Part shown: one piece after another, positions 1 through 64,000 of the stretch
Layout: each line of letters begins with the position of its first letter
Numbering within the stretch: position 1 is the stretch's first letter
Assembly: GCA_963781585.1 (NCBI GenBank)
Contig: CAWAGQ010000003.1
Span: 32,001 to 96,000 of the forward strand
Direction: 5' to 3'
Length of the DNA stretch: 64,000 nt
From: an uncultured Gemmatimonadaceae bacterium
GTDB taxonomy: Bacteria; Gemmatimonadota; Gemmatimonadetes; Gemmatimonadales; Gemmatimonadaceae
Program-made: the position numbers and the translations under genes
Notes under the pieces: generated by a model
Told to the model about the DNA's origin: nothing
The model's database searches: none
Seen by the model: the letters and a program-made list of their open reading frames with translations, nothing else

Positions 1-5
1 ACGGC

Positions 6-608
6 GTGACCTTCTTCGTCGCCAATGTCGTGCCGTTTCTGAATCTGGTGCTGGCCGGCTTCGTGCTCGCGTCCATCGCCGCCCGCTTCCTCTTCCCCAC
101 CGTGAGCCTGGAGGGACCGACCTGGTGGCTGCTCCGGTCGAGCGCGATGTCGATGCGCGACCTGCTGTGGGCGAAGTTCTGGGTGGGCACGCTGCCCCTG
201 CTCGTTCTGGCGCTGGCGATCGTGGGGACGACCGACGCCCTGATGCACGTCACCGCATTCATGTTCGCCGTGTCCGCAGGCACCATCACCCTGCTCACGT
301 TCGCCGTCGCGGGCCTGGCGGTGGGCTTCGGCACCATGTACCCGCGCTTCGAGACCGAAAACGCCGCCCAGATCCCCACCTCGTTCGGGGGCCTGCTCTA
401 CATGATGACGTCGATCGCCCTGATCGGTGCCGTGACGATCCTGGAGGCGCGCCCGGTATACGCCTACCTGAGCGCCCGATCGTTCGACCAGGCCGTCCCG
501 ACCGGCGGCATGACCCTGGGCTTCGCCGCCGCGGCCGCCCTCTGTCTTGCAGGCACCTTTGTCCCGCTCCGCATCGCCCAGCGCCGGCTCGAGGCCATCG
601 AACGCTGA
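6..608 (+). CDS. Putative ABC transporter permease subunit, C-terminal part (5' end probably outside the window)
   Basis: Multi-pass hydrophobic ORF with 'PTVSLEGPTWWLLRSS..LLWAKFW' and 'YPRFETENAAQIPTSFGG', typical of ABC-2-like permeases; the frame is open from the window edge. Confidence 0.7.
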   Translation: MTFFVANVVPFLNLVLAGFVLASIAARFLFPTVSLEGPTWWLLRSSAMSMRDLLWAKFWVGTLPLLVLALAIVGTTDALMHVTAFMFAVSAGTITLLTFAVAGLAVGFGTMYPRFETENAAQIPTSFGGLLYMMTSIALIGAVTILEARPVYAYLSARSFDQAVPTGGMTLGFAAAAALCLAGTFVPLRIAQRRLEAIER

Positions 609-648
609 CACCCACGTCGCGCCCGCGCACGGCGCGGTCGACAGCACC

Positions 649-1281
649 TCAGTCAGCGAGCGCGGTGCCGCACCGCGGGCAGAAGCGGGCCCCGAGCTGC
701 TCCACCGTATGGCCGCATCCCGGACACGGTTGCAGCACCCGCCCACAGTTGGAGCAGTAGCGCGAATCCGGCTCCGGACGGTCGCCGCACGACGGACAGG
801 TGGAATGCTTCTCCCGAAACTGCCTGACGAGACGTTCCGCGAGATCGTCGAGTGCGGTCGGGACCGGCGATGCTGCACCCGAAGACGGTTGCACGGATTC
901 TGGCGGTAAGTCCTGCCCACCGGAGCCCGCCGTCGTCCCGGACTGCGACACCCGGCGCAACGCGGCCGGGTCGGGGCCAGCGGATTCCGGCGACTCCAGG
1001 TGAGGAGCCGCCGTCGCGGGGACATCGCCAGGTTGTCCGGACGACGGTTTCACATGCGCGCGAGCTCGCTCGATCCCGCGGCGCAGCACCCGATAATCGT
1101 CCTCGCTCAGCTTGCCCATCTGGCGATCGAGCTCGATCTCATCGAGATCGGAGGCCAGCGGATCAGGCGTTGGCGCGCCGGGGTCGGCGGGCCTGGCCGC
1201 TCCGGTCCGTTGCCGCAGCACGGGTGCCAGCACGGCCACCACGACGACACCCAAGGCGAGGACCACCAGCAGCTGCGTCAT
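649..1281 (-). CDS. Membrane-anchored double zinc-ribbon protein with CcmI-like N-terminus
   Basis: N-terminal TM (MTQLLVVLALGVVVVAVL), 'LDEIELDRQMGKLSEDDY' helix, C-terminal CPSCG/CSNCG/CPGCG/CPRCG; ATG at 1281 overlaps the stop of the upstream gene (ATGA). Confidence 0.75.
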   Translation of the reverse strand: MTQLLVVLALGVVVVAVLAPVLRQRTGAARPADPGAPTPDPLASDLDEIELDRQMGKLSEDDYRVLRRGIERARAHVKPSSGQPGDVPATAAPHLESPESAGPDPAALRRVSQSGTTAGSGGQDLPPESVQPSSGAASPVPTALDDLAERLVRQFREKHSTCPSCGDRPEPDSRYCSNCGRVLQPCPGCGHTVEQLGARFCPRCGTALAD

Positions 1282-2639
1282 GGTAGCATCCTCGATGAGG
1301 GGACCGGTGCGGCGGACACCGCGCTGCCCGACAGCAGCGCGCCGAGCGCGGCGGCTACCAACAGGGCAATACCGGGGATCCACAGGCTGGCGAGCGGAAT
1401 GAAGGCGACGCGTACGCGCCCCGTGTCGCCCTCGCCTACGCTGTCCAGCGTGAGCAGCAGGTCCTGCAGTGCACCGCGCTGCACCGCTCGCGCGCCCACC
1501 GGTGCACCGACGTATTCACCCAGCGGACCGCGATAGTCGCGCAGTTCCGGGGCGAGCAGGTTGGTGCCCGCCGGACTTGAGACCTCGACAGCCAAGGCGG
1601 TGACGTCCCGACCCGGCGCATCGAATCGCGAAACGCCCTGATTCACCAGGTGCCACGTTCCGCCGAGCGCATCGCCCACATCGACTGTCCTGCCGGGCGG
1701 CAACGCCACGTCGACACGCCGTGCCGCCACGTGCGCGCCGAACGCCAGCAGCAGGCATATCGCCCCCGCGTGTGCCAGGTGCGCATTCCAGCGCACCGAC
1801 CGGCCGGTTTCTTCCGGCCGCGAGCCCCATATCCAGCCGCGAACGCGCCGGTGCGCGGCTGCACCGAGCATCAGCCAGAGCAGAATCCCCGTAGCGTTCC
1901 TGCCGGCTGCACCGGCCCCGGTTGACGCCAGCGCCGTGCGAGCCCACTCGTCCGACGCGAGCGCCAGCGTGGCGAGGATCCACGCGGTCACGAGAAGGCG
2001 CCGCGCCGTCTCTTCGGCGCGGCGGGGTGGCACCTCGCCGGAGCGGGACTCCGCTCGGCTGCCGGCACGTTCCGCGATGACCAGCGCGACGGCAACTGCG
2101 CTCACCATGATCGCCGCGACCTGGAGCAGCGGCTGCAGCGCAGCACCAGGATGCAGGATGCTGAGGGGAACGATGCCCGGCGGGGCCGTCAGCTCGCGTG
2201 CGAACGGCGGTGCAACGAGGACGATCGCGGCCAGCAACAAGGTCAGACCGCCGCTGAGGACCGTGACCAGGCGCCCGGCCTGCCGCCTCGTCGATGACGA
2301 CTGCCCCTCCACTTCCACGATCAGGGCCATCGCGAGTACGAGGGCGGCCGTGAGAAGCAGGCCCGATGTGCCCGTCAGCACGGCCGCCAGGCGATAGCCG
2401 GCGGTGGCGTCCACCACGATCCGTCCGCCGACGGCGGCGTACGAGAGATCGCCCCGGAGCGCCGCCCCGGCCAGCATCGCCCAGGTCACAGCAACCAGTG
2501 CACCCGCCGTGAATGCACTCACCACGCCCCACGGGGGATACCCGGCACCCTCTTCCCGCCATCGCGCCGCAAACAGACCACTGGTCCAGGCCGACGCCAG
2601 GAGCGCGAGCCAGGTCACCAGCGCGCCCGTGGACGTCAC
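1278..2639 (-). CDS. Degenerate CcmF/NrfE-like (cytochrome c biogenesis) membrane protein
   Basis: CcmF-like segments 'GDLSYAAV..YRLAAVLTGTSGLLL', 'LSILHPG', 'HLAHAG', and a C-terminal 'LLAPELRDY..LQDLLLTL..VAFIPLASLWIPG'; WWD motif absent; 453 aa. Confidence 0.7.
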   Translation of the reverse strand: MTSTGALVTWLALLASAWTSGLFAARWREEGAGYPPWGVVSAFTAGALVAVTWAMLAGAALRGDLSYAAVGGRIVVDATAGYRLAAVLTGTSGLLLTAALVLAMALIVEVEGQSSSTRRQAGRLVTVLSGGLTLLLAAIVLVAPPFARELTAPPGIVPLSILHPGAALQPLLQVAAIMVSAVAVALVIAERAGSRAESRSGEVPPRRAEETARRLLVTAWILATLALASDEWARTALASTGAGAAGRNATGILLWLMLGAAAHRRVRGWIWGSRPEETGRSVRWNAHLAHAGAICLLLAFGAHVAARRVDVALPPGRTVDVGDALGGTWHLVNQGVSRFDAPGRDVTALAVEVSSPAGTNLLAPELRDYRGPLGEYVGAPVGARAVQRGALQDLLLTLDSVGEGDTGRVRVAFIPLASLWIPGIALLVAAALGALLSGSAVSAAPVPSSRMLP

Positions 2640-2836
2640 GACCCCTTGAAGGCCTCGGTGCGCACCCTGGTCATGATGCGCTCGAGATCCGCTTCCAAAC
2701 GCGCGCGCTCCGCGGCCGGCAGCGGTCCGGCATGGCGGTGCAGCTCGCGCAGTTGGCCCATCATCTCATCGATCAATCCGCGCAGGAGAAGATTGGTCCT
2801 CTGTGGGCGCTTCGGCTCCCCTTTGTCGGCATTCAT
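2636..2836 (-). CDS. Small helical hypothetical protein (66 aa)
   Basis: ATG at 2836 with GGAGG upstream; stop overlaps the GTG start of the ccmF-like gene. Confidence 0.6.
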   Translation of the reverse strand: MNADKGEPKRPQRTNLLLRGLIDEMMGQLRELHRHAGPLPAAERARLEADLERIMTRVRTEAFKGS

Positions 2837-2912
2837 GCCACGCCTCCGCTTGTCCGCTCGGGTACAGGCAGGTCGCCGCGCCGGGACCCACCCGGCGCGG
2901 GTGTCCGACGCC

Positions 2913-3332
2913 TCAGGCTCGATAGAACGCGTCAATGGCCGACTGAATCTGCGTCGGCGAGCGTCCCTCCTGGGTCATCCGCGCCACGATCAACGCTTCG
3001 GTGATGCAGACGTCGCAGTTGGCAGCATGGTCGCTCTCGAAGCACTCTGCAAGGGCGCGGTGGCCCAGGTTCTCCTTGCAGTGACAGTAGCAGTAGATGT
3101 GCTCGAGGACGGCCGCGTATTTCCTGGCGGCGGCGTACGCTTCACGCGTCCGCGCATCGGCGAACAGCGCCGGATCCAGCATGCGGCGCGACGCGACCGC
3201 GTCCACCGGGGCCGCCGACTCCAACGCTGGTCGGGTGCTATCGGCCGCCGGCTGGCGTTGCTCCGCACGGGAGCAACCGGTCAGAAGGGCCACGGTGATC
3301 CAGACCGCGGCAACGTGCTCGGTGCGTAGCAT
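2913..3332 (-). CDS. PCYCGC-motif family lipoprotein
   Basis: Lipobox 'ALLTGC'; 'IYCYCHC..LGH..LAECF..DHAANCDVC'; GAGG RBS before ATG 3332. Confidence 0.8.
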   Translation of the reverse strand: MLRTEHVAAVWITVALLTGCSRAEQRQPAADSTRPALESAAPVDAVASRRMLDPALFADARTREAYAAARKYAAVLEHIYCYCHCKENLGHRALAECFESDHAANCDVCITEALIVARMTQEGRSPTQIQSAIDAFYRA

Positions 3333-3494
3333 GGCAACCTCGCGAAATGGAGCCCGGTATGCGGACCGTCGAGTCCGCGCTCTGTGAAGTCTAATATCCG
3401 CGCCGCCGCCGCTCACCCGCGGGCGGCGACGTCGTCCCGTCGGAGCTCGCAGGCACCCCGTGTCACGGCCGGACTGGTGAATGCCCGACGTCGC

Positions 3495-4979
3495 TCAGCC
3501 GGCGTCGCGAGCCCAGGACAGGGTGGCGCGCACCGCCCGCTGCCATCCCGCGTACCACGCCTTGGCCGCATTGCTGTCCGCCCCCGGTACGAAGGTGGTC
3601 ATCTGCCGCGCGCCGAGGAAGTCTTCCGGCGACCGCCAGAGGCCGACGGCGATCCCCGCCAGACCCGCCGCGCCTAACGCGGTGGTCTCGACCACCGCGG
3701 GGCGCTCCACCGGCAGCCCGAGGACGTCGGCCTGAAACTGCATCATCCAGTCGTTGGCCGCGGCGCCGCCATCCACCCGGAGCCGGTCGACGGGCGCCGT
3801 CACCAGCGGCCGCATGGTCTCGAGCACGTCACAGGTGCCGTAGGCCATGGCCTCCAGCGCCGCACGCGCCAGATGCGCGCGCGTCGTGCCGCGCGTCAGT
3901 CCGACGATGGTGCCGCGCGCGGCGGGCTCCCACTGCGGCGCCCCCAGCCCTGCCAGGGCGGGAACGAAATACACGCCGTCGTTCGAGGTCAGGGACCGCG
4001 CCAGCGACTCCGTCTCCGCGGCGGTCGACACCACCCCCAGCCCATCGCGCAGCCACTGCACCGCGGCACCGGCAATGAAGATCGCCGCCTCGAGGACGTA
4101 CACCGGACCGCCTGACGCATCACACCCGAGCGTGGTGAGCAGACCACCGGCGCTCGGCGGACGTTCGGTACCCGCGTTGAAGAGCAGAAACGCACCGGTG
4201 CCATACGTGTTCTTGCCCTGTCCGGGCAACCAGCATCCCTGACCGAACAACGCCGCCTGCTGGTCTCCCGCAACGCCGCGAATGGGAATCGACCCGCCGA
4301 AGTGTTCGGGCGCGACCACGCCAAAATCACCCGAGGAACGCCGCACCTGCGGCAGCACCGCCGGGTGAACACCGAACAGACGGCAGAGCGTGTCGCTCCA
4401 CTGTCGCCGGTCGATGTCATACAGCATGGTCCGCGACGCGTTGGTGGGATCCGTGGCGTGGACCGCACCGTTCGTCAGGCGCGCAATGAGCCAGCTGTCG
4501 ATCGTGCCGGCGGCCAGTTCGCCGCGCGCGGCGCGCGCTGCCAGCGCCGGCTCCTGAAGCCGGAGCTCGAGCTTGGTCGCCGAAAAGTAGGGATCCACCA
4601 CCAGGCCGGTAATGCCATGGATCTCGGCGGCGCGAGAGGCCAGCTCGGCACAGCGCCCGGCGGTCCGTCGGTCTTGCCACACGATCGCCCGGCCGATGGG
4701 AACCAGCTTCTCGCGATCCCACACGACCACCGTCTCGCGCTGGTTCGTGATGCCAATGGCGACCGGCATCGCGCCAGCTTGCGCGATCGCCTCGCGCCCC
4801 GCCTCGAGCGTGCGCGCGAAAATTTCGTCCGGGTCGTGTTCCACCCAGCCAGGCCGCGGATAGTACTGCGGAATCTCCCGATAACCGCGTCCGCGCACGC
4901 TACCATCCGCAGCGATCACGAGACAGGTCGTCCCGGTGGTGCCCTGATCGATGGCAAGGACCGTGTCGACGGCAGTCAT
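3495..4979 (-). CDS. glpK: Glycerol kinase
   Basis: AIDQGTT, GITNQRET, AIVWQDRRT, DPYFSATK, GDQQAALFG, KNTYGTG motifs. Confidence 0.95.
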   Translation of the reverse strand: MTAVDTVLAIDQGTTGTTCLVIAADGSVRGRGYREIPQYYPRPGWVEHDPDEIFARTLEAGREAIAQAGAMPVAIGITNQRETVVVWDREKLVPIGRAIVWQDRRTAGRCAELASRAAEIHGITGLVVDPYFSATKLELRLQEPALAARAARGELAAGTIDSWLIARLTNGAVHATDPTNASRTMLYDIDRRQWSDTLCRLFGVHPAVLPQVRRSSGDFGVVAPEHFGGSIPIRGVAGDQQAALFGQGCWLPGQGKNTYGTGAFLLFNAGTERPPSAGGLLTTLGCDASGGPVYVLEAAIFIAGAAVQWLRDGLGVVSTAAETESLARSLTSNDGVYFVPALAGLGAPQWEPAARGTIVGLTRGTTRAHLARAALEAMAYGTCDVLETMRPLVTAPVDRLRVDGGAAANDWMMQFQADVLGLPVERPAVVETTALGAAGLAGIAVGLWRSPEDFLGARQMTTFVPGADSNAAKAWYAGWQRAVRATLSWARDAG

Positions 4980-5007
4980 GGCGGAGGTCGTCGAGGGGGG
5001 CCCGCAA

Positions 5008-6036
5008 TCACCGCGCGAAATGGAACGGAGCCCGGGATACACCCCGGTCGGTCACGATTGCCGTGACCAGCGCGGCCGGAGTGACGTCGAAGGCCGGCGT
5101 GTAGGCGGGCACGTCGTCAGGTGCGATCGAATGGCCGGCCAGAGAGCGCAGCTCACCTTCGGGGCGGCATTCGATCGCGATGTCGGCGCCCGTGAGTGTA
5201 TCGGGATCGAGCGTGGACGTGGGCGCGGCCACGTAGAATGGAATCCCGTGGTGGTGCGCCAGCGTGGCGAGCCCGTACGTGCCGATCTTGTTCGCCACGT
5301 CGCCGTTGGCGGCGATCCGGTCAGCGCCCACAATGCACGCGTCCACGAGTCCCCGGGCCATGAGACTGCCCGCCGCGCTGTCAGCGAGCACGGTGACCGG
5401 AATCCCGGCGCGGGAGAGCTCCCAGGCGGTGAGGCGGCTCCCCTGCAGCAGCGGCCGCGTTTCCGTGGCGAAGACCTGCACGCGCCAGCCTCGTTCGGCA
5501 GCCAGGTACACCGGGGCGAGCGCGGTGCCGATGCCGCCGGTCGCGAGCGCGCCGGCGTTGCAGTGCGTGAGCACGCGGACGCCGTCGCGCAGGAGCGTGA
5601 TCCCGAATTCTCCGATCCGGCGACACATGGCGCGGTCCTCGTCCAGGATGGCGGTCGCGGCGGCACGCATCCGGGCGAGCAGCGCTGGCGCATCCGGCGC
5701 GTCACCCGCCGCTACGGCGAGCATGCGATCGACGGCCCATGCGAGATTGACCGCGGTGGGCCGGGCGTGCCGAACGCGCGCGGCAGCCTCGGTCAGTCGG
5801 CGCCGAAAGGCGTCGATCGGCACGTCGGTCGATTCGCCCATGACCGCCACGAGGCCCATCGCCGCACAGATCCCGATCGCCGGCGCGCCGCGCACGGCCA
5901 GCGTCCCGATCGCCTCGCTGATTTCCTCGACCGTGCGCAGGTCCTTCTCGACGAGGCGACTCGGCAGCTGGCGCTGGTCGATGATACGCACCGCGTTCCC
6001 GTCGGGAGCCCAGCGGACCGCTTCGATGACGTGCAC
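5008..6036 (-). CDS. mtnA: S-methyl-5-thioribose-1-phosphate isomerase
   Basis: VRGAPAIG, RPTAVNL, LTHCNAGALAT, ETRPLLQGSRLT, GADRIAANGDVANKIGTY. Confidence 0.95.
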   Translation of the reverse strand: MHVIEAVRWAPDGNAVRIIDQRQLPSRLVEKDLRTVEEISEAIGTLAVRGAPAIGICAAMGLVAVMGESTDVPIDAFRRRLTEAAARVRHARPTAVNLAWAVDRMLAVAAGDAPDAPALLARMRAAATAILDEDRAMCRRIGEFGITLLRDGVRVLTHCNAGALATGGIGTALAPVYLAAERGWRVQVFATETRPLLQGSRLTAWELSRAGIPVTVLADSAAGSLMARGLVDACIVGADRIAANGDVANKIGTYGLATLAHHHGIPFYVAAPTSTLDPDTLTGADIAIECRPEGELRSLAGHSIAPDDVPAYTPAFDVTPAALVTAIVTDRGVSRAPFHFAR

Positions 6037-6054
6037 GAGAGAATTCTAGCGACT

Positions 6055-6086
6055 GGAGGACGGAGGACGGAGGACGGAGGACGGAG
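6055..6086. repeat. Heptamer tandem repeat (CGGAGGA)n, about 4.5 units
   Basis: ggagga-cggagga-cggagga-cggagga-cggag, immediately upstream of mtnA. Confidence 0.9.
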
Positions 6087-6234
6087 CACATGCAGCTGTA
6101 ACCGGACGGTGCAAGAGAGAAGGCGCATCGAGTCGTGCGCCACTAGATTTCGCACGTCGAGCGAAGCGCCGCTTCGCCGCCTTGATCGCGTGACGCTGGC
6201 ATTCGGGTGACGGTCGTAGCGAACGGCTTGGATG

Positions 6235-6269
6235 CTATGGCCCATGGCCCATGACCTATGGCCTCTGAC
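6235..6269. repeat. Degenerate heptamer tandem repeat (CTATGGC-like) x5
   Basis: CTATGGC CCATGGC CCATGAC CTATGGC CTCTGAC. Confidence 0.8.
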
Positions 6270-6283
6270 CTCGGCCTCTTCCC

Positions 6284-7063
6284 ATGCCCTACTCGCATCT
6301 CATCCTGACGGTGCACGAGCATGTCGCGACGGTCACGATCAATCGACCCGACAAGCTCAACGCCCTCACCAGCGACCTGGTCGGCGAGCTCGACCGTGCC
6401 ATTCTCGAGATCAGGGATCGCGACGACGTGGGTGGCGCGATCATCACCGGCGCCGCGCGGGCGTTCGTCGCCGGCGCCGACATCACCGAACTCACCCGGC
6501 TGCGCGAGAGCGGCGCGCGGGACTTCGCCACCAGGGGTCAGGCGGCGTTCAACCGCATCGAGTGGTCCACCAAGCCGATCGTGGCTGCCGTGAACGGATT
6601 CGCGTTAGGCGGTGGTTGCGAGCTGGCGATGGCGTGCCACGTGCGGATCGCGGCGGACACCGCCCGGTTTGGACAACCCGAGGTGAAGCTCGGCATCATC
6701 CCCGGTTACGGCGGCACCCAGCGCCTGCCGCGACTGGTGGGTCGGGGCCGCGCGCTGGAACTGCTGCTCACCGGCGAGCTGGTCGACGCGCAGGAGGCGT
6801 TGCGCATCGGGCTCGTCAATCGCGTGGTGCCCGCGGGCGAGCTTCTGACGGCGGCCGAGACGCTCGTTCGACAGATGCTCGCCAACGCGCCGCTGGCGGT
6901 CGGTTCGTGCATCGAAGCGGTCAACCGCGGGGTCGACCTGCCGCTCGCCGACGGGCTCGCGCTCGAGGCAGGCCTGTTTGCCGTGCTCGCTCGCAGCAAG
7001 GACATGGCCGAAGGCACCGCGGCGTTTCTCGAGAAGCGCACCCCGCATTTCACCGGACGGTGA
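6284..7063 (+). CDS. Enoyl-CoA hydratase/isomerase (crotonase family)
   Basis: INRPDKLNAL, AFVAGADI, AAVNGFALGGGCEL, FGQPEVKLGIIPGYGGTQRL. Confidence 0.93.
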   Translation: MPYSHLILTVHEHVATVTINRPDKLNALTSDLVGELDRAILEIRDRDDVGGAIITGAARAFVAGADITELTRLRESGARDFATRGQAAFNRIEWSTKPIVAAVNGFALGGGCELAMACHVRIAADTARFGQPEVKLGIIPGYGGTQRLPRLVGRGRALELLLTGELVDAQEALRIGLVNRVVPAGELLTAAETLVRQMLANAPLAVGSCIEAVNRGVDLPLADGLALEAGLFAVLARSKDMAEGTAAFLEKRTPHFTGR

Positions 7064-7085
7064 GCCGGGAGTCCGAGTGGCGTCG

Positions 7086-8257
7086 ATGACGGAGCAGGCC
7101 GCCCGCTCGGCGGAAGACACCGCGACGACCGCGGCGCGACTGCGCACACTCTCCATTCGCGACTTCCGCAATCTTGGGCACGTCGAACTCGACGCGCCCG
7201 ACGCCGGGTTCGTCGTGGTGGGAGAGAACGGTCACGGCAAGACGAACCTGCTCGAGGCCATCTACTACTGTCACCTCTTTCGATCGATGCGGGGCGCGCG
7301 CGACGAAGAGCTGGTGCGATTCGGGAGCCGGGGGTTCCACCTGGGAAGCACCGCCAGCGGCGCGCCCAGTGACACCATCGGTGTCGGATACGATCACGCA
7401 ACCCGTCGCAAGAAGATCGTGCTCGACGGCGTGGAGCGCGCGCGCCTGAGCGACGCGCTGGGCGCCCTGCCCGGCGTGGTCTTCTCGCCTGCCGACGTGA
7501 CGCTCGTATCCGGCGGTCCGGCGCTCCGGCGCCGTTTCCTCGACGTGATGCTGGCCTCTTCGTCGCGGCGTTACCTCCAGGCGCTCCAGCAGTACCGGAC
7601 CGCGCTGCTGCATCGCAATGCCGCGCTACGGGCCTCGTCGCGGCTCGCGGACGCCGCCGCGCGCGTACGCGTGTGGGAAGCCCCACTGGCCCGATACGGC
7701 GCCATCCTCCGGTGCGAGCGCGAGACGTGGATCGCCTGGGCCCGCGCGCCGTTCGCGCGATTGTGCGCGGCGATCGGGGAACGAGAGCCGGCCGACCTTC
7801 GGGCGCGATCGAGCGTGCCACTCGACGAGTCGTGCTCCGAGGACGCCGCTGCCGGCGCATTGGCGGCCGCCCTCGCCGGGCACCGGGACCGCGACCTGCA
7901 GCGGGGCATGACGCAGGTGGGGCCTCATCGCGACGACCTCGAGTTCCGCCTCGGTGCGCACGCCACGCGATCATTCGGATCGGCGGGTCAGCACCGGACG
8001 GCGGCCATTGCCGTGCGCCTGCTGGAGCGCCGCACCTATCGCGAGCGCAGCGGACGCGAACCGCTGGTGCTGCTGGACGATCCGTTCGCTGAACTCGACG
8101 CCGGTCGCGCGCGGTCGGTGCTTGGGCTCCTGGTGGAGCGGCACGACGGGCAGGCCGTGTTCGCGGTACCGCGCCCCGATGACATTCCCGAGGCGCTCAC
8201 CGGCCTCCCGCGGTTTCGGATCCGGGATGGCGTGCTGACGCGCGCCGCGGGCGGAGC

Positions 8258-8261
<4 letters not shown>
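7086..8261 (+). CDS. recF: DNA replication/repair protein RecF
   Basis: FRNL..GENGHGKTNLLEAI, GGPALRRRFLD, GPHRDDL, SAGQ, LLLDDPFAELD; start could be GTG 7077. Confidence 0.93.
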
Positions 8262-10682
<2,421 letters not shown>

Positions 10683-10688
10683 GGAGCG

Positions 10689-10916
10689 CTACTGGCGTCG
10701 CGCGTAGCGGAAGAGGACCACGGCGTAAACCACGTGGGCGGCCGCGATCGCCGCCACCGGCACGGCCACCGCGATCCAGGTCAGCGCCGACAGGCCGACG
10801 GCCATCCCGCCACGCGGCGTCGGCCGCGAAACGAACGCAATCAGGCCGTAGAGGCCGACGACACCCGCGGCCACCGCCAAGGCGCCGAAGGCCGCCGGGC
10901 GCGCAAAGCGCTTCAT
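10689..10916 (-). CDS. Small two-TM hypothetical membrane protein
   Basis: MKRFARPAAFGALAVAAGVVGLYGLIAF...; two hydrophobic segments; start could be ATG 10928. Confidence 0.55.
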   Translation of the reverse strand: MKRFARPAAFGALAVAAGVVGLYGLIAFVSRPTPRGGMAVGLSALTWIAVAVPVAAIAAAHVVYAVVLFRYARRQ

Positions 10917-11116
10917 CGTGATTTCCATGTCACGGACTGGCTGAGGCCGAGGGTCGCGGAGGCGTGGCGTCGGCCACCCTCCGTCATCGCGGTCGGTCGG
11001 CGGCCAATATGCGTCGGGGACGCGCCCCCGCAACAGGCCGAAGGTTTTTCGATCCACGATCGATGCCCGCGGTCTCGGCATGCGACCGTTCCGGTGTTGC
11101 GCCGGGCGCTCCCCCG

Positions 11117-12478
11117 CTAGTCGTTATGCACCAGCGGCTCAGCGGGCTCTTCCAGATACAGCTCGGCGCCGGCCGCGGTGACGCGATGCGAGATCAGCGG
11201 CAGCGGCAGATCGGCCTCATCTTCGATCCGGATGGCCGCCTCGAGCGCGGCGCGCCCGGCAGCGACCCCCGCCCCGTCCCGGGCGAAGATCGTGGCCAGC
11301 GGCTCCCCCTGGCGGACCAGGTCGCCGGGTCTGGCGCCGATCACGAATCCCACGCTGGGATCCACCTCGTCGTCCACCCGCCGCCGCCCACCGCCAAGGG
11401 CCACCACGCCGCGCCCCACCTCGCGCGGTTCCACGCACGCCACCACGCCGTTCCGACGCGCGGTGAACAGCTCGCATTCGCGCGACTGCGGCAGCCGCGA
11501 GGGATCGTCCACCACGCCTGGGTCGCCGCCCTGCGCCTCCACGATCTCCTGGAACTTCTCGGCCGCCCGCCCCGACGAAATCGACACTTCCATGGCGCGA
11601 ATCGCCGCGTCCCGCGTGTCGGCAGCGCCTGCCAGCACCAGCATTTCCGCGCCTAACGCGTACAGGACACGCATCAGATCGGGCGGCCCTTCGCCCCGCA
11701 GCGCATACGCCGCCTCCTCCACCTCGAGCGCGTTGCCACAGGCGCGACCAAGCGGCCGGTCCATCGCCGTGACCAGTGCCACCACCGGGAGACCGTGGTC
11801 GCGCCCCAACGCCACCATCTGGTGCGCCAGTGCCAACCCCCGGTCCACCTCGGGCAGAAAGGCTCCCGATCCGCGCTTCACATCGAGCACCAGACCGGTC
11901 AGTCCTTCGGCCAGCTTCTTGCTCATGATGCTGGCGGCCATGAGCGGAATGCTCTCCACAGTCGCTGTGGCGTTGCGGAGATCGTACAAGCGACGATCGG
12001 CCGGCGCGATCTCATCGCTCTGCCCCATCAGCACACACCCGATGCGCTCGAGCTGGTCTCGCGCCTCCCGCAGCGTCAAGCGCGTTCGAAATCCGGGGAT
12101 GGACTCGAGCTTGTCGAGTGTCCCGCCCGTGTGGCCGAGACCGCGCCCGGACATCATTGGGACGCAGACCCCAAGTGATGACACCAGCGGCGCCAGCACG
12201 AGCGAGACCTTGTCACCCACCCCGCCGGTCGAATGCTTGTCGACGCGAGGCCGCGCCAGATCGGAGAGGTCGAGCGAGGCGCCGCTGGCCACCATCGCTT
12301 CGGTGAGCGCCGCCGTCTCCTCGCGATCGAGTCCACGGATGAAGATCGCCATCAGGAGCGCCGCCATCTGATAGTCGGGGATCCGCTCCTGCAGAAATTC
12401 CCCCAGCAGCTCGCTCCATTCCTCCGGCGCGATCCGGCCGCCGTCGCGCTTCCGTTCGATCAGGCGATTGGCGACCAT
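11117..12478 (-). CDS. pdp: Thymidine/pyrimidine-nucleoside phosphorylase
   Basis: IERKRDG, DKHSTGGVGDK, SGRGLGHTGGTLDKLESIPG, SIMSKKLA. Confidence 0.93.
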   Translation of the reverse strand: MVANRLIERKRDGGRIAPEEWSELLGEFLQERIPDYQMAALLMAIFIRGLDREETAALTEAMVASGASLDLSDLARPRVDKHSTGGVGDKVSLVLAPLVSSLGVCVPMMSGRGLGHTGGTLDKLESIPGFRTRLTLREARDQLERIGCVLMGQSDEIAPADRRLYDLRNATATVESIPLMAASIMSKKLAEGLTGLVLDVKRGSGAFLPEVDRGLALAHQMVALGRDHGLPVVALVTAMDRPLGRACGNALEVEEAAYALRGEGPPDLMRVLYALGAEMLVLAGAADTRDAAIRAMEVSISSGRAAEKFQEIVEAQGGDPGVVDDPSRLPQSRECELFTARRNGVVACVEPREVGRGVVALGGGRRRVDDEVDPSVGFVIGARPGDLVRQGEPLATIFARDGAGVAAGRAALEAAIRIEDEADLPLPLISHRVTAAGAELYLEEPAEPLVHND

Positions 12479-12588
12479 ACGGGTGCCTGCAGTGTAGAGA
12501 AAACCCACAATCCCCGGGACGGCCGGCCGGAGCGACCCCCTTCCGCCTCCTCGCTGCCCAATTTCACCACAGCCCTGGCGGAGGGCGC

Positions 12589-13359
12589 ATGATCGCAGTG
12601 ATACGATTGCTCCTGATATCCATCGGCCTGGTGGGCGGCCGCGTCGCCGCATCGCAGACGGTCGCGGACGAGATAGCCCTTGGCGACAGTCTCCACGCCG
12701 CGTTTCAGCCCGCGGGCGCGCTCAAGCACTACGAAGCCGCCATTGCCCTCGACTCCACCAGCGCGGATGCCTGGGCCAAGGCCTCGGGCAGCGCCGTGGA
12801 TGTGGGTGAAGGCGGGTCGGACGCCTCGCGCAGCAAGGAACTGTACCAGCGCGCCCAGAAATACGCGCGCCGCGCCGTTGCCCTGGCCCCGGACGACCCG
12901 GACGCGCATTTCGACCTCGCGCGCGCGCTCGGCCGCATGGCGCAGATCGTCGGAATCAAGGAGCGCGTGAGGTACGCGGTCGAGATTCGCGAACAGGCGT
13001 TGGCGGCGCTCAAGGCCAATCCCGACCATCCCGGCGCCCTTCACGTTCTGGGCGAATGGAACGCCGAGGTGATGCGTCTGCACGGCTACGAGCGATTCTT
13101 CGCGCAACATCTGCTTGGCGGCGGGGTGCTGGGTGAAGCCAACTGGAAGGACGCGGTCTCCAATCTCGAGCGCGCCGTGGCCGTGGACCCCACGCGCCTC
13201 TCGCATCATCTCGACCTCGGCAAGATCTACGTCGACACGGGGGAGAAAGCAAAGGCACGCGAGCAGCTCGAATGGGTCGTGGCTGCGACCGAGCGAACGG
13301 ACGTGAACGACCCGATCTACAAGCGGCAGGCGGCCGCCGAGCTGAAGCGCCTGAAGTAG
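12589..13359 (+). CDS. Secreted TPR-repeat protein
   Basis: Signal-peptide-like N-terminus; TPR-like helices 'AVALAPDDPDAHFDLARALG' and 'LERAVAVDP..HHLDLGKIY'. Confidence 0.8.
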   Translation: MIAVIRLLLISIGLVGGRVAASQTVADEIALGDSLHAAFQPAGALKHYEAAIALDSTSADAWAKASGSAVDVGEGGSDASRSKELYQRAQKYARRAVALAPDDPDAHFDLARALGRMAQIVGIKERVRYAVEIREQALAALKANPDHPGALHVLGEWNAEVMRLHGYERFFAQHLLGGGVLGEANWKDAVSNLERAVAVDPTRLSHHLDLGKIYVDTGEKAKAREQLEWVVAATERTDVNDPIYKRQAAAELKRLK

Positions 13360-13426
13360 GTGCGCCCGGTCGCAGCGCCACTGTGAGGCGCGTGGCTCGA
13401 ATCGTCCCCTCCACGTCGGATCGCGG

Positions 13427-13444
13427 CTGTGTGATGTCGCACAG
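13427..13444. promoter_or_regulatory. Candidate palindromic TF-binding site
   Basis: CTGTGTGA-TG-TCGCACAG (1 mismatch), directly followed by TTGACG, upstream of the GAF gene. Confidence 0.3.
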
Positions 13445-13559
13445 ATTGACGTCGTGCGCCCCCGCACCGTCTGAAGCATGACGCATCATCTGTATCGCCT
13501 CCGCGTGTCTGCCGGCTGCCTCGCACTCACGCGGGGATCGACCCATTCCGACGCCCCCA

Positions 13560-14408
13560 ATGGAGTATCCTGGAGTCATCACACCGATCGACGCCGAAGC
13601 CGCGCGGGACGACGATCCGGCGCACTTGCAGGCGCGCCTGAGCGAGCTGATTCGCGAGCGCGACCAACTGCTCGCGGCCGTGGACATTCTGCAGGAGATT
13701 TCCACCTCGCTGCATTTCAGCGAGATCCTGCAGCGGATCGCGCGCCGCCTGGGCGACCTGTTTGGTCTCGACCGCTGCTCGATCTATCTCGCCGGCGACA
13801 TTGCCGCCGAGGTTCGCCTGGTGGCGACCTACGAGAATCCCGCGCTGCGCAACCTGGTGGTCGACCTGGACCGCTACCCCGAACTCAAGCAGGCGTTTAC
13901 CTCCGGGCAGACAGTGTTCATTCCCGACGCCTCGCGCGAACCGATGCTCGAGAGCGTGCGCCCCACGCTCGACGATCGCAGCGTCCGTTCGATCGTGGTC
14001 ATTCCGGTGCGATGGCGCACGAACGTGATCGGCGCCGTGTTCCTGCGCACCGAACGCGGGTCAACACCCTTTTCGGACAGCGACATCCGGTTCTGCGAGA
14101 TGATCGCCTCGCTGACGGCGAAAGCGCTGCGCAACGCGCATCGCTTCGAGACCCTGCAGCGCGCGACCGGGGACCACGCCGAGCGGGAGCGGCGCGCCGC
14201 ACTCGAGCGCATCGCGCTGATCGCGTTCCTGCGGCGTCTCCTCGAACGGCACGCCACCAGCTCCGAACATCTCTGGGCGGAAACGCTGCTGCCGCGTGCC
14301 AGCGACGAGGAACTCGAGCGGCTCACGTCGGTGGCGATGCGGGTGATCGTCGATGAAGCGGAAGGGGAGACCGTGCCCCGAAGTGACGGGCCGCCAGCCG
14401 AACTCTAG
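13560..14408 (+). CDS. Stand-alone GAF-domain protein
   Basis: 'ILQEISTSLHFSEILQRIARRLGDLFGLDRCSIYL..SIVVIPVRWRTNVIGAVFL..FSDSDIRFCEMIA'. Confidence 0.85.
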   Translation: MEYPGVITPIDAEAARDDDPAHLQARLSELIRERDQLLAAVDILQEISTSLHFSEILQRIARRLGDLFGLDRCSIYLAGDIAAEVRLVATYENPALRNLVVDLDRYPELKQAFTSGQTVFIPDASREPMLESVRPTLDDRSVRSIVVIPVRWRTNVIGAVFLRTERGSTPFSDSDIRFCEMIASLTAKALRNAHRFETLQRATGDHAERERRAALERIALIAFLRRLLERHATSSEHLWAETLLPRASDEELERLTSVAMRVIVDEAEGETVPRSDGPPAEL

Positions 14409-14495
14409 CCGCGCGCACCGGCGGCGGGGCGCCCGACCTGACATCCCGGGGCGGGCTTCAGTGGCCTCACGGCGCCGCCGCGCCTGACGACGATC

Positions 14496-15002
14496 TCATT
14501 CCTCCTGGACGTCGAACAGGATCGTGGCCGGGATGCTGGCCAGGCCGGCCTGCACCAACCAGGTGTCCATGGTGTCGGCGAGCAGATGCCGGTCCTCCTC
14601 GGAGAGTGCCCGAAGCCCGTCGATCATGCGCAGCTGCACCGGGCGTGGCGCCTGCGCCAGCACGCCGTGACCTGACGCCGTCACCTCGAGAATGACCCGG
14701 CGCCCGTCCTCAAGCGAGCGGCTGCGGCTGACAAGACCGGCATTCACCAATCGGGTCACGACTTCGGATGCGGAACTGGTGGCGGTGAGCGTGCGTTCCG
14801 CCAGCCGCTGAAGCGACTGTCGCGGCTCCTCGGCGAGCTGCTGGAGCACGAACAGCTGGCCGGCGCTCACGCCGAACGCTCGCTCAGTGGCGCGGTCGGC
14901 GGCTCGAAGGGCCCGGACGAACCGGCGCAGCGCGTCCATCACTCGGGCTGTCGGATCACCGGAGGAAACGCGGGGTGGTCGTTCGCTGACGGAAGAGGGC
15001 AT
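14496..15002 (-). CDS. MarR family transcriptional regulator
   Basis: 'GVSAGQLFVL..LAER..SSASEVVTRLVNAGLVSRSRSLEDGRRVILEVTASG'; start uncertain. Confidence 0.88.
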   Translation of the reverse strand: MPSSVSERPPRVSSGDPTARVMDALRRFVRALRAADRATERAFGVSAGQLFVLQQLAEEPRQSLQRLAERTLTATSSASEVVTRLVNAGLVSRSRSLEDGRRVILEVTASGHGVLAQAPRPVQLRMIDGLRALSEEDRHLLADTMDTWLVQAGLASIPATILFDVQEE

Positions 15003-15223
15003 CGGAGGAGTGGGTTGCGCGATCCGGATCGGGAAACCAAGCCACCAGTACGACGTTGGACGCCCCGTCCCCGGCAGCGTTATCACGTCTTGATGACGGT
15101 CGTGGCGGTCAGACGGCATCAATCAGGGCCGTCGCCCGGTAGCTTACGTGTGTAACCCCAGGGACGTTGCCGCAGCCGGCGCCGGACCACCCCGCTCTGC
15201 CCGACCTCCAACCCGCGAGGACC

Positions 15224-15748
15224 ATGCTCATCACCAAGCAAATGAACGGCGCCATGAACCAGCAGATCGGAAACGAGCTGGCGGCGTCGAACCAGTACGT
15301 GGCGATCGCGGTGTACTTCGACCGCGAGGGACTTCCGATGCTGGCCAAGCATTTCTATCGGCAGGCGGCCGAGGAACGCGATCATGCCATGCGGTTCGTG
15401 AAGTATCTGGTCGAGGCAGATGCCGAGGTGCGAATTCCCCAGATCCCCGCTCCTACGGCCAGGTTCAAATCGGCCGAAGAGGCGGTCAAGCTGTCGCTCG
15501 ACAGCGAGCTGCGCGTGACGGGGCAGATCAACGCCATCGTGGACCGCGCCGTGAAGGAGAGCGATCACATGAGCAAGAACATGCTGGAGTGGTTCGTCTC
15601 AGAGCAGCGGGAGGAAGTCACAAGCATGGACACCCTGCTCCGCATGGTGCGGCGCGCCGGCGAGAGTGGCCTCTTTTTCGTGGAGAACTTCCTCCTTCAG
15701 GGGGGACTGCCGCCGGATGCGGCGGGCGCCGAGGGCGATGCCGAGTAG
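15224..15748 (+). CDS. ftnA: Non-heme ferritin
   Basis: 'MNQQIGNELAASNQY', 'QAAEERDHAMRF', 'WFVSEQREE' ferroxidase residues; GAGGA RBS. Confidence 0.88.
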   Translation: MLITKQMNGAMNQQIGNELAASNQYVAIAVYFDREGLPMLAKHFYRQAAEERDHAMRFVKYLVEADAEVRIPQIPAPTARFKSAEEAVKLSLDSELRVTGQINAIVDRAVKESDHMSKNMLEWFVSEQREEVTSMDTLLRMVRRAGESGLFFVENFLLQGGLPPDAAGAEGDAE

Positions 15749-17848
<2,100 letters not shown>

Positions 17849-17859
17849 CGCGGACCGCC

Positions 17860-18420
17860 ATGCCAGAGTCGATCGATCATACCGCTCACCCCATGCTCTC
17901 GCTCACGCGGGCGTCGCTGCTCTCCCTGCGTGCGGCCCTGCTGCGCGACAGCGGTCCACGGGCCGCGGTGGCCCTGCAGGAAGCCGGCTACGCTGGCGGC
18001 GACTCCCTGTTCGCGGCGTTTCGGCGATGGCTTGCGGCCCGTTCCGATATCGCCGCCGAGGATCTCGACGTCGAGACCTTCGAGCAGCGGATCTCGGAGT
18101 TTTTCGGCGAGACGGGATGGGGCCACATCCAGATCGGCACGATCGACCAGGTAGTGGCGACGCTCGACTCGGCCGACTGGGGCGAGGCCGACGACGCGGA
18201 GCAAACCGATCATCCCGCCTGCCACATCACGACCGGCATGTTCGCCGATCTGTTCGGACGTCTGGCCGGCGCTCCGGTGGCCGTCCTGGAAGTGGAATGC
18301 CGTTCGGCCGGGCATCCCCGGTGCCGCTTCCTGGTCGGGAATCCGGAGATGATGGACGCCGTCTACGACGAGATGGGACGCGGCGCCACCTACCAGCTGG
18401 CGGTGCACGCCGCCGCCTAA
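17860..18420 (+). CDS. V4R-domain protein
   Basis: 'FFGETGWG', 'CHITTGMF', 'VLEVECRSAGHPRCRFLV'. Confidence 0.85.
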   Translation: MPESIDHTAHPMLSLTRASLLSLRAALLRDSGPRAAVALQEAGYAGGDSLFAAFRRWLAARSDIAAEDLDVETFEQRISEFFGETGWGHIQIGTIDQVVATLDSADWGEADDAEQTDHPACHITTGMFADLFGRLAGAPVAVLEVECRSAGHPRCRFLVGNPEMMDAVYDEMGRGATYQLAVHAAA

Positions 18421-18435
18421 CGCTCCCCGGCGCTC

Positions 18436-19020
18436 CTACTGGGCGCCGAGCGAATACTTCGGGTTCGGTCGCAACTCTCCGTCCACCAGGATTTCGCGGT
18501 CCCACGGAAGGACGATCGTGCTCTCGGTGGCGAGCGCGTAGAAATCCGGCTCGTACGGGCCGGTCCGGAACGAGACCGCGGTACGTAGCTCGGCGGCTCC
18601 CGCGTTCACGATTGCCGCCACCGCCAGCCGCATCGTCTCGCCGGAATCGCACGTCTCATCGACGATCAGCACGCGCCGGCCTCGCACCTCCTGCGGCGCC
18701 TGCCCCAGGACGGCCGGCGTCTGGCGCACGTGCGCCCGTTCTTCGCGTCGCGTCACCAGGATGGAACGAAAGTCGCGATCGAGAATGGCCGCCACCACCG
18801 CGCCGGGAATCACGCCGGCCGTCGCGATGCCGACCACGATCTCCGGCTCGTAGTCCCGCGCCACCTTCAGCGCGAGAGCGCGGGAGAGCTCGCCGAACAG
18901 CGGCCATTCGACCTCGAAAACGTCCTGTTTGGGTTCCACCTGATACCGGGGGCTGAGAAGGCTGACACACGACCCGCCGACCTGCGGGCGGAGACGGCAT
19001 GTGCCAAAACCTATCGCCAC
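18436..19020 (-). CDS. Type I phosphoribosyltransferase
   Basis: 'IVVGIATAGVIPG' and PRPP-binding loop 'VLIVDETCDSGETM'; true start uncertain (GTG 19020 or GTG 18939). Confidence 0.85.
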   Translation of the reverse strand: MAIGFGTCRLRPQVGGSCVSLLSPRYQVEPKQDVFEVEWPLFGELSRALALKVARDYEPEIVVGIATAGVIPGAVVAAILDRDFRSILVTRREERAHVRQTPAVLGQAPQEVRGRRVLIVDETCDSGETMRLAVAAIVNAGAAELRTAVSFRTGPYEPDFYALATESTIVLPWDREILVDGELRPNPKYSLGAQ

Positions 19021-19205
19021 GTTTCCGGGGAAGCGAGTTGGGTGCGTGCGGACAGCAAGCGATGCGCGTCGCGCGTGCCGAGACGGTTGCTCGCCGGGGA
19101 CACCGGCGATACTTTTGCCCTCGTTGCGGGCGTCCTCGGCGGTACGCCCGCGTTGTGCCTCGGTGTCGCTCGCGGCGCTCGCACCTCAGCCGACTCCCAA
19201 CACGC

Positions 19206-19673
19206 ATGTCCTGGTGGAGCCGCCTGCTTGGCGGCAGGTCCGACAGCGAGCTCAAGCCACAGCGCGTCGATTATCTCAACGAGGCGCTGGCACTGGAGCG
19301 CCAGGGTGACTACGACGCGGCGCTCACGTCGTACCGGCTCGCGTTGCGCGACAAGCCCTACGATGCCCGCGTGCTGCAGAACATGGCCATCGCGTACACG
19401 AAACTGAACCGCCACGACGAAGCGATCCGCTGCTATCGCCGGGCCCTCGAGGTACAGCCGTCGCTGTCCGGCGCGCACTATGGCCTGGCGTACCTGCTGC
19501 TGCGTCGCGGCGATCGCACGGGAGCGGAGTCGCACCTCGACGCGTTCCTCGCCGCGCCGCCGTCCGGACCGGAAGCCGACCGATGGGTCGAGCACGCCCG
19601 AGAGACCTTGGCCACGCTCCGGGCACCGGGTAGCGCCGAGCCATCCGCGGAGCCTTCGGCAAAAGAGCCGTAA
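19206..19673 (+). CDS. TPR-repeat protein
   Basis: 'ALALERQGDYDAALTSYRLAL', 'EAIRCYRRALEVQP..AHYGLAYLL'. Confidence 0.85.
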   Translation: MSWWSRLLGGRSDSELKPQRVDYLNEALALERQGDYDAALTSYRLALRDKPYDARVLQNMAIAYTKLNRHDEAIRCYRRALEVQPSLSGAHYGLAYLLLRRGDRTGAESHLDAFLAAPPSGPEADRWVEHARETLATLRAPGSAEPSAEPSAKEP

Positions 19674-19674
19674 C

Positions 19675-20442
19675 GTGGGGCGTGTTCTCGCGGTCGTCAG
19701 CCAGAAGGGTGGCGTTGGCAAGACCACGACTTCGGTCAACCTCGCGGCGGCCTTCGCGCGCCGGGGCATGAAGACCCTGCTCGTGGACGTGGATCCCCAG
19801 GGCGCGGTGCGATACGGCGCCGGGCTCCGACGCGGCCATCCACCGTACGGATTCGCGGATTATCTCACGGGGGATCGGTCGCTTCGCGAGGTGCTCCTCC
19901 CCACCGCCCTGCCCTGGCTCCGCGTCATTCTGACCGGCTCGGTCACCGACGAGTCGGATCATTCCCGCTACATCACGCTGGTCTCGCGCACCGATGTCGT
20001 GGACGAGCTGCTGCGCACCGCACGCGAGCGCTGCGACGTGGTGGTGGTCGACACCCCTCCAGGCCTCGGTCCGATCGTCCAGCGGGTGCTGCACGCGAGC
20101 CAGCATGTGATCGTTCCACTTCAGTGCGAGCCCCTCGCGCTCCAGACAACGCCCCAGATTCTGAGGGGTATTCAGGAAATCGTGGCGACCAACGGCGACC
20201 TGATCCTGGACGGCATCCTGCTCACCATGTACGAACAGGGAAATCCGTCGTCCGACCGCATCGCGCAATACGTGCAGACGCATCTTCCCCACAACATGGT
20301 GTTCGACGTCCGGATCCCGCGGACCCTCGCGGCCGTGGACGCGTTCGCCGCCGGACAGCCGGTGGTGCTCCGCTCGCCCGCAGATCCGGCGGCACAGGCC
20401 TACGTGAACCTGGCGACGTTGCTGGCCGAGCGATTTCGATGA
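19675..20442 (+). CDS. ParA/Soj family ATPase (orphan)
   Basis: Deviant Walker A 'SQKGGVGKTTT', 'LLVDVDPQG', 'VVVDTPPGLG', 'IVPLQCE'. Confidence 0.92.
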   Translation: MGRVLAVVSQKGGVGKTTTSVNLAAAFARRGMKTLLVDVDPQGAVRYGAGLRRGHPPYGFADYLTGDRSLREVLLPTALPWLRVILTGSVTDESDHSRYITLVSRTDVVDELLRTARERCDVVVVDTPPGLGPIVQRVLHASQHVIVPLQCEPLALQTTPQILRGIQEIVATNGDLILDGILLTMYEQGNPSSDRIAQYVQTHLPHNMVFDVRIPRTLAAVDAFAAGQPVVLRSPADPAAQAYVNLATLLAERFR

Positions 20443-21212
20443 GGCGTCGATGGTGGTGGACCGCGGCCCTCGCGGCGGTGGGGTCATGTATCACGATCTC
20501 GACCGACCCACACGAGGTCATCTCGATCGAGTTCGTCGAACTTCCATGGCCCGCCGTTGTGGTCGGCGACACCCTGCGCGACCAGGGCGGCGCGGTGGCG
20601 CCCCTCTCGGCCCGTCTGTTCGAGGCGTCCGGAGCGGAAGTGACAGACGCCCAGATACAGTTCCTGAGTCGCGACGCCACGGTCACAATCGTCAACGGCG
20701 ATCTGGTGGTCGGCGGCTCCACCACCGGCATGGCCCGACTGCTGGCCTCGGGAGCCGGCCTTCAAAGCGTCGTCAGGCAGATCCAGGTAGTACCGCGTCC
20801 CGACTCGCTGGCGCCCGAGGGGACGATCGACACGCTCCGCCTCGTGCTTCCCGATTCGCCCCAGCAGAACCGGTCGGGCGACCTGAAAGTGAAGATGGTG
20901 TCGGTCGACGCCGGTGGCGCCGCCACCCCGGTTGGTTCCTGGATCGTTTCGTTCGCGCTCGAATTCGACGGAGCGCCAGTTGCCCCCGGCGACACGTCAC
21001 ATCTGTACCTCGCCGACGAAGCCGGCCGGGTGTCCTCCTCCGACACCACCGACACCCAGGGGATTGCGTCGCGCCGCATCCGGTTCAAGGTGCTTCCCGG
21101 AACAACTATACCGCCGCTCGACTCGGTGATCGTGATCGTCACGGCATCCTACCGTGGGAGCCCGCTTGCCGGCACGCCGGTGCGACTCGTCCTTCCCGTC
21201 ACTCCGAAATAG
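20439..21212 (+). CDS. Putative lipoprotein with Ig-like beta domains
   Basis: MRRRWWWTAALAAVGSC lipobox-like signal; ATGA overlap with parA. Confidence 0.7.
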   Translation: MRRRWWWTAALAAVGSCITISTDPHEVISIEFVELPWPAVVVGDTLRDQGGAVAPLSARLFEASGAEVTDAQIQFLSRDATVTIVNGDLVVGGSTTGMARLLASGAGLQSVVRQIQVVPRPDSLAPEGTIDTLRLVLPDSPQQNRSGDLKVKMVSVDAGGAATPVGSWIVSFALEFDGAPVAPGDTSHLYLADEAGRVSSSDTTDTQGIASRRIRFKVLPGTTIPPLDSVIVIVTASYRGSPLAGTPVRLVLPVTPK

Positions 21213-21252
21213 ACCAACATTGCGTCCGTACGCTGCCACTCCGGAGGGCACC

Positions 21253-23097
21253 ATGTACGCGCGCGGCGAAGGTGAGCGTGCCGAGCCCGGTACGCTGACC
21301 TCGCTCTTCTTCGATACCACGCGGGAGATCGACAAGCCGGACGCGCTACAGGTGCGAGTGGAGGGCACGTGGAAGCCCATTTCGCACGGCACGCTGCGGG
21401 AGCGCGTGCGACATGTGGCGCTCGGGCTGCTCGCCCTCGGGGTGCGCCGGGGCGACCGCGTGGCCATTCTCTCGGAGAACCGGCCCGAGTGGGCCATCGC
21501 CGACTGGGCCTGCCTGACGATCGGCGTGGTGGTCGTGCCGATCTACCCCTCGCTGCCGGCCGAACAGGTCTCCTATCTGCTGATCGACAGCGGTGTGACC
21601 GCGATCTTCACGTCGATCGCCTCGCAGACCGAGAAGATCGTCTCGGTGCGCAGCCAGGCGCCCACGCTGCGTACCGTCATCGCCTTCGACGACAAGCCGA
21701 CCCGCGGCGCCGACATGGCGCTCCGCGACCTGGAGGCGAGGGGCGCGTCGGCCGACACGCCGGACCGCGCCGCGCAGTACGAGCGGGATGCCAGGGCGAT
21801 CCGCCCCGACGACCTGGCTACGGTGATCTACACCTCCGGGACGACCGGCGTCCCGAAAGGGGCGATGCTGTCTCACGACAACATTCATTCGGAGATCGTC
21901 GCGATCCGCCGGGTCATCCCGGCCGACACGCACGACACGGAGCTCAGCTTCCTCCCTCTCAGCCACGTGTTTCAGCGCGTCGCGGACTACTACCTGTTCG
22001 CGTGCGGCGCCACCATCGCCTACGTCGATTCGTTCGACCTCGTGCCCATCGCCATGCAGGAAGTGCGCCCCACGCTCGCGTGCTCGGTACCCCGCGTGTA
22101 CGAGAAGCTGTACGCGCGGGTGCTGGACAACGCGATGTCGGGCGGTCCCGTGAAGAAGCGGATCTTCTCGTGGGCCCGAGCCACCGGGAATCGCTGGGCG
22201 AACGAGCGCGTGGACGGCCGCACTCCCTCGCGTTGGCTTTCGGCGCGCTACGCGCTGGCCCGGCGGCTGGTGTTTTCGAAGATCAAGGCCCGCACCGGGG
22301 GCAACCTGCGCTACTTCATTTCCGGGGGCGCGCCCCTCGCGCCGGATATCAATGCGTTCTTCTACGCCGCCGGACTCACGATTCTCGAGGGGTACGGTCT
22401 CACCGAGACGTCGGCGGTGATCTCGGTGAATACGCCCGCACACTTCCGCATCGGGACCGTGGGCCGACCGATCGGCGGCGTGGAGGTCCGCATCGATGCC
22501 GATGGCGAGATCCTCACGCGCGGACCGCACGTCATGCAGGGATACCTCAACAAGCCCGACGCCACGCGTGAAGCCATCGACGCCGAAGGGTGGTTCCACA
22601 CCGGGGACATCGGCCGGATCGACGATGGGTTCATCCGGATTACCGATCGCAAGAAGGATCTGATCGTGACCGCCGGCGGAAAGAAGATCGCGCCGCAACC
22701 GATCGAGAACCTCGCCAAGACCAACAAGTACGTGAGTCAGGCGGTCATGATCGGCGACCGCCGCAAGTACCCGGCCATGCTGGTGGTGCCGAACTTCGAG
22801 CAGCTCGAGAAGTGGGCGAAGCTGCGCAATATCATCTGGACCGATCGCGCCCAGCTCCTGGCCATGCCGACGATCAACGCGAAGATGAAGAAGGAACTGG
22901 GCGACACGCTCATGGGTCTGGCGAGCTTCGAGACGCCGAAGAAGGTCGGCCTCCTGGTCCACGACTTCACGGTCGAGTCGGGCGAGCTGACGCCGACGCT
23001 CAAGGTGCGGCGGCGGATCATCGAGACGAAGTATCGGGACCTGATCGACTCGCTCTACGACTCGAGCGAGCACGCGGTGATCGACGCCCGGCCGTAG
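21253..23097 (+). CDS. Long-chain fatty acid-CoA ligase (AMP-binding)
   Basis: IYTSGTTGVPKG, SFLPLSH, EGYGLTET, WFHTGDIG, ITDRKKDLIVTAGGK. Confidence 0.93.
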   Translation: MYARGEGERAEPGTLTSLFFDTTREIDKPDALQVRVEGTWKPISHGTLRERVRHVALGLLALGVRRGDRVAILSENRPEWAIADWACLTIGVVVVPIYPSLPAEQVSYLLIDSGVTAIFTSIASQTEKIVSVRSQAPTLRTVIAFDDKPTRGADMALRDLEARGASADTPDRAAQYERDARAIRPDDLATVIYTSGTTGVPKGAMLSHDNIHSEIVAIRRVIPADTHDTELSFLPLSHVFQRVADYYLFACGATIAYVDSFDLVPIAMQEVRPTLACSVPRVYEKLYARVLDNAMSGGPVKKRIFSWARATGNRWANERVDGRTPSRWLSARYALARRLVFSKIKARTGGNLRYFISGGAPLAPDINAFFYAAGLTILEGYGLTETSAVISVNTPAHFRIGTVGRPIGGVEVRIDADGEILTRGPHVMQGYLNKPDATREAIDAEGWFHTGDIGRIDDGFIRITDRKKDLIVTAGGKKIAPQPIENLAKTNKYVSQAVMIGDRRKYPAMLVVPNFEQLEKWAKLRNIIWTDRAQLLAMPTINAKMKKELGDTLMGLASFETPKKVGLLVHDFTVESGELTPTLKVRRRIIETKYRDLIDSLYDSSEHAVIDARP

Positions 23098-23098
23098 G

Positions 23099-23761
23099 CT
23101 ATCGCGCCCGCGAGAGGGGAACCGGTCTGGTCGGCGACGCGGTGCGTTCACCCACCCACCACGCCTGGTCGCGGGCGAGCTCGCGTACATCCGGCGGGAG
23201 CGGCGTGCCCGCCGGTGCGACGACGCGCCCCCCCGGCCGCACCGCGCGCAGGGCGTCCGCGACCAGCGTCGGGTCCTGTGCCACCGCCTGGTCGATGGCG
23301 GTGCCGCGCGCGCACTCTGGCGCGAGCGGCATGCGCCCATCGACCAGGACGATCGAGACGCCGTCGCCGGGGGCGACCGAGTGCGGCGGATTGACCAGCA
23401 GGCATTCTGCGTCGTAGGCCGCGAACAGCGCGCTCGCCAGCGTGCCCCAGCCACCGGTCAACAGGTAGGGCCCTCCCGGCGTCCGGATGTCGAGGAGCGC
23501 CGCGGCGCGCAGCAGCGCCTCATCGTCGGGCGCGCCGGCGTCGGCGTGGATCGTTCCGGCGGCGCCCTCGGGCGCCTGTCGCCCCTGGACGCCGCGAAAG
23601 TCGGCCACGTAGTCGCGAATCGGGTACCGCGCCGAGCAGACCGGGCAGCCTAACGAGCCGGAGGCGATGTAGCGCCCCTCCTGCCGATCGATGCTGGCCA
23701 CCAGCCCGGAGGGCTCGTGCGCTTCGACGCAGCGAAGCGCGCCGACCAGTTCGATGTGCAT
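23099..23761 (-). CDS. Trm112-like zinc-knuckle N-terminus fused to a degenerate methyltransferase-like domain
   Basis: 'LRC..H..L..GSLGCPVCSARYPIRDYVADF'; C-terminal 'ALRAVRPGGRVV'; TGATG overlap with the SDR stop. Confidence 0.65.
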   Translation of the reverse strand: MHIELVGALRCVEAHEPSGLVASIDRQEGRYIASGSLGCPVCSARYPIRDYVADFRGVQGRQAPEGAAGTIHADAGAPDDEALLRAAALLDIRTPGGPYLLTGGWGTLASALFAAYDAECLLVNPPHSVAPGDGVSIVLVDGRMPLAPECARGTAIDQAVAQDPTLVADALRAVRPGGRVVAPAGTPLPPDVRELARDQAWWVGERTASPTRPVPLSRAR

Positions 23762-24480
23762 CACGCCCTCGCCAGGCGGATCTCTTCGATGTCGACGTCG
23801 GGCGGCCTGGTGACCGCGTACAGCACGGCGTCGGCGACCGCCTCGGGTCGCAGCATCCGTGCACGGGGGGTGAGACCCGCGCGCTGGCCGGGATCGACGC
23901 TGTCCCACATGGTCGTATCGACCGGCCCCGGAGACACCAGCGAGACCCGGATGCCGCTGTCGCGCAGTTCCTCGCGCAGCACTTCGTGCACGGCGCGCGC
24001 CCCGAACTTGCTGGCCGCATAGGCCGCGTTGCCCGGGAACGCCCGGTGATCGGCGATCGACCCCACGGTCACCACCTGCCCGGTTCCGCGTTCGCGCATC
24101 TGTGGCAGCAGCGCGTTTACGAGGCGGTACGGCGCCAGGAGGTTCACCCCGAGCAGGCGCGCGAAGTCCTCGGGCGGCAGGGACCCCACCGGGGCGAGGA
24201 CGAACAGGCCGGCGTTCTGCACCAGCACGTCGGGCGCCCCGCCGAGGAGTTGCCGCATCTCGGCGAGCGTCGCGTCCACGTCGTCGCTGCGGGCGAGGTC
24301 GCAGCCCACGGCACGCGCCAGTCCGCCTAACGACTCGGCGGCCGCGGTCAGGCGCGGCGATTCCCGCCCGAGCAGCAGCGTGCGCGCCCCCGCGCCCACC
24401 AGCGCGCGAGCAATGGCATAACCGATCCCGCGCGACGCCCCGGTCACCAGCGCGGTCCGTCCCTCGAGGACCTCCGTCAT
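23761..24480 (-). CDS. Short-chain dehydrogenase/reductase
   Basis: VTGASRGIG, LVQNAG, catalytic YAASK. Confidence 0.92.
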   Translation of the reverse strand: MTEVLEGRTALVTGASRGIGYAIARALVGAGARTLLLGRESPRLTAAAESLGGLARAVGCDLARSDDVDATLAEMRQLLGGAPDVLVQNAGLFVLAPVGSLPPEDFARLLGVNLLAPYRLVNALLPQMRERGTGQVVTVGSIADHRAFPGNAAYAASKFGARAVHEVLREELRDSGIRVSLVSPGPVDTTMWDSVDPGQRAGLTPRARMLRPEAVADAVLYAVTRPPDVDIEEIRLARA

Positions 24481-24531
24481 GGCGGCGATCGCCCGGTCCG
24501 GGTCACGCCGGTGTCCGCGGCCGCGGCCTCG

Positions 24532-24945
24532 TCAGGCACCGTCGTACTCCACCACGTTGTTCTCGGTCTCCCAGAGCCGGATGCGCGCGAGCGTCGCCGG
24601 CGCCACCCGCGGAGCCAGAATCTGCCAGAACGCCACCACCACATTCTCGGCCGTCGGAATCACACCATGCAGAAAATCCACCTCGAGATTCAGGTTGCGA
24701 TGATCCACCTTGTCGATGATCTCGCGCTTCACCAGGTCGCGCAGCCGCGCCAGGTCGAACACGTAGCCGGTGCGCTGCTCGACCGATCCGCGCACCGATA
24801 CCTCAAGCACGTAGTTGTGCCCGTGCCAGTTCGGGTTGTTGCACTTGCCGAACAGCGCGGCGTTCTCGGCGTCGCTGAGCGCCGGATTATGGACCCGATG
24901 CGCCGCGTTGAAATGCAGACGCCGGGTCACGGTCACATTGGGCAT
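24532..24945 (-). CDS. 6-pyruvoyl-tetrahydropterin synthase family (PTPS/QueD fold; CX5HGH type)
   Basis: 'FNAAHR..FGKCNNPNWHGHNY', 'DHRNLN', 'PTAEN', 'LWETENN'. Confidence 0.92.
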   Translation of the reverse strand: MPNVTVTRRLHFNAAHRVHNPALSDAENAALFGKCNNPNWHGHNYVLEVSVRGSVEQRTGYVFDLARLRDLVKREIIDKVDHRNLNLEVDFLHGVIPTAENVVVAFWQILAPRVAPATLARIRLWETENNVVEYDGA

Positions 24946-25060
24946 GGAAATGCCATAGGGGTGAGCGATCCTCGCCGCTCGCGCGGCATCCGCTTGAGCC
25001 GGGCAGGGGATTGCGCATAAGTTCACCCGCCGGAGGACGCACGGTTCCGGACTGCCCAGA

Positions 25061-25097
25061 CAGGAAAGCCAGGGGGCTCCGTCTGGAGCCCCCTGGC
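25061..25097 (-). terminator. Intrinsic terminator-like hairpin after the putative 6S RNA
   Basis: Perfect 13-bp inverted repeat GCCAGGGGGCTCC/GGAGCCCCCTGGC (25068-25097) with a 4-nt loop, followed by TTTCCTG on the minus strand (short U tract). Confidence 0.6.
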
Positions 25098-25264
25098 GGT
25101 CGGAACGAAGAGGGTTTTTTGAAGCCCGTACGAAAGAAATAAGGCCCGCACCATGCTTTCGCCTTCCCCGCACTGGGGCATGACGTCACCACAGGTTGTT
25201 GAGCCCCCTCGCAGGACCTGTTGGCTCAAAAAATCGATCCCTTCGCCCCGAGTCTTTCGAGCCG
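25095..25264 (-). ncRNA. ssrS: Probable 6S RNA
   Basis: Minus strand folds as a long rod: CGGGGCGAAG/CTTCGTTCCG (needs G-U pairs, which fixes the strand), TTTTTTGAGCC/GGCTTCAAAAAA, an internal bubble, then a 'CATGCCCC..GGGGAAGGCGAAAG' apical part resembling 6S RNAs; about 170 nt; flanked by a promoter and a terminator. Ends approximate. Confidence 0.7.
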
Positions 25265-25269
25265 CCGGC

Positions 25270-25298
25270 AATGTATCGGCGGGATCGGCACCGGTCAA
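25270..25298 (-). promoter_or_regulatory. Sigma70-type promoter of the putative 6S RNA
   Basis: TTGACC (25298-25293), 17-nt spacer, TACATT (25275-25270) on the minus strand. Confidence 0.65.
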
Positions 25299-25307
25299 AT
25301 CACTCCC

Positions 25308-25478
25308 ATGGATATCGGAATAGTCGCGGCCCTGGCAATGCTCGTGGTTTGGGCGGTCGGCACCTTCGCGTTCGATGCGCCCGGCTGGATCCACCTCCTC
25401 CTCAGCGCCGGCATCTTCCTGCTGATCTGGCGGATCGTGGCGCGCGGCCGGCCGCCGGATTCTCACGACAAGTCGTGA
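25308..25478 (+). CDS. Small membrane protein (lmo0937/DUF5670-like)
   Basis: 'LVVWAVG..GWIHLLL..LLIWRIV', 56 aa. Confidence 0.7.
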   Translation: MDIGIVAALAMLVVWAVGTFAFDAPGWIHLLLSAGIFLLIWRIVARGRPPDSHDKS

Positions 25479-25720
25479 GTAGCTCGTCGCCCCGTGCACG
25501 AAGACCAGATCCTGTGCTACGACGAGCCAGCGCGGGCGCCCGACACCGTGATCCGGCACCACACACCTGTGGCGAACGCTCCATGTGCACCGGCACAGCT
25601 GGCCTGTGCGCCATCGCACACACGGCCGCCGAGCCGAACCCGACGTTACCTGGCGTAACGTTTCCACCGCGCGCGTAACGGAGTGTGTGGAGAACCGGGC
25701 GCCGCCGTCGCCGGAGGCGG

Positions 25721-26695
25721 TCAAATCTCCCAGTTTGACAGCACTACGCCCGACGTCGCCCGCGGCTCATCGAATCCGGCCGATGTCATGCGCAGGTCGG
25801 TCCAGCGCACTCGTGCTCCCATCTGGAGCAACCGCGCGTAGGCCGGGCGATACTCACCCTGCATTCGTATGGCGACGCGCCTGGTGGCGGAGCTGCGCGC
25901 CACCAGGGCGAGGAGGCGCGCCATCGTCTCCATGTCGTCCTCGGCGGCCAGCACCAGCTTCAGGACACGCAGCTCCTCGCGGGCGCGCCCTTCCACCAGG
26001 GGGGCGGTGTGAAAGAGTGCGAATCCCGCCAGCGCACCGTTTCGCTGCATCAGGACCGTGTCGCCGAGTGCGAGGTCGTGGGTGAGCCGTATCTCGCGCG
26101 TGTAGTCGTATCCCGGAATCTGCTGCTGCGTAATCGTGCGGCACACGCCGATCAACTCGTCGCGTCGCTCCGGTGAGAACCGACTCAGGAGCAGTGCGTC
26201 CCCGTCACTGGCGGCGGCGTCGAGCGTGACCGTGAGGGTGAGGCGCTCTGGCACGAACCCGAGACCCGAGTAGAACCCGATGTTGTCCATTGTGCGCGGC
26301 ATCGTTTCCAGACCGATCACCGTCGCACCCCGTGAACGCAGCCAGGAGACGCCGGCGCGCACGACCGCCTTCCCGAGGCCGCTTCCTTGCCATTCGGGAC
26401 GCACGGCGAGCGGCCCCATCCAGCCCTCGCAACCCGACTGGTGAGCGATGTTGAACGCCACGATGTCGCCCCGGTCGCCGCGCCACAGCAGGGCGCCCCC
26501 CCCAGCGTCGCTGATGGCGTACCGCCAGATCGCCGGATTGAGCTGTGGCACGCGCACCCCCATCATGCCGTCGCGCCGATATCGTTCCGTGAACGCATCG
26601 CTGAAGAGCTGGTTGAGCGCGGCGATGTCGTCAGGGCCGGCCGGCATCGGTCCCAGCAGATCGCGATCCACCCGCCACTCGCGCGCCGTTGTCAT
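25721..26695 (-). CDS. GNAT family N-acetyltransferase
   Basis: Acetyl-CoA motif 'GPLAVRPEWQGSGLGKAVV' and 'NIGFYSGLGF'; ATGA overlap with sbcC. Confidence 0.9.
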   Translation of the reverse strand: MTTAREWRVDRDLLGPMPAGPDDIAALNQLFSDAFTERYRRDGMMGVRVPQLNPAIWRYAISDAGGGALLWRGDRGDIVAFNIAHQSGCEGWMGPLAVRPEWQGSGLGKAVVRAGVSWLRSRGATVIGLETMPRTMDNIGFYSGLGFVPERLTLTVTLDAAASDGDALLLSRFSPERRDELIGVCRTITQQQIPGYDYTREIRLTHDLALGDTVLMQRNGALAGFALFHTAPLVEGRAREELRVLKLVLAAEDDMETMARLLALVARSSATRRVAIRMQGEYRPAYARLLQMGARVRWTDLRMTSAGFDEPRATSGVVLSNWEI

Positions 26696-29157
26696 GGCTG
26701 GGGGCCTCCAGCGGTTGCCAGCACCGGCGAATCGGCAACGAGGTCGGGGAGTTCCGCGGGCTCCGACCGGCTGGTGCGCGACGCACCGGTCGCCTCGTCG
26801 TACTCCACCAGGACCACGCGGTCGAGCTCGTCGCGCACCGAGTCGATATGGGTGATGAGCACCACCTGCTCGAACCGGTCCTGCAGGCCGCGGAGCAGCC
26901 CCACGACGTTGCGCCGCCGCAGCTCATCCAGCGACCCGAAGATCTCATCGAGCACCAGCAGGGAGAAGGCCTGGCCGGCACGCTCGGCGATCATCTGGGA
27001 GATGGCCAGGCGAAGCACCAGGTTCGACAGGTCCTCCTCGCCACCCGAAATCACCGGTTTGGGAATGCCTTCCTCGAGCACCACCACGTTGTACTGGTCG
27101 TCGAGCTCGAGCTCCGAATAGCGGCCATCGGTGAGCGCGTTGAGGAATCCGCTGGCGACTTCCGACAGCTCCGGGCGCAGCTGGAGGTTCAGATCGGTCC
27201 GGAGATCGGAGTACGCGCGATCCAGCTCGTCGTGCAGCCGCTTCTCCCGCAGCAACCGATCGTGCGTCTCCTGCATCCGCTCCATCTCCTGCCGCGACCG
27301 CTCGGCATGCGCCACGGCTTCGGCGACCGTCGACTCCTCGGCGGTGGCGGAAATCACTCCAGCCGCCGCGACGTGCGCTGTCTCGGCGGCGGCATCGTAC
27401 CGCGCATGGAGCTGCGCGTGCTCCTCTTCGGACGTGCGCGTACCCTCGTACTGGGCGCGCAGCGCGGCCACCTGGGCTCGCACCTGATCGAGGGCCTCCA
27501 GCGCGCGACCGCGCGCGGCGGTCAGTGTCGGCTCGCGCTCGAGCAGCGCGCTGAACCGGGTGACGCGTTCGTTCAGGGGCGCCAGCCGAGAGACCTCCTG
27601 GCGCAGCGCCTCGTGGCGCGCCGCGTCGTATCCGACCGGGAGGGCATCGAGATCGCGACGCAGCGTCTCGTGCCGCGCCTGCTTGCCCGCTATGTCGCGC
27701 CCCAGCTGCCCCAATTCCTGCACCGCCGACTGGACGCGGGCCAGCTGGCGTTCGAGGGTCGCCACCTCCTGGGTGAGCGCCCGACGCTGCGCATCCATCG
27801 CCTTCACCTCGTCCGGCATATCCTCGAGTTGCTCCAGGCGCGTAGTGAAGTATCGGCCGTCCACCTCGATGGTCTCGATCTGTTCCTCGAGCTGATCGAG
27901 AACCGTCCTGAAGCTCGCGCCCAGCACCCGCGTGCAGGTGGGACAGACGCCCTCCTCACCCAGGTCGACGATGCGGTCACGCTGCGCCTTGAGCTCCCCC
28001 CATTGCCGCCGCAGTGCGTCGCGCCTGGTTTCGGCTTCCTGTTTATCGCGTACCCATTCGGTGCGGCGTGCTTCCAGAACGCCCAACGCTTCCTCGAGGT
28101 CGCGGCGCTTGCGCTCCAGCCGTTCGGTGACGTCCTCCTCCAGCTGCGGTGCGCGGGCGATCGTGGTGTGGCGCGCTCGCAGGCGTTCGAGTTCGTCGGT
28201 CAGCGCACGCAGGGTCTCGGCGATCGCCTGGCGGCGTCCTTCCTCGCGGGCCAGCGCTTCCAGCCGGCCGAATTCGTCGACCACTTCGTTGAGGGGCGCG
28301 AGCTCGGCTGCCAGACGTTCCAGCTCGAGCCGGGCCGTGGCAATCTCCCGCAGCTCGCCGTCGATCCGCTCCAGATCGCGTGCCAGCGCGATCTCGTCAT
28401 TTTCACGCACCCGCAGTTCGGCCAGCATCGCCTGGCTCGCGTCTCGCGCGCGCTGTGCGGCTTCCCAGCGCGGCACCATGGCCGCGAACGCCGCCTCCGC
28501 CGCCTGGCGCCGCTGCACGGCCTCGAGACGCCGGCCGGCCGCCGCGGCGGCGCGCGTCCGCGCGTCGTCCAGCATCCTGATCACGGCATCCGCGTTCGGG
28601 AGCGCGCTCCGCAGACCGGCAATCTCCGCGGTGACCAGCTTGCGGCGCTCGCGAACCAGGCCCTGCGCTGTCCGCAGGCGATCGTAGCCCAGGACGCGCG
28701 ACAGGAACTGTGCGCGTTCCGTGGGCGCCATCGCCGCCATCACGTTCAGTTCATTCTGCCCGGTGAAATACGTGTGGAAGAACTCGGATCGCGTCATGCC
28801 CAGGCGACGCTGGAGCAACTCGGCCACGCCCGTGATGGTGCTGGCGATCGGCGCGCCGCCGCCGTCGAGGTAGAGTTCCGCACTCGTCAGGCCGCGCTGC
28901 ACGCGATAGCGATGCCCGGCCAGTTCGAAATCCAGCTCGACGCTCACCGGGGCCCGCGGTCCGGCGCGCGTGAAGCGGATCGAGTCTCGCGTCCCCCGCG
29001 CCGCCGGCTGCCCGTACAACGCCCAGGCGATCCCTTCGAGGATCGTCGTCTTCCCGCTGCCGTTGGGACCGATGATCCCGGTCAGGCCGAGATCGAACTC
29101 GACCCGCGTGTCGGCGTGTTGCCGGAAATTGACCAGGTGAACGCTGTTGAGTCTCAC
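26692..29157 (-). CDS. sbcC: Rad50/SbcC SMC-family ATPase
   Basis: Walker A GPNGSGKTT, Q-loop, coiled coils with CPTC zinc hook, signature ISGGE, Walker B LVLDEIFGSLD, LITH. Confidence 0.92.
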   Translation of the reverse strand: MRLNSVHLVNFRQHADTRVEFDLGLTGIIGPNGSGKTTILEGIAWALYGQPAARGTRDSIRFTRAGPRAPVSVELDFELAGHRYRVQRGLTSAELYLDGGGAPIASTITGVAELLQRRLGMTRSEFFHTYFTGQNELNVMAAMAPTERAQFLSRVLGYDRLRTAQGLVRERRKLVTAEIAGLRSALPNADAVIRMLDDARTRAAAAAGRRLEAVQRRQAAEAAFAAMVPRWEAAQRARDASQAMLAELRVRENDEIALARDLERIDGELREIATARLELERLAAELAPLNEVVDEFGRLEALAREEGRRQAIAETLRALTDELERLRARHTTIARAPQLEEDVTERLERKRRDLEEALGVLEARRTEWVRDKQEAETRRDALRRQWGELKAQRDRIVDLGEEGVCPTCTRVLGASFRTVLDQLEEQIETIEVDGRYFTTRLEQLEDMPDEVKAMDAQRRALTQEVATLERQLARVQSAVQELGQLGRDIAGKQARHETLRRDLDALPVGYDAARHEALRQEVSRLAPLNERVTRFSALLEREPTLTAARGRALEALDQVRAQVAALRAQYEGTRTSEEEHAQLHARYDAAAETAHVAAAGVISATAEESTVAEAVAHAERSRQEMERMQETHDRLLREKRLHDELDRAYSDLRTDLNLQLRPELSEVASGFLNALTDGRYSELELDDQYNVVVLEEGIPKPVISGGEEDLSNLVLRLAISQMIAERAGQAFSLLVLDEIFGSLDELRRRNVVGLLRGLQDRFEQVVLITHIDSVRDELDRVVLVEYDEATGASRTSRSEPAELPDLVADSPVLATAGGPQP

Positions 29158-30344
29158 TCCGGCTCCGTCGACACCGCCAGCGCCGATTTCTCGGCCGAAT
29201 CCGCTTCCCTGAGGTAGCGCAGCCCGAGCTCCACGAGCTCTTCCCGGTCGACATCGCTCTGGATCGGGCGGTTGCGCAGCTTGTCGCGCACGATCTCCAC
29301 CAGCGAGGGACGCCGACCCGGCGCGCCCGACGCCGACGTGCGGTGTACTTCCGGCCGCCGTGCATCCAGTTGAAAGTGCAGGGCGCGCCGCCGGTACTCG
29401 CGCAACAGCCGATGATCCAGCTCGCGAGCCACGTGACGCGGGATGTCCTGGATCACTTGTCGCACGATCTTCTCTTCGATGCCGCCCGCGACCTGATCGA
29501 CGTTGGCCCGGATCGCGGCGTCGATGTCGGCGGCGGTCTGGGCGCGCGCGCGCACCACCGGGAGATCCACCAGGCCGCGGGCCGACCTGATGCGGTGGAA
29601 GGTCCGTTTACCCGTCTCCAGGTCGAACTCCACCATCCCCTTGCCGCCCAGACGCAGCGCCTTTTCCTCGGCCTGCTCGCCCCAGATGTTCGAACTGGTA
29701 TACTCGATCGCTCCGGAGTAGAACGCGTTAGGCTTGATCTCGTGATATACGTGGTAGTGTCCCAGCGCCTGGTAACTCCATAGCGACGAGCGCAGCTCGG
29801 CAGGATCGAGCTGGCGCGCCGCGCGCTCGGGATCGGAGCCTGCCGGCACGATGCCCGCAACCGGACCGTGGATCACGAGGACGTTCCAGCGGAAGTCGGG
29901 ATCCGGACCGAGCACCACCTTCCCGACCGCATCGCTCGGCACCGCGAACACGGAGAGATCGCGCTCCGGGAACGAGATACGCCTGGCCTCCATGTCTGCC
30001 ACGTGGATGCCCAGTGGAATGAACAGCCGGAGGATGCATCCCGCCTCGACCGATCGGGGCGTATCGTGATTGCCAGCGACGATCACGACGATCGTGTCCG
30101 GGAGGGCGTGGACCAGGCGCGAGAACTGTGTGAACGCGTGCAGAATGGCCGGATTGGACGGCCGCACGTTGTGGAACACATCGCCCGCGATGCAGACAAT
30201 GTCCGGACGCAGCGCAATGATGCCATCGATCGCGTCGCGAACGGCGGACGCGACGTCTGCCTCCCGCTGGTTGATGCCGGCGGGAGTCTGCCGTTGGAAT
30301 TGCCGGTGCCCGAGGTGAAAGTCAGAGAGATGTACGAGACGCAT
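29154..30344 (-). CDS. sbcD: Mre11/SbcD nuclease
   Basis: HLSDFHLG, AGDVFH, AGNHD, IHG, ALGHYH phosphoesterase motifs; GTGA overlap with sbcC. Confidence 0.92.
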   Translation of the reverse strand: MRLVHLSDFHLGHRQFQRQTPAGINQREADVASAVRDAIDGIIALRPDIVCIAGDVFHNVRPSNPAILHAFTQFSRLVHALPDTIVVIVAGNHDTPRSVEAGCILRLFIPLGIHVADMEARRISFPERDLSVFAVPSDAVGKVVLGPDPDFRWNVLVIHGPVAGIVPAGSDPERAARQLDPAELRSSLWSYQALGHYHVYHEIKPNAFYSGAIEYTSSNIWGEQAEEKALRLGGKGMVEFDLETGKRTFHRIRSARGLVDLPVVRARAQTAADIDAAIRANVDQVAGGIEEKIVRQVIQDIPRHVARELDHRLLREYRRRALHFQLDARRPEVHRTSASGAPGRRPSLVEIVRDKLRNRPIQSDVDREELVELGLRYLREADSAEKSALAVSTEPE

Positions 30345-30555
30345 GGTCACAGCGCTTGCATACGAGTCCGGGCGTCAGGCCGCGCGGCGGAGGCTCGCAC
30401 GTTCGGGCAGCCGAACGCCCAAATATAGATCGCCGCGTACCATACGGGATCGACAGCGCCAGATGTTTCCGGCCCCGGGCACGGACGCGCTGGCCCCACC
30501 CTGCTTCCCCATGGTGCGTAGGAACGCGGCAAGCTCCGGCATGACCCTCCCCCCG

Positions 30556-31401
30556 CTACATCGCCCGCATCCACTGCGAGATCGTCACCCTGACCCGCAT
30601 GGGAGGCTTGTTGCGGTCAGCGGGTGTGACCAGTGAGCGCAATGAGATCGTTGTCCGAGCGTCGGTAATCCACCCTCGACGTCGATCAACCAGAACGTGG
30701 CCGATGACCGTGCCCGACGTCTGGACCACCTCCGCCACCCGTCCCTTGTCGCCCTTCGATTCGGTCGGCCCCCGAGTGAGCCGACCGCGTAGGGACAGAA
30801 ACGCGAGTTCGCCGGATCGTGACAGGGAATCGAACTGGAAGATTGCGGTGAGGGTTGCCGCGCCCGACGGGTCGGGAGTCCCCAGGAGTGGAATCGCGAC
30901 AGTGCGGGTCCAGGTCGCTCCAGGCACCACTGGATGGGCGGGAAGGGTTGCCGGCATCTCCGCGAGCATGCCCCCAACCGTGGCCCCGCCGGCAGCACGC
31001 TTTCCGGCGAAGGTCGTCGAGCCGTCGGTGGCGACCCGAAAGCGGAGGCGCTGCCCCTGCAGCGCACGCGCCCAGTCGAGCAGACTGCCGGTTGCGGAAT
31101 GGGGCGGGCTGGCGACGCGGACCGAGTCGGTGAGCGCGAGTACAGTCGCACCTATGGAATCCGCGGATTCGATGATGAGGCGCGACAGAACGACAAGGGT
31201 GCTCGACTCGATCGACAGACTGTCGCCTGCCCCGTTCACGGCGCCGGACATCTCGACTGTCTGGTCAAGACGCAGGCGCAGCGTGTCGCCCGCGCGCGGA
31301 CGGAGCTTCAGCAGCACGGCACCAGACTGGGCGCCCGCATGCGCGGGAGGCGCCGGAATGCCCGCCACCAGGCCAGCGATCAGGACCGCGCATGATTTCA
31401 C
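30556..31401 (-). CDS. Secreted/periplasmic hypothetical protein (beta-rich)
   Basis: Signal peptide ending 'PAHAGAQ'; 'LPAHPVVPGATWTR', 'VLVDRRRGWI'. Confidence 0.7.
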   Translation of the reverse strand: MKSCAVLIAGLVAGIPAPPAHAGAQSGAVLLKLRPRAGDTLRLRLDQTVEMSGAVNGAGDSLSIESSTLVVLSRLIIESADSIGATVLALTDSVRVASPPHSATGSLLDWARALQGQRLRFRVATDGSTTFAGKRAAGGATVGGMLAEMPATLPAHPVVPGATWTRTVAIPLLGTPDPSGAATLTAIFQFDSLSRSGELAFLSLRGRLTRGPTESKGDKGRVAEVVQTSGTVIGHVLVDRRRGWITDARTTISLRSLVTPADRNKPPMRVRVTISQWMRAM

Positions 31402-31500
31402 CGGCTCATCCTGGCGTCGCGCTCCGGTGCGGCCGGCGGCCGGCGGCCCCGAGGGTCTGAGGCGTGTGGCGGGGATCGACGCATGGCGAGCGGCCCCGCA

Positions 31501-33486
31501 CTAGTCGCCGTACGGGTCATCCACCGGCGTGGCCCGAAGGGCGGGACGCGCCGGCCGGTTCTCGAGCGCTCCCTGGACCGTCTTGCGGAACTGCGCCTTG
31601 AAGAACGCCTTGACGTCGTCCGGCTTCACCCGAAGCGTCGCGTCGCGCGCCCGCAGCACATCATGCTCGTCGTGCAGCAGGCACGCGTCTTCCACAAAAC
31701 CCAGCGTGATCGCAGGGTCGAGGGTGCGCAGTGACCGCATGACTGCTTCCACCAGCGACGGCTCCTCTGCTTGTGGAAACCGCTCGATGCCGTCGCGCCC
31801 CGAGAGTACGGCCGGTCGGGGGAAGCGCACGAACACGGGCTGAGTAAAATGTGGGTGGCGCACCATCAGTTGTCCCTTCTCGAGGATGGCGAGCTTGGTC
31901 TTGGTTGCCGCCCCAAGGACGGCATAACCGGGAGTTGCCAGCTCGTCCGCGTCCATCCGGCCGTAGAGCGCCGTTCCTGCGTTGCCCGCCAGTCGCCGGT
32001 GTACCTGCGACCGGAACTGCTGCGCACCGAACAACACGAGTCCCAGGTACCGTCCGCGTTCCGCGATATCGAGCAACATGTGACGCACGTAGGTCTCGGG
32101 ACCGTCGGCCGGCGCGTACTTGTTGAGTTCATCCACGAAGACGACGACATGGTTCACGCCGAGGGTCCGGCGTTCGAGGTGTTCCCGGAGCATCGAAATG
32201 ACGCGCGCGAAGATCAGGTCCTGCGCGTCCTCCTCGAGGCCGGCAACGTCGATCACGTACACCGCCCGGTCCTCGAAGGTGCCCCATGGGAGGTCGCTCA
32301 CCGCACCGTCGTCGGTCACCAGGCCGCGACAGCGGGTGGAGATGTTGGTAAGGCGGTTGCGCACCTTCCGGATGGTCGCGACATGATGGGTTCGCCACGC
32401 CTCGGCCCCCTTCTCTTCCATGCGCAGGAGCAGTTCGCGGAACCACTGATCGAGATCGCCGAACGACTGCACCCGGTAAAGGCGGTCGCCGAGCAGCGTG
32501 TGGTCGGTGAACTCCTTGCCGACCACGCGGTCGTTGATGAAGTCGATCAGGGCGTCGGCCTTGGCATCGATGTCGTCACGGTTGAGCAGCACGGCCGCGT
32601 ACTTGAGGACTTCGGTGAGGCCCCAGGTCAGGGCCGACACGTTGTGCATCAGGTCGGGGTGAGAGCGAAGCGTGTTGAGGGAATGGCGGCGCGCGGTGTA
32701 GGGGGCGAAGTACCGCACCCGCTCGAACGGTCGCGGCGAGACGCCTAACGCGTCGTACATCTCCCGGTCGGCGTCCTCGATCAGCGCCGGCTGGTCGAGA
32801 AAGCAGAGGTCCGGGCCCTTCACATTGAAGCAGAGCGCCGCCACCGACCCTTTCGAAGCCGGGAAGTGATCGAACAACGAGGCAAGGAGGAACTCGATCG
32901 CGCTCGTCTTGGTGGCCAGTCCCGAGACGCCCGTGATGTTGAGATGCGCCGCCTCAGGGCCGACCAGAAAGTCCGCATCGAGATAGATCGGCGCCTGGGT
33001 CCGCCCGGCGCGATACAGGCCCACGGGGATTCCGGTCCGCGACTCGGGACGGAGGTACGAGTCCATGCGGAGCGCCAGGGCGACATCAGCGGCGTCGGCG
33101 AGAAACACGGCCCCCATCCCCACCGGTTGCAAGGGCTCCTCGGGCTGCTGCCGCAGTACGGCCGCCGTGTACAGCCGGATCTCCGCACGCTCCGTGGGAG
33201 CGGTGGCGCCCGCTCCGGGCGCCCCGTCCAGCCCGATCACGTCGTGCAACGGTGACTCGAGGTCGGTGTAGCTCAAACCCTCCGTCACCACGCCGTAAAC
33301 GCGCGGAATCTGACCGTCGATCGGCGTCGCGCCCTCAACCCGCACGATGGTGCCGATCCCCACCGGAGAATCCAGCGCCGTCCAGAAATGAAAGGCGTGG
33401 GGCGTGTTGGGCTTTCGCTCCGTCGCAACCACGCGACCGAGCGGCGAAGGCGCGCCGTTGGAGGCGGATGGCTGGTGCTGATTCAT
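31501..33486 (-). CDS. herA: HerA-like ATPase/DNA translocase
   Basis: N-terminal HAS-barrel-like region, 'HLNITGVSGLATKTS', 'FNVKG', 'VFVDELNKYAP', 'IAERGRYLGLVLFGAQQ'. Confidence 0.85.
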   Translation of the reverse strand: MNQHQPSASNGAPSPLGRVVATERKPNTPHAFHFWTALDSPVGIGTIVRVEGATPIDGQIPRVYGVVTEGLSYTDLESPLHDVIGLDGAPGAGATAPTERAEIRLYTAAVLRQQPEEPLQPVGMGAVFLADAADVALALRMDSYLRPESRTGIPVGLYRAGRTQAPIYLDADFLVGPEAAHLNITGVSGLATKTSAIEFLLASLFDHFPASKGSVAALCFNVKGPDLCFLDQPALIEDADREMYDALGVSPRPFERVRYFAPYTARRHSLNTLRSHPDLMHNVSALTWGLTEVLKYAAVLLNRDDIDAKADALIDFINDRVVGKEFTDHTLLGDRLYRVQSFGDLDQWFRELLLRMEEKGAEAWRTHHVATIRKVRNRLTNISTRCRGLVTDDGAVSDLPWGTFEDRAVYVIDVAGLEEDAQDLIFARVISMLREHLERRTLGVNHVVVFVDELNKYAPADGPETYVRHMLLDIAERGRYLGLVLFGAQQFRSQVHRRLAGNAGTALYGRMDADELATPGYAVLGAATKTKLAILEKGQLMVRHPHFTQPVFVRFPRPAVLSGRDGIERFPQAEEPSLVEAVMRSLRTLDPAITLGFVEDACLLHDEHDVLRARDATLRVKPDDVKAFFKAQFRKTVQGALENRPARPALRATPVDDPYGD

Positions 33487-33632
33487 GGAGTCCTCGGAAC
33501 ACAAGTCAGGATCGACGCCGCTCGCAGACCAGCGCCGTCGTCACACGCGGCCGCCGCCCGCCCGCATCTTGACAGTTCTGCATGCGCCGGCCGATGCGGC
33601 GGGCAGGCCCACCGGCGTCGGGCGCATACCGG

Positions 33633-34652
33633 TTACCCGCGCACGCGCACGGCCCGAAGGTACGCCTCGCAGTCGCGGATTCCGTACGCCATCCGGTCCC
33701 ATCTCCGGTCGGGAAGCGAAACCGGACTGCGTTCGGAAAGTATCCAGCGCGAGATGGTGTCGGCACGGCTCGCGAGTGCCGGCTGCCCCGCTGTGTCCTC
33801 GGCGAATGCGACCTCCACGCGCACCAGGCCCCACATCGGGTCGTGTCCTTGCGCATCCCGCAAGCGCAGATACCAGCTCGCGACATCGGGCCGCCGACTC
33901 CGATGTACCCGAAAGACGCTGGAGCGCGTCTCGAAAGGGAGAGTCATGACGGTACGCAGGTCGTCGTTGACCGCGTACAGAGTGTGATGACTCTTGACGA
34001 CGCCGACGCACCACGGCGACGACGACGCGCGAACTCCGCGAGGTAGGCCCCCGTCCACGTACAGCGGCACTTCTGCCGATTCGCACCACAGTTCCGCCAG
34101 GTCGCGTTCCACTCCCTCGCGATCGTCCTTCACCCGTTGCAGCGCGCGTCGGAGCATCTCGCCGGGATGCAGCGGCGCGTCGGTCGGCGCACCGGCCTCG
34201 AGCGTGTCTACCATCGAGAGTCCCGCTCGCTGGAGTCTGCTCCACGCGGCCTCAGGCAGCAACGCGCGGGGTGCGTAGAGCCGGAGCCTGGCACGCGCCC
34301 CCGGACCCCAGGTGATCATGCGCCGGTCCACCCGCGAACGAATTACCGCAGCGACCCGGGCGCCGACCACCGGCACGCCATTCACATAGCCGGCTACCCG
34401 GCTCTCCTGCACGCCGTCGAGAAAGGCGACGAACGCGGTCTCCGCCACGCTCGACAGCCTGTGTGACCGGACGCGGGTTTCGCTCCCCTCGATCACCTCA
34501 CACACCTCGAGACGCGGCGGATCGGCGGGCAGGGCACCCATGTCGAGCAGCAGATCGTCGCCGAATCCGGTGGTGGCCTCCGGCAAGGTCGCGCCGAACG
34601 CGCGCCGCAGCTCGCGAAATGATCGAACGTCCAACGCCGGAACGCTGCTCAG
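33633..34652 (-). CDS. nurA: NurA-like nuclease
   Basis: 'AFLDGVQ', 'LYVDGGL', 'VGVVKSH', 'SWYLRL', 'GLVRVE', 'YGIRDCEAYL'; adjacent to herA; start uncertain (CTG 34652 or TTG 34634). Confidence 0.78.
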   Translation of the reverse strand: MSSVPALDVRSFRELRRAFGATLPEATTGFGDDLLLDMGALPADPPRLEVCEVIEGSETRVRSHRLSSVAETAFVAFLDGVQESRVAGYVNGVPVVGARVAAVIRSRVDRRMITWGPGARARLRLYAPRALLPEAAWSRLQRAGLSMVDTLEAGAPTDAPLHPGEMLRRALQRVKDDREGVERDLAELWCESAEVPLYVDGGLPRGVRASSSPWCVGVVKSHHTLYAVNDDLRTVMTLPFETRSSVFRVHRSRRPDVASWYLRLRDAQGHDPMWGLVRVEVAFAEDTAGQPALASRADTISRWILSERSPVSLPDRRWDRMAYGIRDCEAYLRAVRVRG

Positions 34653-34927
34653 GTGACGCCGATGTCCCACGCCTGTTCGAGGTCCTTCTTCGAGTACGCG
34701 CGAAACGCGGTCAACGTCTGGGTGCGCTCGATCCCCTTCACCGCGGGAAACTTCACCGTCACCACGTCGGCGATCTGATCGTAGTCCGCCACCTTCACGA
34801 TGACCACCAGATCCCACTCGCCCGACACCGAATACACGTCCTGCACACCGTCGATGCCGGCGATTTCACGGGCCGTGTCGGGAATGTGCTTCGGATCGGC
34901 ACGAACCAGCACAATGGTCGTTATCAC
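34649..34927 (-). CDS. Stand-alone Lrp/AsnC ligand-binding domain protein
   Basis: 'IAGIDGVQDVYSVSGEWDLVVIV..GIERTQTL'; no HTH; GTGA overlap with the upstream gene. Confidence 0.88.
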   Translation of the reverse strand: MITTIVLVRADPKHIPDTAREIAGIDGVQDVYSVSGEWDLVVIVKVADYDQIADVVTVKFPAVKGIERTQTLTAFRAYSKKDLEQAWDIGVT

Positions 34928-35430
34928 TGCTCCTCGGGAAATGGGGGAACCTCCAGCAGCCACACGCCCGCCAGTCCGTCGCGGCCATCGATGTCGAGCA
35001 GCAGGTCACGCGCGATGCGCACCGTGCGCGTGCTGCGCGAGGGTCCCAACCTGAAGTGAATGATTCGTTCGGCATGGTCGGACTCGGCCGCCAGCGCCGT
35101 GTTGATCTCGAGCGCCGATACCGCGCCGTTATCACCAGACCGGCCGATGGTCACGTGCGCGTCCTCGACCTCCCCGGGCGGCGCCAGGCCCTCCCGTTTC
35201 CGCACCGCGGGCCACACCGCCACCTCGAAGCCTCGAATGCGGCCCCCGGAAACGTCGAACAGGAGCCACGATCCGTCCTGACCCTCGACGTCGACACTGC
35301 CGGACGGCCCGTCCAGCCCGGCCGGCTGCGGGAGATTGGCGGTGAGGATGTCCGTATCAGGGTCCCATCGATACTCGACCGGGCCCGGCGACTGCACCGC
35401 TGGTTGAACTCGAACGGGAATGCTCAGCAC
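34924..35430 (-). CDS. Hypothetical protein with two DUF2283-like repeats
   Basis: 'YRWDPDTDIL..LLFDVSGGRIRGFEV' and 'SDHAERIIHFRL..LLLDIDGRDGLAGVWL'; start uncertain. Confidence 0.65.
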   Translation of the reverse strand: MLSIPVRVQPAVQSPGPVEYRWDPDTDILTANLPQPAGLDGPSGSVDVEGQDGSWLLFDVSGGRIRGFEVAVWPAVRKREGLAPPGEVEDAHVTIGRSGDNGAVSALEINTALAAESDHAERIIHFRLGPSRSTRTVRIARDLLLDIDGRDGLAGVWLLEVPPFPEEQ

Positions 35431-35613
35431 ATTCGCTCCACTCTGGCGCGATAATCTCCGTCGCGAACCCCGCGTCTCCATCATCGCGCGAATGCGCAGC
35501 GAAGCGCGACACCGCACGTCGGCGCATCGGTGCGCCAAAGATACGTTGACGCTCGCCGGCGTCACCAGACTTCCGGCGCCGATGACGCGATGTTCCAGCG
35601 GACGCCGGCCGCG

Positions 35614-36831
35614 TTACGGAGTCGTTAACGCACTGTCGCGCAGTGCGTTCCAGAGCCGAACCACCCGGCGCACTCCCTCCACCACCTCCGACTCGGCCGC
35701 GGCGTACGACACCCGGATCCAGTCCGGCGCGTGGAACGCGGAACCGGGCACCACCGCCACCCCCTCGTCGTCGAGGAGCCGTGAGGCAAATGCGGAACCC
35801 GCGTTGCCCCCGAGCGCCGTCTCGCCGACGAGCAGGAACAGATAGAACGCCCCCTCGGGCCTAACGAACTGGAGCTCGGCAGCCTCGCCCAGGATCCCGA
35901 GAGCGGCGTCCCGGCGCCGCCGATATTCCGCGACCATGCGCCCGATGGCGCGCTGCGCCTGGTCCCGCTCGGTGAGCCCCGCGAGCGCCGCGTGCTGCGC
36001 CACTGTCGTGGCGTTCGACGTGGTGTGTGACTGCAGGGCCGTCATGGTCGCGGCAACCCGCGACGGCGCGATGCCCCACCCGACTCGCCACCCGGTCATC
36101 GCATACGCCTTGGCCATGCCATCTACTACAACAAGGTTGTCTCGCGCCTCGGCGACCGACAGGACACTCGCCGCCGCTCCGTCGTAGGCGATCTGTCGAT
36201 AGATCTCGTCGCTGATGACCCACAGCCCGCGTTCGGCAGCGAACCGCACGATGGCGCCCAGCTCATCCCGCGAATAGACGGCGCCGGTGGGATTGCTCGG
36301 CGAGTTCAGCACGACGCCGCGGGAGTGCGGCGTGCACGCCCGGCGGAGGTCGTCCGCGCTCACCTTCAGGCTGTGGTCCGGATCGCCGAACACTCGCACC
36401 GGCACTGCCCGCGCGAGCTCGATCATCTCGTAATAACTCGTCCACGCCGGCGTGGGCACCAGCACTTCGTCGCCCGGTCCGAAGAGCACGAAACAGGCGT
36501 TGAAGAGAGCCTGCTTCGACCCGGTGCTGACAACGACGTCGCGGGGGTCGATCGATCCGCCCGTCAGAGTCAGCTCGGCGGCGCGGGCCGCAATGGCCTG
36601 TCGCAGGGGGAGGATCCCCTCGACCGCGGTGTACTTCGTGGCACCCTCGTCGAGGGCACGCTGCGCAGCCCGACGGATGAAACCCGGCGTCTCGAAATCC
36701 GGCTCGCCGGCGCCAAGATCGATCACCCGATGCCCAGCCGCTTTCAGCGCACTCGCCTTCTGCGACACGGCGATGGTCGCCGATTCACGCAGTCGCGCTA
36801 CGTTGCCCGATGGATCGTAGGTCCTTTCCAT
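35614..36831 (-). CDS. PLP-dependent aminotransferase class I/II (aspartate aminotransferase-like)
   Basis: LGAGEPDF, LNSPSNPTG, ISDEIY, AKAYAMTGWRVG, PEGAFY. Confidence 0.93.
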   Translation of the reverse strand: MERTYDPSGNVARLRESATIAVSQKASALKAAGHRVIDLGAGEPDFETPGFIRRAAQRALDEGATKYTAVEGILPLRQAIAARAAELTLTGGSIDPRDVVVSTGSKQALFNACFVLFGPGDEVLVPTPAWTSYYEMIELARAVPVRVFGDPDHSLKVSADDLRRACTPHSRGVVLNSPSNPTGAVYSRDELGAIVRFAAERGLWVISDEIYRQIAYDGAAASVLSVAEARDNLVVVDGMAKAYAMTGWRVGWGIAPSRVAATMTALQSHTTSNATTVAQHAALAGLTERDQAQRAIGRMVAEYRRRRDAALGILGEAAELQFVRPEGAFYLFLLVGETALGGNAGSAFASRLLDDEGVAVVPGSAFHAPDWIRVSYAAAESEVVEGVRRVVRLWNALRDSALTTP

Positions 36832-36934
36832 GGTTCGCTATGAAAATCAAGGGGCTCGCCCACGTAGAGACGCGACGCAGTCCCGGCTATACTTGAGTCC
36901 CGCATCAAAGTAACGCCGCGGGCGGTAGAGGGCT

Positions 36935-38662
36935 TTGACAATCGACGAGGGAACCGTGGAGCAGGGCATCCGGGAAGAGCCGGCTGCAACGCGCAGCCAG
37001 CACGTTGTGCATGTGATCCGCCGCGAGAGCGCCGAGGCAGCGCGCATCGTTGCGGCAGCCGTCGAACGAAACCCCGCCGAGGGAGGCCGCCCGGGCGTGG
37101 TGGTGGTGGTGCCCGCGGTGAGCGATGCGATCGCACTCGCAGAAGAGCTCAATCCGCAGCTGTCTGCATCCGGCCCGTCCCTCCTGCCGGTCACGTCGTT
37201 GCCTCGGGCGAGGCGCCGACTGGCAGGTCGGGACCTGTCGGTTGCCGGCACAGCGTCGGATCTGCTGCGCCTCCTGGGCACATCGGCGCTCAAGCTGGAC
37301 GCGGCGCACACGGCCGTGTTGCTGTGGGCGAATGAGCAGATGGAGCCGCAGGCGCGCGAGGTTCTCGACACCATCTTTGCGGAGCTGCCCAAAGAGGGAG
37401 AGCGAATTGCCATCGCCGCGGACACGAGCGACGCGCTGAACGAGTTTCTCGAACGCTGGATGCGTCGTGCCAGACGCGTCGTACACGACCAACCGGTCGC
37501 CGCCGCGGACGTTGCGCTTCAGTACCTCGTGAGCGCCCCCGCGAGCCGACTCGACGCATTGCGCCTGCTGCTCGATGCCATCGACCCACCGACTGCTCGG
37601 GTCGTGGCGTTTGGCGACGAAGGGGGGCGGCTGGCCGCACGCGCCGTGTCCGCGCTGGGTTATGTGGCGGGAGACGACGTTCGCGTGACAGCAGGACCGC
37701 CATCCGAGGACACCGACCTCCTTGTGCTTTTCGACGATCCCCCGGACGCGGAGGTCCTGCGACAGGCCGTGTCCCGGGCGCGCGTTGCCGTGGCGTTGGT
37801 GCCACCGTCTCACGTCTCGCGCCTGTGCGCCCTTGCTGGACCAGGGTGCACACCGCTCACGCTCAGCGACGCGTTCCAGGCGGCTCGTTCGGCGGACGAC
37901 GCGCTCCGCGACGAGCTGCGCGGCGTGATGCGCGGCGGAGCGATCGACGCGCAGATCCGTCAGATCGAGCCGCTGTGCGACGAGCAGGACCCTGTTCGCA
38001 TCGCCGCTGCCGCCGTCCTTCTCCTGCAGAAGGAGCGACAGCGGGCCCGTCGTTCCGCGGAGCGAGCGGCGCCGCGACAGACGGTTGCCGCGGCCAATCC
38101 GGCTCCCGCGGAGTCGTTCGCGCGGTTGTACCTCAACGTGGGAGAGCGGGACGGTGTCCGTCGCGGCGATCTGGTGGGCGCCATCACGGGCGAGACAGGT
38201 CTGGTTGGCACCCAGATCGGGCGAATCGAGTTGCGCGACACGCACGCGATCGTGGAGATCGCCAGCGACGTCGCGGCCCGCGTGATCGAGCAGCTCAATG
38301 GAGCGAACATCCGCGGCCGGCGCGTAGTGGCGCGCGAAGATCGCGAACGGGGTCAGAAGGGCCCGCCGGCTCGCGGTCGGGAGGAGCGCGGCGCTCCGCG
38401 CGGCCGGGAGGAGCGCGGCGCCCAGCGCGGCCGGGAGGAGCGCGGCGGTCCTAGGGGTCGGGAGGAGCGAGGCACCCAGCGCGCCCACGGCGCAGGCGAC
38501 AAGCGGGTGGGGCGATCCACGAGCGCTGGACGCGGTCGCAAAGTCGATGACATCGAGCGCGTTCCACGAGCGACGCATGAAGCCGAGGAGTGGTCAGCAC
38601 GTGGTGAGCGGCTCCGCCTGTCGCGGGGTGGACCCGAAGAAAGCGATCGGGAGGGTGCATGA
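36935..38662 (+). CDS. Degenerate DEAD-box helicase-like protein with C-terminal DbpA RNA-binding domain
   Basis: DbpA RBD '[30 protein letters not shown]'; remnants of motifs Ia, Ib and II without the catalytic residues. Confidence 0.8.
38372..38479 (+). repeat. 27-bp coding tandem repeat x4 (RGREERGxx)
   Basis: Units such as cgcggccgggaggagcgcggcgcccag repeated four times. Confidence 0.9.
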
Positions 38663-39270
38663 GCGGCCTGCAGTTCACGGGTGGCTGGATCGAAGTCATC
38701 GCGGGGGTGATGTTCAGCGGCAAGACCGAGGAATTGATGCGCCGCGTGCGGCGCGCGATGATCGCCCGGAAGCGCGTGCAGGTCTTCAAGTCCCACCTCG
38801 ATAGCCGATACGCAGGCGTCTTCTCTGTTTCCAGCCACGACGGCCGGTCGGTGGAGGCGATTCCGGTGGACTCCTCCGTACAGATCGCCCAGCGGATCGA
38901 TCCGATCGCGCAGGTCATCGCGATCGACGAGGCGCAGTTTCTGGATCACGGCATCCTCGAGGTCTCGGCGTCGTTGGCCCAGCGTGGTCGCCGTGTGATC
39001 ATCGCCGGGCTGGATACCGATTTCCGCGGTCTGCCGTTCGGGCCCATGGCCGAGCTCATGGCGGTGGCGGAGGTGGTCGACAAGCTGCACGCCATCTGTG
39101 TGCTGTGCGGCGCTCCGGCGACGCGCACGCAGCGGCTGATCGAGGGCAAGCCGGCCGCGTGGGACTCCGCGACCATCATGGTGGGCGGCCGCGAAGCGTA
39201 CGAGGCTCGGTGCCGGTCGTGTCATGTCGTGCGCCCGCACGACGAGGCGCAGCGCGCACTCTCCATCTAG
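38659..39270 (+). CDS. tdk: Thymidine kinase
   Basis: [26 protein letters not shown], Zn cysteines, '[14 protein letters not shown]'. Confidence 0.95.
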
Positions 39271-39289
39271 CGCGCGCCGGCCAGACCCG

Positions 39290-39949
39290 CTAGCCGCCGC
39301 CCGTGGGTCCGTGCGCCAGCCTCAGGAACTCGTCCCGGGTCTTGGCGTCGGTGCGGAATGTTCCCAGCAGGGCCGAAGTGATCGTCCTCGAATTCTGCTT
39401 TTCCACACCCCGCATCATCATGCACAGGTGGGACGCCTCGATCACCACGCCCACCCCGAGCGGGTTCAGGACGTCGCGCACGGCTTCCGCGATCTGGCCG
39501 GTAAGGCGCTCCTGCACCTGCAGGCGTCGGGCGAACATGTCGACCAGTCGCGGCAGTTTGGACAGGCCCACGATCCGACCATTCGGAATATAGGCGATGT
39601 GTGCCTTGCCGAAGAACGGAAGGAGATGATGCTCGCATAACGAGTAGAGCTCGATGTCGCGCACCATGATCATGTTGTCGTGCTCGTCATCGAATACGCC
39701 CAGGCCGACGGCATCGCGCAGATCGACCTCGTAGCCGCGCGTGAGCGATTCCATTGTCCGGGCGACGCGCTCCGGGGTGCGCGACAACCCTTCGCGGTTC
39801 GGATCCTCCCCGAGCAACTCGATTTGGCGCTTCACGAGCGTGGCGTACTCATCCAGACGCATTGACTCCGCGTCGAACCCGGCGCGCTGCTGCCGCTCGC
39901 CCTGATACAATCGCAGGGGCGTGTCCGTCTCGTCCTCGTCGTGCTTCAT
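39290..39949 (-). CDS. folE: GTP cyclohydrolase I
   Basis: [49 protein letters not shown]. Confidence 0.96.
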
Positions 39950-40152
39950 GGCTCTCTCCCGTGCCCGGAGCGGACGCGCCACCATGGACGCGGAGCCCGC
40001 AGATTCGACCGCGCGGCGCGCGGACGCCATGAAATTAGCGCCGCGCCCGGGTGGAGCGCCGCCGGTAAGGCGTTGATCACTGGTTGCCCATGGGGCCGGC
40101 GGCTCCTAATCTCCGAATTCCGAACCTTGGCACTCTTCACACGGGGCGCCCC

Positions 40153-40758
40153 GTGCTCCTGGTCGGTCTCACCGGAAACATCGCCAGCGGGAAGTCGGTG
40201 GTCACCCGCCTGCTGGCACGTCACGGCGCCACGATCGTCGACGCCGACGTGCTCGCGCGGAAGGTCGTCGAACCGGGGACGCCGGGGCACGCCGAGATCG
40301 TGGCCCGCTGGGGCAGCGAGGTTCTGCTCCCGGACGAGTCGGTGAACCGCGAGGCCCTGCGCCACATCGTCTTCGCTGACCCCGCGGAGCGTGAGGCCCT
40401 CAATGCCATCGTGCATCCACGGGTGCAGACGCTGCGCGACGAACTGCTGGAGGAGGCGCGCCTGCGCGGCGATCGCATCGTCGTCTGCGACATCCCGCTG
40501 CTCTTCGAACGCGCGCTGGAGGCGGAGTTCGATTGCGTGATTCTCGTCGACTCGCCGATGGCGATGCGCCTCGACCGCCTGATGCGTCTCCGGGGCCTCG
40601 ACGAAGGGGAGGCGCGGCGGATGATCGCGTCTCAACTCCCCGCCGAGACAAAGCGTGCCCGTGCGCGACACGTCATCGAGAACGATGGTGCGATCGCCGA
40701 ACTGGAGGGGCGCGTCGCACAGATCTGGCGCCTCCTCGAGATCGAAGCGGCGCGATAG
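40153..40758 (+). CDS. coaE: Dephospho-CoA kinase
   Basis: VGLTGNIASGKS, VDAD, LNAIVHP, DIPLLFE. Confidence 0.95.
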   Translation: MLLVGLTGNIASGKSVVTRLLARHGATIVDADVLARKVVEPGTPGHAEIVARWGSEVLLPDESVNREALRHIVFADPAEREALNAIVHPRVQTLRDELLEEARLRGDRIVVCDIPLLFERALEAEFDCVILVDSPMAMRLDRLMRLRGLDEGEARRMIASQLPAETKRARARHVIENDGAIAELEGRVAQIWRLLEIEAAR

Positions 40759-40792
40759 CCCGTGGGCGTCCGTGCGACCACGGGCGATTTTC

Positions 40793-40822
40793 TTGACAAT
40801 GCGTCGGGACGGCCGGTAGACT
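40793..40822 (+). promoter_or_regulatory. Sigma70-type promoter upstream of gcvH
   Basis: TTGACA, 18-nt spacer, TAGACT, about 30 nt before the start codon. Confidence 0.5.
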
Positions 40823-40853
40823 TCGCGCCGACTTTCCACTTGCGGACAACTCC

Positions 40854-41243
40854 GTGGCGAACATCCCGGGCGACCTTCTCTACACGGCCGATCACGAATA
40901 CGTGAAGGCGAGCGGCGACGCAGGCGTCTATGTCGTCGGCATTACCGACTACGCGCAGGATCAACTGGGCGACGTGGTCTTCGTCGAACTGCCCAAGGTG
41001 GGAACGAAGTTCGGCCACCACGACGTGTTCGGGACCATCGAAGCCGTGAAGGCCGTCTCCGAGCTGTACTCTCCGCTCTCCGGCGAAGTGGTGGAAATCA
41101 ACGGACGGCTCGACGCCGAGCCCGCGCTCGTCAATTCGGACCCCTACGGCGAAGGCTGGATGATCCGGATCCGCGCGACGAACGAGCACGAGCGCGATGG
41201 GTTGCTGAACGCCGAGGCGTACACCAGGCACGTCGGCGAGTAG
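40854..41243 (+). CDS. gcvH: Glycine cleavage system H protein
   Basis: GITDYAQDQLGDVVFVELP, lipoyl site IEAVKAVSE, NSDPYGEGW. Confidence 0.96.
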   Translation: MANIPGDLLYTADHEYVKASGDAGVYVVGITDYAQDQLGDVVFVELPKVGTKFGHHDVFGTIEAVKAVSELYSPLSGEVVEINGRLDAEPALVNSDPYGEGWMIRIRATNEHERDGLLNAEAYTRHVGE

Positions 41244-41319
41244 CGCCGCCCGGGGCGACGACGGTTTGCGCTCCGGCTGCCGTAGTCAGACCGGTCGGAT
41301 GGCGCGCACCACCGGACAG

Positions 41320-44211
<2,892 letters not shown>

Positions 44212-44551
44212 CTCTACCTCAATCGAGCCGCGAGGGCGCGGCCTCGTGGCGGAAGCAGTCTGCTGAATCGGTGGGCGCCTCGGGCACTGGAGCGCGGCGG
44301 ACGCTGCGCACCGGATGTGTGCGCGGAGCCGGCGGTGTACCGGATCCGGCCAGGCGCGTGCGAAATTTAGCGTCCCGCCTCATATGCAGCGAATGGCGAC
44401 AGGGTAGTATCGCCCCGACAGAAGCGGAATCGCCGACGCCGCGCGCTCCCCAGGTGCTTCTGGCCTGTGATCGTTTCGCCTTTCGTGCACGACCCATCAA
44501 CTTGTACCATCTTGCCGTTGGCCTTTGGCCTGCGGCCTCTTCCGCCAGACC

Positions 44552-45328
44552 GTGCCCACACCCTGGTTCTTCCTGCTCAGCCCACCGTTGCGCGGCCATG
44601 AGAACATGGCCCTCGACGAGGCGTTGATGGACCGGGCGAGGCGCACCGGACAGCGTGTCCTCCGCGTATACGGTTGGTCGGTTCCCACGCTCTCCCTGGG
44701 GCGCAATCAGCGCGCGCGCGGGATCTTCACCGCCGAACGCGCCCGGTCCTGCGGCGTCGAGGTCGTCAGGCGGATGACGGGCGGGAGAGCGCTGCTGCAC
44801 GATCGCGAGGTCACCTACAGCGTGACGGCGCCGGTCGCGGCCGATCAGTCGCTCCGCGATTCCTATGCTGCCGTGAACCGCCTGCTGCTGCGGGCACTCC
44901 ACACGCTCGGCGTTCCCGCCACCCTCGCTGCGCCACAGGAGCGCGCCCCGCGCCCCGCGAGTGCGCCGTGCTTCGAGCGCCCGTCCGCCGGAGAGATCGT
45001 GGTCGAGGGCCGCAAGCTCGTCGGCAGCGCCCAGCTGCGTGAGCACGACGCCCTGTTGCAGCACGGCTCCATCCTCGTTGACGACGATCAGGCACGGATC
45101 GAGGGTCTTGCCGCAACCCCGGTCGGCCGCGCCGCACCGGCGGCGACGTTGCGCGCGATGCTGGGGCACGCTCCACGTGCCGACGAGGTCGCGGCCGCTC
45201 TCATGGACGCCCTGCGCGCCCTGGAAGATCCGCGAACAACGGAACTCGTGCTCGACGACGAGACCCTCGCTGTGCAGCGGGCGGCGGCGGCGCGATTCGC
45301 GGCCGATTGGTGGACCTGGCGCCGCTGA
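44552..45328 (+). CDS. Lipoate-protein ligase A family, catalytic domain only (LipM-like)
   Basis: NMALDEAL, LSLGRNQ, VRRMTGGRALLH, RKLVGSAQ, LQHGSI; no C-terminal LplA domain; start uncertain. Confidence 0.88.
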   Translation: MPTPWFFLLSPPLRGHENMALDEALMDRARRTGQRVLRVYGWSVPTLSLGRNQRARGIFTAERARSCGVEVVRRMTGGRALLHDREVTYSVTAPVAADQSLRDSYAAVNRLLLRALHTLGVPATLAAPQERAPRPASAPCFERPSAGEIVVEGRKLVGSAQLREHDALLQHGSILVDDDQARIEGLAATPVGRAAPAATLRAMLGHAPRADEVAAALMDALRALEDPRTTELVLDDETLAVQRAAAARFAADWWTWRR

Positions 45329-45362
45329 CGGCCTGCCCGGCGACACCCTAGCTTTGCCTTCC

Positions 45363-46334
45363 ATGGGCGGATTCCTCGTTCGCCGTCTGGCGCAGGGCGT
45401 GGCGATAGTCTTCGTCGTCGTGACCGTCAGCTTCGCGCTCATTCACGCGGCGCCGGGCGAGCCGTTCGCCGCCGTGCTGCAGGATCCGCGCGTGACCCCG
45501 GAGCTGCGCGATGCCCTGCGCGCACGCTATGAACTCGATCGGCCCCTGTTCGTCCAATACACGCGTTTCCTGTCGCGCACGGCCCGCGGCGACCTGGGGA
45601 CCTCGTTCACCTACCAGCGCCCGGTCCGTGAGGTGCTGGGGGCGGCCATTCCGAATACGCTCCTGCTCATGTCGACGGCACTCCTGGGGAGCTTCGCGTT
45701 AGGCATCGGACTCGGAGCCGCCCAGGCAGCGCGCCCCGGTGGCTGGTTCGACCGCCTCACCGACGGAGCCGCGGTCGTCGTCTCGGCCATCCCCGACTTC
45801 TGGCTCGCCCTCGGCGCCATTCTGCTCTTTGCCTATCGCCTGCCCCTGGCGCCACCGGGCGCGATGACCGATCCGGTGATGCACGATCTCTACTCGCCGG
45901 TCGGTCGCCTGATCGACGTGCTGAAGCACCTGGTCCTTCCCGCCGGCACCCTCACCCTCGTGATGGGTGCCGCGATCGCCCGCTTCCAGCGCGCGGCCCT
46001 CCTGGAAGTCCTGCCTGACGACTACATCCGAACCGCCCGGGCCAAGGGCGTTCCCGAACGCCGCGTACTGTACCGGCACGCCCTGCGCAATGCCGTGCTC
46101 CCCACCATCACCCTCGTCGGACTCGCGTTCCCCGCGCTGCTCGGTGGCGCTGTGTTCGTGGAGACCGTGTTCGCGTGGCCCGGGATGGGTCGCCTGGCGG
46201 TCGACGCGCTCGCGACGCGCGACTATCCGCTCGTCCTGGCGGCAGTCATGGTAGCCGGGGCCATGGTCGCCGTGGGCGGAATCCTCGCCGACATGCTGTA
46301 CGCCGCCGCCGACCCGCGCCTGCGCCGTGCCTGA
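45363..46334 (+). CDS. Dpp/Opp ABC transporter permease (DppB-like)
   Basis: GDLGTS, 'DYIRTARAKGVPERRVLYRHALRNA', VETVFAWPGMG. Confidence 0.93.
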   Translation: MGGFLVRRLAQGVAIVFVVVTVSFALIHAAPGEPFAAVLQDPRVTPELRDALRARYELDRPLFVQYTRFLSRTARGDLGTSFTYQRPVREVLGAAIPNTLLLMSTALLGSFALGIGLGAAQAARPGGWFDRLTDGAAVVVSAIPDFWLALGAILLFAYRLPLAPPGAMTDPVMHDLYSPVGRLIDVLKHLVLPAGTLTLVMGAAIARFQRAALLEVLPDDYIRTARAKGVPERRVLYRHALRNAVLPTITLVGLAFPALLGGAVFVETVFAWPGMGRLAVDALATRDYPLVLAAVMVAGAMVAVGGILADMLYAAADPRLRRA

Positions 46335-47250
46335 CCCGACGCCCGGGTCCGTGGTCGCCTTCGCCGACGCTCCGGTGGCACCGGCGCTGCCGCCGCCGGG
46401 CGTCTCGGCCCGCTGGCGCGAGCTGCTCCGACACGACCGCGCCGGACGGGCCGCGGTCGCATTCCTGGTCGCCCTCACGCTGGTCGCGCTGCTCGCGCCG
46501 TGGGTGGCTCCATACGACCCCGCCCGACAATTCGACCTCGTGGCGCTCAAGCTGCAGCCGCCTTCGGCGCACCACTGGTTCGGGACTGACCTGACGAGCC
46601 GGGACGTGCTGAGCCGCATCATCGCCGGCTCGCGCGTTTCCCTTTCCATTGCGGTGCTCGCCATTGTGCTCACTTCGCTGGTGGGCACCACCTGGGGCGC
46701 GGTCGCCGGGTACAGCGGGGGTCTCGCTGATTCCATCATGATGCGGGTGGTCGACGCGCTGCTCGCGATCCCTCGCATTCTGCTGCTGCTGGGTATTGTC
46801 GCGCTCTGGGGAACGCTCAGCCCCGCGGCGCTGATTCTCCTGCTTGGCCTGACCGGATGGTTCGGCGTGAGTCGTCTTGTGCGGGCCGAGGTGCTGCTGG
46901 TGCGGGAGCGGGAATTCGTGAGTGCGGCGCGCGCCCTTGGCGCGTCCGCGAGCCGGATCATCGTGCGCCACGTCATCCCCCAGGTGCTGCCGCCGGTCAT
47001 CGTCGCCGCCACGCTTGGCCTGGGGAATATCATCGTCATCGAGGCGGGCCTCTCCTTTCTCGGGTATGGCGTCGCGCAGCCGAGGGCCAGCTGGGGCAAC
47101 ATCATCCGCGACGGGCGTGAGGTCCTCGACCGCGCGTGGTGGCTGTCGGTGTTTCCGGGCGTCGCACTCGCCGCCACCGTGCTCGCCCTCAACGTCGTCG
47201 GCGACCGCTTGCGCCGGGCGCTCAATCCACGGCAGCTTCCCGCTCCATGA
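46327..47250 (+). CDS. Dpp/Opp ABC transporter permease (DppC-like)
   Basis: HWFGTD..RDVLSR, '[20 protein letters not shown]', EAGLSFLG. Confidence 0.93.
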
Positions 47251-48278
47251 CGACGTCCGCGGCGTCACCTCCGCCGCTGCTGCAGGTCGAGCATCTGCGC
47301 ACCTACTTTCGATCGCGATCGGCGGGAGTCGTCGCGCGCGCCGTCGACGACGTCTCGTTCCGGATCGAGGCGGCCGAGACCGTGGGCCTGGTGGGAGAGT
47401 CCGGCTGCGGCAAGTCGGTGACGGCGCTGTCGATCCTCCGTCTCATCGACCCGCCTGGTCGGATCGAGGCAGGGTCCCGGATTCTGTTCGACGGAGTCGA
47501 TCTGCTCGGGCTGGACGAAGAGGGCATCCGGCGCGTGCGCGGCAATCGGATCGCCATGGTCTTTCAGGAGCCCATGACGGCGCTCAATCCGGTCTTCACG
47601 ATCGGAGATCAGGTGGCGGAGGTGGCCCGTGTGCACGCCGACGCGTCCCGTCGGTCCGCGTGGGAGCGCGCGGTGGAGATGCTGGCGCTGGTGGGCATCC
47701 CGGATCCGCGACAGCGGGCGCGTGACTACCCGCACCAGCTCTCCGGCGGCATGCGGCAACGCGTGCTGATCGCGATGGCGCTGGTGATGAATCCCGCGCT
47801 GCTCATCGCCGACGAGCCGACCACGGCGCTCGACGTCACGATCCAGGCCCAGATTCTCGAGTTGCTCACAACGCTGCAGCAGCGCCTGGGACTCGCCATC
47901 CTGCTCATCACGCACGACCTCGGCGTGATCGCCGAATCCACGTCGCGCGTGCTGGTGATGTACGGAGGCCAGATCGTGGAGGAGGCGCCGGTGCGCGAGC
48001 TGTTCGCCAATCCGCGACATCCCTACACCGAAGGGCTCCTGGCGGCGATTCCCCGACTCGGCCAGCCGCGCCACCGCCTCGCTGTCATCCCAGGCACCGT
48101 GCCACCTCCCACGGCCTGGCCCAGCGGTTGTCGCTTTCGCGACCGGTGTGCGTACGCCTGGCCACGCTGCACGGCCGAGCCACCTCCGGAATACCCGGTG
48201 ACCGCGGGACATGGCGCCCGCTGCCATCTGATGGACGAGCCCAAACGGCGGGTCCATGCCGCCCCGCAGTCGGCGTGA
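47247..48278 (+). CDS. Dpp/Opp ABC transporter ATPase (DppD-like)
   Basis: [30 protein letters not shown]-terminal Cys cluster. Confidence 0.94.
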
Positions 48279-49408
48279 CCGGTTCGGTGGGTCCTCGACC
48301 CGGCACGCGCGAACCGGCTGACGACGTCCCCGGTGCCCTGGACGCGCCGCTGCTCTCCGTGCGTCGCCTGAAGAAGCACTTTCCGGTGCGAGCCGGGATC
48401 TTTGGTCGGGCGTCAGGCACCGTGCGGGCCGTTGACGGCGTGAGCCTCGATATCGCGGCCGGCGAGACGTTAGGCATGGTTGGCGAGTCGGGGTGCGGGA
48501 AGACCACCCTCGGCCGCACCATTCTGCGACTCGTCGAACCTACCGCCGGCGACATCCGCTACGACGGTGTCGATCTGCGCGCGCTGCGGGGCGGCGCGCT
48601 CCGCGCCATGCGCCGCAATCTCCAGATCATCTTCCAGGACCCCTTCTCCTCGCTCAACCCCCGGATGACCGTGGGCGCCACCGTGCGCGAGGGGTTGACG
48701 GTACACCGGCTCGCCGAAGGCGCGGACGCCGATCGGCGGGTACGGCAGCTGCTGGAGGAGGTCGGGTTGCGGCCCGAGTACGCGTCGCACTATCCGCACG
48801 AATTCTCGGGTGGCCAGCGGCAGCGCATCGGCATCGCGCGCGCGCTGGCCGTGCAGCCGCGCTTCATCGTGTGCGACGAGCCGGTGTCGGCGCTCGACGT
48901 GTCGGTGCAGGCGCAGGTCGTCAACCTGCTGAGTGACCTGCAGCGCGACCACGGCCTGACCTACCTGTTCATCGCCCACGACCTGTCGATCGTGGAGCAC
49001 ATGGCGAACCGGGTGGCGGTGATGTACCTGGGTCGCCTGGTGGAATTCGCGGACGCGGCGGCGCTCTACGCAGAGCCCCTGATGCCCTACACCCAGGCGT
49101 TGCTCTCCGCGGTTCCGGTGCCGGATCCGGTCACGCGTCGCTCGCGCATCGTCCTGGCCGGCGACGTGCCATCGCCCGCCAACCCTCCCAGCGGGTGCGT
49201 CTTTCACCCGCGGTGTCATCATCCGGCCCGGGACGCGTCGTGTGCCCGGCTCGTCCCACCGCTGGAGGAGAAGGCGCCGGGCCATTGGGTAGCGTGTATC
49301 AAGCAGCCACCCGGCGCCGTGAGCTGGGAGGCGCAGCAGGAAGCGGGTGGCACGAATCGCCCCGAGCGATACCTGCCGGCCATCGCACGTCCGCGCGATG
49401 GTGCCTAG
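48275..49408 (+). CDS. Dpp/Opp ABC transporter ATPase (DppF-like)
   Basis: [40 protein letters not shown]. Confidence 0.94.
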
Positions 49409-49492
49409 CGCGGGAGCACCCGGCTGCGCACTCTCTCTGCTGGCTGCGCGGTGCTGAAAGCTGGAACTGCATGCTGGACGCTTGAGCGGAGC

Positions 49493-49631
49493 GCCGAAAC
49501 GTGAACGCTGAGACCGATCGCTGAGGGCTGAGAGCCGTACGCCGAAAATTGAACGCCGAGGGCTGAACGCCGAGAGTGGAACGCGGAGAGCTGCGAGCTG
49601 AACGCCGCGAGCTGCACGCCGATTGCTGACA
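49493..49631. repeat. Degenerate heptamer tandem array, consensus GCYGANN, about 20 units
   Basis: GCTGAGG GCTGAGA GCCGTAC GCCGAAA ATTGAAC GCCGAGG GCTGAAC GCCGAGA ... in 7-nt register. Confidence 0.75.
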
Positions 49632-49657
49632 GTGGATCAATCCAACCGGGGACGACG

Positions 49658-51409
<1,752 letters not shown>

Positions 51410-51434
51410 AGGCTGACCGCCGAGCGCTCCGTAC

Positions 51435-53144
51435 TCACGGCCAAACAAACACGCTCGCTGGAATCACCCGCTCGCGAATGCCGCGCACGTCGTTGGGCTC
51501 GGTCCAGAATGTCCTGGTGTGATCGCCGTTGCTGAATCGGAGCTCCCAGCGTGCACCCCCGTCACGCCGGACGGGTACGGCCAGGTCGAGGCGCCAGAGG
51601 CGCTGGGATCCCGGTGGAATCGCGCAGAGAATCCCCACTCCGACCGACGGCTCCCATGGCGTGTCGCGCCCGAGAGCGGCATCACCTGCCCAGAGCTTCC
51701 CCCCATCGATGAAGAACGCCACGCCGGCGTCGGCCGTGCCACGTATGGTACCGACGCGCCACCGCTCCTCGGCCCGGGCGACCAGCCGCTCGCCGCCACC
51801 CAGCCTGGCGTCTCCGTAGCCGCGAACCCCGCCCCGTCCATCGCCTAACGAGAGCTGGAACGGAAGCTCCTGGCGCCAGGCACCGGCAAACTCCACGCTC
51901 CCCACCACCGTGTGACGACGGTGCGGTTTCAGATACCAGCCCAGGCGGCCGCTTACCAGTACGCCTCGCGCGTGCCGCGTGTCGGCGTTGCGCCGCCCTT
52001 CAGCTCCCAGTTCCACTGCGGCAAATGTCGTCGGCGAGCCCACGCCCCCGTACAGCGTGGCCGCGGTGAACCAGTCGGAGCGGGACCGGCCGCCAATCCC
52101 CAACCCGCGCCCCACCGTCAGGCCCAGCTGAAAACCGCGCCGCACGTCCTGCACCCCGTTCAGCGCGTCAAAGCCCACCACGCGAAGGAAGTTGACCTGC
52201 CGGTACCCGAGCAGGAGGTTGAGCCGCGTGGCGTGATAGGACGAAAACCGATCCATCAACGCGCTCGTCGTGTCGGCCACCACCCCGGAATCGGTGACCA
52301 GCACCGGGCCGATCTCCGGCGTCGTCGCTTCCGCCGAGAACGATGCCCCGATCAACCCCAGATGTCCGGCAGCGCCGACCCGCACACCGGCCCCCATGTC
52401 GAAGTAGGCGCGGTGCAGACCGACTCCAAGCACCGGGCGACCCGGCGAGCGAAACGGCACCAGGTCCTCGCTCCCTCCGCCGGACACCCGCCACGCACGC
52501 GGCTGTGCGTCGGTAAAAAACGGGTACGAGACGCTCGTCGCCACGTCGTAACCGTGATCGAACCGAGCCGCCCTCACCTGCAGCTGATACGGCCGCCGGA
52601 ACAGCTGGTAGTTGGTGTATCGGCCCAGAAACGTGTCCCGGTAGAAGTGTCCCTCACGCCACCCTGCCACGGCATAGATGCCCTTGCCTTCGAGGTTGGC
52701 GTTCCCGAAGGTCAGCGCCCGCAGAAAGGGAGCGGTGTTCGTCAGCCCGATCGATCCGACAACGGCCGGCTCGTCGACCGTGACCACCTCGATCCGGACG
52801 CTGTCCCCATCGGCGACCGTGGCGACCGATGCGTCCGCGAGAAACGGCTGCGCCCTCAACACGCGCGCCGTCTCGCGAACGAGGAACTCTGAGCAGGGCT
52901 CGCCCGGCTGAAGAAGCACGAAATTGCGGACCACCGAGGGCGCAGTGGCGACGTGCATCGACGTGACCAGACGCCCCAGAAGAGGCGAACGCGTGAACAG
53001 CCCGCCATACGATGGCGCGTGCGACCGGATCACAACCTGCGAAACCCGCCGTCCCTCGCAAGGTTGCCCGGGTTGCGCTCCCTGAGCGAGCAGCGCGCCA
53101 GGCGTCGCCGCCAGCGCCAGCCGAACCGCAGCCGGGAACCGCAG
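51435..53144 (-). CDS. Omp85/BamA-TamA-like outer-membrane protein (POTRA-like plus beta-barrel)
   Basis: 'ETARVLRAQPFLADA', 'NANLEGKG', 'GVRGY', 'LWRLDLAVP'; signal-peptide-like N-terminus if CTG 53144 is the start (first canonical start is GTG 53033). Confidence 0.75.
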   Translation of the reverse strand: MRFPAAVRLALAATPGALLAQGAQPGQPCEGRRVSQVVIRSHAPSYGGLFTRSPLLGRLVTSMHVATAPSVVRNFVLLQPGEPCSEFLVRETARVLRAQPFLADASVATVADGDSVRIEVVTVDEPAVVGSIGLTNTAPFLRALTFGNANLEGKGIYAVAGWREGHFYRDTFLGRYTNYQLFRRPYQLQVRAARFDHGYDVATSVSYPFFTDAQPRAWRVSGGGSEDLVPFRSPGRPVLGVGLHRAYFDMGAGVRVGAAGHLGLIGASFSAEATTPEIGPVLVTDSGVVADTTSALMDRFSSYHATRLNLLLGYRQVNFLRVVGFDALNGVQDVRRGFQLGLTVGRGLGIGGRSRSDWFTAATLYGGVGSPTTFAAVELGAEGRRNADTRHARGVLVSGRLGWYLKPHRRHTVVGSVEFAGAWRQELPFQLSLGDGRGGVRGYGDARLGGGERLVARAEERWRVGTIRGTADAGVAFFIDGGKLWAGDAALGRDTPWEPSVGVGILCAIPPGSQRLWRLDLAVPVRRDGGARWELRFSNGDHTRTFWTEPNDVRGIRERVIPASVFVWP

Positions 53145-53699
53145 TTACTTCCCCATCCGGCGCTTGAGATCGGCCAGCCGCGCTTCGGCATCAGCCTCCG
53201 CGGCGGCTCGCCGCTCCGCGCGACCCATCCGATTGAACTCGCCCTCCAGGTTGCCCGCCTCCGTGTCCGGCGGCGTTGAACCAGGGATGTTCGCGCCCCC
53301 CATACCGGATCCGACTCCCGCCGATGCCGCCTTGAACTGCTCCGTCATCTCCTCCACCTCGCGCTGCGCCAGGGCGAACTCACTCTCCTGCGCTTCCTTC
53401 TTCCTCAGAAGCACTGCCAGCCGCTCCTGGTGCTGTGCTTCGAAGCGTGCCGCGACCGACACGGTCTCCGCGTCGCCAATCCCCTCGGCGAGGCGCTTGC
53501 GTCGCTGGACGGTCTCAAGTTCGGCTTGCTCCTTGATCACGCGCCGCTCGGTCACCTGAAGCGACGTGCGAAGGTCGTCGATCGCGAGCCGGGCACGCAC
53601 CAGGGTCTCCCGCATCGTGCCGAGCAGCTCATGGCGGCCCTCTGGCGGAACGTTGCCGTGCAGCAGCTCGTGTAGCGCGCGCCGAACGTCTTCGAACAC
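53145..53699 (-). CDS. PspA/IM30-like coiled-coil protein
   Basis: Amphipathic N-terminus (MFEDVRRALHELL), long coiled coil, 'AEGIGDAETVSVA', C-terminal 'AEARLADLKRRMGK'. Confidence 0.65.
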   Translation of the reverse strand: MFEDVRRALHELLHGNVPPEGRHELLGTMRETLVRARLAIDDLRTSLQVTERRVIKEQAELETVQRRKRLAEGIGDAETVSVAARFEAQHQERLAVLLRKKEAQESEFALAQREVEEMTEQFKAASAGVGSGMGGANIPGSTPPDTEAGNLEGEFNRMGRAERRAAAEADAEARLADLKRRMGK

Positions 53700-53910
53700 G
53701 GAGGAAAAGAGGAAGAAGGAATCCCGGGCACGACACGGGCCGGGCACTTCGAGGCACAAGACGGTCGCGACCGCCATGTCCGCGCTGATAGGATACAGGC
53801 GCGCGGCTCGCTGCGGCAACACAAGACCGCCCGACGGCGCCCCCGCACCAATCTTGACACACGGATATCCAGCGCCGGCCCGAATTCCCTCCTTCTTCCC
53901 GTTCCACCCC

Positions 53911-54645
53911 ATGAACCCAGTCGTCGCGGTGAGCGCAACCACGCGCGTCACCGACGGAGTCGAACGCGTCCGCCTCAACGCGTCATATGTGCACGCCCTC
54001 GAGGCCGCAGGACTCGTTCCCCTCGTCGTGCCACCGCTCGGCGGGTCGAGCGACGTCGAGTCGATTCTGCGCGCAGTGCATGGCCTCGTACTCACTGGTG
54101 GCGAGGACATCGATCCCGCCCGCTATGGAACCGAGCCACGAATACCGACGCATGCGCCGCATGCGCGCCGCGACGCCTGTGAAATCGCGTTGACGCTCGC
54201 GGCACGGCAGCTGGCACTGCCCACACTCGCGATCTGCCGCGGTGTCCAGCTCGCGAATGTGGCGCTGGGCGGAACGCTGGTTCAGGACATTCAGAGCGAG
54301 CGGACCGACGCCCTGGTGCACAACGGAGATTACGCGCGCAACGCTCGCGTTCACAAGGTACGCATAGAGCCCGGATCACGACTGGCGTCTGCCATAGGCA
54401 CGTCATCACTCACCGTCAATTCCAGCCACCATCAGGCCGTCGACTGCGTAGCTCCGCGTCTCCGCGTCAACGCCACAGCGCCCGACGGTGTCCTGGAGGG
54501 AGTGGAATGGGCGGCCACCGACTGGTGGATGGTCGGCGTGCAGTGGCATCCAGAGGAACTGGTCGACGACAGGGAAGCCTGGGATCGCAGCCTGTTCGCG
54601 GCGTTCGCCACCGAGTGTTCACGCCGCGCTGCGGATCACAGGTGA
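53911..54645 (+). CDS. Gamma-glutamyl-gamma-aminobutyrate hydrolase family (peptidase C26, class I GATase)
   Basis: GLVLTGGEDIDP, LAICRGVQ, VNSSHHQAV, GVQWHPE. Confidence 0.93.
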   Translation: MNPVVAVSATTRVTDGVERVRLNASYVHALEAAGLVPLVVPPLGGSSDVESILRAVHGLVLTGGEDIDPARYGTEPRIPTHAPHARRDACEIALTLAARQLALPTLAICRGVQLANVALGGTLVQDIQSERTDALVHNGDYARNARVHKVRIEPGSRLASAIGTSSLTVNSSHHQAVDCVAPRLRVNATAPDGVLEGVEWAATDWWMVGVQWHPEELVDDREAWDRSLFAAFATECSRRAADHR

Positions 54646-54659
54646 GCCGTGCAGCCTGC

Positions 54660-54729
54660 TTTTGGCCTATGGCCTATGGCCTATGGCCTATGGCCTATGG
54701 CCTGTGACCTTTGGCGCATGGCCTTTGAC
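54660..54729. repeat. Heptamer tandem array, 10 units including five perfect CTATGGC
   Basis: TTTTGGC (CTATGGC)x5 CTGTGAC CTTTGGC GCATGGC CTTTGAC, between convergent genes. Confidence 0.92.
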
Positions 54730-54733
54730 CTCG

Positions 54734-55462
54734 TCACCCCTGACTCCACCGTGCCTCGTCCCGGACCTGCCGCATGAGCCGCTCGGGAGAATGCGCCGAT
54801 GGGAAGAAGAGCGAGTCGCTCACGCGATTCAGGGCCAGGCGCAGGCGCGGGAATCGTTCGGCCGCTGCGCTGAAGAGATCCTCCAGACCGTGCTGCGCTG
54901 CCAGGCGATGTTGCGCGGCGAGTTCGTAGCCGCGGCGGCCCAGCTCGTCGTAATAGTCCATGTCCGGTCCGCCGCGACGCCAACGCCTCAGTTCGATATG
55001 ATCGGGATACAGTCCGCTCAGCCAGAGCGCATAGTTGCCGAGGTGGGCGCGAACGAGAAACGTGCGAGTCGCATCACCGCGGTCGACCTCTCCGAGCAGG
55101 CCCGATAGCGTATCGTAGACCTCGTCATCGACGTCCGAGATGCGCCGCGCGCGCTCCCGCAAGCCGAAGTGGACCACGATGGACGCCACGTAATCGGCTA
55201 TGCCCCGGTCGGTTTCCTGAACCCCCCGAAGCGCGTTGCGGACCACCACATAGGCAAACAACCTGAAGGAGACGTGCGCCGCCTGCGCAGAATTCATCAG
55301 CGCGGACAGAAGCCGTGGGTCATCGAGCAAGGCGTCTACGCCCTGATCGCGCAGCGCTGCTTCGGCCCGGGTCAGATCTTCGTCCGAGCCGCGCGAGATC
55401 AGGCGCAGCGCGAGCTGCGCATCGTCACGCGTGAGTTGCTGACGAATGTTCGCGAGGATCAT
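54734..55462 (-). CDS. Hypothetical helical protein
   Basis: Long ORF with host-like codon usage; 'HLGNYALWLSGLYPD..YYDELGRRGY..AAERFPRLRLALN'. Confidence 0.75.
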   Translation of the reverse strand: MILANIRQQLTRDDAQLALRLISRGSDEDLTRAEAALRDQGVDALLDDPRLLSALMNSAQAAHVSFRLFAYVVVRNALRGVQETDRGIADYVASIVVHFGLRERARRISDVDDEVYDTLSGLLGEVDRGDATRTFLVRAHLGNYALWLSGLYPDHIELRRWRRGGPDMDYYDELGRRGYELAAQHRLAAQHGLEDLFSAAAERFPRLRLALNRVSDSLFFPSAHSPERLMRQVRDEARWSQG

Positions 55463-55657
55463 CCGATTGCTCCGTCGGGTTCGGCGAGTGCATGCTCCCT
55501 TGTACTTCATTGTGACGGAATTCGATTCAGTGGGGAAACATGAGTCCACCCGCGGGGCCGGTCCGACGCGTGCGCTTCGGCCTGGCACTCGCCAGGTCGC
55601 ATTGCTACCAACGGCTGTCGTTGCCGGGATGAACGTGGTTCACAATTATCCAGCCAC

Positions 55658-56734
55658 ATGACGCGGCGCGTCCTGCACATCGACACGGGGCGAGAGTGGC
55701 GCGGTGGCCAGCGGCAGGTCTATCTGCTCGCCAAGGCGCAACGCGAGCAGGGTGAAGAACCGCTTGTCGTCGCCCATCCGGACGCCCCTCTCATCAGGAG
55801 ATTGCGTGCGCATGGCCTTGCCGCGGCCGCGGTGCGCGCGCGTGGTGACTGGGATCTCGCGGCCGCTCGCCGCGTGAGGATCCTCGTGCGCAAATGGCGC
55901 GCGGACCTGGTTCATGCGCACGATGCGCGCGCCCACGCCATCGCCCTTGGCGCGCTGGTCGGTCATCGCGAGGTGCCCCTGGTGGTGACCCGCCGGGTGG
56001 CCTACCCGCCGCGCGGCCGAATGAAATACGGCCGCCTGGTGGCACGTTTCATCGCCATCTCGGAAGCGGTCCGGGACGCGCTCGTTCGGGGTGGAGTCGA
56101 TCGCCGGCGCATTGACGTCGTCTATTCGGGCGTGCCGACGCCCAGCGTGTCGACACCACGTGACTGGCGGACCGAATGCAACTGGCCCGTCGATGCCGTG
56201 ATCTGCGGCGTGGTGGGCGCCATGACCGCTGAAAAGGGGATCGAGCTGCTGGAGCGGATTGCAGCGCGTCTCCACCCTGACCACGCCGCGAGGACGCGGC
56301 TCGTTCTGCTCGGCGGGACGTCAGTGGGCCACACGCTCATCGGCGGCGTGGCCGCCTACCGGGCCGGTTTCGCAGACGACGTTCACGCAGCAATGGCCGG
56401 TCTGCAGGTGCTGTGGCACCCGGCAACGTCCGAAGGCCTCGGGACAGCGGTAATCGACGCGATGGCGCTCGGCGTCCCTCCGATCGCCTTTCGCATCGGG
56501 GGGCTGCCCGAGCTGATCGTCGATCAGGTGACCGGGCTGCTGGTCACCCCCGGGGACGTCGACGACTTCGCTCAGGGTGCGTCGAGACTGATTCGCGACC
56601 AACGGCTGCGGGTGCAGCTCGGGGGGGCGGGGCCGGCGCGGGCCGCGCTGTTCTCGGTGGAACGCATGGTGTCGGGCACGCGACGGATCTATGAAAAGGT
56701 AGCTCGCGCGTCGCGCCGCCCAATGCCGGGGTAG
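55658..56734 (+). CDS. Glycosyltransferase family 4
   Basis: HIDTGREWRGGQRQ, DLVHAH, EGLGTAVIDAMALGVP, GGLPE. Confidence 0.92.
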   Translation: MTRRVLHIDTGREWRGGQRQVYLLAKAQREQGEEPLVVAHPDAPLIRRLRAHGLAAAAVRARGDWDLAAARRVRILVRKWRADLVHAHDARAHAIALGALVGHREVPLVVTRRVAYPPRGRMKYGRLVARFIAISEAVRDALVRGGVDRRRIDVVYSGVPTPSVSTPRDWRTECNWPVDAVICGVVGAMTAEKGIELLERIAARLHPDHAARTRLVLLGGTSVGHTLIGGVAAYRAGFADDVHAAMAGLQVLWHPATSEGLGTAVIDAMALGVPPIAFRIGGLPELIVDQVTGLLVTPGDVDDFAQGASRLIRDQRLRVQLGGAGPARAALFSVERMVSGTRRIYEKVARASRRPMPG

Positions 56735-56838
56735 CGTCGGCGAGAACGCGGCCGCGAGGTGAACCGCGCCTGTGACCTGGTGTACATCGGGCGGGTAGCA
56801 TTCCGCCGCCTGAGGCGTCTAGGTTGTGGACGAGCGCC

Positions 56839-57621
56839 ATGTCCCCGGGAGAAGAGGAACGTCGCGTGCTGTACATCTGTGTTCCCGCATATAACGAAGC
56901 CCCCACCATCGGTGTGCTGCTCTGGCGCATCCAGACGGTCTTTCAGAGCTTCCCGCGCGAATACGAGCTTGTCGTGTTCAACGACGGGAGCACGGACGCG
57001 ACCGCGGAGACGCTGGCTGCCTACTCGGAGGTGCTCCCGCTGGTGGTATTGGGCGGCCTTGATCATGTCGGCTACACGCGTGCCCTCGAGGCCCTCCTGC
57101 AGCACGTCGTACAGGCGTGCCGGTATGTGCGTCGTGACGCGGTAATCGTCATGCAGGGCGACTTTACCGATCAACCGGAACATCTTCCTGAACTCATCCG
57201 GCGCTTCGAAGGAGGCGCCGACATCGTGGTGGCAGAGTCCTCGGTCGATCGGGACACGCCGCAGCCCGTGCGGAGATTGCGGCGCGTCGCCCCGTGGCTC
57301 TTGCGTCATCGCACAACCGTGCCCGGGGTGCGCGATGTGTTCGGATCGTACCGGCTGTTTCGCGTAGCGGTCGTGCGTGATGCCATTCGTGCCGCAGACG
57401 GCGGCCCGCTGATTCACGGCGAGGGCTGGGCAGCGAACCTCGACCTGCTGCTCGCTACCGCGCCGCGCGCCCGCCGGATCGAGGCCGCCCCGCTTCCGTC
57501 CCGGTATGACCTCCGGCCGCGGGCGTCGCGCATTCGGCCGTTCAGCGACGGCCTGCGCCTGTATCGGTCCGCCCGCGCGCTCAACGCACGCCACTCCGCG
57601 ATCACCGGCAGGCCGTCATGA
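56839..57621 (+). CDS. Glycosyltransferase family 2 (DPM-synthase-like)
   Basis: ICVPAYNEA, VVFNDGSTD. Confidence 0.88.
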   Translation: MSPGEEERRVLYICVPAYNEAPTIGVLLWRIQTVFQSFPREYELVVFNDGSTDATAETLAAYSEVLPLVVLGGLDHVGYTRALEALLQHVVQACRYVRRDAVIVMQGDFTDQPEHLPELIRRFEGGADIVVAESSVDRDTPQPVRRLRRVAPWLLRHRTTVPGVRDVFGSYRLFRVAVVRDAIRAADGGPLIHGEGWAANLDLLLATAPRARRIEAAPLPSRYDLRPRASRIRPFSDGLRLYRSARALNARHSAITGRPS

Positions 57622-58388
57622 GACTTTTCGCCGCAGGGTTGCTCGCGTCGATGCTTCTTCTCCCGCAGGGCGGCCAGCCCACCCGGGATTCCACGGTGGC
57701 GCCCGCTGCCGGGGAGCCCACCGTACCGTTCGGGGTCGGCGAGCGACTCACCTACGACGTGAAGTTCGGCTTCGTCCACGTGGGCGAAGGAAGCATGGAA
57801 ATCATCGGCGTGGAGACCGTGCGCGGAAAGGACGCCTGGCATACGCGTTTCGAGGCGAAGGGCGGGCTGCCCTTCTACCACGTGGATGACATGCTCGAAA
57901 GCTGGATCGACACCGGCGACTTCAACTCGCTGCGGTTCATCCAGGACACCGATGAGGGAGGCAAGACGCGCGAGTATCACTACGAGATCTACCCCGATCG
58001 CGCGATGTTCCAGGAAGGAACGAAGCCGGAAGAGGAATCGGTCCCCAACCCGCTCGACGACGGATCCTTCCTCTACTTCATCCGCACCGTGCCGCTCGAG
58101 GTCGGACATTCCTACGAATTCAACCGCTACTTCCGCCCTGATCGGAACCCGGTCGTCGTGAAGGTCCTGCGGCGCGAACGCATTACCGTACCGGCCGGCG
58201 TCTTCGATGCGATCGTCATCCGCCCGGTCATCAAGAGCAAGGGCATTTTTGCCGAGAAGGGCGAGGCACAGATCTGGCTATCCGACGACAAGGACCGCAT
58301 CATGCTGCAGATGAAGTCGAAGACCAAGATCGGATCGCTCAACCTCTTCCTCAAATCACACCGTCCCCCGAATCGCACGAGCCCATAG
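57618..58388 (+). CDS. DUF3108 family secreted protein
   Basis: Signal peptide; 'PFGVGERLTYDV', 'ERITVPAGVFDAI', 'IWLSDD'. Confidence 0.85.
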   Translation: MRLFAAGLLASMLLLPQGGQPTRDSTVAPAAGEPTVPFGVGERLTYDVKFGFVHVGEGSMEIIGVETVRGKDAWHTRFEAKGGLPFYHVDDMLESWIDTGDFNSLRFIQDTDEGGKTREYHYEIYPDRAMFQEGTKPEEESVPNPLDDGSFLYFIRTVPLEVGHSYEFNRYFRPDRNPVVVKVLRRERITVPAGVFDAIVIRPVIKSKGIFAEKGEAQIWLSDDKDRIMLQMKSKTKIGSLNLFLKSHRPPNRTSP

Positions 58389-59344
58389 GGGCCGGCGAAG
58401 CCGACGTCTCGCGCATTCGCACCGTACCGATTGCGCGCCGGCAGAACAAGGTGAGCGCGGAGGAATTCGCGCACCCGCCGGGCGACGATCGCTCCTTCGG
58501 TGCGTTCCTGAAGGCGCTCCCCGACGTGCTTGCTGCCCGGGATTTCCGAGTGGTCGTGGGGGCCGTTGCGGGCGCAGCGCGGCGCCGGCGCGGCGTCATC
58601 GTCATGCTTGGCGGGCACGTCGTGAAGACCGGGCTCACCCCGATCCTGATCGACCTGATGCGCCGCGGCGTCGTCACCCACGTGGCGATGAACGGCTCGG
58701 CGGCCATTCACGACTACGAGGTGGCACGATTCGGCGCCACTTCGGAGGACGTGGCCGCAGGGCTCCGCGATGGCACGTTCGGGATGGCCGAGGAAACCGG
58801 ACAGGGCATGAACACGGCCATCTCGGGGGGCCGGAGACAGGGTCTCGGGATGGCCGAGGCGATCGCCGCCGCACTGGAGCTCGAGCCGGAGCTGGCACAC
58901 CCGGAGCTGTCGCTCCTTCTGGGATGCCGGCGGCTGGGCGTGCCGGCGACCGTCCACGCGGCGTTAGGCGCGGAGATCGTGCACCAGCATCCGTCGGCCG
59001 ACGGGGCCGCCATTGGCGACACCAGCCTGCGCGACTTCCGCCGGCTGGCGGGCGCCATCCCCACCCTGCACGACGGCGGGGTGGTCCTCAACATCGGAAG
59101 CGCCGTCATCATGCCCGAGGTCTTCCTCAAGGCGTTGACCATCGCGCGCAACCTGAACGACGGGCGACCCGTCGATTTCACCACCTGCGATCTCGACATG
59201 CTGCGGCACTATCGCCCGCGCGCGAACGTGGTCCAACGGCCAACGCTCGCCGGCGGCGCCGGCTACGAGCTCACTGGCCATCACGAAATCATGGTGCCCC
59301 TGCTCGCATGGGCGGTGGTTGAGGCGCTCGACCAGGGGACCTAG
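58385..59344 (+). CDS. Deoxyhypusine-synthase-like (DHS fold) protein
   Basis: 'VMLGGHVVKTG', 'HVAMNGSAAIHD', 'NIGSAVIMPEVFLKA', 'GHHEIMVPLL'; first canonical start is GTG 58451, proposed start ATA 58385. Confidence 0.75.
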   Translation: MGAGEADVSRIRTVPIARRQNKVSAEEFAHPPGDDRSFGAFLKALPDVLAARDFRVVVGAVAGAARRRRGVIVMLGGHVVKTGLTPILIDLMRRGVVTHVAMNGSAAIHDYEVARFGATSEDVAAGLRDGTFGMAEETGQGMNTAISGGRRQGLGMAEAIAAALELEPELAHPELSLLLGCRRLGVPATVHAALGAEIVHQHPSADGAAIGDTSLRDFRRLAGAIPTLHDGGVVLNIGSAVIMPEVFLKALTIARNLNDGRPVDFTTCDLDMLRHYRPRANVVQRPTLAGGAGYELTGHHEIMVPLLAWAVVEALDQGT

Positions 59345-59412
59345 GTCGGCACGCGCGGGTCACCCGGGTGCTCGCCCCAGACGGTGCTACTTTCACGAAT
59401 CCTGTAATGCCG

Positions 59413-59439
59413 GAGGGGCCGGATTCGATCCGGCCCCTC
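59413..59439. terminator. Strong hairpin between convergent genes (possible bidirectional terminator)
   Basis: Perfect 12-bp inverted repeat GAGGGGCCGGAT-TCG-ATCCGGCCCCTC; no U tract. Confidence 0.45.
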
Positions 59440-59512
59440 GGTCCCAGGAATTCCGCTCATCCGTATCAACCGGCGCGGGCTCCGCTCCGGGCCGCCGATC
59501 GGGTGCGGCTGC

Positions 59513-59737
59513 TCACATCGCGTTGCCCGACCAGCGCTCGCGCAACCGGCGCGCAGTCTCGGGACTGACGATGCGAATGACCAGGTATAGCACGGCCCCG
59601 ACGATGGCCGCGAAAACTGCCCAGCGTAAAAGCAGCATGAGGATTACGAAGAATACGCCGAAGACGCCAAAAGCCAGCTTGAGGAGAAACAAGCCCCCGA
59701 TAGCGAAGAGGCCGATCATGAGGATGGTGCGGAGCAT
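59513..59737 (-). CDS. Small membrane protein (74 aa)
   Basis: Hydrophobic ORF ending 'IRIVSPETARRLRERWS'. Confidence 0.75.
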   Translation of the reverse strand: MLRTILMIGLFAIGGLFLLKLAFGVFGVFFVILMLLLRWAVFAAIVGAVLYLVIRIVSPETARRLRERWSGNAM

Positions 59738-60130
59738 GCGGAAGTTCCCCGGTTACAGGTCTAGGCATCCTACGCTGTGATACGTTGCGTGGTTTCATCG
59801 CGCTGCGACTGGCCAGCCTGGTCAGGTCTGGCTGGTCGCGCATCAGAAATTGTGCGGAGGGAGCGCGGTTTTCCACCGCGATTGGCTTCCGGCCCAGGAC
59901 CCAGGGCCTCGGACTCGGGTCCCGGGCCCGGACCCGCGCTTCGGGCGTCTGTTACTGGCCTTCGCCGGAGCCCTCATTCCCCGCGTGTCCTTCGATAACT
60001 TTCGGACTGCGAGATAGACGGTTATTCAACTGCTGCAGCCTACGACCCGGGCTTAGATTGCCCGGCCGTCTGTGACCTCGCTCGACCGAAATCCCCACTT
60101 CGTAACCACCGAATCAATGACGGGTCGCTG

Positions 60131-61039
60131 ATGCCCGAGGCTCTCTACCAGATCCTGGGCAGGCATCGCAGCACACCGCTTCCGGAGCGCAAGCCGGGTT
60201 GGCTCAAGGTCCGTGCGCCGGGAGGTCCGAATTACGCCCGCCTCAAGCAGCTCATGCGCGAGCTGCGGCTGCACACCGTCTGCGAGGAGGCCCATTGCCC
60301 CAACGTCGGCGAGTGTTGGGAGCATGGCACAGCGACGTTCATGATTCTGGGTGACGTATGCACGCGCAACTGCGGGTACTGCGCCGTGTCGCATGGTCGC
60401 CCGCCCGCCTACGACGTCGAGGAACCCGAGCGCGTGGCGTCAGCCGTGGCCGGGATGTCGTTGCGCCATGCCGTGATTACCTCGGTCGACCGGGATGACC
60501 TCCCCGATTTCGGAGCGTTCATCTTCGCGGAAACGATTCGCCGTATTCATGGACGGCTTCCGACGTGCTCGGTAGAAGTGCTGGTCCCGGATTTTCAGGG
60601 TGTCGAGGCGTCGATCGACGCCGTGCTGGAGGCGCGACCGGAGATCTACAATCACAATACCGAGACCGTGCCACGCCTCTACAAGCGGGCGCGTCCCGGT
60701 GGTCGCTACGAGCGGGTGATGCGGATCTTCGAACACGTCAAGCGAACGGCGCCTGACATTCCCACCAAGACCGGGATGATTCTGGGACTGGGAGAGACAC
60801 CGGACGAGGTTCTGGCGGTCATGCGCGAGCTCCGGGAGGTGGAGGTCGACATCCTGACTCTCGGCCAGTATCTGCGGCCGTCGAACGATCACCTTCCGCT
60901 GGACCGGTACTACGCGCCTGACGAGTTCCGCGCGCTCCGCGACGCCGGCCAGATGATGGGCTTCCGGCACGTGGAGGCGGGACCGCTGGTGCGGTCGAGC
61001 TATCACGCCTGGGAGCAGGTGCAGGCTGCCGGCGTATGA
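60131..61039 (+). CDS. lipA: Lipoyl synthase
   Basis: CEEAHCPNVGEC, radical SAM CTRNCGYC, VRSSYHA. Confidence 0.97.
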   Translation: MPEALYQILGRHRSTPLPERKPGWLKVRAPGGPNYARLKQLMRELRLHTVCEEAHCPNVGECWEHGTATFMILGDVCTRNCGYCAVSHGRPPAYDVEEPERVASAVAGMSLRHAVITSVDRDDLPDFGAFIFAETIRRIHGRLPTCSVEVLVPDFQGVEASIDAVLEARPEIYNHNTETVPRLYKRARPGGRYERVMRIFEHVKRTAPDIPTKTGMILGLGETPDEVLAVMRELREVEVDILTLGQYLRPSNDHLPLDRYYAPDEFRALRDAGQMMGFRHVEAGPLVRSSYHAWEQVQAAGV

Positions 61040-61121
61040 ACCCCTGGCAGGCAGCCCGGGCGATCGCACACGACGAGGTGCGCGGGCACCGTGTTTTTCC
61101 GGCGCGGCTGGCCGCGGCAAG

Positions 61122-62165
61122 GTGGGAAGCGTGACGTCGGCGGTACGGAAAGCGAAGCAGAAGCCTGACCCGGTGGCCGACGCGCCCGCCGCCGCGGACG
61201 GCGCGCTGCGGCATCGACTGCTGCGGGCCATGCTGCTGCAGCGACGCTTCGAGGAGCGCTGCGCGGAAGCGTACGCGTTAGGCCGCATCGGCGGATTCTG
61301 TCATCTGTACATCGGACAGGAAGCCGTGGGCACCGGTGCGATTTCGACCATTCGCCCCGACGACTATGTGATCACGACCTATCGCGACCATGGCCAGGCG
61401 CTGGCCCGCGGCGTCGCGCCGAGGGCGGTCATGTCCGAGGTCTTCGGGCGGGTGGACGGATGCGCGCACGGGAAGGGCGGTTCGATGCATCTGTTCGACC
61501 GCTCGGTGAATTTCCTTGGCGGCCATGGTATCGTGGGTGGACACATCCCGCTTGCCGCGGGCGTCGGGTTCGCGGTCAAGTATCGGGGCGGCGACCAGGT
61601 CTGCCTGTGTTTCATGGGGGAATCGGTGGTCAACACCGGCGCTTTCCACGAGGCCCTCAACATGGCCGCCCTGTGGAAGCTTCCCGTGGTGTACCTGATC
61701 GAGAACAATCGCTACGGGATGGGCACGGCGGTCGAACGCGCGTCGTCCATCCACGACATCTACATGCGCGCCGCGTCGTACGACATGCCCCGCGGCGTGG
61801 TGGACGGTCAGGATGTCATGGCGGTCCGCGATGCAACCGCCGAGGCGGTCGACCGCGCGCGCGCTGACTCCGTCCCCACACTCCTGGAAGTGCGCACGTA
61901 TCGGTTCATGGGCCATTCCATGTCGGATGCGGTCTCCGGCACGTATCGATCAAAGGCCGAACTCGAAGAGTACATGAAGCGCGATCCGATCATGGTCCTT
62001 CGGATGCGCATGCAGGAAACGGGGGAGATCGATGACGCGGGGATGAGCAAACTCGACGAGGAGGTCAAGGCCGAAGTGCAGGACGCCTGGGACTTCGCCG
62101 AGGCCAGTCCCGAGCCGCCGGTGGAGAGTCTGCTCGAGGACGTGACCGTTGACACGACCACCTGA
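61122..62165 (+). CDS. pdhA: Pyruvate dehydrogenase E1 alpha
   Basis: IGGFCHLYIGQEA, YRDHG, GKGGSMH, ENNRYGMGT, TYRFMGHSMSD; start uncertain. Confidence 0.95.
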   Translation: MGSVTSAVRKAKQKPDPVADAPAAADGALRHRLLRAMLLQRRFEERCAEAYALGRIGGFCHLYIGQEAVGTGAISTIRPDDYVITTYRDHGQALARGVAPRAVMSEVFGRVDGCAHGKGGSMHLFDRSVNFLGGHGIVGGHIPLAAGVGFAVKYRGGDQVCLCFMGESVVNTGAFHEALNMAALWKLPVVYLIENNRYGMGTAVERASSIHDIYMRAASYDMPRGVVDGQDVMAVRDATAEAVDRARADSVPTLLEVRTYRFMGHSMSDAVSGTYRSKAELEEYMKRDPIMVLRMRMQETGEIDDAGMSKLDEEVKAEVQDAWDFAEASPEPPVESLLEDVTVDTTT

Positions 62166-62245
62166 CGCGCGACGCCTGCCGTTCGGCAGCGAGACGGGAC
62201 ATCGCGTGGCGACGTCGAGCGGACCCGTGATGGCGGGCGTCTGAC

Positions 62246-63226
62246 ATGCCGACCATCACCTATCGCGACGCCCTGAACCAGGCGCTTCGCGAGGAAATGC
62301 TGCGCGACGACCGCGTCTTCCTGATGGGAGAGGAGGTCGGCGTGTATCAGGGGGCGTACAAGGTCTCGAAGGGACTGTTGCAGGAATTCGGCGAGATGCG
62401 CGTCGTGGACACGCCCATCACCGAACTGGGATTTGCCGGCGTCGGAGTGGGGGCCGCGATGGCCGGCCTGCGACCGGTGATCGAGTTCATGACCTGGAAT
62501 TTCGCCCTCCTCGCCATGGACCAGGTGGTGAACAACGCGGCCAAGATCCTGTACATGTCGGGCGGACAGTTCAACATCCCGATTGTCTTTCGCGGACCGA
62601 ACGGCGCTGCGCTGCAGTTGTCGGCGCAGCACTCGCAGGCGTGGGATGCCTGGCTGGCGCACATTCCGGGCCTCAAGGTCGTCTCACCCGGCACCCCCTA
62701 CGACGCCAAGGGGCTGTTGAAGAGCGCGGTGCGCGATGACAATCCGGTGATCGTGCTGGAGGGCGAGATGCTCTACAACACCAGGGGCGACGTGCCGGCG
62801 GAGGACTACGTGATCCCGATCGGCCAGGCCGATCTGAAGCGGGAAGGCGAGCACTGTACCCTCGTGACCTACGGGAAGTCCGTGCTGCTGGCCACCCAGG
62901 TCGCCGATCAGCTGAACAAGGAGGGGATCCGGGTGGACGTGGTGGACCTTCGGACCACGCGCCCCATGGACGTCGACTCGATCGTGGCGTCGGTGCGGAA
63001 GACGAATCGCGCCGTGGTGCTGGAGGAAGGCTGGGAGGTCTGCGGTGTGGGAGCGCAGGTCGTGGACTATGTGCAGCGCTTCTGCTTCGACGATCTGGAT
63101 GCGCCTGTGGTGCGGGTGACCCAGGCCGACGCCCCGATGCCGTACGCGAGGAATCTGGAACGGGCGGCGAAGCCCGATGCCGCGAAGACGATCGCCGCGG
63201 TAAAGCGCGTGATGTATCTCGAATAG
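62246..63226 (+). CDS. pdhB: Pyruvate dehydrogenase E1 beta
   Basis: MGEEV, DTPITELGFAG, EFMTWNF, FRGPNG, AQHSQ. Confidence 0.95.
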   Translation: MPTITYRDALNQALREEMLRDDRVFLMGEEVGVYQGAYKVSKGLLQEFGEMRVVDTPITELGFAGVGVGAAMAGLRPVIEFMTWNFALLAMDQVVNNAAKILYMSGGQFNIPIVFRGPNGAALQLSAQHSQAWDAWLAHIPGLKVVSPGTPYDAKGLLKSAVRDDNPVIVLEGEMLYNTRGDVPAEDYVIPIGQADLKREGEHCTLVTYGKSVLLATQVADQLNKEGIRVDVVDLRTTRPMDVDSIVASVRKTNRAVVLEEGWEVCGVGAQVVDYVQRFCFDDLDAPVVRVTQADAPMPYARNLERAAKPDAAKTIAAVKRVMYLE

Positions 63227-63293
63227 GAGCGGCTGGCGAAGAGCGGGAGAAGCTGCGCGGACTGGTTTCCCGCCCCACTGACCTGGAATTGCC

Positions 63294-64000
63294 ATGGCGA
63301 CCAAGGTTTTCATGGAGGCGCTTTCACCGACGATGGAGGAAGGCCGCCTCGTCAAGTGGATCAAGAACGAAGGCGATGCGGTGAAGAGCGGAGAAACGCT
63401 CGCCGAGATAGAGACCGACAAGGCGATCATGGAGCTCGTGGCGCGCGGTGAGGGCGTGCTGCGAAAGCGCCTGCTCGAGGAAGATGGAACCGCGCCCGTC
63501 GGCTCGATCATCGCTGTCATAGCCGCGCCTGACGAGAACATCGACGCACTGGTGGCGGCCGCGGCGCAGAAGGCGACGCCGGCAGAGGCCGCAAGCGGGT
63601 CAGCGTCTGCCGGAGGAGCATCCCTCGCACAACCGGCCAAAGCCTCCGGGGGCCCCCCCCCGCAAAGCGAATCTACACCCTCCCCCGCGGCCAGCCATCA
63701 CCAAACCGTCGCGCCGCCAAGCGTATCGCCCCGCTCGCCGGCACCACCCGCTCGAGGTGCGCCCACACCGTCCCGTGCTCCGACACCCGGCGACGGCCGG
63801 ACGCGATCCTCTCCACTCGCCCGCAGACTGGCCTCGGAACGGGGACTCGACGTCCGAGCGCTGCAGGGATCGGGTCCCGGAGGCCGGGTAATCAGACGCG
63901 ACATCGAGTCGGCATTGACCTCCGTGCCCGCCGCCACCGGTCCGGGGCGGCAACGCGCGACCCCGGTTGCGTCCGGAGCGGACTTCGAGGATGTCCCCCT
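63294..64000 (+). CDS. pdhC: Dihydrolipoamide acetyltransferase E2 (partial, runs off the window end)
   Basis: MATKVFMEALSPTMEEG, lipoyl site IETDKA, Pro/Ala linker, E1/E3-binding 'SSPLARRLASE..GSGPGGRVIRRDI'. Confidence 0.93.
   Translation, partial: MATKVFMEALSPTMEEGRLVKWIKNEGDAVKSGETLAEIETDKAIMELVARGEGVLRKRLLEEDGTAPVGSIIAVIAAPDENIDALVAAAAQKATPAEAASGSASAGGASLAQPAKASGGPPPQSESTPSPAASHHQTVAPPSVSPRSPAPPARGAPTPSRAPTPGDGRTRSSPLARRLASERGLDVRALQGSGPGGRVIRRDIESALTSVPAATGPGRQRATPVASGADFEDVP

Follow-up and report, generated by a model that had tools for sequence, protein, structure and literature searches.

The window, a 64,000-nucleotide stretch of a contig from an uncultured Gemmatimonadaceae bacterium, contains 19 exact copies of an octamer, GCCTAACG (reverse complement CGTTAGGC), which is non-palindromic, as can be read from the sequence directly. 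Eleven copies read GCCTAACG and eight read CGTTAGGC on the + strand. An exact-match scan recovered every copy where the first-pass annotation had placed it, together with the additional GTTAGGC at 9836 and the one-base variants at 8938, 11122, 16918, 25653, 25673 and 39635. All 19 copies overlap a called gene, by gene calls that are crude and GC3-based, and they do so in differing frames, as had been claimed: 13 as xCG TTA GGC, three as CCT AAC, one as GTT AGG and two as GCC TAA stops, namely the stop already reported at 18415 and a second one at 24325. The copies and one decayed site are listed below, where (+) stands for GCCTAACG and (-) for CGTTAGGC on the + strand; G000 is the genome under study, G001 a genome of the same genus, G016 a genome of another genus and G003 a motif-poor genome.

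3672..3679 (+): copy; gene on - strand, GCG TTA GGC (Ala-Leu-Gly); exact word in G001 and G016, GCCGAACG in G003
6603..6610 (-): copy; gene on + strand, GCG TTA GGC; kept in G016, absent from G001 and G003
8299..8306 (+): copy; short called ORF, GCG CCT AAC GAT (Pro-Asn); no alignment obtainable in relatives
11651..11658 (+): copy; gene on - strand, GCG TTA GGC
16074..16081 (-): copy; gene on + strand, TCG TTA GGC; one-mismatch form GCCTAGCG in G001
18415..18422 (+): copy; TAA stop (GCC TAA CG) of gene 17860-18420
23648..23655 (+): copy; gene on - strand, TCG TTA GGC
24325..24332 (+): copy; TAA stop of called ORF 23986-24330
29726..29733 (-): copy; gene on - strand, AAG CCT AAC GCG (Pro-Asn)
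32743..32750 (+): copy; gene on - strand, GCG TTA GGC
35859..35866 (+): copy; gene on - strand, TTC GTT AGG CCC (Val-Arg)
41959..41966 (+): copy; gene on - strand, TCG TTA GGC; kept in G001 and G016
45697..45704 (-): copy; gene on + strand, GCG TTA GGC
48468..48475 (-): copy; gene on + strand, ACG TTA GGC; kept in G001 and G016
50125..50132 (+): copy; gene on + strand, AAG CCT AAC GTG (Pro-Asn)
51252..51259 (-): copy; GCG TTA GGC in the same + strand gene as the 50125 copy
51491..51498 (-): decayed site; CGTTGGGC (TTG) in G000, exact word in both G001 and G016
51843..51850 (+): copy; gene on - strand, TCG TTA GGC
58962..58969 (-): copy; gene on + strand, GCG TTA GGC
61276..61283 (-): copy; gene on + strand, GCG TTA GGC; kept in G016

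In 100 dinucleotide-preserving shuffles of the window, the word appeared 0.92 times on average and four times at most, and none of the 100 reached 19 copies. The whole genome carries 1442 copies (about one per 4 kb), compared with 50.6 expected under an order-3 Markov model, a 28-fold excess that places the word first among all 8-mers of G000 ranked by over-representation. Called coding sequence holds 1069 copies, compared with 43.3 ± 6.3 (maximum 56) in 20 within-gene synonymous-codon shuffles, an excess of about 25-fold, so that the over-representation noticed in the first pass exceeds chance under both null models. One-mismatch forms show a graded enrichment in G000, up to 5-fold, with none depleted, and their comparison indicates that all eight positions of the word are needed and that the eighth base is strongly required. 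The same graded enrichment of mismatch forms is described for uptake sequences (PMC1939737). No flanking consensus was found around the copies in G000, which extends the absence of conserved flanks from the window to the genome, and literature searches found no published description of the word.

The enrichment concerns the DNA word and not the protein, since each of the four open frames of G000 exceeds its codon-usage expectation (observed-to-expected ratios of 80, 11, 19 and 12); both stop-codon frames are enriched as well. Of the [SPTA]-Leu-Gly sites 16% carry the word, as do 33% of those reading x-Pro-Asn-[VADEG], and the word supplies 41 of 260 TAA and 57 of 1069 TAG stops in G000, 98 in total. 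It explains most TTA codons of these genomes: 13 of the 23 in the window genes lie inside the word, and 691 of the 1247 genome-wide stand in the CG-TTA-GGC context, in agreement with the earlier remark that TTA codons are concentrated in the motif. The copies are placed uniformly along gene length in G000, and wobble phase 1/4/7 predominates among them.

Between G000 and G001, 36 of 47 sites are conserved, as compared with a fraction of 0.38-0.47 for random 8-mers (p = 2.5e-5), and wobble identity is 134/141 (95.0%) inside the word versus 1057/1396 (75.7%) in the flanks (p = 5e-9). At lost sites the other genome has a one-mismatch form. In the comparison with G016, however, one region retains 3 of 52 sites, the same as random, and the window region retains 6 of 17. 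Conservation at orthologous positions, a question raised by the first-pass annotation, is thus found within the genus; between genera, sites turn over and conservation is inconsistent. In a survey of 301 genomes of the phylum, high abundance of the word was confined to scattered lineages within a single order, with rich and poor members inside one genus and densities ranging from one per 0.8 kb down to baseline. Order-level comparisons were made on 41 genomes, 14 rich and 27 poor. No hyper-abundant 8-mer that could represent an alternative 'dialect' word of poor relatives was seen in a sample of G002.

These data bear on a neutral origin, in which a functionless word would be the by-product of context-specific mutation or of biased, VSP-like mismatch repair. 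Dcm/Vsr repair distorts oligonucleotide frequencies in E. coli, a Dcm-Vsr module is present in G000, and wobble phase 1/4/7 predominates. A drive acting on one position, however, could move at most the mass of its precursor (~250-900 copies) and would leave it empty. This is not observed: none of the one-mismatch neighbours is depleted, the depleted T-for-C neighbour word of VSP repair was not found in G000, and the requirement extends over the full octamer. Moreover, C5 methylase and Vsr each occur in 5 of the 41 genomes, of which two and one, respectively, are among the 14 rich ones; the module of G000 itself sits in a motif-free island; and sites are better conserved than their flanks between G000 and G001. 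A neutral by-product is extremely improbable, being already largely refuted.

Both orientations are equally frequent in G000 (718 forward and 724 reverse), and the strand skew of 56% results from gene orientation, which predicts 54%. A complete relative with four replicons gave a ratio of 94:105 on its sampled chromosome with no replichore pattern, and its megaplasmids and 21-kb plasmid are equally word-dense. The first-pass argument against a replichore-polarised Chi/KOPS-type signal is thereby strengthened, as orientation follows that of the genes only. Close pairs of copies are avoided: in G000, relative to the exponential expectation, the frequency is 0.22-0.34 for gaps below 300 bp and 0.59 for those of 300-500 bp, a deficit of short gaps that was not seen in control words. 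Eight of 1425 gaps are shorter than 100 bp, and inverted pairs within 20-130 bp occur at 11 loci. Long gaps of 8-12 kb are found at 0.66 of expectation, and the overall spacing CV of 1.0 in G000 is due to a tail of long gaps; in G009 the CV is 0.82, and 1.5% of gaps are below 100 bp versus 11% expected. Motif-free stretches of G000 include 62%-GC islands with atypical codon usage, and the word is scarce in islands of atypical composition; motif-free stretches of 20-39 kb with native composition also occur.

The word could be a protective self tag that restrains an accessory helicase-nuclease or defence system, much as Chi does but irrespective of orientation; selection would then favour a copy every few kb in any genome exposed to that system. 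The word is asymmetric and, at one per 4 kb, comes near the density of Chi in E. coli, the deficit of 8-12-kb gaps and the avoidance of close pairs are consistent with it, all replicons of one cell are tagged, and a mobile accessory system would fit the patchy distribution. Nevertheless, polarity with replication is lacking, 20-39-kb motif-free stretches of native composition are tolerated, and RecC was not found in G000. Strong AddAB-type PDDEXK matches were obtained in 12 of the 41 genomes, 10 of these motif-poor, and in none of the rich genomes G000, G005, G009, G013, G015 and G016. We know of no orientation-independent system of this kind, and we consider the explanation very unlikely.

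A second possibility, modelled on HIP1 in cyanobacteria, is that selection maintains the octamer because some abundant protein with a chromosome-organising, repair or epigenetic role binds or modifies it, and not because of uptake. HIP1 is described as hyper-abundant in all frames, with sites conserved beyond neutral expectation, and as a 15- to 300-fold over-represented octamer whose function was long unknown (PMC5861425). All-frame hyper-abundance and site conservation are seen here as well, the short-range repulsion would fit a bound protein whose spacing is steric or cooperative, and the word occurs on all replicons of the complete relative. G000 also encodes adenine methylases of the MmeI/Eco57I type, which recognise asymmetric 6-8 bp sites. 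However, no tested methylase family tracks the word. In addition to the C5 methylase, an order-wide Eco57I-like orthologue, itself still a possible cognate methylase, is present in 39 of the 41 genomes; its tree agrees with that of the species, the rich/poor label changes 10 times on it, which does not improve on shuffled labels, and none of its alignment columns is specific to rich genomes. An N4/N6 beta-class methylase was not found in G000 or G001, nor was Dam in G000. An essential chromosomal role is also ill-suited to the contrast between rich and poor members of one genus. The preference of the first-pass annotation for a DUS-like, HIP1-like or protein-binding word therefore stands as a set, whereas its methylation variant has lost support among the tested methylases. 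A HIP1-like binding or modification site is unlikely. A 2026 preprint proposes that HIP1 is a methylation-dependent uptake signal and reports that type IV secretion system proteins correlate with it, so this explanation may merge with that of an uptake tag; VirB4, a core component of that secretion system, was found in 1 of the 41 genomes and does not track the word.

The integron core site is given as GTTRRRY and the inverse core as RYYYAAC (PMC3053210). The 7-base core GTTAGGC fits GTTRRRY exactly, as its complement fits RYYYAAC, and a 24-kb sister-family array, in which at least 26 attC sites recur every 500-750 bp or so, has GCCTAAC as R'' and CGTTAGGC as R'. About 0.4% of 8-mers contain GTTRRRY, which makes a chance match unlikely, although the comparison is post hoc. 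The word could accordingly be the R-box of the integron-type tyrosine recombinases of the order, with dispersed copies arising or persisting through recognition, either by short-patch conversion of near-cognate sites in abortive strand exchange or as docking sites of a domesticated recombinase. Full-length integron integrases are unusually common, with 26 of the 41 genomes, including G000, over the curated cut-off. They do not track the word, however: 8 of the 14 rich and 18 of the 27 poor genomes have one, six rich genomes have none, the densest genome has fragments only and the motif-poor G294 has two or three integrase copies. Furthermore, orthologous precursors (CTC, CTG and TTC codons) usually lack the GTT needed for cleavage, and the strongly required eighth base lies outside the R-box duplex in aligned attC sites. 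As the first-pass annotation had observed, the core matches while cassette structure is absent, the dispersed G000 copies lying outside attC hairpins or arrays; imperfect palindromes between an RYYYAAC inverse core and a GTTRRRY core, at cassette ends in arrays beside intI, were found only in the sister genomes. We know of no such conversion process and regard an integron origin of the dispersed copies as quite unlikely.

Tentatively, we favour the interpretation of the word as a DNA-uptake-sequence-like self tag with a putative reader. It would constitute a roughly evenly spaced, genome-wide tag on double-stranded DNA, maintained because selection or molecular drive acts on the word as such; any frame able to carry it would be used by way of rare codons (TTA, CCT, CTA, AGG), and conservative amino-acid changes would also accommodate it in coding sequence. 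The likeliest reader would be the natural-transformation and recombination machinery: word-bearing fragments would be preferentially taken up or recombined, alleles with the word would then spread, a nearby second copy would contribute little, and newly arrived foreign DNA would be without the word. We infer that an uptake or recombination process reads the word and that its specificity comes from an accessory component, repeatedly gained or lost. ComEC was found in 40 of 41 relatives, and G000 encodes DprA, a ComEA-like HHH_3 protein, two secretins and 15 type IV pilin-like genes. ComEC is equally frequent in motif-poor genomes, so the presence of the machinery does not discriminate, and, within one genus, rich and poor members appear to have equivalent pilin sets. 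The dedicated DUS receptor of Neisseriaceae is the minor pilin ComP; a search of the 41 genomes for ComP_DUS (PF16732) gave a sole match over the cut-off, in a motif-poor genome, and otherwise sub-threshold pilin-like matches that do not track the word. The repulsion scale of a few hundred bases is shorter than would be expected from kb-sized uptake fragments, and the exact match to the integron core site is left unexplained by an uptake tag. The literature search found no paper on uptake sequences in Gemmatimonads, and we know of no report of natural transformation, and of no transformation system, in this phylum.

A bolder proposition, which we judge unlikely, is that the word marks a third independent genome-tagging system, in which an accessory reader that is gained and lost drives an integron-core octamer into thousands of genic positions. 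The DNA of the cell, cassettes included, would then be recognised as self in uptake or recombination by a reader outside ComP, Dcm/Vsr, RecBCD/AddAB, T4SS and the canonical integrase, and this would be the first link between integron recombination sites and uptake-sequence biology. To our knowledge, no genome-tagging system is known in this phylum. Selected words of such abundance are known in only a few cases (Neisseriaceae, Pasteurellaceae, cyanobacteria and the Chi/KOPS systems), and each has led to a mechanism by which DNA is taken up or repaired or chromosomes are handled; a signal of this kind now appears in Gemmatimonadales, which are abundant and poorly studied soil bacteria. Rich and poor species within one genus, the range of densities and the complete four-replicon genome provide natural contrasts by which the reader should be findable through phylogenetic profiling and its function testable in uptake assays. 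For practical purposes, the word offers a strong marker by which these genomes can be binned and foreign DNA in them spotted.

Among known systems, Chi and KOPS/AIMS are likewise asymmetric, over-represented 8-mers embedded in genes, but the word is not co-oriented with replication, and the Chi partners RecC (in G000) and AddAB-type nucleases (in most rich genomes) were not found. HIP1 (GCGATCGC) shares the over-represented octamer, the occurrence in coding sequence in any frame and the conserved sites; however, it is a palindrome, has known cognate methylases and is phylum-wide, whereas the Gemmatimonad word is asymmetric, is tracked by no tested methylase and is restricted to scattered lineages of one order. 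Integron attC/attI sites share the exact GTTRRRY core, and true attC arrays of sister genomes end in CGTTAGGC, but the 1442 dispersed copies have no partner inverse core, hairpin, array spacing or neighbouring intI and lie inside conserved housekeeping genes, where they differ by substitutions without indels. From the DUS of Neisseriaceae and the USS of Pasteurellaceae (collectively DUES) the word differs in that rich genomes have no ComP-type receptor match over the cut-off, in that it has no flanking extension or AT-tract, in that terminator-forming inverted pairs, common in DUS/USS, are almost absent, and in that its distribution is patchy even inside one genus, the sampled poor relative having no dialect. 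It resembles them in being a short non-palindromic word present hundreds or thousands of times, once every 0.8-4 kb, equal in both orientations and mostly genic, in the frames able to encode it; in its graded mismatch forms, more-even-than-random spacing and scarcity in foreign DNA; and in its confinement to related lineages that encode uptake genes.

All 19 exact copies of GCCTAACG/CGTTAGGC claimed for the window in the first-pass annotation were recovered by an exact-match search, each at its coordinate, and 100 dinucleotide-preserving shuffles of the window averaged 0.92 copies and never exceeded 4. The window corresponds to G000:C3:32001-96000. Also confirmed were the reading frames, the TAA stop at 18415, the one-base variants and the further GTTAGGC at 9836; the copy at 24325 is a second one in the window that supplies a TAA stop. 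Across the source genome (G000; a 5.72-Mb draft of 17 contigs with 67% GC) the octamer occurs 1442 times (718 forward, 724 reverse), with a density of one copy per 2.9–5.2 kb on each contig. An order-3 Markov model predicts 50.6 copies, and under this model the word ranks first among all 8-mers by (O-E)/sqrt(E). A maximum-order Markov model leaves it unflagged because its 7-mers are equally enriched; that model was set aside, and the order-3 Markov, codon-usage and synonymous-shuffle nulls were relied on. The maximum-order ranking in G000 is led by another word family, represented by AGGCCAAA/TTTGGCCT (331 observed vs 149 expected) and AAAGGCCA/TGGCCTTT (368 vs 196).

A crude GC3/GC1>GC2 rule called 3485 genes, covering 76% of the genome. 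Inside them lie 1109 copies, evenly spread along the genes, and the 333 further copies outside called genes have the same density.

Readings of the octamer among the 1109 copies in called G000 genes
xCG TTA GGC: 689 copies
xxG CCT AAC G: 251 copies
xGC CTA ACG: 70 copies
xxC GTT AGG C: 53 copies
Two stop-containing frames: 46 copies

The four open frames were observed 691, 55, 71 and 252 times, where codon usage predicts 8.6, 4.9, 3.7 and 20.4, respectively. Measured against codon-shuffled and Markov expectations, the check set beforehand, the counts are far above both: 1069 coding copies vs 43.3 ± 6.3 in within-gene synonymous shuffles (n = 20), and 1442 vs 50.6 genome-wide. The concentration of TTA codons in the CG_GGC context, noticed originally in the window, extends to the whole genome, with CG_TTA_GGC accounting for 691 of the 1247 TTA codons; a tRNA-Leu(UAA) gene is present. 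The word also supplies 41 of the 260 TAA stops and 57 of the 1069 TAG stops. Within genes, CGTTAGGC is in excess on the sense strand (769:340) because the number of peptides able to host each frame differs. It is the DNA word on which the force acts, in either orientation relative to transcription.

No conserved flank was found within ±12 nt of the copies, where codon periodicity alone was seen, in agreement with the earlier reading of the window. One-mismatch forms are graded, with ACCTAACG at 5.4 times expectation, GCATAACG at 4.7, GCCTGACG at 3.6 and GCCTAACA at 3.5, and forms altered at word position 2 or 7 do not exceed expectation; these two positions are thus strict, and positions 1, 3, 5 and 8 tolerant. 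A search of G000 for a depleted one-mismatch neighbour returned none. On this ground a single-position mutational drive (for example, VSP repair) was rejected, and an origin of the word in neutral biased repair is hardly probable at all. Inverted pairs of the word, or of a one-mismatch variant, occur at 11 loci in G000, two of which (G000:C4:201891-201995 and G000:C4:657711-657852) enclose tRNA-gene-like sequences.

The claim that the copies lack replication polarity was borne out. In 50-kb windows with |GC skew| >0.02, the G-rich strand carries CGTTAGGC at 346 of 614 copies (56%); genes are co-oriented in 892 of 1458 cases (61%), and this co-orientation combined with the 69% sense share predicts 54%. 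In G305, a complete four-replicon relative, 18 chromosome samples of 20 kb contained 94 forward and 105 reverse copies and showed no replichore pattern. In G305 the 21-kb plasmid (8 copies per 11 kb) and both megaplasmids (30 and 33 per 40 kb) carry the word at or above chromosomal density.

Gaps between copies in G000 are exponential-like in mean and CV, yet close pairs are missing: observed/expected ratios are 0.22 at 0–100 bp, 0.34 at 100–200 bp, 0.26 at 200–300 bp and 0.59 at 300–500 bp, with a mild excess at 1–4 kb and a tail beyond 20 kb. For GCCGAACG and GCCTGACG, used as controls, no short-gap deficit was seen. In a 127-kb sample of the rich relative G009 (one copy per 0.87 kb), the CV is 0.82 and gaps below 100 bp make up 1.5% vs 11% expected. 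The variant GCCTGACG, with 1519 copies in G000, behaves in the opposite way to the main word and is clustered at short range (gaps <100 bp 6.7% vs 2.7% expected); its relative prominence is greater in G016, a low-density genome, where 470 kb contain 153 copies of it and 33 of the main word.

Among the longest motif-free stretches are two 62%-GC regions (G000:C5:~276000-360000 and G000:C8:~284000-360000), which have few word copies, nearly no GC3-type genes and one pilin-like gene each, and align with one another at 81–87% identity along some 60 kb. They could represent a mobile element that was duplicated and then diverged, or foreign DNA that was co-assembled; contamination of the G000 bin is 7%. 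Depletion in islands, proposed as a check in the first-pass annotation, applies to these two regions; some native-looking stretches of 20–39 kb are motif-free too. One stretch of 38.7 kb (G000:C4:866742-905435; 66% GC, 87% GC3-type genes) has native composition and zero copies.

Sites were compared between G000 and G001, of the same genus, in 166 orthologue pairs with a wobble identity of 75%. The exact word is kept at 36 of 47 aligned sites (random 8-mers 0.38–0.47; p = 2.5e-5), and at 14 of 17 in the window alone; non-conserved partners are mostly one-mismatch forms. Wobble identity is 134/141 inside the word vs 1057/1396 within ±45 nt (p = 5e-9). In G016, which belongs to another genus (54 copies/Mb, wobble identity 44% to G000), 6 of 17 sites are conserved in the window region (random 0.06–0.07) and 3 of 52, no better than random, in a separate 400-kb region; long-term conservation is therefore weak or uneven, and the conservation across orthologues raised earlier as a check holds for G001 but only unevenly for G016. 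Orthologous positions in motif-poor genomes carry ordinary codons, CTC, CTG or CTT (Leu) or TTC (Phe), so the word was made in place by synonymous or conservative substitutions, without indels. In the G000/G001 lineage it is under active maintenance; over longer times it undergoes turnover.

With rich genomes defined as those having at least 150 copies, 14 of 41 relatives are rich (from 173 copies up to 6360 in G009) and the 27 others have at most 65. In an even sample of 301 genomes from the phylum, rich genomes are confined to the order of the window (12 of 70 in family f1; 5 of 125 in family f2, all five belonging to one genus), and none was found among 103 genomes from nine other families, where the highest count is 70. 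Genus g51 includes two species with 3896 and 4141 copies and a third with 66. On an RpoB tree of 35 genomes, G000, G001, G016, G015 and G009 form a clade (support 99) in which all are rich, and the remaining rich genomes are scattered; the rich/poor label, defined by word count itself, changes 6 times, with at least 4 changes forced by well-supported branches. The unpublished genomes G008, G086, G125 and G204 enter counts and trees as motif-poor rows only. No hyper-abundant 8-mer of its own was found in 200 kb sampled from motif-poor G002, and the poor/rich pattern is therefore not a dialect set. The patchy distribution, including the within-genus contrast, suggests that the specificity factor is accessory.

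None of the families tested by presence/absence across the 41 relatives tracks the word.

Candidate determinants in the 41 relatives
C5 methylase (PF00145): 5/41 genomes, not tracking the word
Vsr (PF03852): 5/41 genomes, not tracking the word
N4/N6 beta-class methylase (PF01555): 21/41 genomes, none in G000 or G001
AddAB-type PDDEXK (PF12705): strong matches in 12 genomes, 10 of them poor
AddAB-type genes: G003, G004, G006, G011, G019-G021, G023, G026, G032, G034, G035
ComEC (PF03772): 40/41 genomes
ComP_DUS (PF16732): one genome over cut-off, poor
VirB4 (PF03135): 1/41 genomes
Integron integrase (TIGR02249): over cut-off in 26/41 genomes
G000:C6:144469-147708 (L107): Eco57I/MmeI-type methylase in G000
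G000:C2:157766-161029: paralogue of this methylase

Searches of G000 detected no Dam, no RecC and no strong AddAB-type match. Within the order, the paired helicase-nuclease genes of AddAB type have a patchy distribution and occur mostly in motif-poor genomes. An orientation-free tag that protects DNA from an accessory nuclease is highly unlikely to be what the word represents. An Eco57I/MmeI-like adenine methylase (PF07669; about 1050–1100 aa) is full-length in 39 of the 41 genomes of the order; it matches a TaqI_C-like specificity domain weakly, below threshold. The protein was fetched from these 39 genomes, G015 being dropped because its match is a different paralogue, and it did not track the word: its phylogeny agrees with that of the species and shows no grouping of rich genomes, and at no alignment column are rich and poor sequences separated. 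Such conservation and vertical evolution are unusual for a restriction-modification-type enzyme. A HIP1-like site with a chromosomal or epigenetic role is an unlikely reading of the word. A Dcm-type C5 methylase and a Vsr match share a single 790-aa open frame (G000:C7:476304-478676) in a lower-GC segment of 24.6 kb (G000:C7:457886-482458) that is free of the motif. The core transformation genes of G000 comprise ComEC, DprA, a ComEA-like protein, two secretins and 15 pilin-like genes. No rich-only pilin was found in g51, where rich G241 and G298 and poor G294 have comparable pilin sets.

Motif-poor f2 genomes carry the word in same-strand runs with a spacing of about 500–750 bp. A giant repeat gene was rejected as the reading of these runs, which are integron cassette arrays; no ORF of at least 600 aa was found in G027:C95:1-26000 (L187/L188), an array of at least 26 attC sites in 24 kb on one strand. 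Ten aligned units of it show a textbook attC (elements as defined in PMC3053210), which has CGTTAGGC as its core, GCCTAAC as its inverse core, paired L boxes and a variable loop. The integrons of the order thus use an R-box identical to the dispersed word. Long arrays were also seen at G027:C43, G027:C80, G025:C3, G097:C12 and G101:C55, all in motif-poor genomes of the sister family. G000 itself encodes a full-length integron integrase (G000:C7:185885-186829; 434 bits vs a cut-off of 265), and no attC repeat family was detected within about 45 kb of it. The GTTRRRY match without cassette structure, pointed out earlier, was confirmed, as no attC partner, hairpin or array was found at dispersed G000 copies. 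A functional link between the word and the integron recombinase is decidedly unlikely: about 0.4% of 8-mers contain GTTRRRY, which makes a chance match improbable in what is a post hoc comparison, but integrase presence does not track the word (8/14 rich, 18/27 poor), and the integrase was found in all five further genomes tested, including poor G294.

Frame and orientation independence, graded mismatches, lack of polarity, avoidance of redundant close copies, rarity in foreign DNA, constraint at individual sites and lineage restriction together fit a word that is selected or driven as DNA. In the literature searched, neither GCCTAACG nor CGTTAGGC occurs as a word, Gemmatimonad is never paired with 'uptake sequence', and GTTAGGC is never paired with integron. 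Added here are the null from synonymous shuffles, the repulsion at short range, the survey across the phylum, the rich/poor contrast inside one genus, the constraint at wobble positions, the profiling of ten candidate readers with negative outcome and the connection to genuine attC arrays. ComP is the receptor of DNA uptake sequences (DUS), and with ComP_DUS over cut-off in only one, poor, genome among the 41 relatives, placing the word in the DUS/ComP family is not supported. The closest working model, held tentatively and by analogy, is nevertheless a DNA uptake sequence, like which the word would work. Uptake sequences show a graded mismatch pattern as described in PMC1939737, and the graded mismatch forms of the word resemble this pattern.
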